Source of the DNA: Bacillota bacterium
GTDB taxonomy: Bacteria; Bacillota; Bacilli; Paenibacillales; Paenibacillaceae
Assembly (NCBI GenBank): GCA_023391635.1
Contig: JAEWAQ010000058.1
Coordinates: forward strand, 89,429-153,428
Direction of reading: 5' to 3'
DNA: 64,000 nucleotides
This document shows, piece after piece, positions 1 to 64,000 of the stretch. How positions within the stretch are numbered: the stretch's first letter is position 1; every line of letters starts with the position of its first letter. The notes beneath the pieces are model-generated. The model saw only the letters and a list, made by a program, of their open reading frames with translations. It did no database searches and was not told the DNA's origin. A program made the position numbers and the translations under genes.

Positions 1-1
1 A

Positions 2-1393
2 GGCGTCGTTGTGGAGGCGAGATCGGATTCTTTCGATTTGCAACTGCCGGATGACGTCGAATACCGATTGATCAAGGGCCAATTGATCTTTACGTTCGGC
101 GGCAGGCAAGAGGCGGTGTGGGGGTTCGACGACATCGATCCCGTGACGAAGGCGCATGCCTATCAGAGCGGGGACCGGATCAGCTGGAGGGCCTTCAAGA
201 AGCTGACGCTTCAAGAGATCGGGCCCGGCCGCATCCGGGTCGGGGGAGAGCTGAAGCATCGTCCCCGTGTGGGCAACGTGATTGCGATGCGGTTCGGGAG
301 AAGAGAGAATCCCGGCATCTTCCTGAAGGACTGCACGGACGCCCGGATCGAACAGGTGGCCATTCACCATGCGCCAGGGATGGGGCTGGTGGCGCAGCGC
401 TGCACGAATATTCAATTGCAAGCCCTGGACGTTAAGCTGCGACCGGGCACAAGCCGCGTCGTAACGGCTACGGCAGATGCGACCCATTTCACCAACTGCC
501 GCGGCCTGATTGAGATGACCCACTGCTTGTTCGAGAACCAGCTGGACGATCCGTGCAATGTCCATGGGATCTATGGGCAGATCACGGACCTGATCGCTCC
601 GGACACCTTCTTGCTCAAGCTTGTCCATGGGATGCAGAAGGGCGTCGAAATCGTGGCTGCCGGCGACCTCATCCAGTTCGTGCGTCACGATTCCTTGCTC
701 GGATTTGCGACGGCTTCCGTGCAGACGGTGGAACCGATCAGCGGCGACTATAGCATCGTTACCGTAGACAAGCTTCCGAGCGGCGTAAAGGTAGGCGATG
801 TGATCGAGAACCTGACCTGGGTTGCCGACCTGACGGTGCGCCATTGCGAGGTGAGAGCCAACCGGGCGAGAGGATTCCTGATCACGACACCGGGCAAGGT
901 GCTGCTCGAGCATAACGTAATCAGCGCGCCGGGAGCGGGGATCAAAATATCGGGAGACGCGAATTCGTGGTATGAATCGGGGGCGGTGCGGGATGTGACA
1001 ATTCGTCACAACACGTTCCTGGATTGCAATTACTGCTGCCCGGATTGGGGGAGGGCCGTGATCGATATCGATCCCGAGATCGAACGGCCGGACCTTAACG
1101 CGGCGTGCTACCATCGGAATATTCGCATCGAGAACAATGAATTCCGCACCTTCGATAGGGGGCTTGTGTACGGGCATTCCATCGACGGCTTTATATTCAA
1201 GAACAATATCGTCAGGCGGAGCGGCAGCTATCCCATGCATCGGACAATGGAATATGCGATAGAACTTCAGGCCGTTATGAACACGGAGATATCCGGCAAC
1301 GAATGGCATGACGGAGAAGCCAAGGCGCGCTTGAACGGCACCGCGTATGACTTGGGAAGAGAGGGTGGTTTTGAAAATGAAACAGGTGTGTGA
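2..1393 (+). CDS. right-handed parallel beta-helix repeat protein, putative glycoside hydrolase; 5' end probably outside the window
   Basis: The frame is open from the window edge, with no in-frame stop before the GTG at 11. Repeated beta-helix rung motifs are present (NVHGIYGQ, ARGFLITTPGKVLLEHNVISAPGAGIKISGD, VRDVTIRHNTFLDC, NIRIENNEF, FIFKNNIV). A GH110/GH28-like assignment is only a guess. Confidence 0.55.
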   Translation, partial: GVVVEARSDSFDLQLPDDVEYRLIKGQLIFTFGGRQEAVWGFDDIDPVTKAHAYQSGDRISWRAFKKLTLQEIGPGRIRVGGELKHRPRVGNVIAMRFGRRENPGIFLKDCTDARIEQVAIHHAPGMGLVAQRCTNIQLQALDVKLRPGTSRVVTATADATHFTNCRGLIEMTHCLFENQLDDPCNVHGIYGQITDLIAPDTFLLKLVHGMQKGVEIVAAGDLIQFVRHDSLLGFATASVQTVEPISGDYSIVTVDKLPSGVKVGDVIENLTWVADLTVRHCEVRANRARGFLITTPGKVLLEHNVISAPGAGIKISGDANSWYESGAVRDVTIRHNTFLDCNYCCPDWGRAVIDIDPEIERPDLNAACYHRNIRIENNEFRTFDRGLVYGHSIDGFIFKNNIVRRSGSYPMHRTMEYAIELQAVMNTEISGNEWHDGEAKARLNGTAYDLGREGGFENETGV

Positions 1394-3641
1394 ACGGGCA
1401 ACGATTACGCGAAACGGTTATTCCTGGGTGCTGGAGAACGGCGCATTGAAGGCCATCCTGACGTTCGAGAGCGGTTCGATCAAGCTGGTGAGCTTCGTCA
1501 ACAAGCTTGCAGACGCCGATTATGTGAATTCGGACGATCCCGGGTATTTATTCTATTTCGATTGCGAAGGCACGGACTTCTATTCGGATGACGGCGGCTG
1601 GACATTGGGGGAAGCGGCCGAGCATGCCATCGAGCAATATGGACGGACATGGGGCGAAGAACTGGTCCTCACCTTAACCCGAACACAGGGGCGCCGAATG
1701 CAAGTCAGAGCTGTCTTTCAAATCTACGATGAAGATGCGGGCATCAGAATGCAATGCTGGTTGAAGAACCTCGGGGACGAATGCCTGCGAATCTCCGAAT
1801 CGGACCTGATGGGCTGGAAGCTTGCCAACCGCCCTTGTGACATCCATTATGTAGAAAACAGCCTGACGTGGAAGATGACGAGGGGGAAGCTTGCGAACGG
1901 CAAGCGAAACGCGGTGGTCGTATACGATACGGGCGACGGATGGGTGCTGACGCCGGAAAACAACTACAGCACCTCCCTGCAGCCCGGGGCGTATACGGGG
2001 ACTTCCGCCCATCCTTTCCTGAAGATCGATCTGTGGGAGGATGGCGAGACGGTCAAGGTTTCCACCGATCCGCTCGCGCTGCAGGCGGTTATCCGGCCGA
2101 ATGAAGAGCTCGAATATTTGGCGGTTAACATCGAGGTGTTCCAAGGAGATGTATGGGACGCACGGCTCGCCGCGGCCAAGCATCTGCGCCGGCGGTACAA
2201 GTTCCATGACCCTTCCCGAATATTGAGCGTGAACGACTGGTTCTTCCGGGCCAAGCGCACGGAAGCTTATTATCGCGACGTGATGGTGCCGGCGCTGGTC
2301 GAGATGGGGTTCGACAAGCTGCTCATCGATGACTTGTGGAATACCCCGACCCGGGACGATACGGACGTTGTGGCCGCGTTATCGCAGGATTTGCCGAAGT
2401 TCGCCGCATGGATCCGGGAACAAGGCCTCGGGATCGGCTATTGGTTCGCGTTGACGGGAGACGAATGGGGGCTCGGCAGGGACTTGGCCGATCCGGCTCA
2501 AATCGATTTCAAGCGGCGACAGATGGAAGAAGTGCTGATCGGGCAATACTTGAGCAGCTGGCAGCAGATCGATCTGGGCGAACTCTGGAAGACGGACACG
2601 CCTACCGCGTACAGTCATCCTTCGGACTCCGTCTACCGCAAATGGCTGGGGGTCCGATCCTATATGAATCATATCGCGCATCAATATCCTTCATTCCTGA
2701 TGCAGACGACCTGCGAGCTGGAGAACCCCGTCGTCACGGACCAATCCGTCGGCCTAATGCATCTGCCGGATAACGGAATTGCGGGGTTGTTCTGGGGCGG
2801 GGTTCGAACTTATCAGAAGGATGACAAAAATTACGATCACTATCATCCGGTTCGCAACTTGTTTGGCTATTTCGGCCTGTTCCCTTCCGAAGGGATGCTG
2901 GACTTCTGGAACACTCGCACTTGGCGAGGGACGGTCGCCCAGTTCTATTCGTTCCTGGCGGGCAGGCATATTAGCATTTATGACGATCCGGGCGAATTCG
3001 ACGCCCCGACCCGCTATCGCTTGAAGCGGTTCAACGAATGGCGGAACAATGCCCGAATCAAATCTGTGCTGAATGAGATCGTCTTGCCGATTCCCCGCGC
3101 CAGCATAGGCACCGTGAACGACGACACCGATATCCATTCCTGGATGTTCAGAAGCCAGGATCGATCGCAGGCACTGATGATCGTACTCGACGAACGAAAC
3201 GACGCCTTCTCGAGCTTCTCCCAGCCCGTGAGATGGTTGAGCGAGCATAAGCGGTATTTGGTGCAGGACATTACGCTCAGCGACGAAGGCCAGTTTCAAT
3301 ATCATTTTATCGGCTTGTTTGATGGGGCGGAATTGCGTGCGAACGGTCTTGAAGTAGACGAACGGATCCAGACAACCGGCGTTCGCGCTTACTGGTTCCA
3401 GGAGCGTAACGAATGCCTGAAGCAGGTCGTGTATGCGGACGACCGCATCCACTCTTATGAGGAAGCGATGGATGATGATACGCTAAGCCTGAACGTGCAC
3501 GGAACCTCCGATGCTCGCGGCCAATTGATGGTGTACAACGGCGCGAACCGTGAAGTTCAAGTCATCGATGTGGAATGGGATGCGCCTGGTCAAACGGATG
3601 GCCCGATCTCCAAGATCCACAGCAAAGAGTTGCGGGTATAA
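1377..3641 (+). CDS. GH36-like (clan GH-D) alpha-galactosidase-type glycoside hydrolase, leaderless
   Basis: ATG 1377 has a GAGGGTGG SD 8 nt upstream, whereas the ORF-track start at 1347 has none. The protein is about 750 aa. FDKLLIDDLWNTPTRDD resembles the DDGW active-site strand of GH27/36 enzymes. No signal peptide. Confidence 0.5.
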   Translation: MKQVCERATITRNGYSWVLENGALKAILTFESGSIKLVSFVNKLADADYVNSDDPGYLFYFDCEGTDFYSDDGGWTLGEAAEHAIEQYGRTWGEELVLTLTRTQGRRMQVRAVFQIYDEDAGIRMQCWLKNLGDECLRISESDLMGWKLANRPCDIHYVENSLTWKMTRGKLANGKRNAVVVYDTGDGWVLTPENNYSTSLQPGAYTGTSAHPFLKIDLWEDGETVKVSTDPLALQAVIRPNEELEYLAVNIEVFQGDVWDARLAAAKHLRRRYKFHDPSRILSVNDWFFRAKRTEAYYRDVMVPALVEMGFDKLLIDDLWNTPTRDDTDVVAALSQDLPKFAAWIREQGLGIGYWFALTGDEWGLGRDLADPAQIDFKRRQMEEVLIGQYLSSWQQIDLGELWKTDTPTAYSHPSDSVYRKWLGVRSYMNHIAHQYPSFLMQTTCELENPVVTDQSVGLMHLPDNGIAGLFWGGVRTYQKDDKNYDHYHPVRNLFGYFGLFPSEGMLDFWNTRTWRGTVAQFYSFLAGRHISIYDDPGEFDAPTRYRLKRFNEWRNNARIKSVLNEIVLPIPRASIGTVNDDTDIHSWMFRSQDRSQALMIVLDERNDAFSSFSQPVRWLSEHKRYLVQDITLSDEGQFQYHFIGLFDGAELRANGLEVDERIQTTGVRAYWFQERNECLKQVVYADDRIHSYEEAMDDDTLSLNVHGTSDARGQLMVYNGANREVQVIDVEWDAPGQTDGPISKIHSKELRV

Positions 3642-3642
3642 G

Positions 3643-5217
3643 ATGGAGACGAGCGCCGAAACGCGATTGGCGATAGCTCCGCTGTTTACGGACGGGATGG
3701 TGCTGCAGCGGGGCAAACCGCTCGCCGTGTGGGGAACCGGACCGGAAGGCGGGCAGGTAAGCGTCGGATTGGTCGGGCAATCCGCCCGGACGGTTGTCCG
3801 GCATAGGGAGTGGCGGGTTGATCTTGCGCCTATGGAAGCGGGCGGACCCTATCACTTGGAGGTACGCTGCGATGTGGCGGCAGCAGCCATACGGATTCGG
3901 GACGTATTGGTCGGAGAAGTATGGCTGGCGGCGGGCCAATCCAACATGGTGCAGCCGCTGCTCGTCACCGAAGGAGGCGTGCAGGCGTCGTCCCGTGCTT
4001 GCGATCCCGGCATTCGCTTCTTCACCGTACCGCGCAGGCCGTTTCCGAACGCGCAGGTGCCGGGCTGGGACTTTATTGGCACAATGTCCAGCGATGCCGC
4101 CTGGCAGACTTGCGCGCCGGAGACGGCGTTGTCATTCTCCGCGATCGGCTTTCACTTTGCGGACATCCTCCGTCCGGCGCTCGACGTACCTGTCGGCATC
4201 ATCAGCTGCAACTGGGGCGCGACGCCGGCACAAGCCTGGATGAGCGAGCGTCATCTGGAGCAGGACCCGATGCTGCGGCCGCTGCTCGCGAATTATCGCC
4301 TATATGAGGAGAAGCTTGATCTTACGGTCTATGAGCAGGCGCATGACCGATATATCGAAGCCATGCATCGTTTGATCGCCGAGCGGGGAGACATTGAGCG
4401 CAAAGTCCGGGAGCTGGGGCTGTCCGGCTATCGGAAATGGGTGACCGACCATCCTCTCGTATGGCCGGATCAGCCTTACGGTCCGAAGCATCCCGAGAGG
4501 CCGTGCGGGCTGTATGATACGATGCTGTGCACGATTATTCCTTATTCCATTCGGGGCGTGCTGTGGTACCAGGGCGAAAATCATGCGATGAGGCCGTCGG
4601 AAGCCTCGCTCTACCGGCATTTGCTGGAAGGTTTGATCGCGGGTTGGCGCGAGGATTGGCGCGATCCGTCGCTGCCGTTCCTCATCGTACAGCTGCCCGG
4701 ATACGAGCCGCAGCTGGATCCGAATGGCGACGGGTGGTCGCTCATCCGTGAAGCGCAGCAGGAGACAGTCGCTCGAACGCCGAATACGGCGCTGATCGCG
4801 ACGCTCGATTGCGGAGAGTGCGGCGATATTCACCCGGTCGATAAGCGCACGGTAGCGGAACGGCTGACGCTTGCCGCAAGATGCGTGGCTTACGGGGAGC
4901 CCGTCCGCTTCGAAGGCCCGCGTTTCCTTCCGGTTGCGGAGTATCACGGACATTCGGCATGGCTGCGATTCGATCCGCGCGGGGAGCCGCCTACGGTTAC
5001 GGACGGCTGCCTAAGCGGGTTTGAAGTTTGCGGCGCCGACGGGATCTATTATCCGGCAGAAGCGCGGTTCGCGGGGAGCTCGGATGGCATTGCGGTCGAA
5101 GTTTCCTGCAAGCAAGTGCCGCAGCCGACCGCTGTCCGTTACGCTTGGGGCAATATGCCGGAGTGGAGCATAGCGGGAATGAACGGAATCCCCGCCGCTC
5201 CCCAGGTTTTCGTTTAG
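3643..5217 (+). CDS. sialate O-acetylesterase-like (SASA/DUF303-type) carbohydrate esterase, leaderless
   Basis: VWLAAGQSNM nucleophile motif and the GVLWYQGENH block. ATG 3643 lies 2 nt after the upstream TAA; the ORF-track 5' extension overlaps the previous gene. Confidence 0.7.
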   Translation: METSAETRLAIAPLFTDGMVLQRGKPLAVWGTGPEGGQVSVGLVGQSARTVVRHREWRVDLAPMEAGGPYHLEVRCDVAAAAIRIRDVLVGEVWLAAGQSNMVQPLLVTEGGVQASSRACDPGIRFFTVPRRPFPNAQVPGWDFIGTMSSDAAWQTCAPETALSFSAIGFHFADILRPALDVPVGIISCNWGATPAQAWMSERHLEQDPMLRPLLANYRLYEEKLDLTVYEQAHDRYIEAMHRLIAERGDIERKVRELGLSGYRKWVTDHPLVWPDQPYGPKHPERPCGLYDTMLCTIIPYSIRGVLWYQGENHAMRPSEASLYRHLLEGLIAGWREDWRDPSLPFLIVQLPGYEPQLDPNGDGWSLIREAQQETVARTPNTALIATLDCGECGDIHPVDKRTVAERLTLAARCVAYGEPVRFEGPRFLPVAEYHGHSAWLRFDPRGEPPTVTDGCLSGFEVCGADGIYYPAEARFAGSSDGIAVEVSCKQVPQPTAVRYAWGNMPEWSIAGMNGIPAAPQVFV

Positions 5218-5306
5218 ATCGGATCGCTTCGAACGGTCCTGCCATCGCCGTGTTCGAAATATGCCGACTGTCAGTATACAATGGGATAGCGGGGGGTGGC
5301 TGGCAG

Positions 5307-7109
5307 ATGCGGATAAGAAAGCCCCAATTCAAGCTGAAAACGAAATTGCTGCTGCTCTATTTTCTGACCATCTTCATTCCGCTGTTGGTGACGGGTCAAA
5401 TTATTTTGTCCGTATCGGGCAGCAAAATTATCGAACAGACGACGAATATCACGCAAGACAGCTCGCGGCAGGCGGCGACGAACATTCAAACCTTGTTGAA
5501 TGAGTATATCGATATCGTCAATCGCTTAAGCTTCGACCAGACGTTGAACAACTACTTGAACCCGGAGCGGGTGTACAAAGACGAACTGGAGAGCATCGAC
5601 GCTTACTCGCTCTATTTGAAGCCCGTCACGTTCTACGATTTCAACTATAAAGAGACGTCGGCCAAGCTGCGCATTTATTTCTTGAACACCACGCTGCTCC
5701 AGGACCTGGAGACGTTCATTCATGCCGATCCGGAAATTCAGAGCCTGAAGGTCTACAAGGAAGCCATTGCCGGCAAGGGAGATCTGGTCTGGGGAAGGAA
5801 CGACAATATCATCTACCTGGCCAGGAGCATGTCCAACAGCAACGGGATGCTGTCTGCGGTCCTCTCTGTTCAAATATCGGTGAATCGCCTGCATTCATTA
5901 ATCATGGAACGCGGCGAGAGCGAGAGCATGACCTTCATCGTCGATCCGGAGGGCCGCATCATTACGGCCAATACGACCGATTATGAGAATCTCGCGTCGA
6001 ACGATGAGCTCTTCTCCAGACCGGAAGCGGAAACCTCGTTCGACATTCAGGATCAGGCAACAGGCCGATCGTACAAGGTGCTGGTGGAGAAGATCGGTAA
6101 CGCCAGCTTCTATCCGGATTGGCGGTTGTACACCCTCATTCCGCTGGACCGGCTCATCAACGAGGAACGGCAGATCCGCAATTTGGGGCTGATCGTGATC
6201 GCGGCAGGGCTGCTGCTCTCGTTCGGCATATCGATGCTGACGCTCGATCGAATTACTTCGCGGGTGAAAGCTTTGGTCAAGCAGATGCAGGTCGTGAAGA
6301 ACGGAAACTTGGCCAAACTGGAGGATAAAGGATCATCCGACGAGATCGGGGCTTTGACGAAGAACTTCAACGTGATGATCGAAAGCTTGCAGCAATCCCA
6401 CTACGAGAATTATGAAGTGAACCTGAAGCTGAAGGACATTACGATCAAGAAGCAGGAAGCGGAGCTGTACGCGCTGCAAAGTCAGATCAATCCTCACTTT
6501 CTGTTCAATACGTTGGAATCGATTCGGATGGGATTGCATAACAAGGGCGATACGGAGACGTCTGTCATCGTGCTCAACCTGTCCAAGCTGTTCCGCAGCA
6601 TGTTGAATTGGCAAGGCGAGTTCATTACTCTGCGGGAAGAGATCGAGCTGGCGAAAGAATATTTGAGCATTCAGAAGTATCGATTCGCGGACAAGCTGAA
6701 TTACGTCATCTCGCTCCCGAAGGAACTGGAGAATGCGTACATTCCCAAGCTTACGCTGCAGCCGATCGTGGAAAATGCCGTGAAGCACGGGATCGAGGAG
6801 ATATCCAGAGATGGGATGATTCAAGTAGCCGTACAGGCTGACGGCCCCGACAGGATGGAAATCCGGGTAGAGGACAACGGAATCGGCTTTGCCCCTGCAA
6901 CGCTTCGCCGCATACAGGAAGAGCTTCTATCTCATGATATGAAGAAGAGCGGCAGCATCGGGCTGAAGAACGTCCATGATCGTCTCGTGCTGCATTTCGG
7001 CGATAGCTGCGGCATTCACCTGGAGAGCGATTCGGAGGGGACGCGAGTACGGATCAAGCTGCCTATCATTTACGACAGCAAGACGAAATTAGGTGAACAG
7101 GATGTTTAG
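5307..7109 (+). CDS. YesM-type sensor histidine kinase (2 TM, HAMP, His_kinase, HATPase_c)
   Basis: ATG 5307 follows a GGGGGGTGG SD. N-terminal TM helix (LLLLYFLTIFIPLLV) and second TM plus HAMP. LQSQINPHFLFNTL H-box of the LytS/YesM type. VEDNGIGF ATPase block. Confidence 0.85.
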   Translation: MRIRKPQFKLKTKLLLLYFLTIFIPLLVTGQIILSVSGSKIIEQTTNITQDSSRQAATNIQTLLNEYIDIVNRLSFDQTLNNYLNPERVYKDELESIDAYSLYLKPVTFYDFNYKETSAKLRIYFLNTTLLQDLETFIHADPEIQSLKVYKEAIAGKGDLVWGRNDNIIYLARSMSNSNGMLSAVLSVQISVNRLHSLIMERGESESMTFIVDPEGRIITANTTDYENLASNDELFSRPEAETSFDIQDQATGRSYKVLVEKIGNASFYPDWRLYTLIPLDRLINEERQIRNLGLIVIAAGLLLSFGISMLTLDRITSRVKALVKQMQVVKNGNLAKLEDKGSSDEIGALTKNFNVMIESLQQSHYENYEVNLKLKDITIKKQEAELYALQSQINPHFLFNTLESIRMGLHNKGDTETSVIVLNLSKLFRSMLNWQGEFITLREEIELAKEYLSIQKYRFADKLNYVISLPKELENAYIPKLTLQPIVENAVKHGIEEISRDGMIQVAVQADGPDRMEIRVEDNGIGFAPATLRRIQEELLSHDMKKSGSIGLKNVHDRLVLHFGDSCGIHLESDSEGTRVRIKLPIIYDSKTKLGEQDV

Positions 7110-8304
7110 AGCCATTATCGTGGACGACGAACCGCAAATTCGCAAAGGGCTGCGAACGATCATTTCCTGGGAAACGGCCGGTTTCGTCATCATTGGCGAA
7201 GCGGCAGACGGCGATGAAGCGCTAAGCTTGATTGCGCGGCAACCGCCCGACCTTGTCATTACGGATGTCAAAATGCCGCATAAGGACGGAATCGAGCTGT
7301 CCAGACAAATTCAACGGAAGTATCCGGATATCGCGGTCTTGATCTTAAGCGGGTACAATCAGTTTACTTATGCGAAGGAAGCGATGAAGTACGGTGTCGT
7401 GGATTACATTCTGAAGCCGGTCGATCCCGAGGAGCTGATGGGTATTCTGGGGCAGCTGTACAGGAAGCTGTCGCATTCCGTGCAGCTTAAGCTGGAAAAT
7501 CGGCAAGTCGTCAAGACGATGAAAAACGCCTTGTTCGGCAAGTTGATTCGCGGTGAATTAACCGCGAAGCCTTATGAAGCGGCGGCAGCGGTCGGGGTAG
7601 AGCTGCGAAATACGGATGTCTATCGCATGATCGCCATCTCCGTGGATCGCTATGATGAAATCCTGTCTGTATCCGGCGAAGAGCTCGCGTTGAAGCGATT
7701 TGCCATCGAGAATGTCATTGGAGAATTGATCGGCAGCCGCGGCTATTTATTCGAAATTTCGGAGAGGTGCTACGGCTGTCTGGCGGTTGAATCCGCAGCC
7801 GACCACGAAGCGGACGGCGATCTTTTTCGTCTTGCCGACCGTATGGCGGATGCCATTCAACGCTATGTGAAAGAGCCTGCCTCTGTAGGTGTAGGCTCCG
7901 CCGTGACGGGGATCGAGCAAATTCAGGAATCGTGCCTGGAAGCGCTGCAGATGGCGGAGTATCGGCGGCGGGGGCTCGGCGATCCCGAGAAGCGGATTCG
8001 CGCAGCCGTGGAATACGTGGACAGCCACTACAAGAACGATCTGAATTTGAAGGGAATGGCGCGGCTGTTTCATTATAACGCTGTCTATTTCGGGCAGCTG
8101 TTCAAGAAGGAAACCGACTATTATTTTAACGATTACTTGAATCAAGTCCGCATCACGCATGCTTGCAGGATGCTCGAGCAGACCGATCTTTCGGCGTCTG
8201 AAATTTCGGAGCGGGTCGGTTATAAGTATGTCGATCATTTCTACCGCCATTTTAAGCTCATCAAAGGCATGACGCCGGGCAAATACCGCGAAACCGGGAA
8301 ATGA
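7102..8304 (+). CDS. YesN-type response regulator with C-terminal AraC HTH
   Basis: Receiver motifs (AIIVDDE, DLVITDVKMP, LKP) and a C-terminal AraC-type HTH (SASEISERVGYKYVDHFYRHFKLIKGMTPGKYR). ATG 7102 overlaps the kinase stop; GTG 7093 is an alternative start. Confidence 0.85.
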   Translation: MFRAIIVDDEPQIRKGLRTIISWETAGFVIIGEAADGDEALSLIARQPPDLVITDVKMPHKDGIELSRQIQRKYPDIAVLILSGYNQFTYAKEAMKYGVVDYILKPVDPEELMGILGQLYRKLSHSVQLKLENRQVVKTMKNALFGKLIRGELTAKPYEAAAAVGVELRNTDVYRMIAISVDRYDEILSVSGEELALKRFAIENVIGELIGSRGYLFEISERCYGCLAVESAADHEADGDLFRLADRMADAIQRYVKEPASVGVGSAVTGIEQIQESCLEALQMAEYRRRGLGDPEKRIRAAVEYVDSHYKNDLNLKGMARLFHYNAVYFGQLFKKETDYYFNDYLNQVRITHACRMLEQTDLSASEISERVGYKYVDHFYRHFKLIKGMTPGKYRETGK

Positions 8305-8470
8305 CGGCGATCGAGGACGCTTTGCTTGTATTTCTGAAGAAGAGGCCGCCCTGTTGCGCATCCTCGAAATAAATCCAACTTCCAGCCCGTCTTTGGCCGT
8401 CCGGCCCGAGGCGGGCTTTTGCTGTCCCGGGCAATCGCCTGCATCGCACAACCATGCCCCTCTCCTCCCA

Positions 8471-8575
8471 CGCCGCACGGCAGCAGACTCGCACCGCACG
8501 ACAGCAAACCTGCACCACACAACAGCAGGCTCTCACCGCACGGCAGCAAACCCACACCGCACGGCAGCAAACCCG
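8471..8575. repeat. five head-to-tail 21-bp tandem repeats (consensus CACCGCACGGCAGCAAACCCN)
   Basis: Hand-aligned units at 8471, 8492, 8513, 8534 and 8555. Units 4 and 5 differ by 1 nt; unit 3 is the most diverged. The array is intergenic, between the response regulator and the ABC permease. Confidence 0.85.
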
Positions 8576-8588
8576 CATTGCGGGTTTT
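8569..8588 (+). terminator. short hairpin at the end of the repeat array (AAACCCGC-ATTG-GCGGGTTT)
   Basis: 8-bp perfect stem and 4-nt loop. The T-run is partly inside the stem. It could terminate the response-regulator transcript. Confidence 0.35.
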
Positions 8589-8665
8589 GACACTTTTCTG
8601 AGCGGATTTGCGTGTGTGTTCCCTCGCGGGAATCGGATACGATTCATAAGGAAGGGGGTGAGTCG

Positions 8666-9550
8666 ATGCGGATGCGGCAACAATGGCGCGAATGGGGGTA
8701 CCATCTCTATATGGTAGGCCCCGCAATAATCTGTTTGCTGGTTGTGATCATGGTTCCTTTTGCCATGGGGGGATACTACTCGCTTACGTCCTGGAACGGC
8801 ATCAGCGGCGAGAAAAGCTGGGTCGGCTGGGACAATTACATCCGAATCTTTACGGAAGACGTTCAGTTCTTCAACTCGTTCAAGTTTACGCTGCAGTTCA
8901 CCGCCGTTTCCCTGGTGCTGACCAACCTGCTGGCCTTCGTGCTGGCGCTGGGACTGACGCAGGCGCTCAAGACGGTAAGCCTGCTGCGCGCTTCCTTCTT
9001 CGTGCCGAACGTGCTGGGCGGGATCTTGCTGGGATTTATATGGCGATTTATTTTCACCAACGTATTCGCCGACATCGGCGAACAGACCGGGATCGGATTG
9101 TTCGGCCTGCAATGGCTCGGCACCTCGTCAACGGGCTTCTGGGCGATGATCATCGTGTACGGCTGGCTCATCACCGGTTATTTGATGATTATTTACGTCA
9201 CGGCGCTGCAAGGGCTGGACCCGTCGATCCTGGAAGCGGCCAAGATCGACGGCACATCGTACATGCAATCGCTGTTCCGTATTGTGCTGCCGCTTGTCGT
9301 GCCGGCGTTCACCATCTGCCTGTTTCTGTCGCTGTCCATCGCGTTCAAGGTGTTCGATCTCAATCTGGCGTTGACCAATGGCGGTCCGTTCAACTCCACG
9401 CAGATGGTAGCGCACAATATTTATGCCGAAGCGTTCCAGAAGAACAGGTTCGGGCTTGGCAGCGCGAAGGCTTTCCTCTTCTTCGTCGCCGTTGCCTTGC
9501 TGTCGCTTGCGCAAGTGATGTTCACGAGAAAAAGGGAGGTGAGCCTGTGA
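8666..9550 (+). CDS. CUT1 sugar ABC transporter permease (MalF/UgpA-like)
   Basis: ATG 8666 follows a GGAAGGGGGTGA SD. Multiple TM segments and the EAA loop (EAAKIDGTSYMQSLFRIVLPL). Confidence 0.85.
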   Translation: MRMRQQWREWGYHLYMVGPAIICLLVVIMVPFAMGGYYSLTSWNGISGEKSWVGWDNYIRIFTEDVQFFNSFKFTLQFTAVSLVLTNLLAFVLALGLTQALKTVSLLRASFFVPNVLGGILLGFIWRFIFTNVFADIGEQTGIGLFGLQWLGTSSTGFWAMIIVYGWLITGYLMIIYVTALQGLDPSILEAAKIDGTSYMQSLFRIVLPLVVPAFTICLFLSLSIAFKVFDLNLALTNGGPFNSTQMVAHNIYAEAFQKNRFGLGSAKAFLFFVAVALLSLAQVMFTRKREVSL

Positions 9551-10383
9551 CCGTCCTGCGGCGCTTCCCCGCCAGATTGCTGTTGCTGGAACTGCTGCTC
9601 CTGCTGCTGGCGCTGTTGTTCTTGTACCCGTTCTACCTGATCGCGATCAATTCCTTCAAAAGCTTCGATCAAATTATGCTCGATACGATCGGCTGGCCTG
9701 ACCGCATTTCGTGGGAAAATTACGCCAAGGCATGGGTCGCGACCAACTTTCCCAGGGTGCTGCTCAATTCGACGCTCATTACTGTGCTGTCCCTTGCCGG
9801 ACTGGTCGTGATCGCCTCCATGGCGGCATGGCGCCTGACGCGTTATCCGGGCCGATGGAGCCATATGCTGTTTCTCCTGTTCGTGTCCGCCATGATCATC
9901 CCGTTCCAGTCGATCATGCTGCCACTGGTCGAAGTAGGCAAGCGGCTTGGCCTGATGGACAGCATCGCAGGACTTGTATTCATGTACTTTGGCTTCTGCA
10001 TATCGCTAAGCGTCTTTCTGTTCAGCGGCTTCGTCAAGTCCATCCCGGCCGAAGTGGAGGAAGCGGGGTATATCGACGGATGCACGACGCACACTTTGTA
10101 CTGGAGAATCGTATTTCCTTTGTTGAAGCCGGTCACGGCGACGGTGCTGATCCTGAACGGGCTGCACATCTGGAACGACTTTCTGATGCCGCTGTTGATG
10201 CTGCGGAGCAAGGAGCTTCACACCATTCCGATCGCGACGTTCTCGTTCTTCTCCCAATACGAGCGAAGATGGGACATGGCGCTGCCGATGCTGGTCATGT
10301 CGCTCATGCCGATGCTGGTCTTCTTCCTCTTCACGCAGAAGTATATGATCAAGGGGGTGATGTCCGGCTCCATTAAAGGGTAA
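9547..10383 (+). CDS. CUT1 sugar ABC transporter permease (MalG/UgpE-like)
   Basis: GTG 9547 overlaps the upstream TGA (GTGA), with an AAAGGGAGG SD. EAA loop (EEAGYIDGCTTHTLYWRIVFPLLKP). Confidence 0.8.
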   Translation: MTVLRRFPARLLLLELLLLLLALLFLYPFYLIAINSFKSFDQIMLDTIGWPDRISWENYAKAWVATNFPRVLLNSTLITVLSLAGLVVIASMAAWRLTRYPGRWSHMLFLLFVSAMIIPFQSIMLPLVEVGKRLGLMDSIAGLVFMYFGFCISLSVFLFSGFVKSIPAEVEEAGYIDGCTTHTLYWRIVFPLLKPVTATVLILNGLHIWNDFLMPLLMLRSKELHTIPIATFSFFSQYERRWDMALPMLVMSLMPMLVFFLFTQKYMIKGVMSGSIKG

Positions 10384-10434
10384 ACCGCGTGCATGAATCG
10401 GACAACTGAATTCGACCCAAGGGAGGAAACGGCA

Positions 10435-11745
10435 ATGAACGGCAGAAAAAAATACGGACTGCTAACATCGGTCATCTTGATGGTCCTGTTGACCGCTTGC
10501 GGCGGCGGGAGCGCGAGCAATACGGAAGGAAACGGCGCGAAGGATGGGCAGGCAAGCCAGCCTGCAAGCTCTGCGGACAGCGCCAAGCTGCAAGTTTTTC
10601 ATTACAAGATTGAAGTGGCCGAACAATGGGAAGCGATGTCGCGCGAATTCGAGCGGGAGCATCCCGGCATTATTGTCGACTCCGACATCATAGGCGGCGG
10701 GGCCGACTGGCATACCAATTTGCAAACCAGATTCGGCGCCGGCATGGGCCCGGACATCTTCGTCGTCGACGGTCCCAGCATGATGGAGCTCTACAAGGAT
10801 CGATTGACGGACCTGTCGAACGAACCGTGGGTCAAGGAGGCGTTCCCCTTCGCCCTGGAGACGTTCTCCCGCGACGGCAAGCTGCTCGGCATGCCTTACA
10901 CGATGTCCGGATACGGTCTTGTTTACAACAAGGAGTTGTTCAAGCAAGCGGGTATTACCGAGGAGCCTCACACGTTGTCCCAACTGCGCGAAGCCGCAGA
11001 GAAGCTGCAGGCCATCGGCGTAACGCCTTTCGGCAATGCTTACGGCGAAGCATGGGTGCTGGGGCAGCAGCAATTCAATGTCGCCTTTGCCCAACAGCCG
11101 GATCCCATTCAATTCATGGCATCGCTTAGAGACAAAACCGCTACTATCGCAGGCAATTCGATTTTCAAAGACTATGAGCAGTTTCTCCAGCTCACGTTGG
11201 AATACGGGAATCCCAATCCGGTCACCGCCGATTATAATTCCGTGCTCAGCATGTTCGCCAAGGGCGAGGTTGCCATCATTCACCAAGGATACTGGATCGA
11301 GCCGACGATCAACAAGTCCAACCCGGATCTGCATATGGGCATGTTCCCTGTGCCGATCAATGACGATGCCGGGCAGATGAACCGGCTGCCGACGGCAGCT
11401 TCCTTCGCCTTCGTCATCAACAATGAATCGAAGCACATCGAGGAAGCCAAGACGTTCCTGAACTGGTTGGTTTCATCGGAGACGGGCCAGCGCTATTTTA
11501 CGGAGGAGTTCAGGTTTCTCCCGACATTCAGCCACATCAACATGAAAGATCCGGGAGAGTTGGGACAAATCGTGCTGGATTATTCCCAGGACAACCGCAC
11601 GATTCCATGGACCTTCTCGCTCTGGCCCAATGGCGCGTTTCAGGAATTTTTCAGCATCAAGCAAGGCTATATTGCGAACCAATACAATTATGATACAATG
11701 CTGGAAAAACTGGACGCGGTGTGGTCCGATCTGAGCCAGCCGTAA
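10435..11745 (+). CDS. extracellular solute-binding lipoprotein (ABC sugar SBP, family 1)
   Basis: ATG 10435 follows AAGGGAGGAA. Signal peptide plus lipobox (VILMVLLTACGGG). Typical SBP size of about 436 aa. Confidence 0.85.
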   Translation: MNGRKKYGLLTSVILMVLLTACGGGSASNTEGNGAKDGQASQPASSADSAKLQVFHYKIEVAEQWEAMSREFEREHPGIIVDSDIIGGGADWHTNLQTRFGAGMGPDIFVVDGPSMMELYKDRLTDLSNEPWVKEAFPFALETFSRDGKLLGMPYTMSGYGLVYNKELFKQAGITEEPHTLSQLREAAEKLQAIGVTPFGNAYGEAWVLGQQQFNVAFAQQPDPIQFMASLRDKTATIAGNSIFKDYEQFLQLTLEYGNPNPVTADYNSVLSMFAKGEVAIIHQGYWIEPTINKSNPDLHMGMFPVPINDDAGQMNRLPTAASFAFVINNESKHIEEAKTFLNWLVSSETGQRYFTEEFRFLPTFSHINMKDPGELGQIVLDYSQDNRTIPWTFSLWPNGAFQEFFSIKQGYIANQYNYDTMLEKLDAVWSDLSQP

Positions 11746-11836
11746 CCTGATCGGTTTCGCCGGACAGCCCCCGCTGCCGGCGGAGCCGATTCGCCGTCTG
11801 TCTGCCGCGCATACTGCCACCCGGAGGAAGGCCGCC

Positions 11837-13630
11837 ATGAGGTTCATTCGATCCAGCATTCGCAACAAGATGGTTCTGGCGCTGATGATCGTGACGATCA
11901 TCCCGTTCTCGCTGTCCCTGATGGCGACCTATTTCCAAACGAAGCAGAATGTGTATCGCAGCGCGGTTCACGCCAATTCCGACTTGCTGTCGAACGCCAG
12001 CTTGTTGTTCGCCTTGTATCTGGAGCAAGTCAGCCAAAGCAGTCTGCTGCCTTACGGCAAAGTCCGGATGATGGATTTCATTCGTACCGGCATCCCGGAT
12101 CTGAATTTCGAAAAGCTGAGCCGAATGGATGAGACCTTGCAGACGATCTTGCACGCGAGCGATTCGTTCCGGTCGGTCAAGCTCTACAGCCTGGCGTCCA
12201 ATCAAGAATTTCATATCTCGAGGATGAGCGCGATCCGCATTGGCGCGCAAGAACAACGCGATTCGTACATGCGCTTGTTCTTGGAGGCGATGGACAATCC
12301 CTATTACGTTCATATCCGTCCCGAGCCTGGGCTGGCCCCTGCGGCATCGCCGACCGTTTATTTTCAGCGGGCCTATATTTATTCGCCTCAAAAAACGTTC
12401 ATCGGCTTCCTCTCCATCGAGCTTGACAGGCAACTGCTTAAGCAACTGAGTGAAAATCTGTTCACCCCGGGCGAGAGCGATGTTTACGTCCTGAACAATC
12501 AGGGGGAAGTCGTCTATACCTCCGACACGCAGGCGGATCGCGAATCCGGCTTGTTCGGGGAAATCAAAGACAGGCCGGACGGGAACGGCCATATGGAATG
12601 GGAGCGCGAAGGCGCCAGAAGCCTGATCCACTACAGGAGGCTCGGCGATCACCTCGGCGGGCTCATTCTCGTCAAGAAAACGTCGATCGATGCGATGATG
12701 CAAGACGGCAGGAATGTGATGAAAGTGCAAGCAGGCCTCATCCTGGCTACCTTCTCCCTTGTGCTGATCACGGTTGTGCTCGTATCGGTGCGCATCGTAT
12801 CGCCGATTCGGCGGCTTGTTCGCCATATTCGAAAAATTAAAGCGGGCGCCATGGAGGACGAGCTCAGCTATCTGGGCCAGGACGAGATTGGCGTGCTGGG
12901 CAACGAATTCAATGCGATGATGCGGCAGATCAAGCACCTGATCCGGACGGAGTACGAGTTGAAGCTGCGCAACAAGATCAATGAGCTGAAGGCACTCCAG
13001 GCGCAGATCAACCCGCACTTTCTCCATAACGCGCTGCAATCCATTGCAGGGGTGGTGTACGATTCACAGGATAAGAAGGCGTACCGGCTCGTCGCCTCCT
13101 TGTCCCGCATGCTGCGATTCAGCATGGATCAGACGGAAACCAGCGTGACGCTCGAGCGCGAGATGGCGCATGTGCGCGCCTATCTGGAGCTGCAGCAGCA
13201 CAGGTTCGAGAGCGATTTGACCGTGTATTTCGATCTGGACCCGTCAGTGCTCCATTGTTCGGTACCCAAAATGTCGATCCAGCCCCTGGTTGAAAATTAT
13301 TTCAAGCATGCATTTCACAAGCATCACAAGCAAGGGATGCTGCGAATAACGGGGACGATCCGGGGAGATCGGGCGATATTGACGGTTTCCGATAACGGGT
13401 GCGGCATGACGCAGGCGAAGATCGACAGCATCGGCGAGGCGATGCGTTCGCCTTCCACTCGTCAGGACAGCGAGATCGGCTTGCTGAACATTTTGCAGCG
13501 TTTCCGGTTGATCTATGGGGACGACTTCCAATACGAGCTGGCCAACAATCGGGACGGAGGCCTTGATGTGATGCTAAGCTTCCCGGCGATATCTTTGCCG
13601 GACGGCAGCGAGGAGGGCGCAGGGTCATGA
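11837..13630 (+). CDS. YesM-type sensor histidine kinase
   Basis: GGAGGAAGG SD. Two TM segments, a HAMP region, ALQAQINPHFLHNAL H-box and VSDNGCGM ATPase block. Confidence 0.85.
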   Translation: MRFIRSSIRNKMVLALMIVTIIPFSLSLMATYFQTKQNVYRSAVHANSDLLSNASLLFALYLEQVSQSSLLPYGKVRMMDFIRTGIPDLNFEKLSRMDETLQTILHASDSFRSVKLYSLASNQEFHISRMSAIRIGAQEQRDSYMRLFLEAMDNPYYVHIRPEPGLAPAASPTVYFQRAYIYSPQKTFIGFLSIELDRQLLKQLSENLFTPGESDVYVLNNQGEVVYTSDTQADRESGLFGEIKDRPDGNGHMEWEREGARSLIHYRRLGDHLGGLILVKKTSIDAMMQDGRNVMKVQAGLILATFSLVLITVVLVSVRIVSPIRRLVRHIRKIKAGAMEDELSYLGQDEIGVLGNEFNAMMRQIKHLIRTEYELKLRNKINELKALQAQINPHFLHNALQSIAGVVYDSQDKKAYRLVASLSRMLRFSMDQTETSVTLEREMAHVRAYLELQQHRFESDLTVYFDLDPSVLHCSVPKMSIQPLVENYFKHAFHKHHKQGMLRITGTIRGDRAILTVSDNGCGMTQAKIDSIGEAMRSPSTRQDSEIGLLNILQRFRLIYGDDFQYELANNRDGGLDVMLSFPAISLPDGSEEGAGS

Positions 13631-15234
13631 AGATGCTGATCGTGGATGATGAGCGGCATGTTCGAACGCTGTTGAAGAAGATGCTGAACGTGGCGGAACT
13701 GGGCATTACCGCATTGCTGGAAGCGGGCAGCGTCGACGAAGCCTTGCGCCTGATCGAGCGGCACAGGCCGGCGATCATCTTGACGGATATGCAAATGCCC
13801 GAAACCGACGGGACTTCCTTGTTGAAAGCAATGGAAAATTGCGCTTACCCGCACAAGATGATTGTCATCAGCGCGTATGACCATTTTCAATACATGCGAA
13901 GCGCCATTCAGGGAGGAAGCTTCGACTACCTCATGAAGCCGGTTGACGAACAGGAATTGAATCATTGTCTGGCCCGGGCGATCGAGGAATTGCAGGAAGA
14001 ACAGCGCCGGAGCAACCGGGCGGCCGTCAACCAGCAGCGATTGCACGAAACGCAGGACCATTACCGGGATTCGCTGCTCACGCAATGCGTGTATCGCGAC
14101 GTTATGCTGCGACAGCATTCGCAACAAATACAGGAGATGCTCGGCTTCGATCGCGGGACGGCTTATTGTCTCGTCGCCCTGCACGTGGACTTGCGGGCTG
14201 AAGGGTTGAGCGACCGGTTCGGCGACCGGCAGGATCTGTTGTATTACGCCGTGCTTAACGCAGCCAACGAAATGATAGGCGCGCCCGATGGAGCCATCGC
14301 TTTTCGCAACTTAAGAAAAGAAGGCATTATTGTGCTGATTGTGGAGGATGTCGGGCAAGCATGGTGCTGGGCGGAAGAGATTGTCCGCTTCATCCGGGCA
14401 CGGCTGCAAGCGCCGGCCTGCGCTTATGTCAGCGAGCCTTCGGTCTTTCCTGACCGATTCTCAGCTCTGTATCAGCAGACCGAGCATATGGCCCACTCAG
14501 TCAACTTGCTCTCGCCCGCCTCTGCGGTCTATCGCCTGGAAGATGCCGGGGAGAACTCCCTAGTCTCCCTGATGTCGGAAAAGAGCCGGTTAGGGCTCAT
14601 TCTTGGCTTCGGCGATCTCGCCGGACTGGAAGACTATGCTGCCAACCTGATTCAAGCTGTGATCGGCAGCGGTGTGCTGCAAAGAAAACAATTAAGGTTA
14701 TGGGAGCAGGAATTGCGGTCTCTATGGGAGCAAATGCTTCACGGGCACCCGGATACGATGGTCACTGGCGGAGCGGACGAGCCATTCGCTCTGCCTGTCT
14801 GGCAAAGCCTGAAGGGCGTCTTCGATCTGGAAGCGTTGAAGGAGAAGCTGGTCGCTGGCCTGCACCGTCTTCAGACACGCATGCGCGCCAGGAATGCCGG
14901 GAAACAGTCCGAGCTGCTCGTCCATATCAAAAAAGCGATTGACGAACATGAGTATGTAACGCTGAACCTGAAGACGCTGTCGGACGATGTGCACTATACG
15001 CCGGATTACTTGTCCCGCCTGTTCAGGGTTCACTACGGTGTCAGCATAAAGGATTATATGAATCGGAAGCGAATGGCTTATGCCTGTGAATTGCTGACCG
15101 GCACCGAGCTGAAAATTTCCGAAGTGTCCGAGCGTCTCGGATTCGCGGATGAAAAGCATTTTAGCAAAGCCTTCAAAAAAACGATCGGCCAACGCCCTTC
15201 GCAATATCGACAACAGTTTCAAACCAAAGCCTGA
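13627..15234 (+). CDS. YesN-type response regulator with AraC HTH
   Basis: ATGA overlap with the kinase stop. Receiver motifs (MLIVDDE, AIILTDMQMP, MKP). C-terminal AraC HTH (ISEVSERLGFADEKHFSKAFKKTIGQRPSQYR). Confidence 0.85.
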   Translation: MKMLIVDDERHVRTLLKKMLNVAELGITALLEAGSVDEALRLIERHRPAIILTDMQMPETDGTSLLKAMENCAYPHKMIVISAYDHFQYMRSAIQGGSFDYLMKPVDEQELNHCLARAIEELQEEQRRSNRAAVNQQRLHETQDHYRDSLLTQCVYRDVMLRQHSQQIQEMLGFDRGTAYCLVALHVDLRAEGLSDRFGDRQDLLYYAVLNAANEMIGAPDGAIAFRNLRKEGIIVLIVEDVGQAWCWAEEIVRFIRARLQAPACAYVSEPSVFPDRFSALYQQTEHMAHSVNLLSPASAVYRLEDAGENSLVSLMSEKSRLGLILGFGDLAGLEDYAANLIQAVIGSGVLQRKQLRLWEQELRSLWEQMLHGHPDTMVTGGADEPFALPVWQSLKGVFDLEALKEKLVAGLHRLQTRMRARNAGKQSELLVHIKKAIDEHEYVTLNLKTLSDDVHYTPDYLSRLFRVHYGVSIKDYMNRKRMAYACELLTGTELKISEVSERLGFADEKHFSKAFKKTIGQRPSQYRQQFQTKA

Positions 15235-15251
15235 AGGGAGAGACGATAACG

Positions 15252-16061
15252 CTGAACGGGAATGAAATCGAAGCCGTTGTTCTGGATTTGGACGGGACCA
15301 TTCTGCGAAGCGATCTGACCATCGCGCAGGAAACCGTCGAAGCCGTGCGGCGATTAAGAGATCGGGGAATCGCCGTCTATATCGCGACAGGCAGACTGCC
15401 GAGGGCATGCCGGCACTATCATCGCAAGCTTGGACTGGATACGCCGATGATTTGCGCCAATGGCGCCATTATTTATGACTGCGCGCAAGATCATGTGCGG
15501 GTCCATCAGACGATCTCGCCGCTTCATTCGCGAGCAATTCTGGCAGACTTGCGGGGCAGGTCGCGCAATATTCTGTCTTTTCATCTGTCGGATTACTATT
15601 GCATGATCGAAGACGAGTTGGTGAGCAGGTGGACCGATCTTTACGCCACGCCGCCGCGCTATGTGGGAGACTACAGCGATCGTTTGCAGCATGAGATTAC
15701 GAAGATGGAAGTGTTCCTGGAAGACGGTTCCGCGTGGTTTCAGCCGACCGGCGATATGCAGTGGCAATCGTCTGTGAATGTATATGCCGGCCCGGGTTAT
15801 GTCGAGATTGTTCCCCGGACGGCGTCCAAATGGCTCGCTTTGCAAGTGCTGCTTGCGCAGCAAGGGATTCGGCCGGACCATACGGCCGCGTTCGGAGACA
15901 GCGACAACGACCTGGAGATGCTGACTTCCGTCGGCATCGGGGTGGCGATGGGCAATGCCCCCGCCCGGATTCGGGCACGCGTGCAGTCAGTCGCCTTATC
16001 CAACGAGGATCACGGCGTTGCCTGTAAAATAAACGAGTGGTTGGAGGGAGCATGCAGGTGA
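15252..16061 (+). CDS. Cof-type HAD-IIB phosphatase (start codon uncertain; probably non-canonical)
   Basis: HAD motif I (VVLDLDGTIL), YIATGR, and FGDSDNDLEML...GVAMGNA. The first canonical start (TTG 15288) falls inside motif I, so the true start must be upstream. CTG 15252 lies 9 nt after AAGGGAGAG. Confidence 0.6.
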   Translation: MNGNEIEAVVLDLDGTILRSDLTIAQETVEAVRRLRDRGIAVYIATGRLPRACRHYHRKLGLDTPMICANGAIIYDCAQDHVRVHQTISPLHSRAILADLRGRSRNILSFHLSDYYCMIEDELVSRWTDLYATPPRYVGDYSDRLQHEITKMEVFLEDGSAWFQPTGDMQWQSSVNVYAGPGYVEIVPRTASKWLALQVLLAQQGIRPDHTAAFGDSDNDLEMLTSVGIGVAMGNAPARIRARVQSVALSNEDHGVACKINEWLEGACR

Positions 16062-16966
16062 AACCTTCCGCGGACTTCTTCAGCATCATCGTGATTCCCG
16101 ATACGCAAGGCATGGCGCTTGCGCATCCGGAGTTGTATCGACGGTTGGGGAGCAGCGTCGCAAACCGCATCAGGGAGCTTCCGGTCAAGGCGGTGCTGCA
16201 TGTGGGCGACCTCGTGGATAACGGAGCGGACGACGAGACGCAATATCGAACGGCATACGGCGCGCTTGGCCCGATCATGCAATCGGGCGTGCCCTGCCTG
16301 TTTGCGATAGGCAATCACGATTACGACAACCTGGTGGCGCTCGATCGATCAAGTACCATGTTCAACCGTTATTTCGGCATCGGGAACTATGCCGGAAAGA
16401 CGTGGTTCGGCGGCGTCTATGAGGAAGGGCGTGCGGAGAACGCCTACCTGCTCATCAGGGAACCGCGCTGTTCGCTGCTCGTCCTGAGTCTTGAGTTCGG
16501 CCCCCGCGACGAGGTACTGGAGTGGGCGGATCACGTGATGGCAGCCCATGCGGATTGCAATGTGGTGATCGTGACGCATAGCTACCTGCACCCGCGCGGG
16601 CATCGGGTCACGGCAGCGGACGAGCTGCACCCGACGAGCTATTGCGGTTCGCGGGACGGCAATGACGGGCAAGCGATGTGGGAAAAGTCGTTATGCAAAC
16701 ATCCCAACCTGGTCGCCGTATTTTCCGGCCATCATGTGCCCGGGCATGTGAGCGCACGGGTGGATCGGGGAGCGGCCGGACAATCCGTAGCGCAGGTTTT
16801 TCAAAACTGGCAGCTGGAACCGCTCGGAGGAGCGGGCAGGTACCGGATCGCCGACTTTTACCCGCATGAGGGCAAGCTCGGGCTGTCCGTGTACAACGCC
16901 GCCGCCGACCGATACGAGCACGAGGACGGCTACGAGGCAGTTCTGCCGATCCGCCTGTTACCCTGA
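16052..16966 (+). CDS. calcineurin-like metallophosphoesterase
   Basis: Motifs VIPDTQG, HVGDLVDNG, GNHDYD and VVIVTHSYLH. GGAGGGAG SD upstream. Overlaps the HAD stop by 10 nt. Confidence 0.75.
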   Translation: MQVKPSADFFSIIVIPDTQGMALAHPELYRRLGSSVANRIRELPVKAVLHVGDLVDNGADDETQYRTAYGALGPIMQSGVPCLFAIGNHDYDNLVALDRSSTMFNRYFGIGNYAGKTWFGGVYEEGRAENAYLLIREPRCSLLVLSLEFGPRDEVLEWADHVMAAHADCNVVIVTHSYLHPRGHRVTAADELHPTSYCGSRDGNDGQAMWEKSLCKHPNLVAVFSGHHVPGHVSARVDRGAAGQSVAQVFQNWQLEPLGGAGRYRIADFYPHEGKLGLSVYNAAADRYEHEDGYEAVLPIRLLP

Positions 16967-17008
16967 CGTTGATTCATATTTCTTGGGCAGTATAATAAAT
17001 AAAACTCA

Positions 17009-17400
17009 TTAAGCGGCCTTTGTCCTGTACTCCATGGGGCTTAGGCCGTTTAATTTTGCTTCCCGGCCCAACCAAACCGGGCATTTCCGGCTCGCAGGGG
17101 CTCCGAGCGCCGAGTTACCCAACCCAATTCGCCACTTGCTGCGGCGTAGAGGGCTCATGTCGCTTTTTCTTCCTGCGGATGACCCGATTGAATGCATTCC
17201 GCACGAAGCGTCGCTCTTTCGCATAGCCATCCATCGCAACGGAACACAGAGCCTTTATCCGGTGAAGAGGGTTCGCTCTGGATTTCAACGGAACCTAGGG
17301 CCGTTATTCCGCGGTTTTACAGTGATTTTGGCAACGTTTGTCGCTGATAAAGGCCTGTCGTTCCGTTAGCTATTCCAAAACACCGTGTACAGCCGATTAA
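17009..17400 (-). mobile_element. degenerate transposase (integrase-core, IS3-like) C-terminal remnant
   Basis: The minus-strand reading ends ...GREAKLNGLSPMEYRTKAA*, which is typical of transposase C-termini of this class. Upstream pieces (ERATLRAECI, GLGNSALG) are spread over three frames with stops. No intact ORF and no inverted repeats were identified. Confidence 0.4.
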
Positions 17401-17467
17401 GGCTTCTGGGTTCCGTTACGCTGCCTGCACAGGTTGTTTGGCCCGATCCACTATAATTCGACAGTCT

Positions 17468-18099
17468 CTAAATGCTGTTTAACAGCTCTTTTTGCAGGCT
17501 CAGGAAATAGTTCTTCACCGTTTGCCATTCAAGCGGCCGAAGCATCCGGGGCATAGGCTCTTGTTCTGCATCGTCGAAATAAACCAGGCTTTTGACAATG
17601 TGATAGTAGTTGATCGTGCGCTGTGGAAACTTGCTCGACAGACATTGCAGCAAGGATATAATCGTGACGCCGTTGCGCTCGAGTTCGTATAGATCGATGA
17701 AATCTTTTCTGGCCCCGCGCTGGCTGCAATCAATTTCATGGTCCCAATGTCTGTTAGGGAAGCGATACGCAAACCGGGTATTTCAATGGAAGTGATGACC
17801 GATTCAAGCAGAGGACTCGCATAATGGAGCCAGGTAACTTGAACGCCTTCGAAAATGCCGTGAAAAGTACCCGGCTTCGCCTCTGTAACGAGGAGGTTTC
17901 CTTGGCCAGCCAAGGTATTTTCAATTTGATCGGGAGAAAAGTGATCAGATGTAAACCAGTCGAAATCGATCGATTCACGATGGCCAAGCAAGAGAGCCAG
18001 TGCGGTGCCGCCGGCAAGATAACAATCAGGTACGGGAGGGGACTCGAGGATTTGCTTTAGAACGGACTGCCTGGCATGATCGATGACGTTCCAAAACAA
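17468..18099 (-). pseudogene. AbiEii/DUF1814-type nucleotidyltransferase (type IV TA toxin-like), interrupted by a 1-nt frameshift
   Basis: The N-terminal frame gives YLAGGTALALLLGHRESIDFDWF...IGTMKLIAAS. The conserved continuation, RGARKDFIDLYELERNGVTIISLL...YFDDAEQEPMP, is in another frame. The span is 632 nt (3n+2). TTG start 18099 follows an AAGGAGGAGGAA SD. Confidence 0.7.
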
Positions 18100-18362
18100 C
18101 GCATTTCCTCCTCCTTGAGGTTGAAATAATATTGCCAGTACCTTGCTGTTTTCCTGGACAAGTTGCGGCTTATCTGAACAGTCTGCCTAATATCAGCCTC
18201 CGAATAGGTTTCAAACAGCCAATGAAGCGTATGATGATCCCCTTCGTTCAGGAGGCGTTCAATAATAAAGCGTTGGTGTCGGGTCAGTTCCAATTGATCG
18301 ATATGGACATCCCAGAAGAATGGACCGAAGTCAGCCGGAATAGGTACGTGCGGTTCAACCAT
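18057..18362 (-). CDS. small partner protein upstream of the AbiEii-like gene (putative antitoxin-like; family not named)
   Basis: ATG 18362 follows an AGGAGAGG SD. Motifs FFWDVHIDQLELTRHQRFIIERLLNEGD...HWLFETY. Overlaps the start of the NTase gene by 43 nt. Confidence 0.5.
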   Translation of the reverse strand: MVEPHVPIPADFGPFFWDVHIDQLELTRHQRFIIERLLNEGDHHTLHWLFETYSEADIRQTVQISRNLSRKTARYWQYYFNLKEEEMRCFGTSSIMPGSPF

Positions 18363-18552
18363 CGGATCCTCTCCTGAGTCAGACTTTTTACTACTACTAT
18401 TATTGTACGATTTTGAGAGCGCCAAACCAAGCCTTTCTATAGTTTATCCAATGCCTATCTTTATTACGTGGAATGTTGCAGGCGGAGCTTCGTTTTATAA
18501 TTTAGCCATAAGAGCCGGAACCATCGGCAAAGAGAAAGAAAGGAACTATCGA

Positions 18553-19452
18553 ATGGCGAGAAAACAATATTACCCCTATCTGATCATGACGGTTCCATTC
18601 TTTTTATTGGTTGTGCTGTTCAATTACGTTCCTCTATGGGGATGGGTGCTCGCTTTTGTGGATTATTCGCCGGGCAGGAGCATTGTCGATTCTCCATTCG
18701 CCGGACTCAAGTATTTCCGCCAATTGTTCGACAGCACTTCCGATTTCCGGTTGGTGCTGCGCAATACGCTCGTTCTCAGCTTTCTGCAATTGATGCTGAC
18801 GCCGCTGCCGGTCATACTGGCGATCATGATTACGAATGTTCGCAAGCGCTGGTATTCCAGGATCGTCCAGACGGTAACTTCTTTTCCGCACTTTACGTCC
18901 TGGATTATCGTATATTCCGTGTTCTTCGCGTTCTTCTCCATCGATGACGGCGCCTTGAACAAGCTGCTGTACAGCACGCTTCATTGGATCGGCGAGCCGA
19001 CGAACCTGCTGGCTGACGCGAGATACTCCTGGTGGATGATGACCTTCGCCACCTTATGGAAGACAGCCGGCTGGACGGCGATCATCTATATCGCGGCCAT
19101 TACCGGCATCGATCAGGAGCAATATCAGGCGGCAGAGGTGGATGGCGCGAATCGCTGGCAGCAAGCGCTGCACATTACCGTGCCGGGAATCATGCCGACC
19201 TTCACCATTCTGCTGTTGATCAATATCGGCAATATGCTCAATATCGGATTCGACCAATATTACGTGTTTCATAATGCGCTCGTTCATGATCGGATCGAGG
19301 TGATCGACACGTACACCTATCGGATCGGACTTACGCAGCTTAATTTCTCCTATGCGACCGCTGCAGGCATTTTCAAATCGTTCGTCAGCATCACTTTGCT
19401 CTTTGCGGCGAACCGCTTTTCCAAATTGGCAACCGGGCATTCCATCATGTAA
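18553..19452 (+). CDS. LplB-type sugar ABC transporter permease
   Basis: ATG 18553. TM-rich, with the EAA loop (QAAEVDGANRWQQALHITVPGI). The ORF-track 5' extension has no support. Confidence 0.85.
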   Translation: MARKQYYPYLIMTVPFFLLVVLFNYVPLWGWVLAFVDYSPGRSIVDSPFAGLKYFRQLFDSTSDFRLVLRNTLVLSFLQLMLTPLPVILAIMITNVRKRWYSRIVQTVTSFPHFTSWIIVYSVFFAFFSIDDGALNKLLYSTLHWIGEPTNLLADARYSWWMMTFATLWKTAGWTAIIYIAAITGIDQEQYQAAEVDGANRWQQALHITVPGIMPTFTILLLINIGNMLNIGFDQYYVFHNALVHDRIEVIDTYTYRIGLTQLNFSYATAAGIFKSFVSITLLFAANRFSKLATGHSIM

Positions 19453-19470
19453 AGAAAGGAGAGGCTTGTC

Positions 19471-20358
19471 ATGCAACACATTCGGCTCAAGCCGGGAGAG
19501 CGGGCGTTCGATGTATTGAATGTGGTCGTTCTGGGCCTGTTCGGACTGTTAACCTTCTATCCGTTCTATTATATCTTCATCTACTCGATCAGCGACCCGA
19601 CGGAAGCGCTGCGGGGCGTATACCTGCTGCCGCGAGGGTTCAGCCTGGACAACTATCGTCAGCTGTTTCAGGAACAGAACATTTTGTGGGCATTCTTCAT
19701 CTCGGCTTCGAGAACCGTGCTGGGAACGATTGCTACGCTCATCGGCTGCACGATATTCTCCTATGGCATCAGCAAGCCGTTCCTGCCCGGCCGCAAATTG
19801 ATGTACGGCACCGTGATCGTCACCATGTATATCAGCCCCGGGATCATTCCCTTGTACCTGACCATGAAAGAGTACGGATTGTATAACAATTTCCTGGTCT
19901 ACATCTTGCCCAGCGTCGTTCTCGCCTTCTACGTCATCTTGATTAAAACCTACATGGAGGATATCCCCAAGGAGATGGAGGAGTCCGCCATGGTGGATGG
20001 GTCCACCGCCTTTCAGACGCTGTGGAAGATCATCTTGCCCTTGTGCACGCCGGTGCTGGCCACCGTGGCGATCTTCAATGCCGTGAATCAATGGAACACT
20101 TGGGTGGACAATTTATATTTGGCGCCGACACCGGGGCTGCAGACGCTGCAATTGCTGCTCTACGCCTACGTGAATCAACAGAATGCGGCGATGTCGATGG
20201 TGACCAGTGCCAGCATGTCCCAGCACGCCATCGTGCTGACGCCGACTTCCGTGCAGATGACGATCACCTTCGTGGCGACCTTGCCGATTCTGCTGGTGTA
20301 TCCGTTCATGCAGCGATATTTTCTGAAAGGCATCATGCTCGGAGCGGTGAAAGGCTGA
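19471..20358 (+). CDS. LplC-type sugar ABC transporter permease
   Basis: AAGGAGAGG SD and the EAA loop (EESAMVDGSTAFQTLWKIILPL). Confidence 0.85.
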   Translation: MQHIRLKPGERAFDVLNVVVLGLFGLLTFYPFYYIFIYSISDPTEALRGVYLLPRGFSLDNYRQLFQEQNILWAFFISASRTVLGTIATLIGCTIFSYGISKPFLPGRKLMYGTVIVTMYISPGIIPLYLTMKEYGLYNNFLVYILPSVVLAFYVILIKTYMEDIPKEMEESAMVDGSTAFQTLWKIILPLCTPVLATVAIFNAVNQWNTWVDNLYLAPTPGLQTLQLLLYAYVNQQNAAMSMVTSASMSQHAIVLTPTSVQMTITFVATLPILLVYPFMQRYFLKGIMLGAVKG

Positions 20359-20440
20359 AATCAGGTCGGCTCCAGGCATCGATGGTATCGATATCGCGGG
20401 CGACAGCCCTTGATATAAAGATCTTATCAGGAGGGTTCAT

Positions 20441-22165
20441 ATGAAGAAAGGTCTATTGATCGCACTCGCTTTGATCTTGTTGGCAGCCGTGATCGGTTGC
20501 AGCAGCAGCTCGAATAATAGCGGGGGCGAAACGTCGAGCTCGCCGAAGGGTGCTTCGGGAAGTCCCTCTGCTCCTGCGGAGGAGCCTGTCACTCTGACGA
20601 TCTTCGGGGGAAGCGGAGCGGTGACAGAGCCGTTTCAGAATGACGACGTCATGGTTGAATTGCAGAAACGTACGAACGTGAAGCTCGACTTCACGGCGAA
20701 CCTGAATGTAACGGATGCTTCGCAGAAGCTTGCGGTCATGCTGGCGGGCAGGGATCTGCCGGACATCGTGATCTTCAACGCACTGACCGATCGCGATAAG
20801 GTATACAACTCCGGGCAAGCGATGCCGCTCGACGATCTGGTGGCGCAGTACGGGCCGGACATCCAGAAGAATGCGGGAGACGCTCTGGCGCTGTACAAAA
20901 AGATGAATTCCGACGACACGCACAGCTTATACTATTTGCCCGGCAAGGTAGGCGGGAACGACTACGCGCCGCTAATCAACCAGAATGCCTGGAATTTGCG
21001 CTGGGATTTGTACAAGCAATTGAACGATCCGAAGCTGGATACGCTGGACGATCTGCTGAATGTGCTGGAGAGCATGATGAAGCTGGAACCGACGAACAAA
21101 CTCGACAAGAAAAATTACGGTCTGGGACTGAACTTGTCGGACGATTGGGGCCAACTGATGATCGACAAGGCGACGGCCAATATGAGGGGCATGGTCCAAG
21201 CCAACTACAACGACTGGTATTATGATATGAGCAACAAGAAGATCACGCCTCGCGTATCCGATCCAGACAGCATCTTCTGGGAGTCGATGAAATTTTATAA
21301 CACCGCTTATCAAAGAGGAATTCTGGACCCGGAATCGGCCACGCTGAAGTTCAACGCGATCTCCGAGAAGTACAAGACGGGCAGATACTTCGCTTCTACT
21401 GCTTATTGGTCGCTCGCGGGCGTAGATAACCAGTTCATTGCAGACGGGCAACCAGAGAAGGGGTTCGTGCCGTTCCTGATCGATAACAACAAAGACAATA
21501 TCTATATCGTGCAAGAGTTCTCCAGCGGCGATCAGTTCCAAATGTTCATTCCGAAAAACAGCAAGCATCCGGAAGCCGCGATGAAATTCATTAATTACTT
21601 GTACACGTACGAAGGCGCGAAGCTGCTTCTGAACGGCGTGGAAGGCAAACAGTACGATGTGGTCGACGGAGTGCCTATGTTGAAAGATGAAGAGATCCAA
21701 GCCAGGCAGACCGATCCGAATCATTATCTGAAGACGGGCGCCGGCAAGTACTACCATTTGTCTCGCTTCACGCCGCAAGAAGACCCGGATGGCGTGCCCG
21801 TAGACTTCGCGAATATACCGGCAACCTTGAAGAAGACGGCGCTGCCCGTACAATTGGACTTCATGCAGCACTTCGGATACGACTCGGTCAACGAGGCGTT
21901 CACGAATATTCCGAACTATAAGTTCGACACGTCCTTGATGAACGCGGTCAACCCGGAGCCGGGGTCTGATATCCAGGCGAAGAAGGAGCAATTGGATGCT
22001 TACCTGGTTGCCAATATCGCCAAGGTGATCTATCAGAAGACGGATGACGCCTACGAGAAGGCCAAGAAGGACTTCCTGGATGCCTATAATTCCAAGGGCG
22101 CCGCTGAAGTGTTCGATTACTACAAGAAGGAATACGACGAATTGGCGTCCAGCCTGGGTCAATAA
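20441..22165 (+). CDS. LplA-type large extracellular solute-binding lipoprotein
   Basis: Signal peptide plus lipobox (LLAAVIGCSSSS). At 574 aa it has the size typical of LplA-type SBPs. Confidence 0.85.
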   Translation: MKKGLLIALALILLAAVIGCSSSSNNSGGETSSSPKGASGSPSAPAEEPVTLTIFGGSGAVTEPFQNDDVMVELQKRTNVKLDFTANLNVTDASQKLAVMLAGRDLPDIVIFNALTDRDKVYNSGQAMPLDDLVAQYGPDIQKNAGDALALYKKMNSDDTHSLYYLPGKVGGNDYAPLINQNAWNLRWDLYKQLNDPKLDTLDDLLNVLESMMKLEPTNKLDKKNYGLGLNLSDDWGQLMIDKATANMRGMVQANYNDWYYDMSNKKITPRVSDPDSIFWESMKFYNTAYQRGILDPESATLKFNAISEKYKTGRYFASTAYWSLAGVDNQFIADGQPEKGFVPFLIDNNKDNIYIVQEFSSGDQFQMFIPKNSKHPEAAMKFINYLYTYEGAKLLLNGVEGKQYDVVDGVPMLKDEEIQARQTDPNHYLKTGAGKYYHLSRFTPQEDPDGVPVDFANIPATLKKTALPVQLDFMQHFGYDSVNEAFTNIPNYKFDTSLMNAVNPEPGSDIQAKKEQLDAYLVANIAKVIYQKTDDAYEKAKKDFLDAYNSKGAAEVFDYYKKEYDELASSLGQ

Positions 22166-22225
22166 CAGGTTGCTGGAAGGTGGGGTTGCGCATCGCGCTG
22201 CGGCCTCGCCTTCCGTTGCGTTGAA

Positions 22226-22253
22226 TTGCAATATTAGATTATAATGTTATAAT
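22226..22253 (+). promoter_or_regulatory. sigmaA-like promoter with embedded operator (TTGCAA-16-TATAAT), copy 1
   Basis: Sequence TTGCAATATTAGATTATAATGTTATAAT. It matches the copy at 25362-25389 at 24 of 28 positions. It contains the direct/palindromic TTATAA-TG-TTATAA and lies 52 nt upstream of the FGGY kinase ATG. Confidence 0.55.
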
Positions 22254-22304
22254 GAATTTTAAATCATAGATGGAAGAACTCCGAGATGGAGGAGGCCGGG
22301 CCGC

Positions 22305-23819
22305 ATGCTGGTGCTGGGGATCGATATCGGAACGACCAATACGAAGGCGGTCCTGATGAGCGGCGATAAGCCGGAAGTTGTGGCTGCATCCGCAGCCTCG
22401 TACGCCATGCGATACCTCGGAGATGGGGGAGTGGAGCAGGACCCGCTTGACTGGTGGCGGGCGGTGTGCGACGTGATCGCAAGCTTCGGGAGGCAGGGTT
22501 ACCCGCTTGACCGGATCGAGGCCATCGCGGTTAGCGGGCATGGCTGCTCGCTGGTTGCGGTAGACGAAGCCGGAGAAGTTCTGCGGCCTGCCATCAGTTC
22601 GCTGGACACGCGCTGCAGCCCGCAGACGGCAGCAATCCGGCAATCCGCCGGCGACCGGATTCTGGAGATCAACGGCAACAGCGTGGGGGCTTTCAACTTC
22701 GAGCCCAAGCTGCTATGGTTGAAGGAGAATGAACCTTCCGTCTATGAACGCATGCCTTGCTTTCTGTCGCCTGCTTCGTACATTAACTATCGATTAACGG
22801 GCCGCAAAGCGATGAACGTCTCCGATGGCGGAATCGGCATGGCCTACGACCGGAGGAGCGGCGGACAGTGGTCGAGCGCGATTATTGGGTCGATGGGACT
22901 CGACGCCGAGAAGTTCCCGCCGCTTGCGGCGTGCGGCGAGCCGATCGGTCGCGTGACCCGCAGGGCGGCGCAGGAGACCGGATTGCCGGAGCATGCCGTA
23001 GTGCTGGGCGGCGGCGAGGACACAAGCTCTGCGGCGTTGTCGATGGGAGTAGTTTCTCCCAGGCAAGCCTACCTGTCCCTGGGGACGCAGGGGACCGTCG
23101 GCGTCTGCACGGACAGGTTCGCCGTCCGTCCGGAAATTCTCGGCTTCCCTCACGTGCTGGAAGGAAGAAGCTTGCTTAGCGGCTCGATGAGCACCTGCGG
23201 CGGCGGGATGCAGTGGTTGATCCGGGAATGGTATCGCGATTACTCGGAACGTTTCTCGTCTGACGGCGAGGTATTGCAGGCCGTGATGGAAGATTGCCGC
23301 CGTACGAATCCCGGCGCGGGAGGCTTGTTGTTCCTGCCGTACTTGTCCGGCGAGCTGCATCCGATACTGGACGAGAAGGCGGCGGGCGTGTTCTTCGGAC
23401 TGAAGCTGCATCATACGCGTCAGGACATGGCACGCTCGGTGATGGAGGGGGCGGCGCATGCGATCGCGCACAACCTCAAGTATGCCGAGATGGTTGCCGG
23501 CGAGGTTGAAGAACTGAACGCCGTGGGCGGCCCAACGAGAAGCGAGCTATGGTGCCAGGCGATCGCCGATATTACCGGCAAGCCTGTCCGGGTAGCGGGC
23601 ACGGCGGATTCGTCGGCGGGTGCGCCGCTGGGCAACGCGATGCTGGCGCTGGCCGCTTTGACCGGCCAGCGGGCCGAAGATCTTGCAGCGCCCCTGCTTC
23701 TGGGCGGGAGAACCTACGAGCCGCGCGAGGCGGTGCGCCCCATGTATAAGGAGCAGCATGCCATCTACCTGAAGTTGTATCCAAGACTGAAAGACCTGTA
23801 CGCGCTGTTGCCATCCTGA
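22305..23819 (+). CDS. FGGY-family carbohydrate kinase (xylulokinase-like)
   Basis: LGIDIGTTNTKAV phosphate-1 motif, FGGY N- and C-domain length (504 aa), and a GGAGGAGG SD. Confidence 0.85.
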   Translation: MLVLGIDIGTTNTKAVLMSGDKPEVVAASAASYAMRYLGDGGVEQDPLDWWRAVCDVIASFGRQGYPLDRIEAIAVSGHGCSLVAVDEAGEVLRPAISSLDTRCSPQTAAIRQSAGDRILEINGNSVGAFNFEPKLLWLKENEPSVYERMPCFLSPASYINYRLTGRKAMNVSDGGIGMAYDRRSGGQWSSAIIGSMGLDAEKFPPLAACGEPIGRVTRRAAQETGLPEHAVVLGGGEDTSSAALSMGVVSPRQAYLSLGTQGTVGVCTDRFAVRPEILGFPHVLEGRSLLSGSMSTCGGGMQWLIREWYRDYSERFSSDGEVLQAVMEDCRRTNPGAGGLLFLPYLSGELHPILDEKAAGVFFGLKLHHTRQDMARSVMEGAAHAIAHNLKYAEMVAGEVEELNAVGGPTRSELWCQAIADITGKPVRVAGTADSSAGAPLGNAMLALAALTGQRAEDLAAPLLLGGRTYEPREAVRPMYKEQHAIYLKLYPRLKDLYALLPS

Positions 23820-23836
23820 AGCAAGGAGTTGACCGA

Positions 23837-24577
23837 ATGAAGCTGGACAAGTCGAGTCCTGTTCCCTTGTATCACCAGTTGAAGGAGAAGCTGATCCAGC
23901 TGATCGAGAGCAAGTACGAGCCGAATAGCCTGCTCCCGACCGAATCGGAATTCGAGCGCATGTTCGGCGTCAGCAGAATGACGGTTCGACTCGCCATGAA
24001 TGCGCTCGTAGAGGAAGGGCTCGTCGTCAGACAGCAGGGACGCGGCACATTCGTCCAGAGCCCGAAGATCACGCACAGCCTGACATCCGTTACGAGTTGG
24101 ACTCAGCAGATGAAAGAGCGGGGATTTACGCCGCAGACCGTGAAGACCGAGCTCGATCTGGCAGCGCCTCCGAGGAAGATCGCGCAGATGCTGGGCATTT
24201 CCGGCGATGAGCGGGTCGTGAGGTTGAAGCGGCTGCGTTATGCGAACGACGAGCCGATGTGCATCATGATCAACTATCTGGTGGAGAAGCGCGTGCCCGG
24301 CTTTGTCGAAGGGGGCTTCCAGGAAGAGTCGCTGTACCGGTATTTGGAGCGTGAATACCGGTTGTCGATTGCGGAGGCGCACGAGAACGTCGAAGCGCGC
24401 GAAGCTTCGGAGCATGAGGCGGAAGAGCTGAAGATCGCGCCATATTCGCCTGTCTTGTTCGTTACCCGTTTGTCGTTCCTCCCCGACCGTACGCCGTTTG
24501 AAGTCGTGTATCTGACTTCGCGGGCCGATCGGTATCAGTATCAGATCATCCTGCAATCGCAGGGAGGTGACAGATGA
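23837..24577 (+). CDS. GntR-family regulator, HutC subfamily (wHTH + UTRA)
   Basis: LPTESEFERMFGVSRMTVRLAMNALVEEGLVVRQQGRGTFV followed by a UTRA-length C-terminal domain. Confidence 0.85.
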   Translation: MKLDKSSPVPLYHQLKEKLIQLIESKYEPNSLLPTESEFERMFGVSRMTVRLAMNALVEEGLVVRQQGRGTFVQSPKITHSLTSVTSWTQQMKERGFTPQTVKTELDLAAPPRKIAQMLGISGDERVVRLKRLRYANDEPMCIMINYLVEKRVPGFVEGGFQEESLYRYLEREYRLSIAEAHENVEAREASEHEAEELKIAPYSPVLFVTRLSFLPDRTPFEVVYLTSRADRYQYQIILQSQGGDR

Positions 24578-25348
24578 ATGAGACTGCGGGGGAAGTTGGC
24601 GCTCGTAACGGGAGCGGGCAGCGGCTTGGGCGGCGGCATTGCCCGTGCGTATGCGCGCCAAGGCGCGGAGGTGTTGGTTGCGGACCGCCATGCGGACGAC
24701 GCGGAACGAACCGCTGCCGATATCGTCCGTGAAGGCGGGCAGGCTGCCGCGATTGCTGCCGACATCTCCCGGACGGAAGAGATTCGACAGATGTTCGCAG
24801 AGGTAAAAAGCCGTTACGGACGCCTTGATATACTGGTGAACAATGCGGGCGTGACCGGAAGGTCGCTCGGAGACGGTCCTGTGGATGCTTGCTCGGAAGA
24901 GGCGTGGGACCTGATCGCCGGGACCAACCTGCGCGGCACCTTCATGTGCTGCAAGTACGGCTTGCCGCTTATGCTGGAGCAGGGCAGCGGCGCCATCGTC
25001 AACATGTCCTCCGTATTGGGATTGGTCGGCTGCCAGGATACCTTCGTTAGCCATGCTTATCAGACGACAAAGGCGGGCATTATCGGATTGACGCGATCGA
25101 TCGCGGCTTATTATGCCAAATTCGGCATCCGGGCCAACGCGCTGGCTCCGGGGCTGATGGCGACGAAGGCGACGGAGAAAGTATCCGGGATGGAAGATGC
25201 GATGGCGTTCGTCCGTCGGATGCAGCCGCTCGGGGAACTGGGCGACGCAGAAGATGTGGCGATGGCGGCGGTCTATCTGGCCTCCGACGAAGCGGCTTTT
25301 GTCACCGGCCAAGTGTTGGCCGTCGATGGCGGCTGGACGGTGCAGTAG
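24578..25348 (+). CDS. SDR-family oxidoreductase
   Basis: TGAGSGLG cofactor motif, NNAG, and YQTTK (YxxxK). Confidence 0.85.
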   Translation: MRLRGKLALVTGAGSGLGGGIARAYARQGAEVLVADRHADDAERTAADIVREGGQAAAIAADISRTEEIRQMFAEVKSRYGRLDILVNNAGVTGRSLGDGPVDACSEEAWDLIAGTNLRGTFMCCKYGLPLMLEQGSGAIVNMSSVLGLVGCQDTFVSHAYQTTKAGIIGLTRSIAAYYAKFGIRANALAPGLMATKATEKVSGMEDAMAFVRRMQPLGELGDAEDVAMAAVYLASDEAAFVTGQVLAVDGGWTVQ

Positions 25349-25361
25349 GAGAGGGTCTATT

Positions 25362-25389
25362 TTGCTTTATAAGATTATAATGTTATATT
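25362..25389 (+). promoter_or_regulatory. sigmaA-like promoter with embedded operator (TTGCTT-16-TATATT), copy 2
   Basis: Sequence TTGCTTTATAAGATTATAATGTTATATT. It shares the 16-mer AGATTATAATGTTATA with copy 1 and lies 30 nt upstream of the SIS gene ATG. Confidence 0.55.
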
Positions 25390-25418
25390 CAATCGACAAT
25401 ATCAAGGGAGAGAATGAC

Positions 25419-26180
25419 ATGCGCAAAATGCGGTTTATGGACGAAGCGAGAAAGCTGATCGACAAGATTGAAGCTACACAGGCAGAGAAGCTGGAGCAAG
25501 CGGCCGAGCTGTACGCGAACGCCATCGCGAATGACGGGCTGGTTCATCTGTACGGCAACGGCCATTCGGGGATCGGCGTCTATGAGACGTTCCCGCGCAT
25601 CGGCAGCATGGTCGGCTTTCATCCGCTGATCGAGCAGTCGTTGGTCAACTATTCTGCGGTGGTGGGGCTTAATGGGCTGCGGCAAAATCAGCATCTGGAG
25701 AGACTGGAAGGGTTCGCCGAGCAAATTCTCGTCAACTTCGACTTTGGTCCGCACGACGTCATCGTCTGCTTTTCGAGCACCGGCATTAACGGCGTTGTCG
25801 TCGACATGGCCCTGGGCGCCAAGAAGCGCGGGCTGAAAGTGATCGCGGTCACCTCGGTGGAGCATCAGATGGCGACAGAGTCACGTCATAGCTCGGGTAA
25901 GCGCCTCTGCGAGATTGCCGATGTCGTAATCGATAACTGCACGCCGCCCGGCGATGCGATGATTCACATCGACGGATTGGATGCACCGGTCAGCCCCGGC
26001 TCATCGCTCGCAGCCGTCACGATCGTACAGACGCTGAACGCGATGACCGCAGAGAAGCTCCTGGAGCGCGGGTACAAGCCGATCGTGCTGCCGAGCATGC
26101 ATTTCAAAGGCGATACGAGCGTGAACGAGACGATCGATCTCTACTATTCGGAGACAAAACGCCGTTATAAGAACATCTAA
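25419..26180 (+). CDS. SIS-domain protein (UPF0309-like sugar-phosphate isomerase/binding fold)
   Basis: ATG 25419 follows AAGGGAGAG. LVHLYGNGHSG and FSSTGINGVVVD SIS motifs. Confidence 0.7.
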   Translation: MRKMRFMDEARKLIDKIEATQAEKLEQAAELYANAIANDGLVHLYGNGHSGIGVYETFPRIGSMVGFHPLIEQSLVNYSAVVGLNGLRQNQHLERLEGFAEQILVNFDFGPHDVIVCFSSTGINGVVVDMALGAKKRGLKVIAVTSVEHQMATESRHSSGKRLCEIADVVIDNCTPPGDAMIHIDGLDAPVSPGSSLAAVTIVQTLNAMTAEKLLERGYKPIVLPSMHFKGDTSVNETIDLYYSETKRRYKNI

Positions 26181-26223
26181 TCGCTGCCAAGGCAAGCATG
26201 ATGAAGGCAAGGAGGGGACGACG

Positions 26224-27552
26224 ATGCAGATCGTCATCAAGGATGTTCCGCTGCTCTGGAAGACCGATATCGTAGTTGTAGGCGCAGGATCGGCCGGCAT
26301 TACGGCTGCCATAGCCGCAGCGAGAACAGGCAAGCTTGTTACGCTCGTGGAAAGGTACGGATTCCCGGGCGGCATCAGCACCGGGGTGCTGGATACATTC
26401 TATGGGTTCTACACGCCTGGAGAACGAAGCCGCAAAATTGTCGGCGGCGTGCCGGACGATATGCTGAAGCGTCTCTATGCGGAGAAAGCGGCAATGAAGC
26501 GGGGAAATTCCTTCGGCTATCTCGGCATCGGCATTACCTACGATCCGGAGCTGTTGAAGTGCGTATGGGAGGACATGGCGGTGGAAGCGGGCGTACGGGT
26601 GCTCTACCATTCGTTCTGCACGGATGTCCTGATGGAAGGCAACCGGGTTGCCGGGGTGATCGTCGACGGCAAGCAAGGGCTGATGAAAATCGAGGCCGAT
26701 GTCGTCATCGATGCTTCCGGCGATGCGGATGTCGCTTGGCGAGCGGGAGCGGCATTCGAGAAAGCGGGAGAGCTCAGCCCGGCGCAGACGCTGACGACGA
26801 CATTCCGCTTGGCTCATGTCGATTACGCCCAGGCGACGGCGCTGCCGAAGAAAGAGTTGGAGCGCCTCATGCGGGAGGCCAATGCGAGCGGCTTGTATCA
26901 GCTTCCCCGCGAGGAAGGTTCGATCCACGTGACACCGATCCCTGGCGTCATGCTGGCGATCATGACGAAGATGGACGGCTACGATCCTTGCGATCCCGTC
27001 TCGCTGACACAGGCGGAAATCAAAGGCCGCAGGCAAGCGAGAGAGTATATCCGATTCCTTCGAGACAAGGTGCCAGGATACGAGCAAGCCGCTCTGATCA
27101 ACTTGAGCGTGCAGACGGGGATTCGCGAGACGAGGAGAATTTACGGGGAATACCGGCTCACGAAAGAAGATGTAGTGGAGATTCGCAAGTTCGACGATGC
27201 GATCGGGCAATGCGGCGCTCCGATCGAGGACCACCGCGGAGGGAAAGGGACGCATTGGGAGCTGCTTGCCGAAGGCGCAGCGTATGATATTCCTTACCGG
27301 ACGCTGGTGCCGCAGCAGATCGACGGGCTGCTCGTGGCCGGGCGCTGCTTCTCGGCGACGCATGAGGCGCATGCTTCCTGCCGCAGCATGGCGCAGTGCA
27401 TGGCGATGGGGCAAGCGGCGGGAATGGCAGCTTCGACGGCGCTCGATCAGAAGGTCATGCCTCGCGAGGTGGATATCGGGCTTGTCCAGAACCGGCTTGT
27501 GGCGATGGGCGCCGTGTTATACGACAGTCAGAACGGGGAGGATGTAGGATGA
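26224..27552 (+). CDS. FAD-dependent oxidoreductase (GIDA/FAD_oxidored-like)
   Basis: DIVVVGAGSAGITAAIAAARTGKLVTLVERYGFPGG dinucleotide fold. AAGGAGGGG SD. Confidence 0.75.
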   Translation: MQIVIKDVPLLWKTDIVVVGAGSAGITAAIAAARTGKLVTLVERYGFPGGISTGVLDTFYGFYTPGERSRKIVGGVPDDMLKRLYAEKAAMKRGNSFGYLGIGITYDPELLKCVWEDMAVEAGVRVLYHSFCTDVLMEGNRVAGVIVDGKQGLMKIEADVVIDASGDADVAWRAGAAFEKAGELSPAQTLTTTFRLAHVDYAQATALPKKELERLMREANASGLYQLPREEGSIHVTPIPGVMLAIMTKMDGYDPCDPVSLTQAEIKGRRQAREYIRFLRDKVPGYEQAALINLSVQTGIRETRRIYGEYRLTKEDVVEIRKFDDAIGQCGAPIEDHRGGKGTHWELLAEGAAYDIPYRTLVPQQIDGLLVAGRCFSATHEAHASCRSMAQCMAMGQAAGMAASTALDQKVMPREVDIGLVQNRLVAMGAVLYDSQNGEDVG

Positions 27553-28241
27553 TCGAGTGGATCCGACTGACGAGCGAGAGCATCCGGGGCATCGACAGAC
27601 AGCTGCCGGTCATCGTGCCGGTCGGGCTGGTGGAGGCGCACGGACCGCATCTGACGCTCGGACTCGACATGGATACGGCGGTTTATTTCTCCCGCAGGGT
27701 GGCGGAAGCATCGGGCGCGATTCTCGCGCCGGCCATCCATTATGGTTTCGCGGACGAGATGAAGGAATATCCCGGTACGGTGGGGGTAAGGGCGGAGACG
27801 TTGGCTCTCGTCGTGCAGGATATAAGCGAGTTGTTCATCTATCACGGCTTCAAGAAAGTGATCTTCCTCAGCGGGCACGGAGCCAATAAGCTCGGCTGCG
27901 AGTTGGGCTTCTACAAGGTGTGGGAGAAGTATCCCGACTTCAAGCCCGCTTGCTGGAATTGGTGGTCGGATGCAGGAGTAACCGGCATTCATCATGCGGA
28001 CAAGGGCGAGACGGAGGTGGCGCATGCGGTCGGGTCGCCCGTCCATGCCGACCGGATCAAGGACTACAGCTTCAAGAAGCCTTGGCATAAAGTGCGATCG
28101 CGCTTCGCTGTAGAGCCCGAATCGGGCGGAATCAACGGCAAGCCGAGCGAGTACGATCCGGCGGAGGGAGCCCGCATTCGCGAGCAAGTCGTCCGTGTGT
28201 TAACGGATAAAGTGATGGAGGCAATCGGCGACAAGGAATAG
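27549..28241 (+). CDS. creatininase-fold (cyclic amidohydrolase family) protein
   Basis: ATGA overlap with the upstream stop. VPVGLVEAHGPHLTLGLD and LSGHGAN motifs are typical of the creatininase family. Confidence 0.7.
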   Translation: MIEWIRLTSESIRGIDRQLPVIVPVGLVEAHGPHLTLGLDMDTAVYFSRRVAEASGAILAPAIHYGFADEMKEYPGTVGVRAETLALVVQDISELFIYHGFKKVIFLSGHGANKLGCELGFYKVWEKYPDFKPACWNWWSDAGVTGIHHADKGETEVAHAVGSPVHADRIKDYSFKKPWHKVRSRFAVEPESGGINGKPSEYDPAEGARIREQVVRVLTDKVMEAIGDKE

Positions 28242-28291
28242 GCGGAATCGCGATCGAATGGGGCGATTTCCGGGGATTTCGGGCAAACAAG

Positions 28292-28329
28292 GGCACCTCG
28301 CGAGTCCTCTTACGAGGTGCCTTTGTTGT
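28292..28329 (+). terminator. rho-independent terminator of the 25.4-28.2 kb operon
   Basis: GGCACCTCG-(12 nt)-CGAGGTGCC followed by TTTGTTGT. Confidence 0.7.
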
Positions 28330-28381
28330 CGTAACATCAGAAATTGTGTCGCAGAGGCACTAATCTCACCTCAGCCGCGCC

Positions 28382-28433
28382 AATTCACCAAAAAGGACTG
28401 TCAGGGTGCCCTGACGGTCCTTTTTGGTGAATT
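28382..28433. terminator. bidirectional terminator (about 52-nt near-perfect palindrome)
   Basis: AATTCACCAAAAAGGACTGTCAGGG-TG-CCCTGACGGTCCTTTTTGGTGAATT. There are A/T runs on both sides. It sits immediately 3' of thrC on the minus strand. Confidence 0.75.
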
Positions 28434-28443
28434 GCGGTATGCT

Positions 28444-29850
28444 TCAGAAGAACTGCTCCAGTTGCGCCTTGATTTCGGCTGTCTCGCCGCCAACAACGGT
28501 CCGGGATTGCGGCTTGTCGAACAGCGCGGCGATCTGCGGCGGGTACTCCTGCCGGATGCCGCGCAGCCGGATCGCTTCGTCGAACTTGGCCGGGTGGGCA
28601 GTTGACAGCGCTACGGTGGCCTCGTCCGCGTATGCGAGCCGGTCTGCCGCCGCCACGCCGCACGCCGTGTGCGGGTCGAGCAGGTAGCCGTGCTGTTCGT
28701 GATACTCGCTGATCGTGTCCAGGCATTCCTCATTGCGGACGCTGTAGGCGGCGAAGTCGGCCTGCACCTGCCGCAGCTTGTCGGCGGGTACGCTCAGCCG
28801 GCCTTCTGCCTTGAACTGCGCCATCACCGCGGCCGTCGCCCCTGCATCCTCTCCATAGAGATAGTAGAGGTACCGCTCGAAGTTGCTCGCCACCTGAATA
28901 TCCATCGACGGGCTATACGTGCCGCGGAATTCGCCCGGCTCATACACGCCTTCGTTCACGAACCGCTCCAGGATGTTGTTCTCATTGGTCGCCAGCACGA
29001 GCTTGCCGATCGGCAACCCCATGCGCTTCGCCAGATAGCCCGCGAAGATATCGCCGAAATTGCCCGTCGGCACGCTGAAGTTGACCGCTTGGCCTGCTGC
29101 CGCCGTCGGGACGATCCCTTGCTCCGCAAGCCGGAAGTAGGCGTAGAAGTAGTACACCGTCTGCGCGAGAATGCGCGCGATGTTAATCGAATTGATCGCC
29201 CGCAGATGATAACGCCGCTTGAACTCGACGTCCGCGAACAGCTCCTTGATCATGCGCTGGCAGTCGTCGAAGGTGCCTTCCACCGCAAGGTTCAGCACGT
29301 TGTCGTCGCCGACCGTCGTCATTTGCAGCTCCTGCACTTTGCTGACTTTGCCGTTCGGGTGCAGGATGCAGATGCGGATGCCTTCCTTGCCGCGCACGCC
29401 CTCGATTGCCGAAGCTCCTGTGTCTCCGCTCGTCGCCCCGAGAATGTGGATGATTGAATCCTTTTTCCGCGAAATGTAAGCATAGAGATTGCCCAGGAAC
29501 TGCAGAGCCACGTCCTTGAAGGCGAACGTCGGGCCGTGGAACAGCTCCAGCACATGCAGCCCGTCACGCAGCGGGCGCACCGGCGTGACGCCGGGATCGC
29601 GGAACGTTCCGTAGCTGTCGTCCACGAGCCGCTTCAGATCGGCACGCGGAATCTCGTCGCCCACATAGAGCGAGAACACCTCGAGCGCGAGGTCCTGGTA
29701 AGACAACTTCTGCCACTGGCGGAGCGTGTCCGCGGCCACCTGCGGAATGCGCTGCGGTACGAGCAAGCCGCCGTCGTCGGCCAGCCCCATGAGCACCGCG
29801 TCGATGAACCCGATGGGGGCCACTTGCCCCCGCGTGCTGATATATGCCAT
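28444..29850 (-). CDS. thrC: threonine synthase, long type
   Basis: N-terminus MAYISTRG...GGLLVP, PLP lysine context (GPTFAFKD) and SGDTG motif, about 468 aa. ATG 29850 follows an AGGTGA SD; TTG 29856 is an alternative start. Confidence 0.85.
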   Translation of the reverse strand: MAYISTRGQVAPIGFIDAVLMGLADDGGLLVPQRIPQVAADTLRQWQKLSYQDLALEVFSLYVGDEIPRADLKRLVDDSYGTFRDPGVTPVRPLRDGLHVLELFHGPTFAFKDVALQFLGNLYAYISRKKDSIIHILGATSGDTGASAIEGVRGKEGIRICILHPNGKVSKVQELQMTTVGDDNVLNLAVEGTFDDCQRMIKELFADVEFKRRYHLRAINSINIARILAQTVYYFYAYFRLAEQGIVPTAAAGQAVNFSVPTGNFGDIFAGYLAKRMGLPIGKLVLATNENNILERFVNEGVYEPGEFRGTYSPSMDIQVASNFERYLYYLYGEDAGATAAVMAQFKAEGRLSVPADKLRQVQADFAAYSVRNEECLDTISEYHEQHGYLLDPHTACGVAAADRLAYADEATVALSTAHPAKFDEAIRLRGIRQEYPPQIAALFDKPQSRTVVGGETAEIKAQLEQFF

Positions 29851-30058
29851 GTCCAATCACCTGACTCCTTTAAATAGGGAGTTTGCAGGGCAAACTCTCA
29901 CCTCTCGTGCATTATTACGCTATTGTAACAAATCGAGCGGCATTTTGCGATTGGCTGTCGCAGCCTCTCGATGTTTACATCGTTCAATCATTATGTTATG
30001 TTTTGCTTTATAAAACCAATGTTTCCACTAATAAAACAAAGTGAAAGGGGCGCCTCAA

Positions 30059-30454
30059 ATGTCTCAGCTCATCCATACCGAACGCGCGCCGTCGTTCCCG
30101 TTGCCATTCTCCCAAGCTTTGCGCGCGGGCGATTTCGTGTACGTGTCCGGCCAAGTCGGCGTCGACCCGCAAACCCGCCAAGTGGTGGGAGGCAAGATCG
30201 AGGAGCAGACCGAGCGGTGTCTGCGGAATATCGAAGCGATATTGAACGAAGCCGGATTGACGCTCGATCATGTGATCAAGGTGAATGCGTATTTGTCGCA
30301 CTCGGAGGATTTCCCGGGTTATAACCGGACGTATGAGCAAATCATGAAGCGCCCGTTTCCGACACGCACTTCCGTGCAGAGCGGCATCGGCGATTACTTG
30401 ATCGAGATCGACGTCGTCGCTTACGCGCTTGCGAAACGCGGTGAGCAGGCATGA
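30059..30454 (+). CDS. RidA/YjgF-family reactive-intermediate deaminase
   Basis: APSFPLPFSQALRAGDFVYVSGQVG and the C-terminal IEIDVVA motif. About 131 aa. Confidence 0.85.
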   Translation: MSQLIHTERAPSFPLPFSQALRAGDFVYVSGQVGVDPQTRQVVGGKIEEQTERCLRNIEAILNEAGLTLDHVIKVNAYLSHSEDFPGYNRTYEQIMKRPFPTRTSVQSGIGDYLIEIDVVAYALAKRGEQA

Positions 30455-31926
30455 CACTCCGGATCGCCGTTGCGGGGATTTATCATGAAACGAATACGTT
30501 CGCGCCCGGGCGTACGGTTCTCGCGCAGTTTGCGGACGAAAGGACCGAAGGCCTCGAGGCGTTCCGGCAGCGTTACGGCGGGACCCGCACTTCGATGGGC
30601 GGGGTGATCGATGCCGCGCTTCGTCAAGGGGCCGAACTGGTGCCCGGCTTGTATGCGGCCGCGACGCCGAGCGGCATGGTTGAGGCAGCGGCGGCCGATG
30701 CCTTAATTGATGATGTTGTGCGTTCGGTCGACCCTGGCGCATCCGGTCTTGTGCTGATTATGCACGGAGCGATGGTAGCCGAACAATACGAAGATTTCGA
30801 AGGGGAATGCTTAACCAGGCTGCGGGCGCGGTTCGGCCGCGAATTTCCGATCGCGATGACAATCGACCTGCATGCCAACATCAGCCGGGAAATGGCGCGG
30901 CTGGCGGACATCATAGTCGGCTATGATACATACCCCCATGTAGATATGTATGAAAGGGTGATTGAGGCTTTCGATCTGCTCGTCCGGCGTATTCGCGGTG
31001 AAGTCTCGCCTTCGCGTTCCTATGCGCACACCGGCATGCTGGTCGTCCCGCAGGCGATGATGACGGCCGAAGGCAGCATGAAGGCGTTGATGGACCGGGC
31101 GTTCGAGATCGAATCGGGCGATGCCCGCGTTCTGAATGTAACGGTGGCTGGAGGGTTTCCCTACAGCGATGTTGAGGATGCCGGTATGTCGTTCGTCGTC
31201 ACGACGGATGACGCCCCGGAGTTGGCCGACCGCTATGCGGCGGAATTGGCGGAGACGGCGGTACGCCTGAGAGAGACCTTCGGGGTCGTGCACTTGCCGC
31301 CAGAAGAAGCAGTCGCGGCGGCGCTGGCGGAGCCCTTCGGGCCTGTCATTCTCGCGGAAGGATCGGACAATGTCGGAGGAGGAGCGCCGGCCGACGCCAC
31401 GCATTTGCTTGCGCGTTTGACGAATGTCGCTCGGCCTGCCCTCATCGTTATCCGGGACGAGGAAGCCGTTGCGCTAGCGTTTCGACTGGGAGTCGGCGCC
31501 GAGTTCGAAGGAGAGATCGGTGGCAAGAGCGACGAGCTCCACGGCAGCCCGGTATCCGTGAAGGGAAAGATCCGCTTGCTGTTCGACGGCCGTTATCGCC
31601 ATGTCGGCCCCTACATGACCGGCCAACAGGCGGATATGGGAAAGACGGCGGTTCTCTCGTGCGGGATGCTGACGATCGTGTTGACCGAGAAGCGGACGGC
31701 ACCTTGGGATTTGGGGCATGTTCGCAGCGTCGGCCTTTGGCCGGATGATTTCAAGATCATCGTCGCCAAGTCGGCCATCGCCTGGCAGACTGCCTTCGGT
31801 TCGTTCGCCAAACGCGTCATTCACGTCGACTCACCAGGCTGCTGCAGCGCGAATCTCCGGCATTTCGAATATCGCCGCGTCCGCAGGCCGATCTATCCGC
31901 TGGACGAACGGGAGCGCGGCAGCTGA
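30451..31926 (+). CDS. M81-family metallopeptidase (MlrC-like)
   Basis: ATGA overlap with the RidA stop. The N-terminal IAVAGIYHETNTFAP is typical of the MlrC/DUF1485 family. 491 aa. Confidence 0.75.
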   Translation: MTLRIAVAGIYHETNTFAPGRTVLAQFADERTEGLEAFRQRYGGTRTSMGGVIDAALRQGAELVPGLYAAATPSGMVEAAAADALIDDVVRSVDPGASGLVLIMHGAMVAEQYEDFEGECLTRLRARFGREFPIAMTIDLHANISREMARLADIIVGYDTYPHVDMYERVIEAFDLLVRRIRGEVSPSRSYAHTGMLVVPQAMMTAEGSMKALMDRAFEIESGDARVLNVTVAGGFPYSDVEDAGMSFVVTTDDAPELADRYAAELAETAVRLRETFGVVHLPPEEAVAAALAEPFGPVILAEGSDNVGGGAPADATHLLARLTNVARPALIVIRDEEAVALAFRLGVGAEFEGEIGGKSDELHGSPVSVKGKIRLLFDGRYRHVGPYMTGQQADMGKTAVLSCGMLTIVLTEKRTAPWDLGHVRSVGLWPDDFKIIVAKSAIAWQTAFGSFAKRVIHVDSPGCCSANLRHFEYRRVRRPIYPLDERERGS

Positions 31927-32014
31927 AACGGAATATCGGAAGCGGAAACGGGAATGCGGGAAAACCGGATTCGGGTTGACAGAGCTCGTAGGGTAGAGTA
32001 CGTTATAGTCATAT

Positions 32015-32025
32015 TGGTAATACCA
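32015..32025 (+). promoter_or_regulatory. FadR/GntR-type palindromic operator, copy 1 (TGGTAATACCA)
   Basis: Perfect inverted repeat followed by TACTATTATTAA. It lies 33 nt downstream of TTGACA (31976-31981) and 206 nt upstream of the YesS-like gene. Confidence 0.6.
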
Positions 32026-32220
32026 TACTATTATTAACGTCGTTAGCCGGCGGCATACGGCCAATGGATGCCATCCGCATTTCGTGGAGGTCCAATTACC
32101 CGCATGCTATAATGGGAGCAATTCAGCAGCGCCGACTCCCCAAGCATCCCTATCCGACAGCCGCTTGTCGGGCATGGTTTTGGAGAATAGTTTGGAACCG
32201 CTCTCACGGAGGGTGAACGC

Positions 32221-34446
32221 ATGAATCGTCAGACACGGGATTCGCACGGTTTGAGAAACCTATCCTATAAACGCCGCCTGACGCTCATCGTCTTGTTGCT
32301 CAGCGTCATTCCCGTGTTGGTGCTCGGCATGTTCTCCTCGACGAATGCGGCATCGATCGTGCAACAGGAAGTCGACCGCAACCATCTGATGGTCCTGCGC
32401 CAAATTCAGAATCAATTCGATCAGTTTATGAAAAGCATGGACCGCACATCCTTTCAAATTGCCAGCAACAGCATTGTCGAGAAGTCGGTCGAAATCGGCC
32501 CGATCAGCAAAGATTTGGGCTATACGTTCGGCGCGATCGACGTGATCAGAAAAACCCGCAGCACGCAGGAAATCCATTTCGACGTATCGTTGGTATACAT
32601 GCATGAAGAGCAAGTGTACTCAACACGCTACGGTTTTGTCGATTTGACCGATTTTCCTTATCGCGACCTGCTGAATTCGGTCGGCTTCCGGTTCGATTCG
32701 ACGGTCGTCGTACCGCCGGAAGCCGGTCAACGCATGCATGAACTGCTCATCGTACGCCCTGTCCCCGCCTTTTATTCGGACCGCCCGGATGGTATTCTCG
32801 TCTTCCATATAGATCCCTCTCAGCTGATTGGGATACTGGAGCAGGTCGAATTGGGCCATAACGGAAAAATTCTGATTGCGGATGAACAGGGCACGGTCGT
32901 ATTCAGCCAGAATGCGGCGGAGATCGGATCGCGGATCTCGGCAACGTCGGAACCGTTCATGATTCGGAAGCCGACGGCCGAAGCCGGTTCGGGGGGAGCC
33001 TCTGCGGAAGAAGCCGGCAAAGTATCCATGAATGGCGACGATTATCTCGTCGCTTCGGTCCGTTCATCCTTTAACGACTGGTCGTATATCGCGATTACGC
33101 CTTACAAGGAGTTGACCAAGAAGGCGGGGGGAGTGCGCCGATTCACGCTCGGCCTGGCGGGCTCGCTCGTGGGCTTGGCCGTGTTGTTGGCGCTCTTCGG
33201 TTCGAATCGGCTGTATTCCCCCATCCAGCGGATGCAGCAGAAATTGCAGGGGGAATTCCGCGAACAGCTGCCGTATCTTCGGGATTCGATTTTCCTTCAA
33301 CTGGTGAGAGGCGAGATGTCCGAGAACGAAATTCGCGACAAGACGGAACGTTACGGCTTGCTGTTGAAAGGTTCGCGTTTCTATGTATGCCTTGTGGAAA
33401 TGGACGATTTCGCCCGATTCAAGCAAAAGTACAAGGAAAACGACCGTTCCCTGATGATCTATGCCCAGCGCAAAATGTTGGAGGAATTGTGCGAGAGCGA
33501 GCTTTCCTGCGTGACGGTATCCCCGCTGCCGAACCAGGTTGCCGTGCTGATCGGCACGAAAGACGCCAGCGAGCGGGCGGATGAGACCGTGCGCCGGAAG
33601 GCGATGGAATTCCGGAGCAATATTCAGAACTACTTCCGCCTGTCGGTTACCGTGGCGCTCAGTCAGGCATGTCGGGACTACACCGGAATCAGCGAGGCGT
33701 ATCAGGAGGCGTCCGATCTGATCGGTTACCGGATGCTGCTCGGCAGCGAGCAATTGATCGGGCACGAATCCGTCAGAATGCCGCTCGGGACTTCGGGGCA
33801 TTCGCTGATCGAACTGAAGAAGCAAATTTTGGCGGCGATGGCGAAGGGGGACGATGCCGAAGCGAAGGCCATTTTGTCGGCGCTGATCGAAGCGATGCCG
33901 CAACAGATGCATAATGCCGAATCCGTGCTGGGCACGTTCGCTTATCTGATCGGGGAATTCGACCGGCTCGTGCGCGAATGGAGCGATGGCAGCGGGGAAT
34001 TGGATACGAAGGAGCTGTACAAGCAATTGCTGGCCATGTCATCGCTGGCCGAGACGGAGCGTTGGTTCGCGGAGACGGTATTTCCGCTCGTCATGAATGC
34101 GCTGCAAGACGCGAACCTGCCGAAACGAACGAAGCTGGTCCAGCAGGTGCTGCAATATATTCACTTGCATTACGACACGGACCTGAGCTTGCAGCTAGTG
34201 GCCGATACGTTCGGGATGACGCCCCCGCAGTTAAGCCGGTTGTTCCGCGAAGAGCGCAACGAGTCGTTCAGCGACTATGTCCTGCGCTGCCGGATCGAGA
34301 AAGCGAAGGAATGGCTTACCCATACCGAAATGCCGATTCGGGAAATCGCGGAACGTTTGCGCTACGCCTCCGTCCAAAATTTCACCCGGATCTTCAAACA
34401 GATGACGAACGAGCCTCCCGGTCATTACCGGAAGAAATCCCGATAA
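32221..34446 (+). CDS. YesS-like membrane-associated AraC-family regulator
   Basis: N-terminal TM (LTLIVLLLSVIPVLVLGMF), an extracytoplasmic sensor-like region and a second TM. C-terminal AraC HTH (IREIAERLRYASVQNFTRIFKQMTNEPPGHYRK). 741 aa. Confidence 0.8.
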   Translation: MNRQTRDSHGLRNLSYKRRLTLIVLLLSVIPVLVLGMFSSTNAASIVQQEVDRNHLMVLRQIQNQFDQFMKSMDRTSFQIASNSIVEKSVEIGPISKDLGYTFGAIDVIRKTRSTQEIHFDVSLVYMHEEQVYSTRYGFVDLTDFPYRDLLNSVGFRFDSTVVVPPEAGQRMHELLIVRPVPAFYSDRPDGILVFHIDPSQLIGILEQVELGHNGKILIADEQGTVVFSQNAAEIGSRISATSEPFMIRKPTAEAGSGGASAEEAGKVSMNGDDYLVASVRSSFNDWSYIAITPYKELTKKAGGVRRFTLGLAGSLVGLAVLLALFGSNRLYSPIQRMQQKLQGEFREQLPYLRDSIFLQLVRGEMSENEIRDKTERYGLLLKGSRFYVCLVEMDDFARFKQKYKENDRSLMIYAQRKMLEELCESELSCVTVSPLPNQVAVLIGTKDASERADETVRRKAMEFRSNIQNYFRLSVTVALSQACRDYTGISEAYQEASDLIGYRMLLGSEQLIGHESVRMPLGTSGHSLIELKKQILAAMAKGDDAEAKAILSALIEAMPQQMHNAESVLGTFAYLIGEFDRLVREWSDGSGELDTKELYKQLLAMSSLAETERWFAETVFPLVMNALQDANLPKRTKLVQQVLQYIHLHYDTDLSLQLVADTFGMTPPQLSRLFREERNESFSDYVLRCRIEKAKEWLTHTEMPIREIAERLRYASVQNFTRIFKQMTNEPPGHYRKKSR

Positions 34447-34489
34447 GATGCATGCCCGCTGCTTGCATTCCCCTTCGAACCATCACTTG

Positions 34490-34530
34490 AAACCCGCGTC
34501 GCTACGGCGATATCGCGGGTTTTTTCTTTT
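34490..34530 (+). terminator. rho-independent terminator after the YesS-like gene
   Basis: AAACCCGCG-(15 nt)-CGCGGGTTT followed by TTTTCTTTT. Confidence 0.8.
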
Positions 34531-34654
34531 GCGCAACGTTATTGTTCTTTATAAACGGGCGGCCTGCTCAAATGAAAATTGCGCTGTATTTCAACAAGTC
34601 TTATGCTGATGCCGTGAATCCGAAATGCGAGCCGAGATGGGAACAGGAGCCATG

Positions 34655-36019
34655 ATGGAAGAGGTGAAGCGCGCATGGTTAACCGTCGATTGCGCAGCGA
34701 GTGACATGCGTATCGTGCAGCATCATTACCGGACGCGTCGGGAACCGCTGATGACGCCGTTCGGTTTCAAAGGCAGATTTGTGCGGGAGTTATGGCAACC
34801 GCACGTACATCTTCAGGACGAGTCGGGCCGTTCGGCTGTCGGCATGGGCGTTCAAAGCCCGCTTTGGTGCGACGCGGCCATGTTCGCGCGGTTGGGCGAG
34901 ACCGAAAGCAACGACTGGATGGAACGGCTGACGCGATATGCGTTAACCGCGGCTGCGGAACTGGAATTCAAGCACCCGCTCGATCTGATGGACCAACTCG
35001 TTCCGATCGTTTACCGGCATGCGGCCGACCGGCTCGGCCATGATCGAATCAGCCGCACGTTCGTGCTAAACGCCGTGACCTGCATCGACCATGCGGCTTG
35101 GTCCCTCTATGCGCAATCCTGCGGAGAAGTTTCCTTGTTCCGTCTGGTGCCCGATCCCTGGAAAGGCGGATTGCCGCATCGGCATTCCGCGACGGCCAGC
35201 ATTCCGGTCATTCCGTACGGCATGACCGGCGGCGAGATCGCCAAGCTGCTGGAAGCCGGGTACTTCGTGCTCAAGATCAAGCTCGGCTCGGACCCCGAAG
35301 GCGACGGCGATCCCGTGAAGATGCTGGAATGGGATCAGGCCCGGCTTGCCCAGATTCACGAGCTGGCCAACCGATACGAGGCGCAGGGCCATGCGGACAA
35401 CTCCATTGTTTATTACTTGGACGCGAATGGAAGATACGACAGGAAAGAACGGTTGCTGCGGCTGCTCGAACACGCTCAATCGATCGGAGCATGGGACCGG
35501 CTTGTCTTATTCGAGGAACCGCTGCCCGAAACCAATCAGGAAGATTTGCGCGACATTCCCGTTCGGTTCGCGGCGGATGAACGCGTGCATAGCGAACAGG
35601 ATGCGCTGATCTGCCTGCAGCAGGGCTATCGGGCATTCGCCCTGAAGCCGGTCGCCAAGACGATGAGCTTCAGTCTGCAAATCGCCAGATTGGCTGCCGA
35701 GCATCAGGCCCCTTGTTTCTGCGCCGACCTGACCGCCAGCCCCGTGCTCGTCGATTGGACCAAGCTTCTCTCCGGCCATTTGGCGCCGCTGCCCGGGTTC
35801 CGCGGGGGGTTGACGGAAACGAACGGCGCCCAAAACTACAAGCGGTGGGCAGAAATGCGTTCCGAACACCCGATGAGGGGCGCTTCGTGGACCCAAGCCC
35901 GGCAAGGCTCGTTCGAACTGTCGGAGCGGTTCTATGCTTGCAGCGGAGGCGCGCTTCTGCATGGCGACGGAAGCTCGGTTACGGATAAGTCGACTTACGG
36001 GAAGGAGGGGCAGCCATGA
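34655..36019 (+). CDS. enolase-superfamily enzyme (MLE/MR-like epimerase, racemase or dehydratase)
   Basis: Barrel ligand pattern LKIKLG (KxK), YLDANGRY (Asp), LFEEPLP (Glu), FAADERV (Asp) and ALKPVAK (Lys). The start is ambiguous among 34625, 34637, 34652 and 34655; AGGAG at 34645 favours 34655. Confidence 0.65.
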   Translation: MEEVKRAWLTVDCAASDMRIVQHHYRTRREPLMTPFGFKGRFVRELWQPHVHLQDESGRSAVGMGVQSPLWCDAAMFARLGETESNDWMERLTRYALTAAAELEFKHPLDLMDQLVPIVYRHAADRLGHDRISRTFVLNAVTCIDHAAWSLYAQSCGEVSLFRLVPDPWKGGLPHRHSATASIPVIPYGMTGGEIAKLLEAGYFVLKIKLGSDPEGDGDPVKMLEWDQARLAQIHELANRYEAQGHADNSIVYYLDANGRYDRKERLLRLLEHAQSIGAWDRLVLFEEPLPETNQEDLRDIPVRFAADERVHSEQDALICLQQGYRAFALKPVAKTMSFSLQIARLAAEHQAPCFCADLTASPVLVDWTKLLSGHLAPLPGFRGGLTETNGAQNYKRWAEMRSEHPMRGASWTQARQGSFELSERFYACSGGALLHGDGSSVTDKSTYGKEGQP

Positions 36020-36945
36020 CCCGGTTGAAGTTCGGGATTGTGGACCTGGATACTTCCCATCCCGGGGAATTCGTTCCGATCATCCGATCGATGGGACATG
36101 AGGTGACCGCCGTGTACGACAGCGGCACGATATACCCGGCAGGCTATGCGGAAGCATTTGCCGGACAGCACGGGATCCGCATTGTGGCGGAAAGTCTGGA
36201 GAATATGGCCGAACATGTCGACGTGGCCCTGATCTGCGGGTGCAACTGGGACTTGCATGTAGGGCAGGCGCTGCCGTTCCTGTCCGCCGACAAAGGGATA
36301 TTGATCGATAAGCCGATGGCGGGGAACATCCGGGACTTGCTCCGAATCGCGGATTTCGCGAAAGACGGCGCCCGAATCGCGGGCGGTTCCTCCTTGCGGG
36401 TCTGCTACGAGGCGCGGGAATGGTCGGAGCTGCACGGATCGTCCGCGAGCTGGGTGTACGGGATAACCGGCTGCGGAGTGGACGAGTTCAATTACGGGAT
36501 CCATGGCTATGCGCTGCTTCACGGCCTGCTGGGCAGCGGGTTTGCAAGCGCCCGGTATTTGGGCACTTCCTTGCAGGATCAATTCGAATTGGAATGGGCC
36601 GACGGAAGACGGGGCATCGTCAGCATCGGCAAGGCCGATTCCTATCTGCCTTTCCATGCATCCGTGGTGACCGGCCGGGGCGTGCACCAGATTCAAGTGG
36701 ACAGCGGCAAGCTCTATCAAGCCTTGATCGAGCACGCGCTGCCGATCCTAAGCGGCGAATCGCCGGCGTCCATCCCGCCGGAGGCGTTGATCGCGCCCGA
36801 ACTGTCGGCTCTTGCGGCCAAGCGGTCCAAAGAGCTCGGGGGCGTACGCGTCCATGTCCGGGATATTCCGCTGGACGATCGCGGATTCGACGGCGCGGCA
36901 TTCGCCGCCGCCTATCGCAAACAAAAATCGAACAAAGAGGGTTGA
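36016..36945 (+). CDS. atypical Gfo/Idh/MocA-like protein (glycine-rich loop replaced by GIVDLDTSH)
   Basis: ATGA overlap with the enolase-family stop. N-terminus KFGIVDLDTSHPGEF and an ILIDKPMA (EKP-like) motif. 309 aa. Confidence 0.55.
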   Translation: MTRLKFGIVDLDTSHPGEFVPIIRSMGHEVTAVYDSGTIYPAGYAEAFAGQHGIRIVAESLENMAEHVDVALICGCNWDLHVGQALPFLSADKGILIDKPMAGNIRDLLRIADFAKDGARIAGGSSLRVCYEAREWSELHGSSASWVYGITGCGVDEFNYGIHGYALLHGLLGSGFASARYLGTSLQDQFELEWADGRRGIVSIGKADSYLPFHASVVTGRGVHQIQVDSGKLYQALIEHALPILSGESPASIPPEALIAPELSALAAKRSKELGGVRVHVRDIPLDDRGFDGAAFAAAYRKQKSNKEG

Positions 36946-36950
36946 GTGCA

Positions 36951-37931
36951 GTGCGTGAATTCAAAGTCGGCATAATCGGCTGCGGAATGCTCGGCAGGAC
37001 GCATGCGGCGTGCATCAAGGAACTGGAGCATATGAAACCGTACGCTTACTGCGACATCCATCTTCCGAGCGCCCAAAAACTGCTGGAGCAGTTCGGGGGC
37101 AGAATAGCGACGTCCGAAGTGGAGGAACTGCTCGCCGATCCGGACATCGACGTGCTCTATATTACGACCCAACACGATACCCATGCGGAATTGTGCATCC
37201 GGGCGCTCGGGGCCGGCAAGCATGTGTTGGTGGAAAAGCCGATGGCAATGACGGTCGAGGACTGCGTGCGGATCGGCGAAGCGGTCAAGGCGACCGGGAA
37301 GAAATTGTTCACGGCGTATAAAATGCGCTATTACGATATGCTTCTGAAAGCCAAATCGTTGATTCCCGAACCGGTGATGGTGGTTATGCAAATGATGGAC
37401 GATCGATGGGGGACGGGCACGTGGCCCAACGATCCGGTGAAGGGCGGAGGGAACGTCCTGAGCCAAGGCTGCCATTCCACGGACGTGCTGCGGTTTATCG
37501 CGGGAGGCAATCCGACGGAAGTGTATGCGGCGGGAGGAAATTATTATCAGGAGAGCGGAGTCGTCGATAATTTGACAGCCGTGTTCCGCTTCGACAACGG
37601 CGTCGCCGGTACTTTAATTCAAGGAGATTGCAGCTGTCCGCCGTTTACGAGCAAATTTTTCATGCAGATTTTCGCCGAACGCAAATCGATTACGCTATCC
37701 GACCGGTTGACCCGGCTGACCTATGCGGAAGAAGGCCGCGAGCCGGTCGTTTACGAAGGGACGGAATCCGGATTCCTGGAAGAGAACCGGGCGTTCGAAG
37801 CTTGCCTGGTCCAGGATGCTCCGCCGCCGATCGACCATATTGACGGCTTGTATTCGACCTTGATGGTGCTGCAAGCGTTTCAATCTCTCAAAACCGGCAA
37901 ACCGGAAAAAATATCTTCGATCGTGGAATAG
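36951..37931 (+). CDS. Gfo/Idh/MocA-family NAD(P)-dependent oxidoreductase
   Basis: GTG 36951 follows AGAGGG. KVGIIGCGMLGRTH Rossmann loop and the VLVEKPMA motif. The ORF-track 5' extension (36420-36950) overlaps the previous gene in another frame. Confidence 0.8.
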   Translation: MREFKVGIIGCGMLGRTHAACIKELEHMKPYAYCDIHLPSAQKLLEQFGGRIATSEVEELLADPDIDVLYITTQHDTHAELCIRALGAGKHVLVEKPMAMTVEDCVRIGEAVKATGKKLFTAYKMRYYDMLLKAKSLIPEPVMVVMQMMDDRWGTGTWPNDPVKGGGNVLSQGCHSTDVLRFIAGGNPTEVYAAGGNYYQESGVVDNLTAVFRFDNGVAGTLIQGDCSCPPFTSKFFMQIFAERKSITLSDRLTRLTYAEEGREPVVYEGTESGFLEENRAFEACLVQDAPPPIDHIDGLYSTLMVLQAFQSLKTGKPEKISSIVE

Positions 37932-37979
37932 GGGCCATGATGGCGCGTCGTCTCAGGACAGATCGATCTATGAAGGGGA

Positions 37980-40754
37980 ATGAACGACATGACGTTAGGC
38001 CGCATCGGAAAAACGAACGCCATCCGGGAATCCGGGTTCGAGGCGTTCCGCCGGGGAACGTTCGGCCAAGCGGGGCAGAACCTGTACGTATCCCGCGCCG
38101 GAACGATTCAGCGCATCCATCACTTCGATGTCAACGGCGACGGATATATCGATCTGCCGTTCGCCAACTCGCATGATGACGATACTAGGGTTCCGGTATA
38201 CATCTATCGGGAGCCCGCGGTCAGCCAGGAACGTCTGGAATTGCCCACCGACGGCGGCTATGCCGCCGCGATGGGGGACCTCAATGGCGACGGCTACGAT
38301 GATCTGGTCATTGCCAATCAGTATGACGGCGTATCCAACGAGGTGTATGCGCAAATCTATTATGGATCGGCCGAAGGCTTCAGCGCCAAGCGGATGCTGA
38401 AGCTGTGGGCTCCCTCCTCCAAAGACGTGGAGATCGGGGATTTCAACGGCGACGGCAGGCCCGACATCGCGCTGATCAGCCGGGAGAGGCTGCGGATTTT
38501 TTACCAAGGAGAGCATGGCTTTGCTTCGGGCGGTTATACGGATGTCGACCTGCCGCACGATCTGGAGTCCATCGTGTCCGCCGATCTGGACGGCGACGGG
38601 TACGCCGACCTGGTCACCCGCTCCAGCGACCGGTCGATCGCGGTGTATTGGGGAGGCCCGGACGGGATTCGCGCGGACAGACGGACGAAGCTGGACAAGG
38701 GCTTGTCCGGGGAAGGCCCGATCGGGGCCGGGATCGATCAGGCGGCAAGCGGCGCGGGAGGCGGATCGCTGTTCGTATACGCCGTGCCGGCGAGGCCCCG
38801 GTTGAAGGTCGTCGCGCTGCATGGCCGTCCGCATCTGTTCGTATGCAAGGGTGAACGGTCGTTGTTCATTCCGTTCGGCGCGAACCGCGAAGCCGGGGAA
38901 CCGCTTGTTCTGGACAGCGGGGAGGCGATGAGCGCGGCCGTGGGAGACATCCGGGGAAACGGCGGGCAGGATATCGTGCTGGCTTCGCGGCAGACCGACG
39001 AACGGGGCGGGCAGCGATCCTGGATTTACTGGGACGGGCAGGGCGGTTACGCGAACGAATGGCGGACTGCCGTCCCGACGAACGGCGCCAACGATGTGAT
39101 CATCGGCCGGCTAAGCGGCGAAGAAGGCGGCTGCGAGGATATCGTCTTCTGTCAGGACAAGACGGAGGAGTGGTACAGCCATCATTCCTTGCTCTACAGG
39201 GGGACCCAGGCAGGCTTCGACCAGACGCCGGTCCGGCTGGAAACCCACTGTGCCTTGGATGCGTTCATCACCCGCGGTTCGGCCGGGAAGCCGCCGCAGC
39301 TCGTGTTCCTGAACCATCTCTCCAACCGGATATTAGGCAACGTATCGTCTTCTATCTATTTGGGCGGGCCCGACGGGTTCTCGCCGGAACGCAGAGAATC
39401 GTTGCCGGGCTGGGCCGCGACGGAAGTGCGAGCTTGCGATTTCAACGATGACGGGCACGTCGACCTGCTCGTGGTGAACAGCAATGAAAACGCGCTGCAT
39501 CTCGACAGAGGCTCCTACCTCTACTATGGCGGCCCGGAGGGATTTTCCCCGGACCGTCGGGTGGAATTGCCCACTAGATACAACATGAGCTCTTGCTGCG
39601 CGGATCTGAACAGGGACGGGTACCTGGACCTGCTCGCCGCAGGATTCAGCAACAACGAATTGCTCATCTTCTACGGGTCCGAGCGGGGGTTTGCGGATGA
39701 GCCGAAACGGATCAAGCTGGACATCGAGGGGATCGTCTTCGACAATCCGCGGTTCATGACGTTGGCCGATTTCGACCGCGATGGCTGGCTGGATCTCGTG
39801 ATTCCCGAATGCGGCCCCTCCGGCAAGACGATCATTTTGTGGGGCGGCCCCGATGGGTTCGATACGAGCCGGGCGACCTTGCTGCATACCGGCCCGACCA
39901 TCTCTTCGCGGGCGGCCGACCTGAACGGCAATGGCTGGCTGGATCTGATCGTCGGCGGGTACAAGGGCGACGATCCCGCCGATCCGTACAGCACCTTCGT
40001 TTATATTTACTGGGGCGGCCCGGAAGGCTTCTCGGGCGATCGCCGAACGCAGCTTCCGGCCAGCTTCGCGGCGGATATCGCGATCGCCGACTTCAACAAC
40101 GACGGCATATTGGACATCTTCGTCGCCTGTTACCATGGCTTGCGGAGCCGGGACATCGACTCCTTCATCTACTGGGGCAGTCCGGGCGGCCTCTATTCCG
40201 AGTTCAACCGGACGGCCCTGCCGCATCATTCGGCTGCCGGAGCGTTAGCCGCCGATTTCAACGAAGACGGATCCATCGACTTAGCAGTCGCCAATCACAA
40301 GACGCACGGCAACCATCCCGGCATGTCGTATGTGTGGTGGAACGGCCCCGACGGGTTTACCGATCGCCGGGTAACCAAGCTTCCGACCGTCGGCCCGCAC
40401 GGGATGACCCACTCGGATGTCGGCAATATCGCCGATCGCGGAGACGAAGAGTTCTACGAATCAAGACCGATCGAACTGCCGGAAAACGCACGAGTCGCCG
40501 GCATCTCATGGGTAGCGGAAATCCCGGCGAAAACGTGGGTGAAGGCGCAAATCCGAACCGCTTCCGGCGAGTCGGAATTGAATGACGCTCCCTGGGAAGG
40601 GCCGGACGGCGCGGGCAGCTGGTTCGAGCAGGGCGGCGAAATCGCCGCCAGCCTCCCGTCCGGCAAGTGGGTCCAGCACCGGTTGGCGCTGGGGGCGATC
40701 AACAGCGGCAGTACGCCACGTGTAAGCGAGGTTGCCATTCTGCTGGGAGAATAG
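37980..40754 (+). CDS. leaderless FG-GAP/VCBS-type beta-propeller repeat protein (about 12-14 blades) with a C-terminal beta-sandwich-like tail
   Basis: At least 11 clear DxNxDGxxD motifs (DVNGDGYID, DLNGDGYDD, DFNGDGRPD, DLDGDGYAD, DFNDDGHVD, DLNRDGYLD, DFDRDGWLD, DLNGNGWLD, DFNNDGILD, DFNEDGSID and others). Each is followed by a (Y/W)(Y/W)GGP(D/E)GF motif. There is no signal peptide or TM. ATG 37989 is an alternative start. Confidence 0.8.
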   Translation: MNDMTLGRIGKTNAIRESGFEAFRRGTFGQAGQNLYVSRAGTIQRIHHFDVNGDGYIDLPFANSHDDDTRVPVYIYREPAVSQERLELPTDGGYAAAMGDLNGDGYDDLVIANQYDGVSNEVYAQIYYGSAEGFSAKRMLKLWAPSSKDVEIGDFNGDGRPDIALISRERLRIFYQGEHGFASGGYTDVDLPHDLESIVSADLDGDGYADLVTRSSDRSIAVYWGGPDGIRADRRTKLDKGLSGEGPIGAGIDQAASGAGGGSLFVYAVPARPRLKVVALHGRPHLFVCKGERSLFIPFGANREAGEPLVLDSGEAMSAAVGDIRGNGGQDIVLASRQTDERGGQRSWIYWDGQGGYANEWRTAVPTNGANDVIIGRLSGEEGGCEDIVFCQDKTEEWYSHHSLLYRGTQAGFDQTPVRLETHCALDAFITRGSAGKPPQLVFLNHLSNRILGNVSSSIYLGGPDGFSPERRESLPGWAATEVRACDFNDDGHVDLLVVNSNENALHLDRGSYLYYGGPEGFSPDRRVELPTRYNMSSCCADLNRDGYLDLLAAGFSNNELLIFYGSERGFADEPKRIKLDIEGIVFDNPRFMTLADFDRDGWLDLVIPECGPSGKTIILWGGPDGFDTSRATLLHTGPTISSRAADLNGNGWLDLIVGGYKGDDPADPYSTFVYIYWGGPEGFSGDRRTQLPASFAADIAIADFNNDGILDIFVACYHGLRSRDIDSFIYWGSPGGLYSEFNRTALPHHSAAGALAADFNEDGSIDLAVANHKTHGNHPGMSYVWWNGPDGFTDRRVTKLPTVGPHGMTHSDVGNIADRGDEEFYESRPIELPENARVAGISWVAEIPAKTWVKAQIRTASGESELNDAPWEGPDGAGSWFEQGGEIAASLPSGKWVQHRLALGAINSGSTPRVSEVAILLGE

Positions 40755-40783
40755 TAGAAACGATGGAAGGAGGTGCAGCACGG

Positions 40784-41683
40784 ATGGTAGCCAGACGGTT
40801 GCGTAAGGATTGGCTGTTGCTCATGATCGGGGTTCCGGGCTTATTGTATTATTTGATTTACCGATTCGTCCCGATGCTCGGCCTTGTGATCGGCTTTAAG
40901 GATTACAGCCCGTTTCTCGGTTTTTTCGACAGCCCTTGGGTCGGGATGCGGCATTTTCGCGCGATCTTCGCGGAGCCGGAAGTAATGAACGTGTTGTGGA
41001 ATACGCTCGTCATTTCCTTTTTGCAAATCGTATTCGCTTTCCCGATCCCGATCGTGCTGGCGCTGACATTGAATGAGGTACGTCATCGGATGTTCAAGAG
41101 GGTCGTTCAAACGGTGATCTATTTGCCGCATTTTCTATCCTGGGTTGTCGTGGTCGGCATCTTCGTCTTCTTCTTGCAGGGCAACGGTCTGGTGAACGGG
41201 GCGTTAAAGAGCCTGTTCGGCATGTCCCCGGTGCCGTTCCTAACCGACCCGGTGCTGTTCAGGCCGTTGATCGTGCTGCAGGTCATATGGAAGGAGGCCG
41301 GCTGGGGAACGATCATCTTCCTGGCGGCGCTCGCCGGCGTCAATCAGCAGTTGTACGAAGCGGCCACGATGGATGGCGCGAACCGATGGCGCCAGGCGTG
41401 GCACATCACGCTGCCGTCCATCCGCGGCACGATCGTCATCTTGCTTATCTTGCGGCTCGGCAGCGTGCTCGATGTCGGATTCGAGCAGATCTTCCTGATG
41501 CTCAATCCGTTTAACAAAGAGTCCGGCAACGTGTTGGATACCTATGTGTACTACAAAGGAATCGAGCAGTCCGATTTCAGCTTCGCGACGGCGGTCGGAT
41601 TGTTGAAAGGGATCGTAGGACTCATTTTGGTCAGCACGGCGAACCTGTTGTCCAAGAAATGGGGAGAAGACGGTATCTTTTGA
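40784..41683 (+). CDS. LplB-type sugar ABC transporter permease
   Basis: ATG 40784 follows GGAAGGAGGTG. EAA loop (EAATMDGANRWRQAWHITLPSI). Confidence 0.85.
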   Translation: MVARRLRKDWLLLMIGVPGLLYYLIYRFVPMLGLVIGFKDYSPFLGFFDSPWVGMRHFRAIFAEPEVMNVLWNTLVISFLQIVFAFPIPIVLALTLNEVRHRMFKRVVQTVIYLPHFLSWVVVVGIFVFFLQGNGLVNGALKSLFGMSPVPFLTDPVLFRPLIVLQVIWKEAGWGTIIFLAALAGVNQQLYEAATMDGANRWRQAWHITLPSIRGTIVILLILRLGSVLDVGFEQIFLMLNPFNKESGNVLDTYVYYKGIEQSDFSFATAVGLLKGIVGLILVSTANLLSKKWGEDGIF

Positions 41684-41718
41684 GTTCGCGATGAGGAACG
41701 GGAAGGAGAGGGCCGTCC

Positions 41719-42597
41719 ATGCGCACGAAGGCTGGTCGCCGAAACAAAGGCATCGGTTGGTTCGACGGGTTCAACTATTCGTTATTGTTCGTGATTGCGC
41801 TCATCATGTTGTTTCCCTTTTTATACGTGCTTTCCATATCCGTATCGTCGTACAAGGATTATTTGCAGCACGGCTTCACGATCATCCCGAAATCGTTCGT
41901 TCTGGATGCGTACGAATACATTCTGGCCTCTCCGCGGTTCGTTCGCTCCTTGTTCGTGACGGCGGAAATCACGGTCATCGGGACATTGGTGAACCTGCTC
42001 TTCACCTCGACGTTCGCGTACATGCTCGCCCGTCCGATCGTCGGCCAACGCATCATGATGTTTCTGGTCGTGTTTACCTTGTTGTTCTCTGCCGGGATGA
42101 TTCCGACCTATCTCGTGGTGAAGGAGACGGGCCTGCTCAATTCGATCTGGGCACTCATCATTCCGGTCGCGATCAGCTCCTTCAACCTGGTCGTCATGCG
42201 CCAATTTTTCCTCCATATCCCGGAAGAGCTGAACGAAGCGGCCATCATCGACGGAGCGAACGATTTGCATATTTTCGCGAAGATCATCCTTCCGTTATCG
42301 AAACCGGCATTGGCCGCGTTCGGCTTATTCTATGCGGTCACGCATTGGAACAATTATTTCACGGGCATTTTGTATTTGAACGATCCGGCCGACTGGCCTA
42401 TACAGGTCATCCTCCGGCAGATCGTGATCGTGAACGAACCGCTGGCCGCGCTCAATATGCCCAGGGAATTCGCTCCGCCGGGGGAAACGGTGCAGATGGC
42501 CGCGACGCTGCTCGCCACGCTGCCGATCTTGATCGTCTATCCGTTTCTGCAAAAACATTTCGTCAAGGGGGTGATGCTGGGATCGGTCAAGGGATAA
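41719..42597 (+). CDS. LplC-type sugar ABC transporter permease
   Basis: GGAAGGAGAGG SD and the EAA loop (NEAAIIDGANDLHIFAKIILPL). Confidence 0.85.
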   Translation: MRTKAGRRNKGIGWFDGFNYSLLFVIALIMLFPFLYVLSISVSSYKDYLQHGFTIIPKSFVLDAYEYILASPRFVRSLFVTAEITVIGTLVNLLFTSTFAYMLARPIVGQRIMMFLVVFTLLFSAGMIPTYLVVKETGLLNSIWALIIPVAISSFNLVVMRQFFLHIPEELNEAAIIDGANDLHIFAKIILPLSKPALAAFGLFYAVTHWNNYFTGILYLNDPADWPIQVILRQIVIVNEPLAALNMPREFAPPGETVQMAATLLATLPILIVYPFLQKHFVKGVMLGSVKG

Positions 42598-42670
42598 GTC
42601 GTATTACAATGGGAACAGGGTGCAAGGCGATTTTTGCAAGGCCAATCAACTTCAGGAGGGGATTACGTCC

Positions 42671-44308
42671 ATGATGAAACGAAATAAAGGATGGTTCATC
42701 GCGGTGGTTTGTTTTCTGTTGGTACTGACAGCTTGTTCCTCCGGGTCGGGCAATTCCGGCTCATCTGCCGGCAGCCCGTCGGCCGGAGAGCAGCCGACCG
42801 CAACGAATTCGCCTTCGGCGAGCGCGGATAACGGCAATGACGGCCATGACCGCAGCAAGAAATTTACGATCACCGCGATTGACTTTCGATACCCGGCCGC
42901 CATTCCGCCGGCAACGGGCCGCGGATTGGATATGATCAACGAAAAATTCAATATCGATTTCAAGCCGCAATTTGTCGTCATCAACGATTACATGCAGAAG
43001 TTAAGCGCCAACGTCGCTTCCGGCGAGGTGCCCGACATCATGACGATGGAAGGTCCGATCGCCAACTATTACAAGTGGGCCAAGCAAGGGGCCTTCTTGC
43101 CGTTAAACGATTATATCGACCAGTACCCGACGTTAAAGCTCGTTCCGGATTACGTATGGAAATCGATGACGCTTGACGGCAAAATCTACGCGATTCCGCG
43201 TTATTACCCGTCCTCTTATTTGGGGTCGCCGATCATCCGTCAAGACTGGCTCGACAAGCTCGGCCTGAAGATGCCGACCAACTACGAAGAGCTGAAGGAA
43301 GTGGCCCTCGCCTTCACGAAGAACGATCCCGACGGCAACAACAAACAGGATACTTACGGCATCGCGATTTCCGAATACATCAACCCGGCTTATGAATTGG
43401 GCGGCTACTGGGAATTCCGCTCCTGGTACCATCAGGATGAGGCGGGCAACTACATCCCGAACTTCATCTCCGATGCGCGCAAAGAGCATATCGAATGGTT
43501 GGCCGGCCTGGAGAAGGAAGGGGCGTTGACGCCGAATTCCGCCGTCGTCAATGCTTCGCAAGCAACCAAAGATTTCTTCTCCGGCAAAGCGGGGATCTGG
43601 ATCGGCTCTCCGCGAGGGATGGATGAAGCGGCGTACAACGAGCTGCTGAAGATCAACCCGGGGGCGAAGATCGAACCGATCGGGCCGTTCGTCGCTCCGG
43701 ACGGCGAACAGGGATTCATGGCGTATAAGGCGTACTATGGCATGACGATGTTGAGCGCTGAGCTGGCCAAAGATCCCGACAAGCTGCATCGCGCACTCGA
43801 GTTTCTGGACTTCGGCCGCACGTTCTATCCGCTCGACGAACGGAACAAGAGCAATCCGGATTATGACTGGATGTACGGCAATGAAGGAACCGGCTATAAG
43901 GTCGAGGACGGCGCCGTCAAGGCGGAAAGCGCGGAGAAGGGGCTGGCTCCGGTCAACTTCTACATCGACGGGCTCATGTGGGCGCCGAGCGATGACGCGA
44001 ACGAGTACTCCAAAACGTATAAATCGCCGGTGGTCAAAGAGCTGGCCGAAAAACTGGAGAATATGCACAAGAACACGAAGCATTTCATCAACCCGATCTA
44101 CCAGATTTTCTCGGATACTTATATTTCCAAAGGCTCGGAACTGGATATGTTCCTGTACGAAGAGCAGACGAAGATGATCTTCGGACAACGGCCGATCAGC
44201 GATTGGGGCAAGATGGTCCAGGAGTGGAAAGACAAGGGCGGCGACAAGCTGATCCAGGAAGTCAATGAATCGATGAAGGCAAACGGCGTAAAAGGCGAGT
44301 ATCGGTAG
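42671..44308 (+). CDS. LplA-type large extracellular solute-binding lipoprotein
   Basis: ATG 42671 follows CAGGAGGGG. Signal peptide plus lipobox (FLLVLTACSSGS). About 545 aa. Confidence 0.85.
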   Translation: MMKRNKGWFIAVVCFLLVLTACSSGSGNSGSSAGSPSAGEQPTATNSPSASADNGNDGHDRSKKFTITAIDFRYPAAIPPATGRGLDMINEKFNIDFKPQFVVINDYMQKLSANVASGEVPDIMTMEGPIANYYKWAKQGAFLPLNDYIDQYPTLKLVPDYVWKSMTLDGKIYAIPRYYPSSYLGSPIIRQDWLDKLGLKMPTNYEELKEVALAFTKNDPDGNNKQDTYGIAISEYINPAYELGGYWEFRSWYHQDEAGNYIPNFISDARKEHIEWLAGLEKEGALTPNSAVVNASQATKDFFSGKAGIWIGSPRGMDEAAYNELLKINPGAKIEPIGPFVAPDGEQGFMAYKAYYGMTMLSAELAKDPDKLHRALEFLDFGRTFYPLDERNKSNPDYDWMYGNEGTGYKVEDGAVKAESAEKGLAPVNFYIDGLMWAPSDDANEYSKTYKSPVVKELAEKLENMHKNTKHFINPIYQIFSDTYISKGSELDMFLYEEQTKMIFGQRPISDWGKMVQEWKDKGGDKLIQEVNESMKANGVKGEYR

Positions 44309-44386
44309 CATCCGCGGGTTCAGACGCAGGAACGGCATGGTCAGGCGAAGTTCGATCACATTTTCCATTTGAACGAGGTGCTGAAC

Positions 44387-47300
44387 ATGAAAATCGGGTT
44401 TATCCGCAAGTTGTTGATCGCCGCGTTGGCAGCAGGGCTTGTTCTCCCGGTTGGAACCATGCCGCTTCATGCGAACGTTGCCGATGGGACGGGCGCTCCC
44501 GCTCTCCTCGGCACGTTCCCGGCGTTGTTCGAGGATGATGCCGACAATATGCAGCAGGCCGGTTGGTCGTTAAGCCAGCCGCCCGAAAGCGGCGTATATG
44601 CGACGGATGCGAGCCATTCGCTCGGCAACCCGAACTTGATCGAGATGAAGCCGGTCGATCCGGGCCAATATTTGTTCTACGGCGACAAGTCGGCCAGCGA
44701 CGGCGTTCGCTATACGATGATGACCAAGTCTGTGGCGATCGGCGATGGCGCATGGACACTCGAGTTCTCCGCCCGCATCGTCGACCTGGTGAAGCCCAAG
44801 CAGTACCCGGCGGAGCGCGGCATTCTGTTCATCGTTTATGCCAATGAGAAGCGGTACCAGGTCTCCTTCAACTCGATGAACAAACTGTACGGCTTGACCA
44901 ACACCCATGGGACGACATTCCAGGACAAGGAGATCGAGTATCCGCAAGACGATGCCTTCCATCAATGGGAAATCACCTTCGACGGATTGCAGACGGTATC
45001 GATCAAGCTGGACGGAATCAAAGTGGCCGCTTTCACCGGCATCGCGCTGCCGGCGTCCGGGCGCAACGACAGCATCGTCATCGGCAACTTGCCGCTGGAC
45101 TGGGAAGCCGGGACGAACGAAGTTTATTTCGATCATTTCAAGTTTTACAAGGGCAATCCGGACATCTATGTGCAAGATGACGCCGATTCCTTGGCGGATG
45201 CCGGCTGGACCCGCTTTCAAGCTCCGATCGACGGGGTGTATGTCACGGACTCCGGCGGTTCGCTCGGCAACCCGAACGGGGCGGCCATGCTGCCCGTCCC
45301 TGCCGGACAGTATTTGTTCTATGGCGATCAGCGGGCCAGCGATCTGAACAAGTATAGCTACATCAGCCAAAGCGTGCCTATAGGCGCGGGGGCATGGGAG
45401 CTTGGGTTTTCGGCGAAATTCAGCCAGTTGATGACCCCTGCGCGTTATCTGGCCGAGCGGGGCGTGTTCTTCGACATCCGCGCCAACGAGAAGCGCTACA
45501 AGATCGCGTTCAACTCCGGCAATCGCATCGTGGCCCAGGTCGGGTCCGGCAGCGCGGTGGATGTCAGGGAAGTGAATATGCCGGGCGATGACCTGTTCCA
45601 TTCCTGGAAGATTGCCTACGATGGCGTGAATGCCGTATCGGTCAGCGTCGATGGCGTCGTTCTGGCTCGATTCGAGAACATCGCGGGAACGGTAAACGCC
45701 GCGGACGGCATGTACATCTTCAATGCTCCGCTCGATTGGCAAGCCGGCGCGAATGAAGTTTACTTCGAGGATATCCGTTTGAGCAAGTCCGTGATGGGCA
45801 ACCCGAATGTCCTGATCGACGATGACGGGGCGGGGTTCCCGGCGATGAACTGGCAGGTCGATGCCCCGGCGGCGAATGCTTATTTCACGGACTACAGGAA
45901 GACGAACGGCAGCGTTGCGGGCATGAAGTCGGCAGCCGAAGGCACCTATGTGACCTATGCGGCAGCGGGGAGCGGCCAAGCGATGCAGCTATCCAAGCAG
46001 GTGGCGATCGGAGGCGCGCCATGGGCGTTGGAGTTCGATGCCCGGATCCAGTCCGAGGTCATGCTGGATGACGCGGTTGGCGATCCTGCCAAGGGGCTCG
46101 GCATGGAAATCGCCGCAGACGGCAAGCTGTACCGGTTCGTCTGGCAGGATGGCGATCGATTGCGATTGCTGAAAGCCGATGGCAGTTACGATTCCGTGCA
46201 GCTGACGATGCCTGACGCCCAGCAAATCCACCGGTGGGGCGTCGCCTACGATCAGCAACAGATCATCCTTTCGCTCGATGGCGTGAAACTCGGCAGCTGG
46301 CAAGGGCTCGGCTTGGCCCAGGCCGGTCCGGATCGGGCGCGCCTATACAACGATGCGACCGGGGCGGTAACCGGCGCGACGGAAGCCGTCATCGACCGCA
46401 TCCGATTGGTGAAAAACACGCTGCCGGAATGGGCGCGGTTCGCTCCCGTCATCACGAGCGTATCCGTATTGCCGACTTCCTCCCAAGCAAGCGGCATCGA
46501 GACGGTCGTTTCCATTCTCGACGCGAACCCGTTGTCCTATCAGGATGGTTCGCTGCAGGTGGAAGCGAGCTTGCGGCAGGACGGGACCCTGATTGCCAGC
46601 GGGCTGCAAGCGGCGACCGGGCCGGCCGTATCCGTTCGGTTGGATGCCGTGCCGGCGACCGGACGGATGGAATTGACCATCCGAATGCTGCACGACGGCA
46701 ACGAACTGACGGCGTATACGCGGAATATCGAAGTGTATCCGACGGCTGCCGTGCTGGCGCCCGGACAGCAAGCGACAGCGGCAGGCGGTGCGGCGACGAT
46801 CGGCGCGGCTTATCTGTACACCGCCATGGCGGATGTGTGGGACGAGACGGCAAACGCCGCGTTCGAGAAGGGAACCTCCGGCTGGGAGACGGCCACGTAT
46901 CAATATGAAGGAACCGCGGAGGGCGGCGTCTTCCTGGAGAATGTCGGCGCTGCGCATACGCTCAGCTTGCCGATCAACCTGAACGGCTGGTTCGGCGTTT
47001 ACGTCGGCTACGTGACGGGGACCGAACAGATCGTCGTCGGCGACGGTACGCAGGAGCAGACGGTGACGGTCGGGGGCGGCTTATCCGGCTCCGGTCCATC
47101 CTATGGCAACAAGGCCATTGCGGAAGCCTTCGCCTTCGCTTCCGAGTTTCAGGATGGAACCGTTACCCTGAAGACAGCGGGCGGGAAGCAGGCGCGGATC
47201 GCCTACGTGAAGCTCAAAGAGCTGACCCTGGAGGAGATTGCTCTCTATGCGGAGGCGGACGAATCCGCAACCGGCGGCGGGAAGCGGGTCGTTTACAACA

Positions 47301-49756
47301 ACGACGGTTACAGCGATTTTACTTCGGGATTGTATGCGGACGAAACGAAGTTGACGGATTATGCCGTGGATCTGCTTGCCGGCCAGGACGTGGAATCGAT
47401 CTATTGGTCGCTGGGCGCCACGATGATGATCATTCGCGACAGTCCGACGGCACTGAAGCCTTATGCGAACCTGACACCCGAGCAGGAAGCGCTGATGCGG
47501 TCCGATGACATTGTGGGAATGAACCTGATAAACCAGTTGATCGACAGCGGCAAAGATCCGTTGGCGCTCGTAGCCGGACGGGCGGAAGAGCTCGGGATGA
47601 ACGGATTTGCCTCCTTGCGGATGAACGCCTTCTACAATCAAGGGGAACATCCTTATTTGAACGGGGCGCGCTATGAGGAGTTTGCGAACAAGGGGTATTT
47701 GCAGCTATTGAGCGACGGCTCCCAAAGCTTCCGAATGAGCTATGCCTATCCCGAATTCCGCCAATTCATCAAGGATGTGCTGGTGGAAGCCGCCTTCGCG
47801 ACGAACGATCAGGGCCAGCAGGTCGTGTCCGGCGTGGAGCTTGACTTCAACCGCTATCCGGACCTGTTCGGCAGCGAAGCGGCGGGCCTGTCGACGGCGA
47901 CGATCCTGACCGATTTCCTGCGCGAATTGCGTACGGCATTGCCAGGCAAGCAAATCGCGGTGCGCGTTCCTTATTATCCGGTCGCGGTGATCGATTTGCC
48001 AACCTGGATCGCGGACGGTCTGATCGACATTCTCATTCCGTCCACGATTGGCCATGAAGATTTCTTCCGCAATATCGATGAGTTCGCCGACTTGGTGGAA
48101 GGGACGAATGTGAAGCTGTATGGCGGCATCATAGGGACGTTGTCCGGCCACGAAATCACCAAGATCGAGGAAGAACTGCAGAAGCGCGGCATTCCGGTTA
48201 CCTCCGGCTTCAATTACGTGAGCAAACAGCAGTATCTGCTGCGGGCGCACCAGTTCTATGAAGCCGGATACGATGGCATCTATATTTTCAATAACTGGCG
48301 CGGGACGGCGGCGAACGGCGAAGTCATTCGCGGTTTGTTGGGCGACAAGGTGAAAGTGAAGAAGTGGCATGCGTTCGCATATCCGGCCGAATGGACGCAA
48401 AACAGCGTTTACGTCGAGGGGGCGCCGCGCAGCTTGTTGTTCAATGACGATGCCGCCAGCTTGAAAGACACGAATTGGCGAGCGACGGCGCCGCAGCCGG
48501 GCGTGTACATGACCGATTTCGCGAATACGCTCGGGAACCCGCAGGGAGTGGCTCTGAAGCCGGTGCCGGAGGGCCAATACCTGATCTATGGCGACGGAAG
48601 CTCGAGCGGCAAGTGGGGTTCGATGATTCGCCCGCTGGCGATCGGTTCAGGGCCTTGGAAGATGGAATTCTCCGCGCGATTCGCCGATCTGATGACCCCG
48701 GCCAATTATTTGCCGGACCGCGGCATCCTGTTCCGGGTGAATGCGAACGGAGCGAAGTTCGTGCTGGCGTTCAACTCGTATGACCCTGCTACCGGCCAGG
48801 CCAAGGTCACTTTCCGCGGCGATCAGGCCTATCGTAATGTCGGCACTTATCCGATCCAGATGCCTGGCGATGACCAGTTGCACGCGTGGGAGATTCGTTA
48901 CGACGGGGAATCGGCCGTGTCGCTCTGGCTGGATGGGTCGAAGATCGCGGAGCATGCCGGGATGGGCTTCGCAGACCCGAATCCGGAACAGATCGAGATT
49001 GCCTCGATTCCGCTGGACAGGGTGTCCGGTACGAATGAACTGTATATCGACCACATTCGTTTCTCCAAACTGATCGCGGCGACCGGCATCGGATTGACGC
49101 CGGCGGAATTGGAACTGCAGGCAGGGGAAGATTACCGCCTGGCTGTCGCGTTTACGCCGGAGCATGCGACCGATAAGCGCGTGGTATGGACATCGGACAA
49201 TGAAGAAGTGGCGACTGTAGACGCAACGGGACGGGTCTTCGCGATTTCGCCTGGCCTGGCGCAGATCACGGCAACGGCCGTCGACGGCGGATGGACCGCG
49301 ACGAGCGCGGTGACGGTGACCGCGGTGCCCGTACCCGTCAGCATCCAACTGCATATGGATGCCGACCGGATCGCGTTCGGCCAGCAAGCGACGGTGACCG
49401 GCGCCGTCTACGATGCCGAGGGGGTTGGCTTGGCGGGCATTACGGTCCGCCTGACCGCTTCGGCCGGCACGATCGATCCTGCAGCGATCGCAACCGGCGA
49501 AGACGGGGCGTTCTCCGCCCTGTTCCTGGCGCCGAATCATGCCGGATCCATCCAAGTGACGGCTGTCGTGCCCGGCACGGATGCTGCCGGCCAGGCCACC
49601 GTGCAGGTGTGCCCTGCGGTTCAGGTGCGGAGCGGACCATCGGCGCCGCAAGAAGCGAAAGGCAATTGCCGCCGGCTTCCGATGGAAGCGAGCCTGACGG
49701 TACCCGACAAGGCGGAAGCCAGGCTGCCGGAATCCGATCCGGCTTTGCAGCCCTGA
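44387..49756 (+). CDS. 1789-aa secreted multi-module protein: four paralogous beta-sandwich (LamG/ConA-like?) modules of about 210 aa, a central non-repeat TIM-barrel-like region, a Big_2 Ig domain and a further Ig-like domain
   Basis: ATG 44387 follows GAGGTG. Signal peptide MKIGFIRKLLIAALAAGLVLPVGTMPLHA. Internal paralogous modules lie at about 44528-45150, 45150-45790, 45794-46420 and 48430-49075, and share DDAxSLxDxGW...LGNP...GQYLxYGD...GxGxWxxEFSA(R/K)...ERGxxF...NE(V/L)YxDxI. Big_2-like segment LTPAELELQAGEDYRLAVAFTPEHATDKRVVWTSDNEEVATVDATGRVFAISPGLAQITA at about 49081-49320. Confidence 0.7.
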   Translation: MKIGFIRKLLIAALAAGLVLPVGTMPLHANVADGTGAPALLGTFPALFEDDADNMQQAGWSLSQPPESGVYATDASHSLGNPNLIEMKPVDPGQYLFYGDKSASDGVRYTMMTKSVAIGDGAWTLEFSARIVDLVKPKQYPAERGILFIVYANEKRYQVSFNSMNKLYGLTNTHGTTFQDKEIEYPQDDAFHQWEITFDGLQTVSIKLDGIKVAAFTGIALPASGRNDSIVIGNLPLDWEAGTNEVYFDHFKFYKGNPDIYVQDDADSLADAGWTRFQAPIDGVYVTDSGGSLGNPNGAAMLPVPAGQYLFYGDQRASDLNKYSYISQSVPIGAGAWELGFSAKFSQLMTPARYLAERGVFFDIRANEKRYKIAFNSGNRIVAQVGSGSAVDVREVNMPGDDLFHSWKIAYDGVNAVSVSVDGVVLARFENIAGTVNAADGMYIFNAPLDWQAGANEVYFEDIRLSKSVMGNPNVLIDDDGAGFPAMNWQVDAPAANAYFTDYRKTNGSVAGMKSAAEGTYVTYAAAGSGQAMQLSKQVAIGGAPWALEFDARIQSEVMLDDAVGDPAKGLGMEIAADGKLYRFVWQDGDRLRLLKADGSYDSVQLTMPDAQQIHRWGVAYDQQQIILSLDGVKLGSWQGLGLAQAGPDRARLYNDATGAVTGATEAVIDRIRLVKNTLPEWARFAPVITSVSVLPTSSQASGIETVVSILDANPLSYQDGSLQVEASLRQDGTLIASGLQAATGPAVSVRLDAVPATGRMELTIRMLHDGNELTAYTRNIEVYPTAAVLAPGQQATAAGGAATIGAAYLYTAMADVWDETANAAFEKGTSGWETATYQYEGTAEGGVFLENVGAAHTLSLPINLNGWFGVYVGYVTGTEQIVVGDGTQEQTVTVGGGLSGSGPSYGNKAIAEAFAFASEFQDGTVTLKTAGGKQARIAYVKLKELTLEEIALYAEADESATGGGKRVVYNNDGYSDFTSGLYADETKLTDYAVDLLAGQDVESIYWSLGATMMIIRDSPTALKPYANLTPEQEALMRSDDIVGMNLINQLIDSGKDPLALVAGRAEELGMNGFASLRMNAFYNQGEHPYLNGARYEEFANKGYLQLLSDGSQSFRMSYAYPEFRQFIKDVLVEAAFATNDQGQQVVSGVELDFNRYPDLFGSEAAGLSTATILTDFLRELRTALPGKQIAVRVPYYPVAVIDLPTWIADGLIDILIPSTIGHEDFFRNIDEFADLVEGTNVKLYGGIIGTLSGHEITKIEEELQKRGIPVTSGFNYVSKQQYLLRAHQFYEAGYDGIYIFNNWRGTAANGEVIRGLLGDKVKVKKWHAFAYPAEWTQNSVYVEGAPRSLLFNDDAASLKDTNWRATAPQPGVYMTDFANTLGNPQGVALKPVPEGQYLIYGDGSSSGKWGSMIRPLAIGSGPWKMEFSARFADLMTPANYLPDRGILFRVNANGAKFVLAFNSYDPATGQAKVTFRGDQAYRNVGTYPIQMPGDDQLHAWEIRYDGESAVSLWLDGSKIAEHAGMGFADPNPEQIEIASIPLDRVSGTNELYIDHIRFSKLIAATGIGLTPAELELQAGEDYRLAVAFTPEHATDKRVVWTSDNEEVATVDATGRVFAISPGLAQITATAVDGGWTATSAVTVTAVPVPVSIQLHMDADRIAFGQQATVTGAVYDAEGVGLAGITVRLTASAGTIDPAAIATGEDGAFSALFLAPNHAGSIQVTAVVPGTDAAGQATVQVCPAVQVRSGPSAPQEAKGNCRRLPMEASLTVPDKAEARLPESDPALQP

Positions 49757-49793
49757 TCAGGCAGAAGATATAGGGAAACGATAAGAAGAGCAT

Positions 49794-49828
49794 CGGGCAG
49801 GCCCGCGATACGAGCAGGGGCCTGCCCG
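49794..49828 (+). terminator. hairpin terminator after the giant gene
   Basis: CGGGCAGGCCC-(12 nt)-GGGGCCTGCCCG. The downstream T-tract is weak. Confidence 0.55.
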
Positions 49829-49919
49829 GCTTCAGTTCCGCTTTGTTGTTCGTTGCTCGGACAGGATAAGCCCCGATTGACATCTTATGGGCGGTGGGGT
49901 ATTGTTGAATTTATATAAT

Positions 49920-49930
49920 TGGTAATACCA
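49920..49930 (+). promoter_or_regulatory. FadR/GntR-type palindromic operator, copy 2 (TGGTAATACCA)
   Basis: Immediately abuts a TATAAT hexamer (49914-49919), is followed by TAGTATGATTA, and lies 61 nt upstream of the sialidase-like ATG. Confidence 0.6.
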
Positions 49931-49980
49931 TAGTATGATTATGTTCCGTTTGACATCCATAGCTGAAAGGGAGTTCACCC

Positions 49981-51147
49981 ATGTCTGACAAGACGGCCCA
50001 ACCGATTCATATTGAAATCATCGATACAGGCCTTATTTTCCGCAACCCGCTGCCGCACGTGTACGCCCGGCATGCCTATTTTCCTTCGGTGCTTCAATTG
50101 GCGAACGGCGAGATGCTGGCATCGTTTACCGTCGGCCAAGCTTTCGAATCCGCCGACCTGCATACGGAACTGGCGCGTTCTTTCGACCAAGGCGTCACGT
50201 GGGCGCATGAAGGCCGCCTCTATCCAGGCACGCCGGATAGGGCCACTTCGGATACGTGCCGGCTGTCGCATGGCGCTGATGGAGAAGTGATCGCCTACGT
50301 CATTCGCCACGACCGTTCGCGGCCGGATTGCGGCTTCGTCAACCCGGATAATCTCGGTTTCGTCGAAACTGAGCAGTTGCTATTCCGGTCGTCTGACGGG
50401 GGGCGCACATGGAGCGATCCGCAGACGATCAATCCGCCGCTCGTCGGCCCGGCATTCGAAATGACTTCTCCGATCGTACCGTTGAAGGGCGGCACCTGGC
50501 TATTGCCGACCTGCACCTGGAGGGGATTCGACGGCTATTGCCCGAATGGCATGAAGATGGTCGCGTTCCGTTCAGAAGACCAGGGCAGGACTTGGCCGGA
50601 TTACATCGACGTCATGGCGGACGCCAGGGATATCGATATTTTCTGGGAGTCCAAGATGGTCGAACTGGCCGACGGCAGAGTGCTGGCTGCAGCCTGGGTC
50701 TATGACCGGGAAGCGGGGAAGGATCGGGACAATCACTACGCCATCACCCGCGGGGCGGGCATCGACAGCCCGTTTACGGAACCGCGGTCATGCGGGTTGA
50801 AGGGGCAAACGCTGAATATCATGGAAATTGCGCCCGGCCGGGTGTTGACCGTCTATCGCCGAACGGATGTGCCGGGCTTATGGGCCAATATTTCCCGGAT
50901 CGAAGGCGATCAATCGGTGAACGAATCGGAGCATCCGCTATGGGGCAGCGGCCGCACGGGGCTGACCGCCCATTCGGGCAACATGGCCGCGGATTTCACC
51001 GCCTTGCAGTTCGGCGCTCCATCGCTGATCCGGATGCATTCGAATGAAATATTCGTTTGTTTCTGGGCGGTCGAGGGCGGAGTCGGCAACATTCGCTGGA
51101 TCAAGCTTCGCATGACGGAATCCGGGAGTGGCCCGTCGGATGCGTAA
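49981..51147 (+). CDS. leaderless sialidase-like (GH33-type) six-bladed BNR/Asp-box propeller protein
   Basis: Three Asp-boxes (SFDQGVTW, SSDGGRTW, SEDQGRTW) and an N-terminal FRNP resembling the (F/Y)RIP arginine motif. 388 aa with no signal peptide. Confidence 0.6.
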   Translation: MSDKTAQPIHIEIIDTGLIFRNPLPHVYARHAYFPSVLQLANGEMLASFTVGQAFESADLHTELARSFDQGVTWAHEGRLYPGTPDRATSDTCRLSHGADGEVIAYVIRHDRSRPDCGFVNPDNLGFVETEQLLFRSSDGGRTWSDPQTINPPLVGPAFEMTSPIVPLKGGTWLLPTCTWRGFDGYCPNGMKMVAFRSEDQGRTWPDYIDVMADARDIDIFWESKMVELADGRVLAAAWVYDREAGKDRDNHYAITRGAGIDSPFTEPRSCGLKGQTLNIMEIAPGRVLTVYRRTDVPGLWANISRIEGDQSVNESEHPLWGSGRTGLTAHSGNMAADFTALQFGAPSLIRMHSNEIFVCFWAVEGGVGNIRWIKLRMTESGSGPSDA

Positions 51148-51204
51148 AGAGCATGACGATAGCGGATATCGTTCGAGAAGCGGCCAAGGAAGGGTGGGTC
51201 GGTC

Positions 51205-51984
51205 ATGATCATGGAACGGTTTTCCCTGCGGGGCAAGACGGCGTTCGTCACCGGAGGCGCCGGGCTATACGGAAGGCAAATCGTCAGGGCTCTGCATGAA
51301 GCGGGCGCCACCGTATATACGACTTCACGCAATCGGGAACGGCTGCGCGTGGTCGAGGAAAGCTTCCGGGAAGAGAATGTTGCGGTCCGCGCGCTGGAAA
51401 TGGACCTCGGAGACGAACGCTCCGTATTGACGGCGATCGAGCAGGCGGCCGAAGAGAGCGGGAGTTTGGATATCCTCGTCAACAATGCCGTCGAGCGCAC
51501 GATGAACGGATGGAAGGATCCGGTCGTGCATTTCGCTCGCAGCATGGAAGTTAACGCGACGGGATTGTTTGCCGTGACGCGAGCGGCGGCTGATCGGATG
51601 GCGAAACAAGGCGGCGGTTCGATCGTGAACATCGGTTCGATTCAGGGGATGGTCGGGGTCGATCTCACCTTGTATGAGGGCTTGGACTGGAGCAGCAGCC
51701 TTCCCGACTACTTCTTTCACAAGGGCGGAATGATCAATTTCACCCGCTTTGTCGCGAGTTATTACGGCATGCGGTCCGTCCGATGCAACTGCGTCAGCCC
51801 TGGCGGCCTGCGGTCCGGAGACCCGGATGAGCGGTTCGTCCGCCGCTATGAAGAGCGCACGATGCTGGGCCGGATGGCGAACGACACGGATCTGATGGGC
51901 ATTATCGTATTTTTGGCTTCGGATGCATCATCCTACATTACGGCTGCGAACATCCCCGTGGATGGCGGGTATACGGCCAAATGA
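51205..51984 (+). CDS. SDR-family oxidoreductase
   Basis: TGGAGLYG cofactor loop and an NNAV motif, with classical SDR length. ATG 51211 is an alternative start. Confidence 0.8.
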   Translation: MIMERFSLRGKTAFVTGGAGLYGRQIVRALHEAGATVYTTSRNRERLRVVEESFREENVAVRALEMDLGDERSVLTAIEQAAEESGSLDILVNNAVERTMNGWKDPVVHFARSMEVNATGLFAVTRAAADRMAKQGGGSIVNIGSIQGMVGVDLTLYEGLDWSSSLPDYFFHKGGMINFTRFVASYYGMRSVRCNCVSPGGLRSGDPDERFVRRYEERTMLGRMANDTDLMGIIVFLASDASSYITAANIPVDGGYTAK

Positions 51985-52628
51985 ATGGAGGCGAGCCCGA
52001 TTTCATGATAGGAACGATGAGAAAGCTGCTCGACGGAGAGAAGGCGCTGATCGTATGTATTGGCGATTCGATTACGGAGCAGAACCGCCATCTGCATGGC
52101 CATCTGAACTATGTCGGAATGCTGGACGAGAAGTTAACGGGGAAATATCCCCATCGCGTGTTCGTGTTCAATACCGGGATCAGCGGGAATACGGCAGGGG
52201 ACGTCGCGGAACGTCTCGAACGGGATGCCCTGCGGTTCAAGCCGGACCTGGTCGTCGTCATGCTGGGCATGAACGACAGTACCAGGGGGATGGACGGGCT
52301 CCCGGCATTTCAACGGAACTTGGAGGCGATTGCAAGCCGGATCGCGGCATCGGGCAGCGAGGTGCTCCTGATGACGCAAAATCCGCTGAATTTCGATCTG
52401 CCGGACAACGTGAGGATGCGCGGCAGTTATCCGTTATACGTCGATGCGATCAGGGAGATCGCGGCATCCCGCGAGATTCCGCTTTGCGATGTTCACCTTG
52501 CCTGGGAAGCGCATTTGTCGGAATTTCCCCATGATCGCTGGGTGTGGATGAATGATGAAATTCACCCGAATGAACACGGCCATCGGTTTATGGCGCGGGT
52601 ATTGTTGGATTATTTGAGCCATGCGTAA
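51981..52628 (+). CDS. SGNH/GDSL-family hydrolase (esterase)
   Basis: ATGA overlap with the SDR stop. Block I VCIGDSITE, block III LGMNDS and block V DEIHPN. Confidence 0.8.
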   Translation: MNGGEPDFMIGTMRKLLDGEKALIVCIGDSITEQNRHLHGHLNYVGMLDEKLTGKYPHRVFVFNTGISGNTAGDVAERLERDALRFKPDLVVVMLGMNDSTRGMDGLPAFQRNLEAIASRIAASGSEVLLMTQNPLNFDLPDNVRMRGSYPLYVDAIREIAASREIPLCDVHLAWEAHLSEFPHDRWVWMNDEIHPNEHGHRFMARVLLDYLSHA

Positions 52629-52670
52629 ACGAGACTCCCGGTCCGCTGAACGCACAAGGAGAGGAATCCG

Positions 52671-53621
52671 ATGAAGAGAACGACTCTGTCGGGCAGGTCC
52701 ATCCCGCCGATGACGCTGGGCACGGCGCAGCTGTCCATGGAATACGGCATCGCCAACCGGAGCGGCAAACCCGCCATGGATGAAAGCTTCCGCATCGTCC
52801 GCACCGCACTGGAAAGCGGGATTACGTGCTTCGATACGGCCAAGATATATGGGGATTCAGAACGGATACTGGGCGAGTTTATGGCAGCCGAGCCGGTCTT
52901 GGCGAGTGACGCCACGATCGTCACGAAAATCAAATTGAGCCCGCAGGCACCACTAGCCGGCGAGGAGCTTCGCAGACAGGTGACCGCCGAAGTGGAAGAT
53001 TGTCTGTCCAGGCTGCGGATGGCGAAGCTCCCTCTCTTGCTGCTGCATCAACCGGAAGACCTGCGGGGCCGCGGCGAGGAGATGGCCCGCATCCTTCGCG
53101 GTTTGAAGCAGGACGGCTTGATCGAGGCGGCGGGCGTATCCCTGGATTCGAATTCAGACGAACAGTATGATGTTTTCTGGCCGTTTATTCGCGACGATTT
53201 GTACGAGGCGATTCAAATCCCGATTAATTTGCTGGATCAACGGTTGATCCATAACGGAGCGCTCCGCAGCTTTGCCGATAGGGGCAAGGTGGTGTTTGCT
53301 CGCAGCGTGTTTTTGCAGGGATTGTTTTTCCTGGATGACGATCGGCTGCCTGAGCGGATCCGGGATGCGGCCCGCAAGCCTTTGAGGATGATACGGGAAT
53401 TGGCGGAGCAGGAAGGCATGAGCATCGCCCAATTGGCGGTATCCTTCGTGCGCGATATGCCGGAGATCGGCAGTCTCGTCGTTGGCGCGGAAACAGTGGA
53501 GCAAATGCGGAACAACGCCGTGCTGATGAACGGTCCGTCAATCGGAGAGCGAGCGCGATCCATCATGCTGAACGCATTCAAGAAGGTGCCGCGACAAGTA
53601 TATGTGACGACAATGTGGTGA
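52671..53621 (+). CDS. aldo/keto reductase
   Basis: LGTAQLSMEYG, FDTAKIYGDSE, and a 316-aa length typical of AKRs. AAGGAGAGG SD. Confidence 0.8.
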   Translation: MKRTTLSGRSIPPMTLGTAQLSMEYGIANRSGKPAMDESFRIVRTALESGITCFDTAKIYGDSERILGEFMAAEPVLASDATIVTKIKLSPQAPLAGEELRRQVTAEVEDCLSRLRMAKLPLLLLHQPEDLRGRGEEMARILRGLKQDGLIEAAGVSLDSNSDEQYDVFWPFIRDDLYEAIQIPINLLDQRLIHNGALRSFADRGKVVFARSVFLQGLFFLDDDRLPERIRDAARKPLRMIRELAEQEGMSIAQLAVSFVRDMPEIGSLVVGAETVEQMRNNAVLMNGPSIGERARSIMLNAFKKVPRQVYVTTMW

Positions 53622-53704
53622 TGCTTAGCCCGGAATTTATTCAAACTGCGGCCTGTTTAATCGGTTTGACATCGTTCGGACAGAGGAGTAATGTAGATTT
53701 AACA

Positions 53705-53715
53705 TGGTTTTACCA
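53705..53715 (+). promoter_or_regulatory. FadR/GntR-type palindromic operator, copy 3 (TGGTTTTACCA)
   Basis: Followed by TACTATTATTAA, identical to copy 1. It lies 33 nt downstream of TTGACA (53666-53671; TTGACA-17-TAATGT) and 90 nt upstream of the first FadR-type gene. Confidence 0.6.
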
Positions 53716-53794
53716 TACTATTATTAATTATCGAAATTCGCTTCTTAAGCTTCTTGCTTTTATATGGATTCGTTGGCGTTTGGAGGAATTCTGC

Positions 53795-54454
53795 ATGAAG
53801 GCGATTCGCAAGTCTACGCTTGTCGAGCAAGCCGGCGAGGCGATCAAGAGACATATCGAGCAGCATCGGCTGCGCCCGGGCCAGAAGCTGCCGTCCGAGA
53901 GGGAATGGGTCGAATCGCTGCAAGTGAGCCGGACCGCCGTACGCGAAGCTTTGAAATCGCTGGAACTCGTCGGCGTCGTTCGCCTGAAACCCGGAGACGG
54001 CATCTACGTCAGCGACCCAAGTTTACGGCATATTACTCGGCACGTAACCTTTCAATGGAAGACCGACAAGCGGAAGCTGAAGGAGCTTCTCGAAATCCGC
54101 AAAATATTGGAGCTTGGCGCCGTGGAGCTGGCCGTGGGCCATCGGGATTCCGAAGCCATCGGGGATATGGCGCGCTGGGTGGAGCGGATGGAGGCCAAAG
54201 TGAAAAAGCGGTTGCCGGCCGTGGAGGAAGATTTGGCTTTTCACCGCGCCTTGTTCCGGGCGACCGGCAATGAGACGATGCTGCAATTCAGCGAGATGCT
54301 GGCCGAATTTTTCCCGGAGTCGCATGAGGAGCCTTGCACCGAGACGACGCTGAACGAGCATCGGGAAATTTACGATCGATTGAAGCAAGGCGACGCGCCG
54401 GGAGCGAGACGGGTATTGGAGGCGCACCTCGATTCGCTGAAGACGACCTTATAG
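53795..54454 (+). CDS. GntR-family regulator, FadR subfamily (wHTH + FCD)
   Basis: ATG 53795 follows TGGAGGA. LPSEREWVESLQVSRTAVREALKSLELVGVVRLKPGDGIYV and an all-helical FCD-like C-terminal domain. Confidence 0.85.
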   Translation: MKAIRKSTLVEQAGEAIKRHIEQHRLRPGQKLPSEREWVESLQVSRTAVREALKSLELVGVVRLKPGDGIYVSDPSLRHITRHVTFQWKTDKRKLKELLEIRKILELGAVELAVGHRDSEAIGDMARWVERMEAKVKKRLPAVEEDLAFHRALFRATGNETMLQFSEMLAEFFPESHEEPCTETTLNEHREIYDRLKQGDAPGARRVLEAHLDSLKTTL

Positions 54455-54467
54455 AAAGGAAACGAGC

Positions 54468-55166
54468 ATGATGCTAGCGGAACACAACCTGGATCGTAAA
54501 ATGTTAAGTCAAATCGCCAGCGACCAATTGAAACAATTTATCGCTGACAACCGGTTGAAGCCCGGAGACCAGCTGCCGACGGAACGGGAGCTTGCCGAAC
54601 GGATGCAAGTCAGTCGGCCGGTCGTCCGCGAGGCGCTGAACCGGTTGGAGACACTGCAGTTGATCGTCAAAGTTCAGGGTAAAGGCATCTTCGTGGCCGA
54701 GCAAAATTTGCATACGTTCTTCGAACAGATCGTGACCTTCTGGGATTCGGCGGATATGGGGATGGAGAAACTGCTTGCTTTCCGGCTCATGCTAGAGCAA
54801 GCGGCCATGGAGGAAATCGCCGAACAAGCCGTGCCCGAAGATTACGGCAGGCTGGAAGCCATGGTGAAGGCTTCGGCCGAGCCCGCGATTGACGAAGGGA
54901 CGTTCGTGCGAATGGATGCCGACTTCCACGCCGAGTTGATCCGCTTGACCGGCAACGAGCTGTTCCACCAGCTGTCGTCCACCGTTGCGCGTTATTTCGC
55001 CATGCTGCAGCTCCGGCTGCCGTCGGAAGAAGCGAAATCCGGAGCCGACCGGGCCAGGACGATCGCCGATCATCGCAAGCTCATCGGCTTGCTGTCCGCC
55101 AAGCAGGTGAAGGATGCCAAGCAGTTATTGAAGGAGCATCTGCTGGACACGGGAACGCTCACCTGA
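54468..55166 (+). CDS. GntR-family regulator, FadR subfamily (second tandem paralogue)
   Basis: LPTERELAERMQVSRPVVREALNRLETLQLIVKVQGKGIFV and an FCD-like C-terminal domain. Confidence 0.85.
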   Translation: MMLAEHNLDRKMLSQIASDQLKQFIADNRLKPGDQLPTERELAERMQVSRPVVREALNRLETLQLIVKVQGKGIFVAEQNLHTFFEQIVTFWDSADMGMEKLLAFRLMLEQAAMEEIAEQAVPEDYGRLEAMVKASAEPAIDEGTFVRMDADFHAELIRLTGNELFHQLSSTVARYFAMLQLRLPSEEAKSGADRARTIADHRKLIGLLSAKQVKDAKQLLKEHLLDTGTLT

Positions 55167-55178
55167 ATGCCAGATAGC

Positions 55179-55198
55179 GACGAAACGGATGTTTCGTC
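55179..55198 (+). terminator. hairpin after the second FadR-type gene (GACGAAAC-GGAT-GTTTCGTC)
   Basis: 8-bp perfect stem and 4-nt loop, followed by an AT-rich stretch but only a weak U-tract. Confidence 0.45.
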
Positions 55199-55206
55199 AT
55201 TAAAAT

Positions 55207-55217
55207 TGGTATTACCA
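55207..55217 (+). promoter_or_regulatory. FadR/GntR-type palindromic operator, copy 4 (TGGTATTACCA)
   Basis: Followed by TACTATGTATTG. It lies 60 nt upstream of the ThrC-like gene. Confidence 0.6.
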
Positions 55218-55266
55218 TACTATGTATTGAAATTAGACACCATCTGATTGTATAGGAGCGAGCTGG

Positions 55267-56388
55267 ATGAGAGAGTTCCTGACGGCCGTAAACCGGCAGA
55301 AAGAGGGCATATGGCGATATGCCGACCTCTTGCCCGAAGTGGGGACGGAGCACCAGATCACGATGGGCGAAGGCGGAACGCCGCTTATCGCCAGCCGCCG
55401 CATCGCCGCCGAGCTGGGTCTGTCCTCACTGTATTTCAAGCTGGAGGGCAGCAATCCGACGGGTTCGTACAAGGACCGTATCTCGGCATTGGGGGTTTCC
55501 CGGGCGCTGCAACGGGGCAGGGTAGGCTGCATCGGTACCTCTTCCGGCAATGCGGGAGCGTCCGCAGCCGCCTATGCGGCCAGGGCGGGATTGCCGTATG
55601 CGCTGCTGGTGCTCGAACAGATCGCAGAGACGAAATTGATGCAGGCGGCCTTGCATGATGCGCAGATCATCAAAGTCAAAGGGTTCGGGACAAGCGCCGA
55701 AGTCGGCGACCGTGTGTTCCGCTTCATCGAGGAACAAGCGGAAAGCCTGGATCGGGAAGTGATGATTACCGCTTTCCGCTATAATCCCGTTGCGATGGAA
55801 GCCGTCAAGACGATTGCGTTCGAGCTGCTGGAGAAATTCGGAGAGAAGCTGCCGGATGCCGTTTTCGCGCCGGTCGGGGGCGGTGGATTGTTTACGGGGA
55901 TATGGAAAGGCTTCAAGGAGCTTCACGACCGTCAATGGATCGGCCGGATGCCCTTGATGGCGGCGGTCCAGTCGGAGGGCTGCTCCAACATTGCGCGTGC
56001 ATGGCAAGCTGGGGATGACCGGCCTGCGCCGGGGGATTCGACGTCAGGGATTTCCGGGCTGCAGGTGCCAAATCCGCCGGATGGGGAGTTGGTGCTGAAG
56101 GGGTTGAAGGAAGATGGCGGTTTCGCGGTAGCGGTGTCCGACGAAGAAGCGTGGGCATGGCAGGAACGGCTTGCGGCCGAGGAAGGAATCTGGTGCGAAC
56201 CGGCTGCAGCCGTCTCGTTGGCCGGAGTGAAGCGGGCTTTGGACGAAGGCAGGCTGACGCCGGGAGGAAGTGCGGTGTGCATTCTGACCGGCGCCGGCTA
56301 TAAAGACGTTCAGAGAGGGCAGGCCATGCTGCGGGCCAAGTCGGAAATTCCGCTGCTCGGCATGGACGAACTGATATCGACTTTGTAG
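55267..56388 (+). CDS. threonine-synthase-family (short type) PLP-dependent enzyme
   Basis: FKLEGSNPTGSYKDR (PLP lysine), GTSSGNAGASAAAYAARAG, and the GGGGL phosphate loop. Confidence 0.75.
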   Translation: MREFLTAVNRQKEGIWRYADLLPEVGTEHQITMGEGGTPLIASRRIAAELGLSSLYFKLEGSNPTGSYKDRISALGVSRALQRGRVGCIGTSSGNAGASAAAYAARAGLPYALLVLEQIAETKLMQAALHDAQIIKVKGFGTSAEVGDRVFRFIEEQAESLDREVMITAFRYNPVAMEAVKTIAFELLEKFGEKLPDAVFAPVGGGGLFTGIWKGFKELHDRQWIGRMPLMAAVQSEGCSNIARAWQAGDDRPAPGDSTSGISGLQVPNPPDGELVLKGLKEDGGFAVAVSDEEAWAWQERLAAEEGIWCEPAAAVSLAGVKRALDEGRLTPGGSAVCILTGAGYKDVQRGQAMLRAKSEIPLLGMDELISTL

Positions 56389-56405
56389 GAGAGGGGGCAT
56401 GGGCC

Positions 56406-57395
56406 GTGAAGAGGATAAAAGCCGGGTTGATCGGTCTCGGCCGCTTTGCCGAGCTGCATCTGCGGTGTCTGGATCAAATCGTGGACGTAGAGGTTGCGGC
56501 CGTTTGCGACGTCGACGCGGAGAGGGCGGATCGGGTTGCCCGCGCACGCGGCTGTAACTTTTATACCGATTGGAATCGAATGCTGGAACGGGAATCGCTC
56601 GACGCGATCCACGTCTTGACGCCGGAACACGCGCATGTCGAGCCGGCTGTTGCGGCGTTAAGAGACGGCTGCAGCGTCTTCGTGGAGAAGCCGCTCGCGC
56701 TTGACGTCGCTGGCGCCTGCCATATTCGGGACGTGGCGGGCGCCAGCGACGGCCTGCTTATGGTCGGCCACGTCTGCCGGTTCGACGTCCGTTATGCCCT
56801 GGCGATGGACGCTATCCGGCAAGGGAAGCTCGGGGCCGTGCGCTCCCTCTATGCCCGCCGGAACAATATGAATAAGTTTTTTCCGCTGTACCGCCGCACT
56901 CACCCCTTCTTCACGCTTGGCATTCACGATATCGATTTGTTCCGCTGGTTCACGAGCTCGAACGTAACGGAAGTGTACGCCCGGTCGGGGAAAGACGCGA
57001 ACGGGCATACCGACCTGGTCTGGGCGATGCTGAAATTCGAGAACGGAGTGATCGGTGTCGTGGAGAACCATTGGCTCCTGCCGGACGGAGCCCCTGCTTT
57101 CATGGATTCGGCCATGGAAATCGTGGGGGATGGCGGCATCTATCAGCTGCGCGAGCCCGATCAATCCGCCGTGCTGTGGAGCCGGAGCGAGACATTGGCG
57201 CCTCCGTTGTTCTCTTCGGGTGAACTGCACGGGAAGCTGACCGGGCCGCTGCTTGAGGAACTGCGTCATTTCTACGATTGCGTCGAACGCAACGCCGCAT
57301 CGGACATTTTGCTGCCGGATGACGCGGTGAAAGCGGTGGAAGTGGCGGAAGCTGTCGTCTGCTCCTGCGAGATCGGGCAGCCGGTGGTGCTCTAG
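56406..57395 (+). CDS. Gfo/Idh/MocA-family oxidoreductase
   Basis: GTG 56406 follows GGAGAGGGGG. KAGLIGLGRFAELH Rossmann loop and the VFVEKPLA motif. Confidence 0.8.
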   Translation: MKRIKAGLIGLGRFAELHLRCLDQIVDVEVAAVCDVDAERADRVARARGCNFYTDWNRMLERESLDAIHVLTPEHAHVEPAVAALRDGCSVFVEKPLALDVAGACHIRDVAGASDGLLMVGHVCRFDVRYALAMDAIRQGKLGAVRSLYARRNNMNKFFPLYRRTHPFFTLGIHDIDLFRWFTSSNVTEVYARSGKDANGHTDLVWAMLKFENGVIGVVENHWLLPDGAPAFMDSAMEIVGDGGIYQLREPDQSAVLWSRSETLAPPLFSSGELHGKLTGPLLEELRHFYDCVERNAASDILLPDDAVKAVEVAEAVVCSCEIGQPVVL

Positions 57396-57424
57396 CCTCG
57401 GCCGGAGACAAGGAGGGGATGGCC

Positions 57425-58159
57425 ATGAAGCTCGGCGAACGGATCTGTCTCGTCGGCAGCGGAGCGCTCGGCATGAACTTGACCAACGAATACGACTGCA
57501 ACGTGTATCTGCTCGATACCGGCGACGGCTTCGTCCTCGTAGATTGCGGTTCCGGCCTGGAATCGGAGCGCATACTCGGCGAGATTCGCCGGGACGGCAT
57601 CGATCCGGCCGGTATTACCCACATCGTCGTCACCCACGCGCACGCCGACCATGCCGGCGGTGCAGCGGGCCTGAGCCGTTCGACCGGCGCCGCCATCGTC
57701 TGCTCGCCGCAGACGGCCGCTATTCTCGGGAGCGGGGATGAGGCGGCGATCTATTTGCCGGAGAGCCGCAGGGCGGGTCTCTATCCGGAGGATTACCGGC
57801 TGGAGAGCTGTGTTCCCACGCTGACCGTCTCGCACCTGGAAGAGATGAAAGCGGGGGAGATCACCTTGCAATTCATCAGCGCGCCGGGGCACAGCGACGA
57901 TATGATTTGCTGTTACGTGAAGCAATGGCAGGCGTTGTTCTGCAGCGATCTGGTTTTCCATGGCGGCAGGATCGCGATGCTGCCAACGCCGGAGTTCTCC
58001 CTCTACCGGCTGTCGCAAAGCGTGCGGATATTGGCGGAGTACGCCATCGAAGGGTTGTACCCGGGACATTTGTCGCCTGTACGGACAGGCGGGGATCAAG
58101 TCGTCCGCAAGGTGAACGCGACCTTCGAATCCTTGAGAATCCCGCCGAATATCGTGTAA
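57425..58159 (+). CDS. MBL-fold metallo-hydrolase
   Basis: HAHADHAGG (HxHxDH) motif. AGGAGG at 57411 favours ATG 57425 over 57419. Confidence 0.8.
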   Translation: MKLGERICLVGSGALGMNLTNEYDCNVYLLDTGDGFVLVDCGSGLESERILGEIRRDGIDPAGITHIVVTHAHADHAGGAAGLSRSTGAAIVCSPQTAAILGSGDEAAIYLPESRRAGLYPEDYRLESCVPTLTVSHLEEMKAGEITLQFISAPGHSDDMICCYVKQWQALFCSDLVFHGGRIAMLPTPEFSLYRLSQSVRILAEYAIEGLYPGHLSPVRTGGDQVVRKVNATFESLRIPPNIV

Positions 58160-58188
58160 TTCAAACATGCTTGCGGAGGCAGGATCAG

Positions 58189-59199
58189 ATGACGAACATT
58201 CGACAGATATGCGCAGAACAATTCGATTACCGCAGCATGGCTGCGGGCAGCAAAGCCCATTACCTCGTCCGCTTCAGCGATGACGAACCGGACGCGGGCG
58301 CGATCCCCGCCGTCGTGGTCAAGGGGGAGCGGGAAGGCCCGACGCTGCTCGTGCTGGCCGCCGTCCACGGGGACGAGTATGAAGGCGTACGGGCGCTGAT
58401 CGAGCTGCTGCGTGCGATCAAGCCGAACGACGTGCTCGGCACGCTGGTCGCGGTTCCGATCGCCAATAAGTCCGCATATGCGAACGGTACGCGGGAATCC
58501 GCGGCGGACGGGTTGAATTTGGCCAGGGCATTTCCGGGCGACCCTCAGGGGACGTACACAAGGAAGCTGGCCTGGACGCTGAGGGAAAAGTTTATTTCGC
58601 GCGCCGATTTTTTATTGGATTTGCATAGCGGCGGAACGCACTATGCCATGCCTCCGCTTGTCGGGTATTACCACGATCCCGATAGCGAAGCGGGAAGGCG
58701 ATCCCGGACGGCGGCGGAAGCATTCGGAATGAACACCATCTGGGGACATTCCGTCATCGCGCCGGGAAGAACGATCAGCGCGGCGCAGGAACTCGGCATT
58801 CCCTGGCTGTATACGGAAGGATACGGCGGCCAGCGCATTCGCGAGGACGAACTGCGTTTGTACTACGACGGCGTGCTTCGTCTCTTGCAGCATTTGAACA
58901 TGTTGGCCGAGCCGCAGCGCTGGCTGAGCGCCCCGTTCGCGGGAGCGACGCACCGTTATTTGGGAGACGGTAATTTGGACCGATCGGCGACAGCCCGGTT
59001 GGACGGTTTCTTTGTGCCCGCTGTCCGTTTCCTGCAACAGGTGGAGGCGGGCGAGCGGATCGGAGGCATTTACGATTGTTATGGCCAGGAGCAGCAGTCC
59101 GTCATCAGCGAGCATGCGGGGCATGTCATGATGCTGAGAGAAGTTCCTTATACCCGCAAAGGCGATCCGCTGTATGTCCTTGCTACGGCTCGCCTATAG
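58189..59199 (+). CDS. succinylglutamate desuccinylase/aspartoacylase-family (M14-like) zinc deacylase
   Basis: ATG 58189 follows GGAGGCAGG. AAVHGDEYEG zinc motif, plus DLHSGG and AFPG motifs. Confidence 0.75.
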   Translation: MTNIRQICAEQFDYRSMAAGSKAHYLVRFSDDEPDAGAIPAVVVKGEREGPTLLVLAAVHGDEYEGVRALIELLRAIKPNDVLGTLVAVPIANKSAYANGTRESAADGLNLARAFPGDPQGTYTRKLAWTLREKFISRADFLLDLHSGGTHYAMPPLVGYYHDPDSEAGRRSRTAAEAFGMNTIWGHSVIAPGRTISAAQELGIPWLYTEGYGGQRIREDELRLYYDGVLRLLQHLNMLAEPQRWLSAPFAGATHRYLGDGNLDRSATARLDGFFVPAVRFLQQVEAGERIGGIYDCYGQEQQSVISEHAGHVMMLREVPYTRKGDPLYVLATARL

Positions 59200-59263
59200 G
59201 CGAAGTCCGGACCTGTTGTCGCTAGCGGGCGACTAGAATCATAACGATAAGGATGGGATAACC

Positions 59264-60157
59264 ATGAGAGCAGGATTTTACACGGCGTTGGGAACACCTC
59301 TGGACGACAACGGGGATTTCGTAGTTGCAAGCTTTCATATGCACGTGGAGGACCAAGTTGGCGCAGGAGCTTCAGGGCTCTTGGTGATGGGGTCCATGGG
59401 ACAGCAGGCGTCCGTGAAAAACAGCGAATTCGTGAAGATCGCCCGCACAGGGGTGGAAGCGGCGAAGGGAAGAAGCCCGGTATTCGCAGGAGTTATGGAT
59501 AATAGCTTCAGCCGGGTGATGGAACGGATTCGCGGCTTGGAAGGTTTGAAGCTGGATGGCGTCGTAGCCACCATGCCCTATTATTTCAAATTAAATCAGT
59601 CCGAGGCGCTGCGGTTTTTCACCGCGACCGCGCAAGCGTCTCCCTTTCCTGTATACCTGTACGATTTGCCGTCCGTCACGCAAACGAGGATCGAGCCCGC
59701 GACGTTGCTGGAACTCATGAAAGTGCCCAACATCGCCGGGATCAAGACCAATGACCTGAATCTGTCGCGAATGCTGCAGAAGGCGCATTTGCCGCCGGCC
59801 GCACCGGCGGATGGCGATTTCCAGCTCATGTTTAGCGGGCTGGACGTATTCGACATTGCCTACGGGTACGGCATCACCAAGCAGTTGGACGGCATGTTCG
59901 CTTGCACGGCTCCACTGACGAAGCGGCTATATGCTGCCCTGTCTTCCGCTCATCGAGAGGAGGCGGCTCAGATCTTGAACGATATCGTGAGGCTGCGGGA
60001 TCAACTGGTCGCCGTCGGCGTGTTCCCGGGATTCTCCCATGCGATGAACCTGCTCGGATTCAAAGGCAACTTCGCCCCCGATTATGCGGGCGTTCTGGAT
60101 GCGCAAGCCAAGGAAGCCGTAAGAGCTTGCATGCAGCAAATCGGATTGATCGATTAA
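59264..60157 (+). CDS. DapA/NanA-family class I aldolase (dihydrodipicolinate synthase family)
   Basis: YTALGTPLDDNG, VYLYDLPSVT (Tyr motif) and IAGIKTND (Schiff-base Lys context). The usual G(S/T)TGE reads GSMGQ here. Confidence 0.75.
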   Translation: MRAGFYTALGTPLDDNGDFVVASFHMHVEDQVGAGASGLLVMGSMGQQASVKNSEFVKIARTGVEAAKGRSPVFAGVMDNSFSRVMERIRGLEGLKLDGVVATMPYYFKLNQSEALRFFTATAQASPFPVYLYDLPSVTQTRIEPATLLELMKVPNIAGIKTNDLNLSRMLQKAHLPPAAPADGDFQLMFSGLDVFDIAYGYGITKQLDGMFACTAPLTKRLYAALSSAHREEAAQILNDIVRLRDQLVAVGVFPGFSHAMNLLGFKGNFAPDYAGVLDAQAKEAVRACMQQIGLID

Positions 60158-60261
60158 GCGAATCGGAACCATTCACGAGCTCCAGGAGCGGCAGCGTTGT
60201 CGTTTGCCCTCGATAGAGGTATGATGTCATCAGTAACGTTATGGAAATGAGGACATCGACA

Positions 60262-61323
60262 ATGGGCAAACCTTCTATATATGGAGTAACCGTCGATCGC
60301 CTTGCAGCATGGATGGCGGAACACGGGCACAAGAAATCCCGCGCGGCGCGCGTGTGGGAAGAATTGTACAGGGAGCGGACGACGGAGTTTGCGGAAATGA
60401 AAAGCGTTCGCGAGGAAGTCCGGGGGCTTCTGGCGGGGCATTGGCGGCTTGAGACGATGAGCGAGCATACGAAGCAGGAATCCGCCGATGGCACGGTCAA
60501 GTTTCTGTTTCGGCTGCAGGACGGCAATCTGATCGAAACCGTGCTCATGCGGCACAAGTTCGGTTTGTCCGTATGCGTGACGACGCAGGTGGGATGCAAT
60601 ATCGGCTGCAGCTTCTGCGCCAGCGGGCTGCGCGCCAAGAGCCGCGACCTCTCCGCGGGAGAGATCGTGGAGCAGATCATGCGGGTTCAGCTGTTCCTGG
60701 ATCAGACGGGCAGGGGTGAGCGCGTTACCCATATCGTCGTGATGGGCATCGGGGAGCCGTTCGACAATTATGCGAATCTGCTGGACTTCCTCGCGGTAGT
60801 GAAGCATGCGAAGGGGCTCGCGATCGGCCCGCGGCATATTACGGTGTCGACCAGCGGCCTCGCAGGCAAGATCGAAGAGTTCGCCGACGACGATCCGGGC
60901 GTCAACCTCGCGATCTCGCTGCATGCGCCGAACAACGAGCTGCGTACACGGATCATGAAGATCAACCGCGCCATTCCGATCGAGCGGCTCATGCAGGCGC
61001 TGGATTACTATCTGACCAAGCTCAAGCGGCGGGTAACGTTGGAATACATCATGCTGCGGGACGTAAACGACCGACCGGAGCATGCGGCGGAGCTGGCCGA
61101 TCTGATCGGCGATAGGGGCTCGCTCATCCAAGTGAACCTGATCCCGTACAATCCGGTGGACGAACATAGCCAGTACGGCCGGAGCCGGCAGGAGGCGATC
61201 GATGCCTTCTTCGACACGTTGAAGAAGCGGGACGTCCGCGTTAGCGTACGAGTAGAGCACGGCGCGGACATTGACGCCGCATGCGGGCAGCTGCGCAGCA
61301 AACAGCTCGCGGCCGGAGGTTGA
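60262..61323 (+). CDS. rlmN: 23S rRNA/tRNA adenine-C2 methyltransferase RlmN (radical SAM)
   Basis: KPSIYG N-terminus, GTVKFLFRLQDGNLIETVLMRH, VTTQVGCNIGCSFCASG (CxxxCxxC), VVMGIGEPFDNY and DIDAACGQL. By recall it is collinear with Bacillus RlmN. ATG 60262 follows GAGGA. Confidence 0.85.
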   Translation: MGKPSIYGVTVDRLAAWMAEHGHKKSRAARVWEELYRERTTEFAEMKSVREEVRGLLAGHWRLETMSEHTKQESADGTVKFLFRLQDGNLIETVLMRHKFGLSVCVTTQVGCNIGCSFCASGLRAKSRDLSAGEIVEQIMRVQLFLDQTGRGERVTHIVVMGIGEPFDNYANLLDFLAVVKHAKGLAIGPRHITVSTSGLAGKIEEFADDDPGVNLAISLHAPNNELRTRIMKINRAIPIERLMQALDYYLTKLKRRVTLEYIMLRDVNDRPEHAAELADLIGDRGSLIQVNLIPYNPVDEHSQYGRSRQEAIDAFFDTLKKRDVRVSVRVEHGADIDAACGQLRSKQLAAGG

Positions 61324-61406
61324 TCGCAAGCATTGGGTACAGCTACAGAACCCGATTGATGCAAGCCAGAGAAGACATCTTTGGCAATGCCGAAGGGCGC
61401 GGGGTT

Positions 61407-62798
61407 CTATCGCAGAGGCAAGCGCACTTCGAACGTCGTGCCGGCGCCGGGATGGCTGTCGACGCGGATCGTGCCGTTCACGGCATCGACAAGGCTCCGC
61501 GCGATCGCAAGCCCGAGGCCGTGTCCGGCGATCGACCGCAGTCTGGCTTGATCCTGACGGTAGAAGCGGTCGAAAATACGCGGCAAATCTTCGGGCGCGA
61601 TGCCGACACCGTTGTCTTGCACCGTCAGGACGATGTGGCGGGAACGCCGCTGTGCCGCTTCGGACAACGTGACCCGGACGCGCCCCTGCTCCGGCGTATA
61701 TTTCAACGCATTTTCTGCAAGGAGCACAATCAGTTGCTTCAGCCGCTCCTTGTCCCCCTGCACGATCCAGTCGGCCGGCGCGTCGATGCGCAAGTCAATG
61801 CGCTTGTCCCGCGCCATCTCCTGCAAAGGCTGAACGGCTGCCTCCGCGACATCCGATACGTTGAACGACTCGTTATGCAAAGCCATCGTGCCAGTCTCCG
61901 CGCGCGCCAGACTTAATAAGCCGACAATCATCTTCGTCATCGACGCGACTTCTGCCCGCATCCCCTCGATTGTGCGCTTGATGAAGGACAGCTCCGGGTC
62001 GGCGATACGCTCTTCCATTTGCAGCGCGTCCAGCGATGTCTGCAGCACCGCCAGCGGCGTGCGCAGCTCATGGGAAGCATCTGCGGCGAATTGCCGTTGG
62101 CGATCGTAGGACAGCGCAGCCTGCCTGATCGCCCGGCCGGACAAATAATGGCTCAGCCATAGCACCAATGCGAAGAACACGCCCGCCAGTACGACCAGAA
62201 GCCGGAGTAAATCGCGCAATAATCGCTGCTGTTCGCTCACTTGCTTGCCGATGTACAATTCCCCGATCACATCGCCCTGCCACATCAAGCGTCGACCCGT
62301 CATCAGGAACTCCGCTTGCTCATTGCTCACCGCACGCTCCTGTCCGATTGACGCCGGTTCGTCGTAAGTGGCCAAGCTGGCGCCGACAATCTTGTCTGTT
62401 TCCGTCAATACGTTGTTATTGCTAATCAATGCTAACGCCTGCGAGCGCAGCTCCGGCTGCAGCTCGTCGCCGAAGCGCAGCGCTCCGTCCATGAACAAGT
62501 AATAGAACGACTGGTCGGCACTGATGGCGAATGCGTCCTCCACCGTCTTCGGAGGCAGCCGCTTCGGATATTGCTCCTCGTCGATCCATTGCTGCAAAAT
62601 CCTCGCTTCCCGATCCGCGAGCCCGCGCAGCGACGCGTGTTGCCCGTTCCATATCCAGGCGTGAAGCAGCCCGTACACCACGACGATGAACATGCCGAGA
62701 AACAGCATCAACAGGCCGCTGTACTGCAACGTCAAGCGTCGGCGCATCCGCACGAATACATCCGGCAGCATGCGCGAGGGAGCGGGAGCGCTAATCAT
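61407..62798 (-). CDS. sensor histidine kinase (TM-sensor-TM, HAMP, HisKA, HATPase_c)
   Basis: FAADASHELRTPLAVL H-box and the VQDNGVGIAPEDLPRIFDRFYR and GHGLGLAIA ATPase boxes. Confidence 0.85.
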   Translation of the reverse strand: MISAPAPSRMLPDVFVRMRRRLTLQYSGLLMLFLGMFIVVVYGLLHAWIWNGQHASLRGLADREARILQQWIDEEQYPKRLPPKTVEDAFAISADQSFYYLFMDGALRFGDELQPELRSQALALISNNNVLTETDKIVGASLATYDEPASIGQERAVSNEQAEFLMTGRRLMWQGDVIGELYIGKQVSEQQRLLRDLLRLLVVLAGVFFALVLWLSHYLSGRAIRQAALSYDRQRQFAADASHELRTPLAVLQTSLDALQMEERIADPELSFIKRTIEGMRAEVASMTKMIVGLLSLARAETGTMALHNESFNVSDVAEAAVQPLQEMARDKRIDLRIDAPADWIVQGDKERLKQLIVLLAENALKYTPEQGRVRVTLSEAAQRRSRHIVLTVQDNGVGIAPEDLPRIFDRFYRQDQARLRSIAGHGLGLAIARSLVDAVNGTIRVDSHPGAGTTFEVRLPLR

Positions 62799-63462
62799 CG
62801 ATTTTGTAGCCTACCCCTCTGACACTGCGGATGACGTGCTGAGCGTCGATGTCCTTCAGCTTCTTGCGGATCAGCTTCACGATCGCATCGATCGACTTCA
62901 GATGTACGTCCGCCTCCAGGCCCCATACGCGATCGAGCAAGATCTCTCGCGTCAGGGTGCGCCCCTTGTTTTGCATAAGCAAATCCAGCACGCCAAACTC
63001 GCGCGGCGTCAACTGCACCGCTGTTCCGTCACGAATGACCTCCTGATTCGTCCGCTGCAGCTGCCACTGGCGATAGTGCACGGTCTCATCCTGCAGGGGC
63101 GCAAAGTTGCGGCGCTGCATCGTTCGCAGCCTGGCGAGCAGTTCCTCGACGGCATACGGCTTTACGACGTAATCGTCGGCTCCCGCATCCAGCCCGCGCA
63201 CGCGATCGGTCACGGCGTCCTTGGCGGTCAGCATCAGGATCGCTCCCCGATATCCGTTGCGGCGCAGCTCAAGGCAGGTCGTGCAGCCGTCGCCGTCCGG
63301 CATCATCCAGTCCAGGATGAGGACATCATAGGCGGAAGCCTGTGCGTAGTCGAACGCTTCCCGGCCTGTGGTGACCCAGTCCACGATCGCTCCTGTTTTG
63401 CGCAACACATGCGCCGTCAATTCTCCCAACCGAAGGTCGTCTTCGGCAAGCAATACTTTCAT
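62791..63462 (-). CDS. OmpR-family response regulator
   Basis: MKVLLAEDD, DVLILDWMMP and VKP receiver motifs, with a winged-helix C-terminus (LTPREFGVLDLLM...RGVGYKI). Overlaps the kinase start by 8 nt. Confidence 0.9.
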   Translation of the reverse strand: MKVLLAEDDLRLGELTAHVLRKTGAIVDWVTTGREAFDYAQASAYDVLILDWMMPDGDGCTTCLELRRNGYRGAILMLTAKDAVTDRVRGLDAGADDYVVKPYAVEELLARLRTMQRRNFAPLQDETVHYRQWQLQRTNQEVIRDGTAVQLTPREFGVLDLLMQNKGRTLTREILLDRVWGLEADVHLKSIDAIVKLIRKKLKDIDAQHVIRSVRGVGYKIDD

Positions 63463-63594
63463 TCGCTTTTCCCCGCTGTCCGCTTCGTCTTGTTTCCATT
63501 ATATCGGAGAGAAGCGTGCGTTTCACCCATTTTTCACCAAAACGACGTACGATGTTTTCAGGCAAGGAAGACAAATTTGAAAGGGTTGATCGAA

Positions 63595-64000
63595 ATGAAC
63601 AAGAAAAGTATGGCAGCAAAAGCTTCAATCGTGCTCTCGGTGGCATTGGCAAGCGTCCTTCTCATGGCATGCGTATCGGGGGCGGGCGGGACAGGCAAGC
63701 CTCAAGCGCCGAAGCCAACGGAATCCGCGACAGGTACGGCATTGTCGGCGCCTTCCGGGCGGACTCCGACAGGTGCAAACAGGCCGTCCGGTTCGCGGGA
63801 AACCGCTCCCGGCGGGGCAGCAGGACTGGCAAGCGACAACATCAGCACGACAACCGTTGGCGAATACACGGTAAAGATCACAGGCGGCTATGAGACGAAC
63901 CCGGTCGATCATGGCCGGCCGGTTATCCTGATCGCCTCCGCGCTCGGCGTATCGGAGGAAGTATTCCGGACCGCGTTCAGCGGCGTAACCCCTGCCGGGC
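63595..64000 (+). CDS. lipoprotein of unknown function, 3'-truncated by the window edge
   Basis: Hand translation from ATG 63595 gives MNKKSMAAKASIVLSVALASVLLMACVSGAGG (lipobox LMAC). This is followed by a low-complexity P/S/T/G linker and then GGYETNPVDHGRPVILIASALGV. There is no stop before the window end, so it is absent from the ORF track. It is divergent from the two-component system. Confidence 0.6.
   Translation, partial: MNKKSMAAKASIVLSVALASVLLMACVSGAGGTGKPQAPKPTESATGTALSAPSGRTPTGANRPSGSRETAPGGAAGLASDNISTTTVGEYTVKITGGYETNPVDHGRPVILIASALGVSEEVFRTAFSGVTPAG

Follow-up and report, generated by a model that had tools for sequence, protein, structure and literature searches.

This locus raises the question of whether a short palindrome, found in front of several catabolic genes with two FadR-type regulator genes among them, marks the operators of a single regulon, and, if so, which regulator would act there and how far its reach would extend. 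Within the window, the whole stretch of 64 kb that was analysed, TGGTWWTACCA occurs four times (32015-32025, 49920-49930, 53705-53715, and 55207-55217), always in intergenic DNA and on the plus strand; shuffled sequences gave a mean of 0.04 copies per 64 kb, and none of 100 shuffles reached four. No further copy was found on either strand of the window, and the relaxed motif TGGTNNNACCA recovered the same four sites and nothing else. Directly after ACCA, on the plus strand, each copy continues into a TA[CG]TAT tail, in agreement with the preliminary description, which had reported four palindromes with a common tail. One-mismatch variants of TGGTNNNACCA showed no excess (13 in the window, 13.3 expected). 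A near-site immediately ahead of the DHDPS gene, at 59254 (TGGGATAACCA), was left uncounted; it scored only 10 bits with the matrix from relatives described below. The sites, and the promoter-like elements that precede three of them, are as follows.

32015 to 32031, plus strand: site 1, candidate operator, TGGTAATACCA core and TACTAT tail, 206 nt upstream of the YesS-like gene
49920 to 49936, plus strand: site 2, candidate operator, TGGTAATACCA core and TAGTAT tail, 61 nt upstream of the BNR_2 operon
53705 to 53721, plus strand: site 3, candidate operator, TGGTTTTACCA core and TACTAT tail, 90 nt upstream of GntR1
55207 to 55223, plus strand: site 4, candidate operator, TGGTATTACCA core and TACTAT tail, 41 nt past the stop codon of GntR2 and 60 nt upstream of the ThrC-like operon
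31976 to 32004, plus strand: promoter-like TTGACA-17 nt-TACGTT before site 1, read from the sequence
49877 to 49905: promoter-like TTGACA-17-TATTGT before site 2
53666 to 53671 and 53689 to 53694: promoter-like TTGACA and TAATGT, 17 nt apart, before site 3

The preliminary description had given the same four site-to-start distances, and its other details of the sites were also reproduced: copies 1 and 3 share the 16-mer ACCATACTATTATTAA, each is preceded at 33 nt by a perfect TTGACA (31976-31981 and 53666-53671), and copy 2 abuts a TATAAT (49914-49919). The site 1 palindrome lies about 10 nt past its predicted -10 hexamer, and site 3, upstream of GntR1, occupies what would be an autoregulatory position. 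The motif had been described in four of five long intergenic gaps; that proportion holds for gaps of at least 100 nt counted between 32 and 56 kb. It was found in none of about seven comparable gaps in the first 32 kb, and nowhere in the 60 kb of coding DNA in the window.

The genes around the sites carry the domains that had been assigned to them (AraC/dCache, BNR_2, two GntR plus FCD proteins, and a ThrC-like PALP enzyme), and the two FadR-type regulators are encoded, as had been noted, amid the sites, between sites 3 and 4.

32221 to 34446, plus strand: YesS-like AraC-family regulator (dCache_1, GGDEF_2, HTH_18), downstream of site 1
34625 to 49756, plus strand: enolase-to-giant-protein operon of about 15 kb, without a site
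49981 to 53621, plus strand: site 2 operon, encoding BNR_2 (sialidase-like), SDR, GDSL/SGNH hydrolase, and aldo-keto reductase
53795 to 54454, plus strand: GntR1, FadR subfamily (GntR wHTH and FCD), candidate repressor
54468 to 55166, plus strand: GntR2, second FadR-subfamily regulator, in tandem with GntR1
55267 to 60157, plus strand: site 4 operon, encoding a ThrC-like PLP enzyme, GFO/IDH/MocA oxidoreductase, MBL-fold hydrolase, AstE/DoeB-like deacylase, and DHDPS-family lyase

GntR1 and GntR2 belong to the FadR subfamily of GntR regulators. Matches to PF00392 (GntR) and PF07729 (FCD) exceed the gathering cutoffs in both proteins, with E values of 6.6e-18 and 8.7e-21 for GntR1, whose start at 53795 is backed by translation, and of 4.2e-21 and 8e-18 for GntR2. 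The two are 31% identical, and their genes are probably cotranscribed, given an intergenic gap of 13 nt. The gene caller places the GntR2 start one codon later than the start used here. The operon without a site has genes for an enolase-superfamily protein, a pair of GFO/IDH/MocA oxidoreductases, an FG-GAP protein, two ABC permeases, a solute-binding protein, and a Big_2 surface protein of 1,795 residues. The DHDPS-family lyase of the site 4 operon scored 63.9 bits against the NanA profile (cutoff, 281), and no homologs of NanE or NanK were found among the scanned genes.

For comparison we used 35 loci with GntR1 homologs of 37 to 50% identity from the searched GTDB representative genomes, in the genera Paenibacillus, Cohnella, Bacillus, Rossellomorea, Lederbergia, and Neobacillus. 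In these loci about 73 kb of intergenic DNA contain 88 matches to TGGTNNNACCA and 618 kb of ORFs contain 26, an approximately 30-fold higher intergenic density; 45 loci with more distant homologs gave 3 intergenic matches and 12 within ORFs. The GntR1 homolog family co-occurs with the motif, and motif and tail recur together at equivalent promoters beside GntR1 homologs in about 30 genomes. A site lies within 400 nt upstream of the GntR1 homolog in 25 of the 35 loci and just past the regulator gene in 21. Among the 17 relatives with a PALP (ThrC-like) homolog, 16 have a site after the regulator and ahead of the PALP operon; the gene order of the site 4 operon is kept beside GntR1 homologs in 17 genomes. 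Sites also precede transporter, AKR, and BNR genes in relatives (the latter in loci L016, L018, and L023), and homologs of the SDR and AKR form part of a conserved cluster. Three of the four predicted targets have conserved counterparts, namely, the autoregulatory site, the ThrC-like operon, and the sialidase-like/SDR/AKR genes. Autoregulation would not be universal, since the closest relatives, L002 and L003, have no site upstream of GntR1.

A position weight matrix, as the preliminary description had suggested, was built from the relatives alone and ranked the four sites of the window first, at 24.7 to 28.3 bits (site 1, 28.3; site 2, 25.4), compared with 10.1 bits for the next unrelated match. 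Scored on their flanks alone, the four fell within the top 0.06% of positions, and the plus orientation always scored better at these sites. The tail is more conserved on the gene-proximal side (27 versus 10; P = 0.008, an approximate value because the related loci are phylogenetically nonindependent), and its best-conserved base is the T at the fourth position. Half-sites are mostly TGGTC-N-GACCA or mixed in the relatives, whereas the window has TGGTA-N-TACCA, which indicates that specificity has drifted and is not simply transferable from the relatives.

We consider it very likely that a FadR-subfamily (NanR/PdhR-like) GntR repressor encoded at this locus uses the four sites as operators and controls a local regulon. 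GntR1 is the best candidate for binding them, perhaps jointly with GntR2, its tandem paralog; because two paralogous regulators are present, the motif is assigned to GntR1 only as the more parsimonious choice. For binding, repression, and effector we infer the following scheme. A repressor dimer would bind the inverted repeat TGGT-N3-ACCA and make additional A/T-rich contacts, with the stronger ones on the side nearer the gene (TAnTAT). At sites 1 to 3 the operator starts 10 to 15 nt past the -10 hexamer of a predicted TTGACA-17-TAnnnT promoter, so that the repressor, once bound, would lie over the start of transcription and the earliest transcribed bases and block initiation or promoter escape. 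TTGACA-like hexamers in the relatives cluster 34 to 50 nt upstream of the palindrome (24 of 52 sites), which likewise would put the operator at or just after the predicted transcription start, where repressor operators are expected. Site 4, upstream of which no TTGACA was found, lies between the regulator genes and the catabolic operon and may instead act there as a roadblock. Release of the repressor would be triggered by a small acidic intermediate of the pathway that binds the FCD domain. The genes induced would be those of the regulators, the ThrC-like/GFO/MBL/AstE/DHDPS operon, and the sialidase-like/SDR/esterase/AKR operon; in this lineage alone they would also include the YesS-like activator gene.

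Other explanations of the motif fare less well. The copies might be chance matches or belong to a dispersed repeat unrelated to regulation; sites 1 and 3 are about 60% identical across some 70 nt, a similarity that could point to a duplicated segment. However, the sequence common to all four copies is only 11 to 17 nt long, an Rfam scan of the window gave no match, and the shuffling result, the absence from coding DNA and the other long gaps, and the retention of the motif at equivalent promoters across six genera leave this explanation effectively refuted. The motif might also be mainly a promoter element, with TAnTAT as the -10 hexamer and the palindrome in the spacer, which the repressor would occupy instead of the start site. 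The tail is indeed oriented with the downstream gene and agrees with TATAAT at positions 1, 2, 5, and 6, and a consensus scan gives TAGTCA-17-TATTAT across site 1 and TTTATA-18-TATGAT across site 2. Almost no TTGACA-like hexamers occur at the required -12, however, their cluster lying at -34 to -50, and on this ground the tail was rejected as a -10 hexamer in the main reading; moreover, the T at the fourth tail position is not a conserved -10 feature, and in several relatives the tail abuts or overlaps a ribosome-binding site (e.g., at 11868 in L008). We regard a mainly promoter-based role as improbable. Somewhat less remote, though still unlikely, is the idea that GntR2 recognizes TGGTA-N-TACCA, alone or as the specificity-determining partner, while GntR1 binds elsewhere or coregulates. 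The A-type half-sites of the window, as opposed to the C-type half-sites that dominate beside GntR1 homologs lacking a GntR2 ortholog, favor this idea, as does the higher frequency of TGGTA-N-TACCA in tandem-GntR loci (L026 to L029, L033, and L034). FadR-type genes come in twos in nearly all related loci, and GntR2 orthologs (51% identity) are found only in L002 and L003 among them. These two loci, however, have TGGTCAGACCA or TGGTCATACCA before PALP, the pre-PALP site is kept in 14 genomes without a GntR2 ortholog, and the SRTA-RE string in the recognition helix of GntR1 is shared with a GlcC for which TGGTATTACCA is among the listed sites.

If operator binding by a local GntR repressor is accepted, there remains the matter of the YesS-like gene. 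The preliminary description had proposed a cascade in which the repressor acts at site 1 on the gene of the YesS-like AraC activator and this activator in turn switches on the enolase-to-giant-protein operon, which would then be an indirect member of the regulon. We find this possible but unproven for this lineage, and on balance rather doubtful. Site 1 is the best-scoring site of the window and shares the layout of the putative autoregulatory site 3: each has a TTGACA 33 nt upstream, and both contain the identical 16-mer. The YesS-like gene is monocistronic, with a terminator-like hairpin after it, and the gap ahead of the next operon (34447-34624) contains no site, as had been stated. At the equivalent position in relatives, past M81 peptidase and GFO genes, GntR sites precede an ABC transporter operon; they stand directly ahead of it, with no AraC-type intermediary. 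On the other hand, the regions upstream of YesS-like orthologs of 85, 74, and 44% identity contain no match to TGGTNNNACCA even when one mismatch is tolerated, and these orthologs sit in unrelated genomic contexts. The leader of the YesS-like gene, whose predicted fold was no better than that of shuffled sequence (z = 0.3), aligns with that of the 85% identical ortholog from Paenibacillus sp. MY03 over only the last ∼40 nt. Because the MY03 ortholog lacks the site, the link between site 1 and the YesS-like gene would be lineage specific. Between site 1 and the gene, a strong extended -10 element, TGCTATAAT (32105-32113), is a possible promoter that could drive transcription independently of the operator, and activation of the adjacent operon by the YesS-like protein is an assumption from gene adjacency. 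Of the original proposal of a FadR-type regulon, then, the local regulon has strong in silico support, but the YesS-like link and the cascade are not conserved.

A FadR-type repressor acting on TGGT-N3-ACCA at promoters of neighboring catabolic genes is a textbook principle, and the predicted regulon is well supported but ordinary and local. A literature search for a characterized Paenibacillus regulon of this type found nothing relevant. A bolder interpretation, which we think unlikely, is that the sites define the regulon of an undescribed catabolic pathway of Paenibacillaceae and some Bacillaceae, governed by a NanR-like paralog pair through an asymmetric 17-nt operator, with a YesS-type module captured in this genome. 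The sialidase-like BNR protein, NanA-like lyase, ThrC-like PLP enzyme, GFO oxidoreductase, MBL hydrolase, and AstE-like deacylase would be its enzymes, and an unusual acidic amino sugar or ulosonic acid is a conceivable substrate; mixed TGGTC/TGGTA half-sites hint at two specificities or a heterodimer. If true, the regulon would have been rewired here to capture an AraC/YesS activator together with a surface-protein and transporter module. The analysis provides a cross-validated candidate-operator model for uncharacterized FadR/NanR-like regulators of Paenibacillaceae and Bacillaceae, groups about 15 genes without an assigned pathway role as one predicted coregulated set, and offers a practical handle on the substrate and effector of the pathway. 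It also illustrates how a self-contained activator/transporter/surface-protein module may be put under an existing repressor by insertion behind an operator, the site 1 link being a prediction.

Operators of the FadR subfamily, compiled for PdhR, LldR, GlcC, FadR, DgoR, and ExuR by Suvorova et al. (2015; PMC4494728), are A/T-rich palindromes of TKGT/ACMA boxes with 3 nt, sometimes 2, between GT and AC. The motif described here, TGGT-N3-ACCA with A/T flanks and with a promoter placement conserved in relatives, has these features, in line with the T-GT-N-AC-A geometry originally recognized; the 11-mers TGGTATTACCA, TGGTCATACCA, and TGGTCAGACCA are themselves among the listed sites of FadR and GlcC regulators (PMC4494728). 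As in other members of the subfamily, the regulators combine a GntR wHTH with FCD and are encoded beside their predicted targets, an arrangement often accompanied by autoregulation. Unlike those operators, the group found here has an oriented, conserved TAnTAT on the gene-proximal side, an extension that would make the operator functionally asymmetric, and the system differs further in its uncharacterized catabolic cluster and in having two paralogous regulators in nearly all loci. Compared by description with the YesS-type regulators of Bacillus subtilis, the YesS-like protein is similar in its length of ∼740 residues, N-terminal dCache sensor, and C-terminal AraC HTH, and its gene similarly lies directly upstream of a permease/solute-binding-protein operon; it differs in standing behind a GntR-type operator, a link absent from its orthologs. 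Escherichia coli NanR is the repressor of sialic acid catabolism and controls genes of the nanA/nanE/nanK type. NanR (PDB 6on4, 6wfq, and 6wg7) is the best NCBIfam and PDB sequence match of both regulators, 6on4 and PdhR 9jpj being the solved structures nearest to GntR1, although at 121.5 and 115 bits the two fall far below the NanR cutoff of 260 (NF003011). The half-site TGGTAWT is similar to TGGTATAW, the repeat unit of NanR, but NanR binds direct repeats of (T)GGTATA(W) (PMC4494728), whereas the sites here are single inverted repeats. The sialidase-like BNR protein, SGNH esterase, and DHDPS-family NanA-like lyase recall the NanR regulon; in contrast, the ThrC-like, MBL, and AstE-like enzymes point to another substrate.

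A scan of both strands of the window found the palindrome TGGTWWTACCA at 32015, 49920, 53705, and 55207 (sites 1 to 4) and nowhere else, with the flanks quoted in the preliminary description. In 100 dinucleotide-preserving shuffles the motif had a mean count of 0.04, and none reached the observed four. Relaxing the center to TGGTNNNACCA added no sites in the window, where one-mismatch variants occurred at chance frequency, without excess. All four palindromes are followed directly, on the + strand, by TA[CG]TAT, here called the tail. Of the five gaps of at least 100 nt between 32 and 56 kb, four carry the motif, and the roughly seven gaps of similar size in the first 32 kb all lack it, so it is no general promoter element of the source genome. 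Several details reported previously were reproduced: the distances of sites 1 to 4 from the next start codon (206, 61, 90, and 60 nt), a perfect TTGACA that precedes sites 1 and 3 by 33 nt, a 16-mer common to those two sites, and a TATAAT abutting site 2. The window sequence has a match in a 161-kb metagenome contig (ENA ERZ27268945). Annotation with Pfam and NCBIfam placed all relevant genes of the island on the + strand, as follows.

30041 to 31926, + strand: RidA-like protein and M81 peptidase (Pfam/NCBIfam)
32015, + strand: site 1 (motif)
32221 to 34446, + strand: AraC-family "YesS-like" regulator with dCache and GGDEF_2 domains, followed by a terminator-like hairpin
34625 to 49756, + strand: enolase-superfamily protein, two GFO/IDH/MocA oxidoreductases, FG-GAP protein, two ABC permeases, solute-binding protein, and 1795-aa Big_2 protein
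49920, + strand: site 2 (motif)
49981 to 53621, + strand: BNR_2 (sialidase-like) protein, SDR, GDSL/SGNH hydrolase, and aldo-keto reductase (AKR)
53705, + strand: site 3 (motif)
53795 to 54454, + strand: GntR1 (GntR and FCD domains)
54468 to 55166, + strand: GntR2 (GntR and FCD domains)
55207, + strand: site 4 (motif)
55267 to 60157, + strand: ThrC-like PLP enzyme, GFO/IDH/MocA oxidoreductase, MBL-fold hydrolase, AstE/DoeB-like deacylase, and DHDPS-family lyase

A one-mismatch copy, TGGGATAACCA, at 59254 to 59264 ends at the start codon of the DHDPS-family gene; because it lacks the tail and scores only ∼10 bits with the matrix described below, it is probably a chance match. The − strand carries a gene for a full-length threonine synthase (Thr_synth_N, PALP, and THR4_C domains) at 28444 to 29856, 26 kb upstream, so the ThrC-like gene of the regulon (55267 to 56388, + strand), a shorter paralog, is unlikely to be a housekeeping threonine synthase. 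The gene at 60241 to 61323, 84 nt 3′ of the DHDPS-family gene, encodes an RlmN-type radical-SAM rRNA/tRNA methyltransferase (382.7 bits against a 290-bit cutoff; Cfr models match more weakly, below their cutoff) and probably has no part in the regulon.

GntR1 was aligned with 20 homologs, and the alignment served to fetch 80 loci from representative genomes. Homologs of 37 to 50% identity define 35 of these (L002 to L035 and L038), from Paenibacillus, Cohnella, Bacillus, Rossellomorea, Lederbergia, and Neobacillus. The intergenic DNA of the 35 loci (∼73 kb) holds 88 copies of TGGTNNNACCA and their ORFs (618 kb) hold 26, a density ∼30-fold higher outside ORFs; several of the 26 are artifacts of over-extended ORF starts. 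The 45 loci with more distant homologs contain 3 intergenic copies versus 12 in ORFs. In 25 of the 35 loci a site is found no more than 400 nt 5′ of the regulator gene, and in 21 there is one just 3′ of its stop codon. An exact site separates the regulator from the operon of the ThrC-like enzyme in 16 of the 17 loci with a homolog of that enzyme, and the 17th (L017) has a one-mismatch site with the same tail at this position. The transporter operon in relatives is likewise preceded by sites, usually a tandem pair, as are the AKR-GFO genes and, in three loci (L016, L018, and L023), large BNR proteins. In the Bacillaceae loci examined (e.g., L026), sites lie between a tandem GntR pair and a divergent DHDPS-BNR-ABC cluster. 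A 24-nt matrix built from 47 gene-oriented sites of the relatives only was then used to scan the window. Sites 1 to 4 were its top four matches (24.7 to 28.3 bits, all in + orientation), and the next unrelated match scored 10.1 bits; even with TGGT and ACCA ignored, the flanks of the four sites ranked in the top 0.06% of positions.

A tblastn search with the window proteins found a cluster kept beside the regulator: the ThrC-like PLP enzyme, GFO/IDH/MocA oxidoreductase, MBL hydrolase, AstE/DoeB-like deacylase, sometimes the DHDPS-family lyase, then SDR and AKR, plus the M81 peptidase and an ABC transporter. The set recurs in at least 17 Paenibacillus and Cohnella genomes (L002 to L030), often with a sialidase-like BNR protein. 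It appears to encode an uncharacterised catabolic pathway (55267 to 60157 and 49981 to 53621 in the window), whose substrate is possibly an acidic amino sugar or ulosonic acid.

On the gene-proximal side, the alignment of oriented sites shows the pattern T(+11) A(+12) n T(+14) A(+15) T(+16), with 0.6 to 0.95 bits per conserved position, and the distal flank mirrors this pattern only weakly. The proximal flank is the better conserved in 27 sites and the distal in 10 (p = 0.008, approximate because related loci are not independent), and the tail, previously described as ACTAT, is therefore a real, oriented feature of the operator family. It is probably not a −10 hexamer, since TTGACA-like hexamers, rare at −12, cluster 34 to 50 nt 5′ of the palindrome (24 of 52 sites), its best-conserved base is not a conserved −10 position, and in some relatives it touches the ribosome-binding site. 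Promoter-like pairs precede site 1 (TTGACA-17-TACGTT), site 2 (TTGACA-17-TATTGT), and site 3 (TTGACA-17-TAATGT), with the palindrome starting 10 to 15 nt after the candidate −10 hexamer. These palindromes are predicted to straddle the likely transcription start, the classical position for a repressor. Site 4 lies 41 nt after the GntR2 stop codon with no −35 hexamer visible upstream, and may act as a roadblock inside a longer transcript or belong to a weak promoter of its own. Between that stop codon and site 4 is an 8-bp hairpin, GACGAAAC-GGAT-GTTTCGTC (55179 to 55198); lacking a T-run, it might stabilize the RNA or act as a weak terminator. By analogy with known FCD-domain behavior, a small acidic effector would free the repressor.

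GntR1 and GntR2 are 31% identical, and the nearest GntR1 homologs (43 to 50% identical) are from Paenibacillus and Cohnella. A second FadR-type gene, divergent or tandem, is found in nearly all related loci. The site before the ThrC-like gene is kept in 14 genomes that have a GntR1 homolog and no GntR2 ortholog, which makes GntR1 the more parsimonious candidate to bind the four sites. The two closest relatives (L002 and L003), with both orthologs, carry C-type half-sites and no site upstream of GntR1; the window sites are of A/T type. Both half-site flavors, TGGTC and TGGTA, occur in L005 to L035, the commonest class being mixed, e.g., TGGTCATACCA. Counts of the half-site combinations were C.T, 12; A.T, 10; C.G, 8; A.G, 7; and C.A, 6. 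Such variation might stem from two specificities or from a regulator that reads the central bases loosely.

The preliminary description also proposed a cascade from a FadR-type repressor through the YesS-like regulator to the enolase-to-giant-protein operon. With site 1 upstream, the YesS-like gene could plausibly be under repressor control, but only in this lineage, since its orthologs lack such a site and the gene may have arrived with a module. In Paenibacillus sp. MY03 (MXQD01000046.1), the 85% identical ortholog precedes the same genes for the FG-GAP protein, permeases, solute-binding protein, and giant protein (∼1,790-aa Big_2), the enolase and two GFO genes are missing, and the context is unrelated to that of the window. 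No GntR-type site, with one mismatch allowed, lies upstream of this ortholog or of those of 74% and 44% identity, also in unrelated contexts. The MY03 arrangement suggests that the corresponding genes at 32221 to 49756 are a portable module that entered the GntR island. Next to the M81-peptidase region, on its far side, relatives have GntR sites immediately 5′ of a transporter operon; the simplest history would be insertion of the module behind a pre-existing operator or gain of a copy of the site 3 promoter-operator. The window and MY03 leaders of the YesS-like gene align only over the last ∼40 nt. Between site 1 and the gene is an extended −10-like TGCTATAAT (32105 to 32113), and 40 nt past it in the 206-nt leader is a terminator-like hairpin (32153 to 32172) followed by GGTTTTGG; the leader as a whole folds no better than shuffled sequence. 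Gene adjacency suggests a possible second step of the cascade, from the YesS-like regulator to the structural operon.

No Rfam family matched anywhere in the window, and we found no description of this regulon in the literature. The spacing of 3 nt between GT and AC in the palindrome differs from the 4 nt of HutC-type sites. The FadR-subfamily consensus is palindromic and A/T-rich, is built on TKGT/ACMA boxes, and typically keeps GT and AC 3 nt apart, and the 11-mers TGGTATTACCA, TGGTCATACCA, and TGGTCAGACCA have dozens of entries in the FadR and GlcC site tables (Suvorova et al. 2015, PMC4494728); TGGT-N3-ACCA fits that consensus exactly. By protein and DNA criteria, this is a FadR-subfamily regulator with predicted operators. 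The proposed local regulon, an ordinary kind and a modest finding, is well supported in silico by the consensus fit, the GntR-FCD regulators, and the sites kept at promoters of relatives; the oriented tail, the paired regulators, and the uncharacterised pathway merit follow-up. Unlike NanR, the window operators have no direct-repeat layout, and GntR1 and GntR2 fall far below the NanR score cutoff. That subfamily is nevertheless their best NCBIfam match, the nearest solved structures are E. coli NanR and PdhR, and the system resembles NanR in sequence neighborhood and partly in gene content (BNR protein, SGNH esterase, and DHDPS-family lyase).

Follow-up and report, generated by a model that had tools for sequence, protein, structure and literature searches.

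The nan loci of E. coli and Ruminococcus gnavus are made up of NanR, NanA, NanS, NanOx/YjhC, an SBP-dependent importer and a sialidase. The catabolic genes for ectoine and hydroxyectoine encode the deacetylase DoeB, the aminotransferase DoeD, the PLP enzyme EutB and the GntR-type regulator EnuR, and the yes/lpl locus of Bacillus subtilis serves rhamnogalacturonan. EnvSia156 is an inverting exosialidase of family GH156 (PDB 6rzd; PMC6811678, PMC6254351), and a bioRxiv study of this family suggests Kdn, Pse, Leg, Kdo and Dha as possible substrates of its divergent members.

In the window, the 64,000-nucleotide stretch of DNA analysed here, about 20 genes of a soil Paenibacillus-type bacterium appear from their sequences to stand under one presumed repressor system. 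They seem to encode a widely conserved, uncharacterised pathway that resembles sialic-acid utilisation without a true sialic-acid enzyme. The features of the locus, with families assigned by Pfam and NCBIfam scans, are as follows.

30059-30454, + strand: RidA, just outside 32015-60157 and without an operator
30451-31926, + strand: MlrC/M81 peptidase-like gene, just outside 32015-60157 and without an operator
32015-32031, + strand: operator copy 1, TGGTAATACCATACTAT, 5' of the yesS-like gene
32221-34446, + strand: YesS-like membrane sensor-regulator (dCache_1, GGDEF_2, AraC HTH)
34625-36019, + strand: divergent enolase-superfamily protein, 464 aa (MR_MLE_C, 38.8 bits, above cutoff)
36016-36945, + strand: Gfo/Idh/MocA oxidoreductase 1 (GFO1), only the Rossmann domain detected
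36942-37931, + strand: Gfo/Idh/MocA oxidoreductase 2 (GFO2)
37989-40754, + strand: FG-GAP/VCBS protein, signal-less, ~920 aa
40784-44308, + strand: LplB and LplC permeases and LplA-type solute-binding protein, a CUT1-type sugar ABC importer
44387-49756, + strand: giant secreted protein, 1789 aa, with signal peptide
47249-48400, + strand: GH156-like (beta/alpha)8 domain of the giant protein, aa 961-1344
49920-49936, + strand: operator copy 2, 5' of the BNR_2 unit
49981-51147, + strand: BNR_2 protein (BNRcyt), a signal-less six-bladed propeller by its model
51205-51984, + strand: SDR
51981-52628, + strand: SGNH/GDSL_2 esterase (PF13472)
52671-53621, + strand: aldo-keto reductase (AKR)
53705-53721, + strand: operator copy 3, 5' of the GntR regulator pair
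53795-55166, + strand: two GntR/FCD regulators of the FadR subfamily
55207-55223, + strand: operator copy 4, 5' of the ThrC-like gene and its five-gene module (55267-60157)
55267-56388, + strand: ThrC-family PLP enzyme, first gene of the module
56406-57395, + strand: Gfo/Idh/MocA oxidoreductase 3 (GFO3), same module
57425-58159, + strand: MBL-fold hydrolase, same module
58189-59199, + strand: AstE/AspA-type zinc deacylase, AstE/DoeB-like, same module
59264-60157, + strand: DHDPS/NAL-superfamily Schiff-base lyase, same module

All of the gene types that a first-pass annotation had listed at 32015-60157 were recovered by the scans and, as it had claimed, neither a ROK/NanK-type kinase nor a NanE epimerase lies in that segment; NagA, NagB and an ATPase gene for the LplABC importer are likewise not in the locus. 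No enzyme of the regulon reached a family-specific threshold in model scans, and the labels 'sialidase-like', 'NanA-like' and 'NanS-like' express superfamily-level resemblance only. The SDR (nearest to gluconate-5-dehydrogenase/KduD models), the SGNH esterase and the AKR share one transcription unit with BNRcyt. In the DHDPS protein the Schiff-base Lys and catalytic Tyr are in place, but the Arg138 of DapA is not. The enolase-superfamily protein has no sequence match among solved structures and has a 48% identical ortholog in P. agaridevorans; its gene and those of GFO1 and GFO2 are accessory, being absent from the corresponding locus of the close relative Paenibacillus sp. PAMC21692.

The units had been proposed to be operator-linked, and this holds: the 17-bp operator TGGTWWTACCATASTAT has four matches, all on the + strand, where 0.01 are expected, and four matches occurred in none of 100 shuffles. 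Each copy is intergenic and lies 5' of a transcription unit, and two of the four are in or beside promoter-like sites (copy 1 within the site 32006-32034, copy 2 with a TTGACA-17-TATTGT site 15 nt upstream). A hairpin followed by a T-run lies 3' of the yesS-like gene at ~34490-34530. The two GntR/FCD proteins are presumed to be repressors that bind the FadR-type palindrome TGGTnnnACCA, and copy 3, a predicted site before their own genes, would make them autoregulatory. In P. eucommiae both a homologous GntR pair and a similar operator are located 5' of BNRcyt. Neither PAMC21692 nor P. cymbidii has the operator in its orthologous locus, and the regulon as such is therefore lineage-specific.

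The giant protein consists of a signal peptide, LamG-like modules, the GH156-like barrel, Big_2 and invasin/Big_1 domains. Its four LamG-like modules of ~210 aa each (aa 55-262, 268-473, 480-683 and 1358-1567) share 26-47% identity with one another. The middle-domain profile found EnvSia156 (6rzd) as its best match among solved structures (E 5.9e-36); when the profile was built from close homologs only, 6rzd still scored 8.7e-14 against 7e-4 for Cwp19/GHL10. This sialidase-related signal goes beyond what the first reading had observed. It lends the suggested sialic-acid-like route an Arg pair and an Asp, as the equivalents of Asp14, Arg129, Arg202 and Arg246 are retained, while the catalytic His is missing: the position of His134 holds Tyr or Phe, and Tyr in the giant protein. 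When the window domain was aligned with the EnvSia156 reference and the 153 nearest proteins, the Asp was conserved in 123/123 and the two Arg in 140/144 and 146/151, and the His134 column held 97 Tyr against 6 His. The barrel belongs to a large sister clade in which Tyr predominates. A cytoplasmic GH156-like homolog elsewhere stands beside a heparinase-II/III/ulvan-lyase-like protein, a hint at uronic-acid polymers that tells against the explanation preferred below.

BNRcyt represents a family with 45-64% identity across more than eight phyla. It has three Asp-boxes, and its model (pLDDT 86) matches 5hx0 best and GH33 sialidases next (TM 0.6-0.66, E ~1e-12 to the latter), so that it is predicted to have the sialidase propeller fold. 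In this sense the description of the protein at 49981 as sialidase-like stands; however, it carries YFPS where sialidases have the RIP motif, the first Arg of the triad being replaced by an invariant Tyr, and the sialidase nucleophile Tyr could not be located in it. With neither the GH156 His nor the initial triad Arg of sialidases in place, it cannot be taken for granted that these proteins act as glycosidases on ulosonic acids. The FG-GAP family shows 46-55% identity across phyla; its model (pLDDT 85) comprises ~800 residues of repeated four-stranded blades and a C-terminal beta-sandwich, and a structural search with it gave no informative neighbour.

The order YesS-FG-GAP-LplBCA-Giant-BNR is kept in PAMC21692, where an 85% identical YesS ortholog lies directly 5' of the FG-GAP operon. 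In Propionibacteriaceae and Microlunatus, GFO-DHDPS-AstE-PALP-Opp-GntR/FCD is divergent from FG-GAP (with or without BNR_2), and Microbacterium has MlrC-RidA-...-PALP/DHDPS-AstE-lactonase-FG-GAP-BNR_2. RidA and the MlrC gene of the window probably belong to the same system as the regulon, because both flank this cluster in Microbacterium. The actinobacterial versions carry an Opp/SBP_bac_5 importer, typical of peptides, which runs counter to the explanation preferred below. In non-actinobacterial phyla a BNR_2 protein occurs with DHDPS, SDR, GFO, SGNH, sodium:solute symporter and GH156-like genes, and Chthonomonadales loci are nan-like, with GntR/FCD, DHDPS, BNRcyt, a secreted GH156-like protein, an SSF symporter and two secreted BNR_2 proteins. 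Among 80 BNRcyt loci, 11 have an SSF symporter and about 20 have DHDPS-family genes, further neighbours being secreted BNR_2, SGNH, FG-GAP and GH156-like proteins; none of the 80 has PLP, MBL or AstE. One such locus (L032) reads DHDPS-BNRcyt-GFO-aminotransferase-SDR, with DHDPS 43% and SDR 58% identical to the window proteins, and in another (L013) the ortholog of the window DHDPS also adjoins BNRcyt. In loci L089 and L092, AstE adjoins a BNRcyt paralog, Amidohydro_2 and an aminotransferase. The AstE family is accompanied by a PLP enzyme in 10 loci, by MlrC and by a class-III aminotransferase in 7 each and by enolase-superfamily proteins in 5, and a peptide SBP also occurs with it. Co-occurrence of the whole set, which had been suggested as a check, held for sub-modules only: the complete set was found in 0/80 genome loci around BNR_2 homologues, in 0/80 metagenome loci around AstE homologues and in none of the FG-GAP contexts looked up. 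Because synteny recurs in distant lineages, the units are functionally linked. The peptide-type parts of the conserved core are the Opp importer, MlrC, RidA, the AstE-like deacylase and the ThrC-like PLP enzyme. The 'NanA-like' gene has peptide- or amino-acid-type enzymes as its conserved partners, joined in Actinobacteria by the Opp-type importer, and these indicate an N-acylated or amino-acid-conjugated substrate, perhaps an acidic sugar that bears an N-acyl group or a linked amino acid, or else a glycopeptide.

We give an even chance to the view that this is a catabolic, GntR/FCD-repressed regulon for an extracellular glycan or glycoconjugate with a carboxylate-bearing, probably N-acylated, sialic-acid-like unit. 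The regulon reading is based on the FadR-type palindrome at four promoters, the regulator pair behind one of them and the recurrence of the parts together in other phyla; the enzymatic order is drawn at every step from family chemistry. An intracellular pathway intermediate would release the two FCD repressors and so derepress the BNR_2 unit, the five-gene module, the repressor genes and the YesS-like membrane sensor, which would detect external substrate via dCache and activate the operon 34625-49756. Outside the cell the giant protein would dock on the polymer through its four LamG-like modules, and its GH156-related barrel would cleave off the acidic unit with the Asp base, the Arg-Arg carboxylate clamp and Tyr in place of the His acid. 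After uptake of the released fragment by LplABC, the FG-GAP protein and the sialidase-fold propeller may dismantle the glycoside in the cytoplasm, where the SGNH esterase would take off O-acyl groups. The AstE-like deacylase (with MlrC) would then strip N-acyl or aminoacyl groups, the ThrC-like PLP enzyme (with RidA) would eliminate or deaminate the amino function, and the DHDPS-type lyase would split a 4-hydroxy-2-oxo acid into pyruvate and an aldehyde to be processed onward by the GFO/SDR/AKR oxidoreductases and the MBL lactonase.

As to the substrate, a nonulosonic or ulosonic acid of bacterial or plant origin (di-N-acyl pseudaminic or legionaminic acid, KDN, Kdo or Dha), much as the first-pass annotation had proposed, is possible, if doubtful. 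The GH156-like enzyme and BNRcyt would then be glycosidases and the DHDPS protein an ulosonate lyase, with AstE, PLP, GFO and MBL disposing of the N-acylated deoxy-amino-hexose after aldol cleavage. This fits the retained clamp and base, the substrates listed in the bioRxiv GH156 study, the fold of BNRcyt, the nan-like Chthonomonadales loci and the deacylase and aminotransferase/PLP genes that recur beside BNRcyt, as expected for N-acylated amino sugars; a literature search found no catabolic route for Pse or Leg. Yet no Nan-enzyme ortholog is present, His134 and the RIP arginine are both missing, no solved sialidase matches the secreted BNR_2 protein of locus L162 in sequence, and the Opp-type importer, MlrC and RidA are unexpected for a free nonulosonic acid. 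We consider it unlikely that the substrate is a glycopeptide or glyco-amino acid, for example O-glycosylated Ser/Thr/Hyp peptides (flagellins, S-layers, plant or algal wall proteins) or muropeptides. Here the propellers and the GH156-like enzyme would trim sugars, and MlrC, the AstE-like and ThrC-like PLP enzymes, RidA and DHDPS would degrade the amino-acid part, a gamma-hydroxy/gamma-substituted alpha-amino acid or an O-linked residue removed by beta-elimination. The Opp/SBP_bac_5 importer recurs in three actinobacterial clusters, MlrC adjoins RidA in both the window and Microbacterium, the AstE family keeps the company described above, and peptidoglycan is the target of the barrel's GHL10 relatives (Cwp19); but the barrel is far closer to GH156 than to GHL10, the importer is of CUT1 sugar type in Paenibacillus and an SSF symporter in other phyla, and no MurQ, AnmK, amidase or hydroxyproline epimerase or dehydrogenase gene is present.

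A uronic-acid-containing polysaccharide (ulvan-, gum- or glycosaminoglycan-like), whose carboxylate the Arg pair would bind, is improbable. It would leave the PLP, AstE, MlrC and RidA genes unexplained, polysaccharide lyase, GH88/GH105, KduI and KdgK are all missing from the regulon, and the enolase-like gene and GFO1/2, parts of the non-phosphorylative sugar-acid pathway it posits (oxidoreductases, lactonase, enolase-superfamily dehydratase, DHDPS-type aldolase), are accessory. In its favour, the Hepar_II_III/ulvan-lyase-like neighbour of the cytoplasmic GH156-like homolog is a protein of 2195 aa, PAMC21692 has an ulvan-lyase-like gene 8 kb upstream, the GFO, SDR, MBL, enolase-like and DHDPS-type set fits Weimberg/Dahms-type logic, and the SDR is nearest to gluconate-5-dehydrogenase/KduD models. 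It is more improbable still that the units are functionally unrelated, a glycan-import operon and an amino-acid-derivative module with nothing in common but their regulator in this strain, as the absence of the operator in PAMC21692 and P. cymbidii and the lack of PLP, MBL and AstE from the BNRcyt loci might suggest: in three actinobacterial genera FG-GAP and BNR_2 directly adjoin PALP-AstE-DHDPS-GFO and a GntR/FCD gene, the window-DHDPS ortholog adjoins BNRcyt in L032 and L013, and AstE adjoins the BNRcyt paralog in L089 and L092.

With ectoine and hydroxyectoine genes the locus shares an AstE/DoeB-like deacylase (DoeB model, E 1.9e-33) and the grouping of such a deacylase with PLP enzymes and class-III aminotransferases, controlled by a regulator of the GntR family; however, the deacylase scores 116 against a DoeB cutoff of 403, DoeA, DoeC and EutC are missing from the window, and its PLP enzyme is ThrC-type rather than EutB-type. 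The B. subtilis yes/lpl locus likewise has a YesS-type AraC regulator, an LplABC importer, an SGNH esterase and an extracellular depolymerase with cytoplasmic finishing enzymes, whereas the window lacks PL11, GH105 and GH42 enzymes and its regulator carries a dCache sensor and is presumably subject to GntR control itself.

The barrel is homologous to the (beta/alpha)8 barrel of EnvSia156: the base (Asp14), the pair that clamps the carboxylate (Arg129/Arg202) and the buried Arg246 are conserved, and the phylum distribution is similar (PVC, Armatimonadota, Firmicutes). It differs in the Tyr/Phe at His134 (the acid), in a +1 aromatic platform (Trp164, Phe278, Trp279) that is not conserved, and in its setting as one domain of a secreted protein of 1789 aa that has many lectin-like modules. 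GH33 sialidases and the uncharacterised Dfer_1899 (PDB 5hx0) share the six-bladed Asp-box beta-propeller with BNRcyt, whose Glu56 aligns with the GH33 acid/base Asp and whose 'FPS' motif recurs in 5hx0; unlike GH33 enzymes, it has Tyr for the first triad Arg and no signal peptide, and the TM reaches only 0.6-0.66.

The nan loci are alike at the superfamily level in the FCD-type GntR repressor with its palindromic operator, the DHDPS/NAL-superfamily lyase, the SGNH esterase, the Gfo/Idh/MocA oxidoreductases, the ABC importer and the sialidase-fold or sialidase-related proteins. The interpretation given by the first-pass annotation is supported in part, as orthology is lacking behind the likenesses it drew: the protein at 49981 is no ortholog of GH33 sialidases, that at 59264 stays at 64 bits where the NanA cutoff is 281 (49-64 bits against 281-382 over the NanA models), the esterase at 51981 belongs to PF13472 and not to the SASA family of NanS, and GFO3 has its nearer relatives in the inositol dehydrogenases, not in NanOx/YjhC. 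The window lacks NanK, NanE, NagA and NagB and has PLP, AstE, MBL, MlrC, RidA and FG-GAP as extra conserved genes. The locus follows the logic of a nan locus, yet draws each enzyme from a different, uncharacterised subfamily.

The 28-kb segment at 32015-60157 is a real, co-regulated and modular catabolic system, probably for acidic-glycan utilisation, and it holds several large uncharacterised protein families. An ORF listing together with Pfam and NCBIfam scans recovered all of the gene types named in the first-pass annotation, at or next to the positions given there, and the reported lack of ManNAc kinase and epimerase was also borne out, as no NanK-like or NanE-like gene was found within the segment.

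Components of the regulon segment
32221-34446, YesS-like regulator with dCache and AraC domains (Pfam/NCBIfam)
within the segment, enolase-superfamily protein (match weak yet above the Pfam cutoff)
within the segment, three Gfo/Idh/MocA proteins (Pfam/NCBIfam), the third (GFO3) at 56406-57395
37989-40754, FG-GAP protein, 921 aa (Pfam/NCBIfam)
within the segment, LplB, LplC and a substrate-binding protein, SBP (Pfam/NCBIfam)
44387-49756, giant secreted protein, 1789 aa
49981-51147, BNR_2 protein, 388 aa (Pfam/NCBIfam)
within the segment, SDR, SGNH esterase (51981-52628) and AKR (Pfam/NCBIfam)
53795-55166, two GntR/FCD regulators (Pfam/NCBIfam)
55267-60157, ThrC-family PLP enzyme, MBL hydrolase, AstE/AspA-type deacylase and DHDPS-family protein (Pfam/NCBIfam)

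The proposed link through a shared operator held as well. Four copies of the motif TGGTWWTACCATASTAT are present in the 64-kb window, where 0.01 would be expected. Each is on the + strand and lies in the intergenic region 5' of one unit: the yesS-like gene, the BNR_2 gene, the GntR pair or the ThrC-like gene. The motif's core, TGGTnnTACCA, is the classic palindrome of the FadR subfamily, and both regulators at 53795-55166 carry GntR winged-helix and FCD domains (Pfam); judged from sequence, the pair combines the GntR domain, the FCD domain and the palindromic TnGTnnnACnA-type operator of FadR-subfamily GntR repressors, the operator being putative. The copy at 49920 lies 15 nt 3' of a promoter-like TTGACA-17-TATTGT and that at 32015 lies within a promoter-like site, which is weak support because promoter scans were not enriched over shuffles. 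The operon at 34625-49756 is without an operator and is preceded by a hairpin and T-run after yesS, an arrangement implying a cascade in which the FCD repressors would control YesS and YesS would control the import and depolymerase operon. The exact motif was not found in 80 comparison loci and is absent from the loci of P. cymbidii and Paenibacillus sp. PAMC21692; a related form occurs only in P. eucommiae and once in a further fetched locus (L004). In P. eucommiae a GntR pair (46-50% identical) and the related operator, TTGGTTAGACCATAGTAT, sit 5' of BNR_2. An Rfam search of the window returned no RNA element and no T-box. Separately, the divergent GntR/FG-GAP intergenic regions of two actinobacterial genera (L162, 9853-10000; L167, 9860-10000) have in common the motif TTGTCGnAnGTAnCACGTCCnACAA, which is unlike the Paenibacillus operator and may be the local operator in these actinobacteria.

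The giant protein is the most informative part of the locus. It consists of a signal peptide, four LamG-like modules of ~210 aa each (mutual identity 26-47%), a middle domain (47249-48400, aa 961-1344) and, at the C-terminus, Big_2 and invasin-like domains. Compared by sequence with solved structures, the full-length protein matched at its C-terminal Ig domains only; the middle domain has no Pfam match of its own, and its homologs carry PF02638 (GHL10). The relationship to GH156 is visible with profiles only: against the PDB, a middle-domain profile with diverse homologs (A2) gave as its top match the (beta/alpha)8 barrel of EnvSia156 (6rzd, E 5.9e-36), and one from close homologs only (A3) gave 6rzd at E 8.7e-14 versus 7e-4 for Cwp19/GHL10, establishing homology to the barrel. 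In EnvSia156, Asp14 is the base, His134 the acid and Arg129, Arg202 and Asn346 the carboxylate triad, with a buried Arg246 and an aromatic +1 platform as further features (PMC6811678). The window's domain keeps the equivalents of Asp14, Arg129, Arg202 and Arg246; the acid is lost, with Tyr, or Phe in the other register, at the His134 position (RMNAFYN versus RMNDVHY in EnvSia156), and the +1 aromatics are not conserved. The alignments to 6rzd stop at residue 310, before Asn346, and a conserved 'IFNNW' strand is present whose register is not fixed. An exhaustive HMMER search with the domain returned 4639 cluster representatives (E <= 1e-3). Residues were counted in an alignment of 155 sequences, made up of the window domain, EnvSia156 as the reference and the 153 nearest proteins matching the profile: Asp14 is conserved in 123 of 123, Arg129 in 140 of 144 and Arg202 in 146 of 151, and at the His134 position 97 sequences have Tyr and 6, the EnvSia156 reference among them, have His. 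Because the Asp and the two Arg are near-invariant and the His134 position is mostly Tyr, these alignments place the window domain in a large uncharacterised sister clade of GH156 predicted to retain the carboxylate clamp. Sequences without the Asp-His dyad were explicitly left out of a study on GH156 enzymes of the gut, which suggested that divergent members might act on Kdn, Pse, Leg, Kdo and Dha.

The other sialidase-related family is that of the BNR_2 protein, which scores 36.6 bits with Pfam BNR_2 (cutoff 31.4), has three SxDxGxxW Asp-boxes and lacks a signal peptide. Members are ~370 aa long, are 45-64% identical between distant groups and are found in Paenibacillus, Armatimonadota, Planctomycetota, Verrucomicrobiota, Lentisphaerota, Chloroflexota, Hydrogenedentota and Latescibacterota. 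An AlphaFold (AF2) model built from 16 sequences (pLDDT 86) is a six-bladed propeller, which together with the Asp-boxes agrees with the GH33 fold. Its nearest solved structure by Foldseek is the uncharacterised Dfer_1899 (5hx0, TM 0.69-0.73), on which we found nothing relevant in the literature, and GH33 sialidases rank after it (TM 0.6-0.66, E ~1e-12). The arginine triad of GH33 is not intact: in profile alignment 'YFPS' falls on the sialidase '(R)IPAL', and Tyr33, at the position of the first triad Arg ('RIP'), is present without exception in the 16/16 family members compared, which come from 8 phyla. The invariant Glu56 pairs with the acid/base Asp of 'GDAP' in 7lbu, and because the sequence alignment did not extend to the C-terminal blades it did not locate the Tyr nucleophile. 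Since an invariant Tyr replaces the first triad Arg, the protein has the sialidase fold minus one defining GH33 feature. A secreted 1022-aa BNR_2 protein in the actinobacterial locus L162 was considered as a canonical sialidase partner and rejected; it is unusable as evidence for one because it matches no solved sialidase sequence.

The model of the FG-GAP protein (pLDDT 85) gave no functional lead, because its Foldseek matches were generic multi-propeller proteins only (DDB1, TM 0.2-0.28). Comparison with the sequences of solved structures returned integrin repeats only for this protein and nothing meaningful for the enolase-like protein. The promoter/terminator region 5' of the FG-GAP operon is near-identical in PAMC21692 (window 34625-37931 versus 9748-10000 of its locus, L165), and the window has an insertion, made up of the enolase-like gene and two GFO genes, that separates this promoter from the FG-GAP gene. 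Two further loci (L166 and L171, 10001-18531) come from a Caldilineaceae MAG and from a metagenome-assembled chromosome of 6 Mb, and in both a CUT1 ABC importer and an Alpha_L_fucos/GHL6/GH42M protein of 707 aa come after the FG-GAP protein; this triad of FG-GAP protein, sugar importer and GHL-type barrel is also present in Paenibacillus.

Synteny was sampled in 80 genome loci centred on BNR_2 homologs and in 80 metagenome loci centred on AstE homologs, which were compared with the window proteins and whose neighbouring ORFs were clustered. Of the expected co-occurrence, sub-modules recur, but the complete set was found only on the source contig. Near the BNR_2 family lie DHDPS genes of three subfamilies (~20 of 80 loci), a sodium:solute symporter (11), two small unknown proteins (9 and 6) and the FG-GAP protein (6-7 loci, 43-49% identical), as well as GH156-like proteins (L002, L044, L011 and one Chthonomonadales cluster), secreted BNR_2, SGNH, GFO, SDR, Amidohydro_2 and class-III aminotransferases. 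Orthologs of the window DHDPS (39-43% identical) adjoin BNR_2 in L032 and L013; the order in L032 is GntR - small protein - DHDPS - BNR_2 - GFO - aminotransferase - SDR, its SDR being 58% identical to that of the window. The small proteins, of ~155 aa and ~168 aa and without a Pfam family, almost always lie directly 3' of the DHDPS-family gene beside BNR_2 (L013, L022, L032, L034, L038, L065, L066, L069, L079); the ~168-aa protein has a conserved Cys-rich C-terminus, and neither has a homolog in the window.

The FG-GAP contexts in Actinobacteria are the strongest evidence that the parts belong together. In Propionibacteriaceae and Microlunatus, GFO-DHDPS-AstE-PALP-OppDFCB-SBP_bac_5-GntR/FCD is divergent from FG-GAP, which in the Propionibacteriaceae locus only is followed by a BNR_2 gene and then a secreted BNR_2/F5_8 protein. 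In Microbacterium (L163), Opp-MlrC-RidA-IclR-SDR-PALP adjoins DHDPS-AstE-SGL lactonase-FG-GAP-BNR_2. The ThrC-like enzyme, deacylase, lactonase and FG-GAP protein had been listed as unexplained extras; they are present, but because of these contexts they are a conserved core and not noise. A gene for RidA (30059-30454), translationally coupled to an MlrC/M81 peptidase-like gene (30451-31926), lies directly 5' of the first operator. The pair has no operator of its own; it flanks the PALP/DHDPS/AstE/FG-GAP/BNR_2 cluster in Microbacterium, and MlrC homologs also occur as neighbours of AstE (7 metagenome loci) and of BNR_2 (2 genome loci). Both genes are probably members of the system. The closest sequenced relative, PAMC21692 (84-89% identical), has YesS-FG-GAP-LplBCA-Giant-BNR_2 and lacks the enolase-like gene, GFO1/2 and the operator, so the 28-kb regulon is a lineage-specific assembly from conserved modules. 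A literature search on the gene combination found nothing relevant.

Within the five-gene module, the ThrC-like protein (55267-56388) scores above the cutoff of TIGR00260 (179.6 versus 167.1) and below that of PRK08197 (248 versus 303); its gene context is catabolic and is kept with AstE and DHDPS elsewhere. Near it, on the - strand at 28444-29856, lies a gene for a further threonine synthase, of the long form (Thr_synth_N + PALP + THR4_C). Other parts of the window include a separate sugar-type cluster at 20441-28241.

Components of the separate sugar-type cluster
20441-22165, SBP
22305-23819, FGGY kinase; the cluster also has two ~250-aa proteins
25197-26180, SIS_2 protein
26224-27552, PF12831 FAD oxidoreductase
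27396-28241, creatininase-family amidohydrolase

Creatininase-family genes adjoin AstE homologs in 6 metagenome loci. Positions 5028-15234 encode two dCache/HAMP histidine kinases with AraC-type response regulators and more ABC permeases, an arrangement typical of Paenibacillus polysaccharide-utilisation islands, and the 764-aa protein at 1347-3641 has no Pfam family.

Several peptide-type features argue for a substrate that would carry N-acyl or aminoacyl groups, or for a glyco-amino acid: the Opp importer, MlrC and RidA, the deacylase of AstE type with DoeB as its nearest match, the ThrC-like PLP enzyme and, in sister loci, class-III aminotransferases. In a chemically coherent order, such a substrate would undergo de-O-acylation, then de-N-acylation, then PLP-dependent elimination or deamination with the imine handled by RidA; a DHDPS-type lyase would next carry out aldol cleavage of a 4-hydroxy-2-oxo acid, and the remaining sugar would pass to oxidoreduction and lactone hydrolysis.

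ALTERNATIVES

A uronic-acid polymer as the substrate is hinted at by one GH156-like homolog that adjoins a heparinase/ulvan-lyase-like giant and by an ulvan-lyase-like gene upstream in PAMC21692, but the regulon holds no lyase, GH88/105 or Kdu/Kdg genes. The GHL10 relatives of the barrel (Cwp19, DigH) suggest peptidoglycan harvesting, which we rank lower because the barrel is far nearer GH156 (E 8.7e-14 versus 7e-4) and MurNAc-specific enzymes are absent. The view that the modules are unrelated and merely share their regulation is contradicted by the synteny in Actinobacteria. Degradation of AHL/homoserine lactones by the five-gene module (lactonase, deacylase and ThrC-like enzyme) was also considered and rejected, as it leaves unexplained the propellers, the importer and the fact that the DHDPS protein has lost its ASA-binding Arg.

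We consider it unlikely, on balance, that the regulon is the first catabolic pathway for bacterial sialic-acid-like sugars, that is, di-N-acyl nonulosonic acids such as pseudaminic or legionaminic acid (Pse/Leg), possibly amino-acid-bound; a literature search on Pse/Leg catabolism found nothing relevant. If it were, the missing glycosidases would be the Tyr-variant clade of GH156 together with the cytoplasmic, arginine-less family of sialidase fold; the FG-GAP double propeller would be a new class of glycoside-processing enzyme and the PALP-AstE-DHDPS-GFO-lactonase module the downstream route, the system as a whole being spread over Firmicutes, Actinobacteria, PVC, Armatimonadota and Chloroflexota. 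Bacterial surfaces and environmental matrices widely carry nonulosonic and other acidic sugars, and to our knowledge almost nothing is known of the microbial recycling of acidic sugars beyond Neu5Ac. The locus offers concrete candidates: a clade related to GH156 that has thousands of members in the databases and is without the catalytic His of that family, two cytoplasmic propeller families that are very strongly conserved yet have no assigned function, and a module of five enzymes that accompanies them in several phyla. Solving the substrate would probably add new CAZy families and, even for a glycopeptide or other acidic glycan, would assign functions to several large 'hypothetical' families.

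What stands of the sialic-type pathway first proposed is a modular catabolic system under common regulation, whose logic is sialic-acid-like and which has two sialidase-related families; every enzyme in it is non-canonical, and the suggested counterparts of the sialic-acid utilisation (nan) enzymes did not survive comparison. The defining domain of NanS is SASA/DUF303 (PF03629); for the SGNH protein Pfam gives only Lipase_GDSL_2 (PF13472), Lipase_GDSL and NonGDSL, and no SASA. GFO3, taken as NanOx/YjhC-like, is closer to solved inositol dehydrogenases (3cea, E 1.6e-26) than to RgNanOx (6z3b, 8e-15, Rossmann half only) or YjhC (6o15, 5e-13). The DHDPS protein (59264-60157; PF00701, 108 bits) has the DHDPS/NAL fold, with its 'GIKTN' Lys and 'LYDLP' Tyr lining up with Lys161 and Tyr133 of DapA. 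It is not DapA, because it scores 101.8 bits against a cutoff of 206 and Arg138 is replaced by Val, and all three BNR_2-associated DHDPS subfamilies are likewise orphans. Compared with the nan systems, the window's DHDPS protein keeps the Schiff-base Lys and the Tyr yet falls far below the NanA cutoffs (PRK04147, 63.9 bits versus 281; TIGR00683, 48.9 versus 382). The likeness of the regulon to nan systems is one of logic and superfamily, not of orthology.

Follow-up and report, generated by a model that had tools for sequence, protein, structure and literature searches.

The window analysed here, a 64,000-nucleotide stretch of a Paenibacillaceae contig, contains a gene for an FG-GAP/VCBS repeat protein (Table 1). 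As the initial annotation described, the gene lies between two oxidoreductases and an importer: the Gfo/Idh/MocA genes are upstream, the second stopping 48 nt 5′ of the FG-GAP gene, and the ABC importer genes are downstream. No terminator was found 3′ of the FG-GAP gene, and its co-transcription with the oxidoreductase and importer genes in a tight operon is supported. The 1795-aa protein encoded beyond the importer is possibly an extracellular depolymerase. The small BNR_2 gene that follows is the orthologue of a gene directly adjoining the FG-GAP gene in other phyla. The M81/MlrC gene belongs to a family that is a recurrent neighbour in Caldilineaceae, Microbacterium and locus L027, and the second partner set likewise flanks the FG-GAP gene in Actinobacteria.

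Table 1. Genes of the window and parts of the FG-GAP/VCBS protein, with positions in the window
Feature	Position	Strand	Remarks
M81/MlrC-family metallopeptidase	30451..31926	+	
AraC-type regulator with dCache and GGDEF_2 domains	32221..34446	+	just upstream of the operon
Divergent enolase-superfamily (MR_MLE_C) protein	34625..36019	+	first gene of the FG-GAP operon
Gfo/Idh/MocA-like oxidoreductase	36016..36945	+	N-terminal domain match weak
Gfo/Idh/MocA oxidoreductase	36951..37931	+	GTG start after AAAGAGGG ribosome-binding site
FG-GAP/VCBS double-propeller ORF	37980..40754	+	924 aa from ATG 37980; 921 aa from likelier ATG 37989
Conserved N-terminal non-repeat segment	38034..38114	+	residues 19-45 (GFExFRxGTFGxAGQNLYVSRAG)
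Propeller 1, blades B1-B7	38097..39242	+	residues 40-421; predicted structure and alignment
Propeller 2, blades B8-B14	39243..40385	+	residues 422-802; predicted structure and alignment
Candidate active-site region	40131..40463	+	residues 718-828; B13/B14 BC loops, post-B14 loop, linker
C-terminal beta-sandwich	40461..40751	+	residues 828-924; 97 aa, four strand pairs
CUT1-type ABC importer	40763..44308	+	two permeases and SBP, 3′ of the FG-GAP gene
Importer permease 1	ATG 40763 or 40784, to 41683	+	
Importer permease 2	41719-42597	+	
Importer SBP	42620-44308	+	lipoprotein-type
1795-aa protein	44369..49756	+	recognisable: C-terminal Big_2/Invasin_D3 domains only
Small cytoplasmic BNR_2 (sialidase-fold) protein	49981..51147	+	
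Second recurrent-partner set	53615..60157	+	includes two GntR-FCD regulators
ThrC-like PLP enzyme	55267-56388	+	
Gfo/Idh/MocA of second partner set	56406-57395	+	
DoeB-like AstE/AspA deacylase	57907-59199	+	
DapA/NanA-like enzyme	59264-60157	+	

The assignment of the 924-aa reading frame to the FG-GAP/VCBS proteins is borne out by two Pfam models, FG-GAP_3/VCBS (PF13517, E 3.9e-48 in eight stretches, 162.3 bits against a cut-off of 26.9) and FG-GAP (PF01839, E 5.5e-34, 115.9 bits against a cut-off of 22.1), scores that are far beyond chance. The true product is probably the 921-aa form, because the AAGGGG ribosome-binding site, too near the first ATG, has good spacing for the second (M4) and because the database protein P0001, which matches at 100% identity, has 921 aa. 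An in-frame TGA at 37971-37973, three codons upstream of the reading frame, means that no earlier start could supply a signal peptide. We looked for a transmembrane segment or signal peptide in the protein and found none (maximum Kyte-Doolittle mean over 19 residues, 1.07), in agreement with the initial annotation. Signal peptides are likewise absent in 123 of 126 full-length relatives, which start 15-35 residues ahead of the conserved N-terminal motif and thus leave no space for one. Three distant family members (P0133, P0183, and P0230) have N-termini that resemble signal peptides or lipoboxes. The arginine pair at residues 24-25 is unconserved (consensus R-Q) and is followed by no hydrophobic region. 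On these features the protein is predicted to be cytoplasmic, as is most of its family.

The AlphaFold2 model (pLDDT 90.6, pTM 0.87) has 14 four-stranded blades of 40-57 aa each, which fits the two tandem seven-bladed propellers proposed earlier; on known seven-bladed propellers the C-terminal half superposes with a TMt of 0.67-0.72 (Foldseek). The metal loop (Dx[DN]xDG) sits between strands A and B of the blades. Ten loops follow the strict pattern D-x-[DN]-x-[DN]-G-x-x-D, with start residues 50, 100, 154, and 202 in propeller 1 and 487, 542, 597, 647, 704, and 759 in six blades of propeller 2, where they are canonical DxNxDG loops. Two more are degenerate (residues 323 and 377, in B6 and B7) and two blades are loop-less (B5 and B8), a count close to the 11 unambiguous and 2-3 degenerate units reported before. 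Eight strict GGPxGF-type motifs are accompanied by looser ones. Propeller 1 also carries a poorly conserved Gly-rich insertion (residues 238-272, nt 38691-38795). Across a family alignment of 51 sequences the loop is mostly canonical in 11 of the 14 blades, and B7 becomes a twelfth loop-bearing blade if a 2-residue insertion in the window protein is allowed. The repeat array is therefore real, but calling it almost crystalline was an overstatement: identity between blades averages 25% and reaches 41% at most, whereas mean column identity across the 51 sequences is 57%.

The C-terminal domain, estimated beforehand at about 110 aa, is present and resolves into a conserved 25-aa linker (residues 803-827) between propeller 2 and the beta-sandwich, and the sandwich itself, in which R859, W872, and Q899 are invariant. 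The sandwich has no Pfam model, and the C-terminal region gave no Pfam match even at E ≤ 5. The sandwich module matches 497 clusters (50% identity clusters, E ≤ 0.001) and also occurs as tandem copies in giant surface-type proteins. A relation to the Tc-toxin component TcB/TcdB was considered and rejected: PF12256 (TcdB_toxin_midN) reaches 26.1 bits (cut-off 24.8), over residues 200-224 only and without an individually significant stretch, and no other toxin domain (RHS/SpvB) was found in the protein. The score is a repeat-level cross-match.

The best 120 relatives are all full-length (889-966 aa, 46-87% identity), originate from Paenibacillus, Actinobacteria, Chloroflexi, Verrucomicrobia, Planctomycetes, Armatimonadetes, and others, and are named only 'VCBS repeat-containing' in the databases. 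Species-representative genomes gave 409 relatives. The window protein and its orthologues in other phyla are 45-50% identical, over a range of at least eight phyla. The family has neither a full-length Pfam or NCBIfam model nor a solved relative, and the PADLOC defence-system models matched neither the FG-GAP protein nor its BNR_2 partner (0 families each). The gene is thus a Paenibacillus-type member of a widespread, uniform, and uncharacterised orthologous family of about 900-930 aa. Its predicted layout comprises the conserved N-terminal segment, two tandem propellers with up to 12 blades bearing DxNxDG loops, the linker, and the beta-sandwich.

Genomic context was tallied over 24 lineages dereplicated below 62% identity. 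BNR_2 and Gfo/Idh/MocA genes are the joint top neighbours, with 5 lineages each; ABC permeases (4) and SBP (3) come next, then DHDPS, HpcH aldolase, MR_MLE, SDR, and Amidohydro_2 (2 each). A small signal-less BNR_2 gene directly adjoins the FG-GAP gene in loci from several phyla (L023, L027, L042, L043, L084, and L085), on either side of it and with an overlap of a few nucleotides in L042 and L084 (1 nt in the latter). Sugar ABC genes adjoin 11 of 12 Paenibacillus loci, paralogues counted. The context is not random, as catabolic neighbours recur, among them BNR_2, Gfo/Idh/MocA, DapA/NanA-like, ABC-importer, and M81 genes. No neighbour is common to all loci; many PVC-group loci, e.g. L080, lack carbohydrate genes, and in Planctomycetota the FG-GAP gene stands alone. 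The name sugar operon given to this locus is too narrow: the conserved neighbourhood also includes M81/MlrC, Opp-type ABC, ThrC-like PLP enzyme, and DoeB-like deacylase genes. Several of these recurring genes encode enzymes of peptide or amino-acid type, so the substrate may differ from a plain oligosaccharide.

Conservation of the protein is enriched at particular positions. Among 29 distant relatives at 29-46% identity, H773, H779, and S828 are kept in 29 of 29, Y718 in 28, and R724, H807, and R820 in 27 each. In the N-terminal segment G26, G32, N34, Y36, and G41 are invariant or nearly so over the same range. H750 is invariant in close relatives and gone from distant ones. Because the set N34, Y36, Y718, R724, H773, H779, H807, R820, and S828 persists, invariant or nearly so, down to 29% identity, it marks a candidate active site, which is probably located on propeller 2. 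In the structural model, the seven of these residues from Y718 onwards would be placed in loops of the BC or DA type, on the face where propellers usually have their active site. The combination of 45-50% identity across phyla with a blade-specific His/Tyr/Arg cluster supports an enzyme-like mode of conservation; H773, H779, and H807 are candidate metal ligands only.

We compared the full-length and C-terminal-half models with known structures using Foldseek, considering the best 50 matches of each. The top three matches of the C-terminal half are the fungal aldos-2-ulose dehydratase/isomerase (AUDH) of Phanerochaete chrysosporium (4A7Y, 4A7K, and 4A7Z; E 1.5e-9 to 6.8e-9, TMq 0.48-0.50). Compared with CRTAC1, BBSome, integrins, and PLL/PHL lectins, these matches are ahead by less than tenfold in E-value, which may be due to shared VCBS ancestry alone. 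Neither phmmer nor profile searches of the PDB sequences recovered AUDH, and extending the limit to E ≤ 10 for residues 690-830 made no difference. The enzyme is recognised as a VCBS propeller (PMC8023676). It has the fold matched by the window protein, a seven-bladed VCBS-type propeller, which in AUDH is catalytic rather than adhesive, and contains an active-site metal according to PDB entry titles. Because this best structural neighbour is itself a VCBS-propeller enzyme, the argument that FG-GAP proteins are normally extracellular, and this one therefore anomalous, is not strong. At about 880-900 aa AUDH is also close in length to the double-propeller protein. Its substrates are keto-sugars, the kind of product that Gfo/Idh/MocA enzymes make or consume. 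AUDH is reportedly, according to Claesson et al. in 2012, a single propeller followed by cupin and lectin domains, whereas the bacterial family combines two propellers with a small beta-sandwich and the window protein has no Pfam match to cupin or lectin domains.

The only sequence-level matches in the PDB are integrin alpha and CRTAC1 (profile E 5e-9 to 1e-7), and these matches extend over one or two blades. Integrin alpha, in its N-terminal propeller, and CRTAC1 share with the window protein FG-GAP blades with DxDxDG Ca2+ loops, but they are extracellular single propellers with thigh/calf or UnbV_ASPIC domains, for which the cytoplasmic two-propeller protein has no Pfam match. The best per-domain superpositions on propeller 2 come from seven-bladed VCBS lectins (Photorhabdus PLL3/PHL, the Psathyrella PVL type, and AAL2; TMt 0.50-0.70 and rmsd about 5-7 Å). 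These are single propellers of about 350-400 aa that hold monosaccharides between blades in equivalent sites repeated round the ring, unlike the double-propeller family, where conservation falls in two blades and the linker. DDB1 and SF3B3 rank top for the full-length model (E about 1e-12) because they too have several tandem seven-bladed propellers; with a TM-score of 0.16-0.26, an rmsd above 20 Å, and WD40-like blades without Ca loops in eukaryotic proteins, this match is one of topology only.

The suggested kinship with known propeller lyases and glycosidases found no backing: PL11 (YesW/YesX), PL22, PL24, PL25, PL42, GH145, and GH74 do not occur among the best 50 Foldseek matches of either model, and the protein has no Pfam or NCBIfam match to known propeller CAZymes. 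The likeness is one of concept, a propeller put to use in carbohydrate-active catalysis. Catalytic sets of the His/Tyr/Arg kind are found in PL24, PL25, and PL42, and GH74 forms one catalytic cleft from two seven-bladed propellers, although with BNR/Asp-box instead of FG-GAP blades. RGL11 is peripheral to the VCBS supercluster. The known propeller lyases and glycosidases are mostly secreted, in contrast to the cytoplasmic window protein.

Considering these observations together, we put at about one half the probability that the family is a catabolic enzyme whose substrate is an imported glycoside or glycoconjugate, or a keto-sugar that such a compound yields, by the full scheme that follows. 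A new catabolic enzyme family is plausible, with the chemistry that we infer here; of the intracellular enzyme postulated initially, the cytoplasmic location stands, while catalysis itself is inferred. The ABC importer would bring in an oligosaccharide, a Gfo/Idh/MocA enzyme would turn a sugar hydroxyl into a ketone, and the propeller protein would then carry out an elimination or dehydration (or a hydrolysis), with the small cytoplasmic BNR_2 propeller, the most conserved neighbour, working alongside it in this last step. The lower face would have structural Ca2+ or Mg2+ bound in its DxNxDG loops, and the upper face of propeller 2 would be the site of chemistry. Y718, R724, H773, H779, and H807 would be presented there by the BC loops of both B13 and B14 together with the post-B14 loop, with contributions from R820 of the linker, from S828, and probably from the N-terminal N34/Y36 motif. 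Such a residue set is compatible either with a His3-type metal site that would polarise the sugar carbonyl in the manner of aldos-2-ulose dehydratase or with a metal-free His/Tyr/Arg site that would perform beta-elimination in the manner of propeller lyases. More tentatively, the family might constitute a new class of cytoplasmic CAZymes, in which a double VCBS propeller with a His-rich, possibly metal-dependent site is paired with a BNR_2 propeller and catalyses beta-elimination or dehydration of keto-glycosides made by Gfo/Idh/MocA enzymes.

It is rather unlikely that the protein is instead a non-catalytic, lectin-like or docking double propeller of the cytoplasm, holding imported substrate or organising partners such as the BNR_2 protein. 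The majority of VCBS/FG-GAP propellers serve as binding modules, the sugar-binding lectins above are among the structural neighbours along with integrins and the scaffolds DDB1/SF3B3 and BBSome, and the overlaps of a few nucleotides with the BNR_2 gene would suit a hetero-complex. However, blade-specific His/His/His/Tyr/Arg residues that stay invariant to 29% identity are more typical of catalysis or metal binding than of a surface made for binding, paralogues adjoin different ABC importers within single Paenibacillus genomes, as substrate-specific enzymes do, and cytoplasmic bacterial lectins are not known to us from catabolic operons.

An enzyme (e.g. an amidase, lyase or cyclase) that attacks a glycopeptide or amino-acid conjugate at its non-sugar moiety, in a conserved peptide/amino-compound catabolic island rather than a sugar pathway proper, seems less likely still. 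M81/MlrC peptidase genes in 12 fetched loci and the window point towards it, as do recurring Opp-type permeases and SBP_bac_5 and the ThrC-like, DoeB-like, DapA-like, and RidA genes that adjoin the FG-GAP gene in Microbacterium, Propionibacteriaceae, Microlunatus, and Phytoactinopolyspora, the same families being found in the window. The ThrC/DoeB/DapA trio is nevertheless confined to Actinobacteria and this window, the tightest and most widespread partner is the sialidase-fold BNR_2 protein, and in Paenibacillus and Caldilineaceae the prevailing neighbours are Gfo/Idh/MocA and CUT1 sugar importers. Highly improbable is an adhesion or surface protein of the classical FG-GAP kind, exported along a non-classical pathway or by way of an overlooked start codon: the Ca-loop repeats typical of extracellular proteins, the three distant relatives with signal- or lipobox-like N-termini, and the sharing of the C-terminal module with giant surface-type proteins are outweighed by the upstream stop, the lack of any hydrophobic segment, including behind the unconserved arginine pair, and the missing space for a signal peptide in 123 of 126 relatives.

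If the protein were only a scaffold, it would be a routine conserved hypothetical protein. If the catabolic enzyme that we favour is catalytic as proposed, soil and aquatic bacteria of at least eight phyla would have a new enzyme family in their catabolic repertoire, perhaps with a new way to cleave or dehydrate imported glycosides, and hundreds of genes whose only label is 'VCBS repeat-containing protein' would acquire a function. The narrower CAZyme proposal, if true, would mean that bacteria possess an architecturally distinct counterpart of the fungal aldos-2-ulose dehydratase, and with it an 'eliminase' as an alternative means of oxidative glycoside cleavage. The pairing with a sialidase-fold protein and with Gfo/Idh/MocA, NanA/DapA-like, deacylase, and M81 genes suggests an undescribed pathway of glycoconjugate catabolism, for which the locus offers concrete targets: residues for mutation, a co-expression partner, and an operon for induction experiments.

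The FG-GAP protein of the window belongs to a conserved, mostly cytoplasmic family of double VCBS propellers that combines a blade-specific set of invariant His, Tyr and Arg residues with recurrent catabolic neighbours. Its repeats are confirmed far beyond chance at the level of Pfam profile matches, both to FG-GAP_3/VCBS (E 3.9e-48, eight stretches) and to FG-GAP (E 5.5e-34). A regular-expression scan detects ten strict D-x-[DN]-x-[DN]-G-x-x-D loops (residues 50, 100, 154, 202, 487, 542, 597, 647, 704, and 759, counted from ATG 37980) and eight strict GGPxGF motifs. The full-length AlphaFold2 model, computed from 51 homologues, is confident (pLDDT 90.6, pTM 0.87), and the C-terminal half (residues 425-924), modelled separately (pLDDT 81), superposes on seven-bladed propellers with TM-scores by target of 0.67-0.72. 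The 14 four-stranded blades (B1-B14) and this superposition fit the two seven-bladed propellers proposed in the initial annotation, whose description of the protein was essentially correct. Its term "almost crystalline" was too strong, as identity between blades averages 25% and reaches at most 41%. A recent duplication of a whole propeller is rejected, given that blades n and n+7 are ~26% identical, not above the overall mean. In the family alignment, the loop is mostly canonical in 11 of the 14 blades, and B7 is a twelfth if a two-residue insertion in the FG-GAP protein is allowed for; in the window's protein the B6 and B7 loops are degenerate.

An in-frame TGA three codons upstream of the ATG, with more stops beyond, makes a longer N-terminus impossible. 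The ribosome-binding site AAGGGG abuts this ATG and lies ~10 nt from ATG 37989; this spacing and a 100% identical database protein of 921 amino acids make M4 (ATG 37989) most likely the real start. The highest 19-residue hydropathy mean is only 1.07, so the protein has neither a transmembrane helix nor a signal peptide. The conserved N-terminal motif starts 15-35 residues from the N-terminus in all but a few of 126 full-length relatives, and only three distant members (P0133, P0183, and P0230) have a signal-peptide or lipobox-like extension; the family is therefore essentially cytoplasmic with rare exported offshoots. The three appear to represent a minor exported branch. Tat export through the RR at residues 24-25 is rejected because this pair is not conserved and no hydrophobic region follows it.

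A search of 5.8 billion proteins gave at least 1679 matches at E <= 1e-10. The best 120 of these are all full-length (889-966 aa, 46-87% identical) and derive from Paenibacillus, Cohnella, Propionibacteriaceae, Microbacterium, Verrucomicrobia, Armatimonadetes, Planctomycetes, Poribacteria, Kiritimatiellaeota, and Chloroflexi. They are named at source only as "VCBS/FG-GAP repeat-containing protein", and the closest named relative among the matches listed is from Paenibacillus sp. PAMC21692 (87% identity). With two family-specific peptide patterns, 409 confirmed relatives were retrieved from species-representative genomes. NCBIfam yields only a domain-level repeat match, and a full-text search found no literature on the family.

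Mean column identity over 51 family sequences is 57%, far above the identity between blades, indicating that each blade is individually constrained. Setting aside positions of the repeat consensus, the residues invariant in close relatives fall into three clusters: the N-terminal segment (G26, G32, N34, Y36, S38, G41, Q44, and R45), blades 13-14 with the linker (Y718, R724, D725, H750, S751, H773, H779, S783, H807, E824, and S828), and the C-terminal domain (W853, R859, W872, Q899, and R914). When 29 more distant full-length relatives (29-46% identity) were aligned, G26, G41, H773, H779, S828, R859, and Q899 were kept in all 29, G32, Y36, Y718, and W872 in 28, and N34, R724, H807, and R820 in 27; H750 was kept in only 11, and D725 and E824 were likewise not kept. 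The strand map assigns Y718 and R724 to the B-C loop of B13 and H773 and H779 to that of B14, with H807 directly after strand D of B14. Such loops form the "top" face of a propeller, the usual location of active sites, and the modelled topology would place the conserved B13/B14 loop residues there.

Foldseek searches of the PDB with the full-length model returned only the multi-propeller scaffolds DDB1 and SF3B3, a likeness we reject as topological (TM about 0.2), and residues 425-924 were then re-modelled and searched anew. The three best matches of this half are structures of the fungal aldos-2-ulose dehydratase (AUDH) of Phanerochaete chrysosporium (4A7Y, 4A7K, and 4A7Z; E 1.5e-9 to 6.8e-9, TM-score by query about 0.5), followed by CRTAC1 (9.9e-9), BBSome subunits, integrins, the lectins PLL3 and PHL, and LGI1-EPTP. 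The title of one AUDH entry refers to an "active site metal". Since AUDH is itself counted among the VCBS propellers (PMC8023676), its rank may reflect common ancestry, not common chemistry. AUDH does provide a case of a VCBS propeller with enzymatic function, which weakens the earlier view of an intracellular FG-GAP propeller as an anomaly. The cytoplasmic location itself was borne out. PL11, PL22, PL24, PL25, PL42, GH145, and GH74 are all absent from the best 50 Foldseek matches of either model, and sequence and profile searches of the PDB give only one- or two-blade matches (integrins and CRTAC1).

For the C-terminal beta-sandwich, even a threshold of E <= 5 gives no Pfam match. This 97-aa domain recurs, repeated 2-4 times in tandem, in giant proteins (832-2736 aa; P0152, P0158, P0174, P0215, P0227, and P0269) that also hold RCC1, fn3, Laminin_G_3, DUF2341, or PPC domains, and is thus an unclassified mobile Ig/Fn3-like module.

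The genes of the operon (see table) overlap or are separated by 30-60 nt. No convincing terminator was found between them, and a promoter-like site occurs only before the next gene, at 49981. From there, the genes listed encode a signal-less BNR_2 protein, an SDR, a GDSL esterase, an AKR, and two GntR-FCD regulators, and further downstream a ThrC-like PLP enzyme (TIGR00260, 179.6 bits, cut-off 167.1), another Gfo/Idh/MocA protein, a DoeB-like deacylase, and a DapA/NanA-like enzyme. The first operon gene encodes, judging by its profile match, a divergent enolase-superfamily member without NCBIfam or PDB sequence matches. The first ~1570 residues of the 1795-aa protein match nothing in Pfam or, by sequence, in the PDB; its giant relatives beside the family gene in L001 and L045 have BNR_2, F5/8-type-C, DUF2341, and SLH domains and signal peptides instead. 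These two partners, the 547-aa proteins of cluster 22 and a 461-aa protein of L084 offer no substrate clue, lacking informative PDB or Pfam matches. In the permease region, the longest ORF (327 aa) is rejected as spurious, as it has no Pfam match and overlaps the 292-aa permease ORF in another frame; GTG 40667 is rejected as the start of the first permease in favour of ATG 40763 or 40784.

Coordinates of the features discussed, in the window, in loci of family members from other genomes (L numbers), and in the FG-GAP protein
Feature	Source	Coordinates	Remarks
Sugar-sensing regulatory unit	window	5028-8304 (+)	
Sugar-sensing regulatory unit	window	11837-15234 (+)	
AraC/dCache regulator, sugar-sensing unit	window	32221-34446 (+)	dCache-GGDEF_2-AraC, one-component
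Enolase-superfamily-like gene	window	34625-36019 (+)	464 aa; MR_MLE_C, E 1e-9, weak C-terminal match only
Gfo/Idh/MocA genes	window	36016-36945, 36951-37931	directly upstream of FG-GAP gene
FG-GAP gene	window	37980-40754 (+)	924 codons, ATG start
C-terminal beta-sandwich	window	40461-40751 (+)	residues 828-924
First ABC permease	window	40763/40784-41683	
Rejected ORF	window	41691-42674 (+)	
Second ABC permease	window	41719-42597 (+)	BPD_transp_1, E 5e-12
SBP	window	42620-44308	
1795-aa protein	window	44369-49756 (+)	only last ~230 residues recognisable: Big_2, Invasin_D3/Big_1
BNR_2 gene	window	49981-51147 (+)	
BNR_2 gene	L023	12808-13956	
BNR_2 gene	L027	8699-9916	
BNR_2 gene	L042	1542-2651	
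BNR_2 gene	L043	7405-8697	
BNR_2 gene	L084	12787-13824	
BNR_2 gene	L085	12796-13875	
Shared catabolic set	window	53615-60157 (+), 30451-31926 (+)	GntR-FCD, ThrC-like PLP enzyme, Gfo/Idh/MocA, DoeB-like AstE/AspA deacylase, DapA/NanA-like, M81/MlrC peptidase, Opp-type ABC
Shared catabolic set	L084	1-9915	
Shared catabolic set	L085	1-9963	
Shared catabolic set	L005, L006, L031		
~547-aa protein (example)	L078	4443-6083	
Paralogues	L082	1-1934, 10001-12733	
Two extra strands	protein		N-terminal
Blades B1-B7	protein	residues 40-421	four-stranded
Gly-rich insertion	protein	residues 238-272	low conservation
Blades B8-B14	protein	residues 422-802	four-stranded
Linker	protein	residues 803-827	conserved

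We examined the family's gene context in 79 loci from species-representative genomes and 6 found by exact look-up. The neighbourhood is far from random, though no partner is universal and the gene stands alone among unrelated genes in a planctomycete. Counts of immediate-neighbour Pfam families over all loci were discarded because related Caldilineaceae and one DUF790 lineage skewed them, and were redone on the 130 neighbours up to three genes away in 24 dereplicated lineages (below 62% identity). The families that then occur most often are BNR_2 (5), Gfo/Idh/MocA (5), ABC permease (4), SBP (3), and NAD-epimerase (3), with DHDPS, HpcH aldolase, MR_MLE, SDR, Amidohydro_2, 2-Hacid_dh, polysaccharide deacetylase, and PhyH at 2 each. 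Sugar ABC genes of the CUT1 type lie next to the family gene in 11 of 12 Paenibacillus loci, paralogues (46-66% identity) included, and a YesM/YesN-type two-component system is often present.

Searching with an iterated HMM of the window's BNR_2 protein identified relatives in 16 loci. A small (345-430 aa), signal-less form directly adjoins the family gene in L023 (Chloroflexota), L027, L042 (Gemmatimonas), L043 (Armatimonadia), L084 (Microbacterium), and L085 (Propionibacteriaceae), upstream in some and downstream in others, overlapping it by a few nucleotides in L042 and in L084 (1 nt); in L044, L053, L057, and the window, the small form is a few genes away. No other contextual signal found is as strong as the direct adjacency, which persists across phyla although gene order changes. 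The small BNR_2 protein, sialidase-fold and uncharacterised, is the family's most conserved neighbour (adjacent in at least six loci, from different phyla); its best PDB match is 5HX0, "uncharacterized protein Dfer_1899" (E 4.9e-7). A ~547-aa protein family without Pfam or PDB sequence matches, absent from the window, occurs within a few genes in L027, L042, L044, L054, and L078, from different lineages.

Gfo/Idh/MocA genes recur in 20 loci, DapA/NanA-like genes in 9 and M81/MlrC in 12, the latter two also in the window. In five actinobacterial loci, the ThrC-like, DoeB-like, and DapA-like trio flanks the family gene together with Opp-type ABC and GntR-FCD genes, and the trio is found in the window too. 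That the same families flank the gene in these loci and all occur in the window suggests an undescribed catabolic island for an amino- or peptide-linked glycoconjugate. The label "sugar operon" undersells a mixed carbohydrate and amino-compound island.

We consider it about an even chance (probability about 0.5) that the FG-GAP protein is a catabolic enzyme, acting in glycoside or glycoconjugate catabolism. The initial interpretation as a new enzyme is reasonable though unproven, and its tie to established propeller lyases and glycosidases finds no support. Only tentatively do we propose a more specific role as a keto-glycoside eliminase or dehydratase. Gfo/Idh/MocA enzymes would oxidise the substrate before elimination or dehydration, a scheme made attractive by the two such genes immediately upstream. 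By analogy with AUDH, the invariant residues would fit a metal bound by His ligands and acting on a sugar carbonyl; by analogy with propeller lyases, they would also fit a metal-free elimination site of His, Tyr, and Arg.

With scaffolds and lectins in the Foldseek lists on one side and the invariant residues on the other, a non-catalytic binding or scaffold protein is unlikely. An enzyme attacking the non-sugar part of a glycopeptide-like substrate, for which the amino-compound genes and the sugar importers have both to be considered, is decidedly improbable. An exported adhesin, as the extensions of P0133, P0183, and P0230 might allow elsewhere in the family, is very hard to credit for this signal-less protein. 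A role in defence or as a toxin has no support, PADLOC giving no match and TcdB_toxin_midN, PliI, XAC2610, and Tli3 matching at repeat level only. The family well deserves characterisation by experiment, though for now it is one among numerous conserved hypothetical proteins encoded in catabolic loci.

Genomes often encode two or three paralogues, sometimes in tandem (L046 and L053) or within 10 kb, as in L082; Paenibacillus eucommiae has L010, L022, and L048. In Paenibacillus, each paralogue adjoins a different ABC importer. Of the three sugar-sensing regulatory units in the window, typical of Paenibacillus, two are YesM/YesN-type pairs of histidine kinase and AraC response regulator, each beside its own ABC importer.
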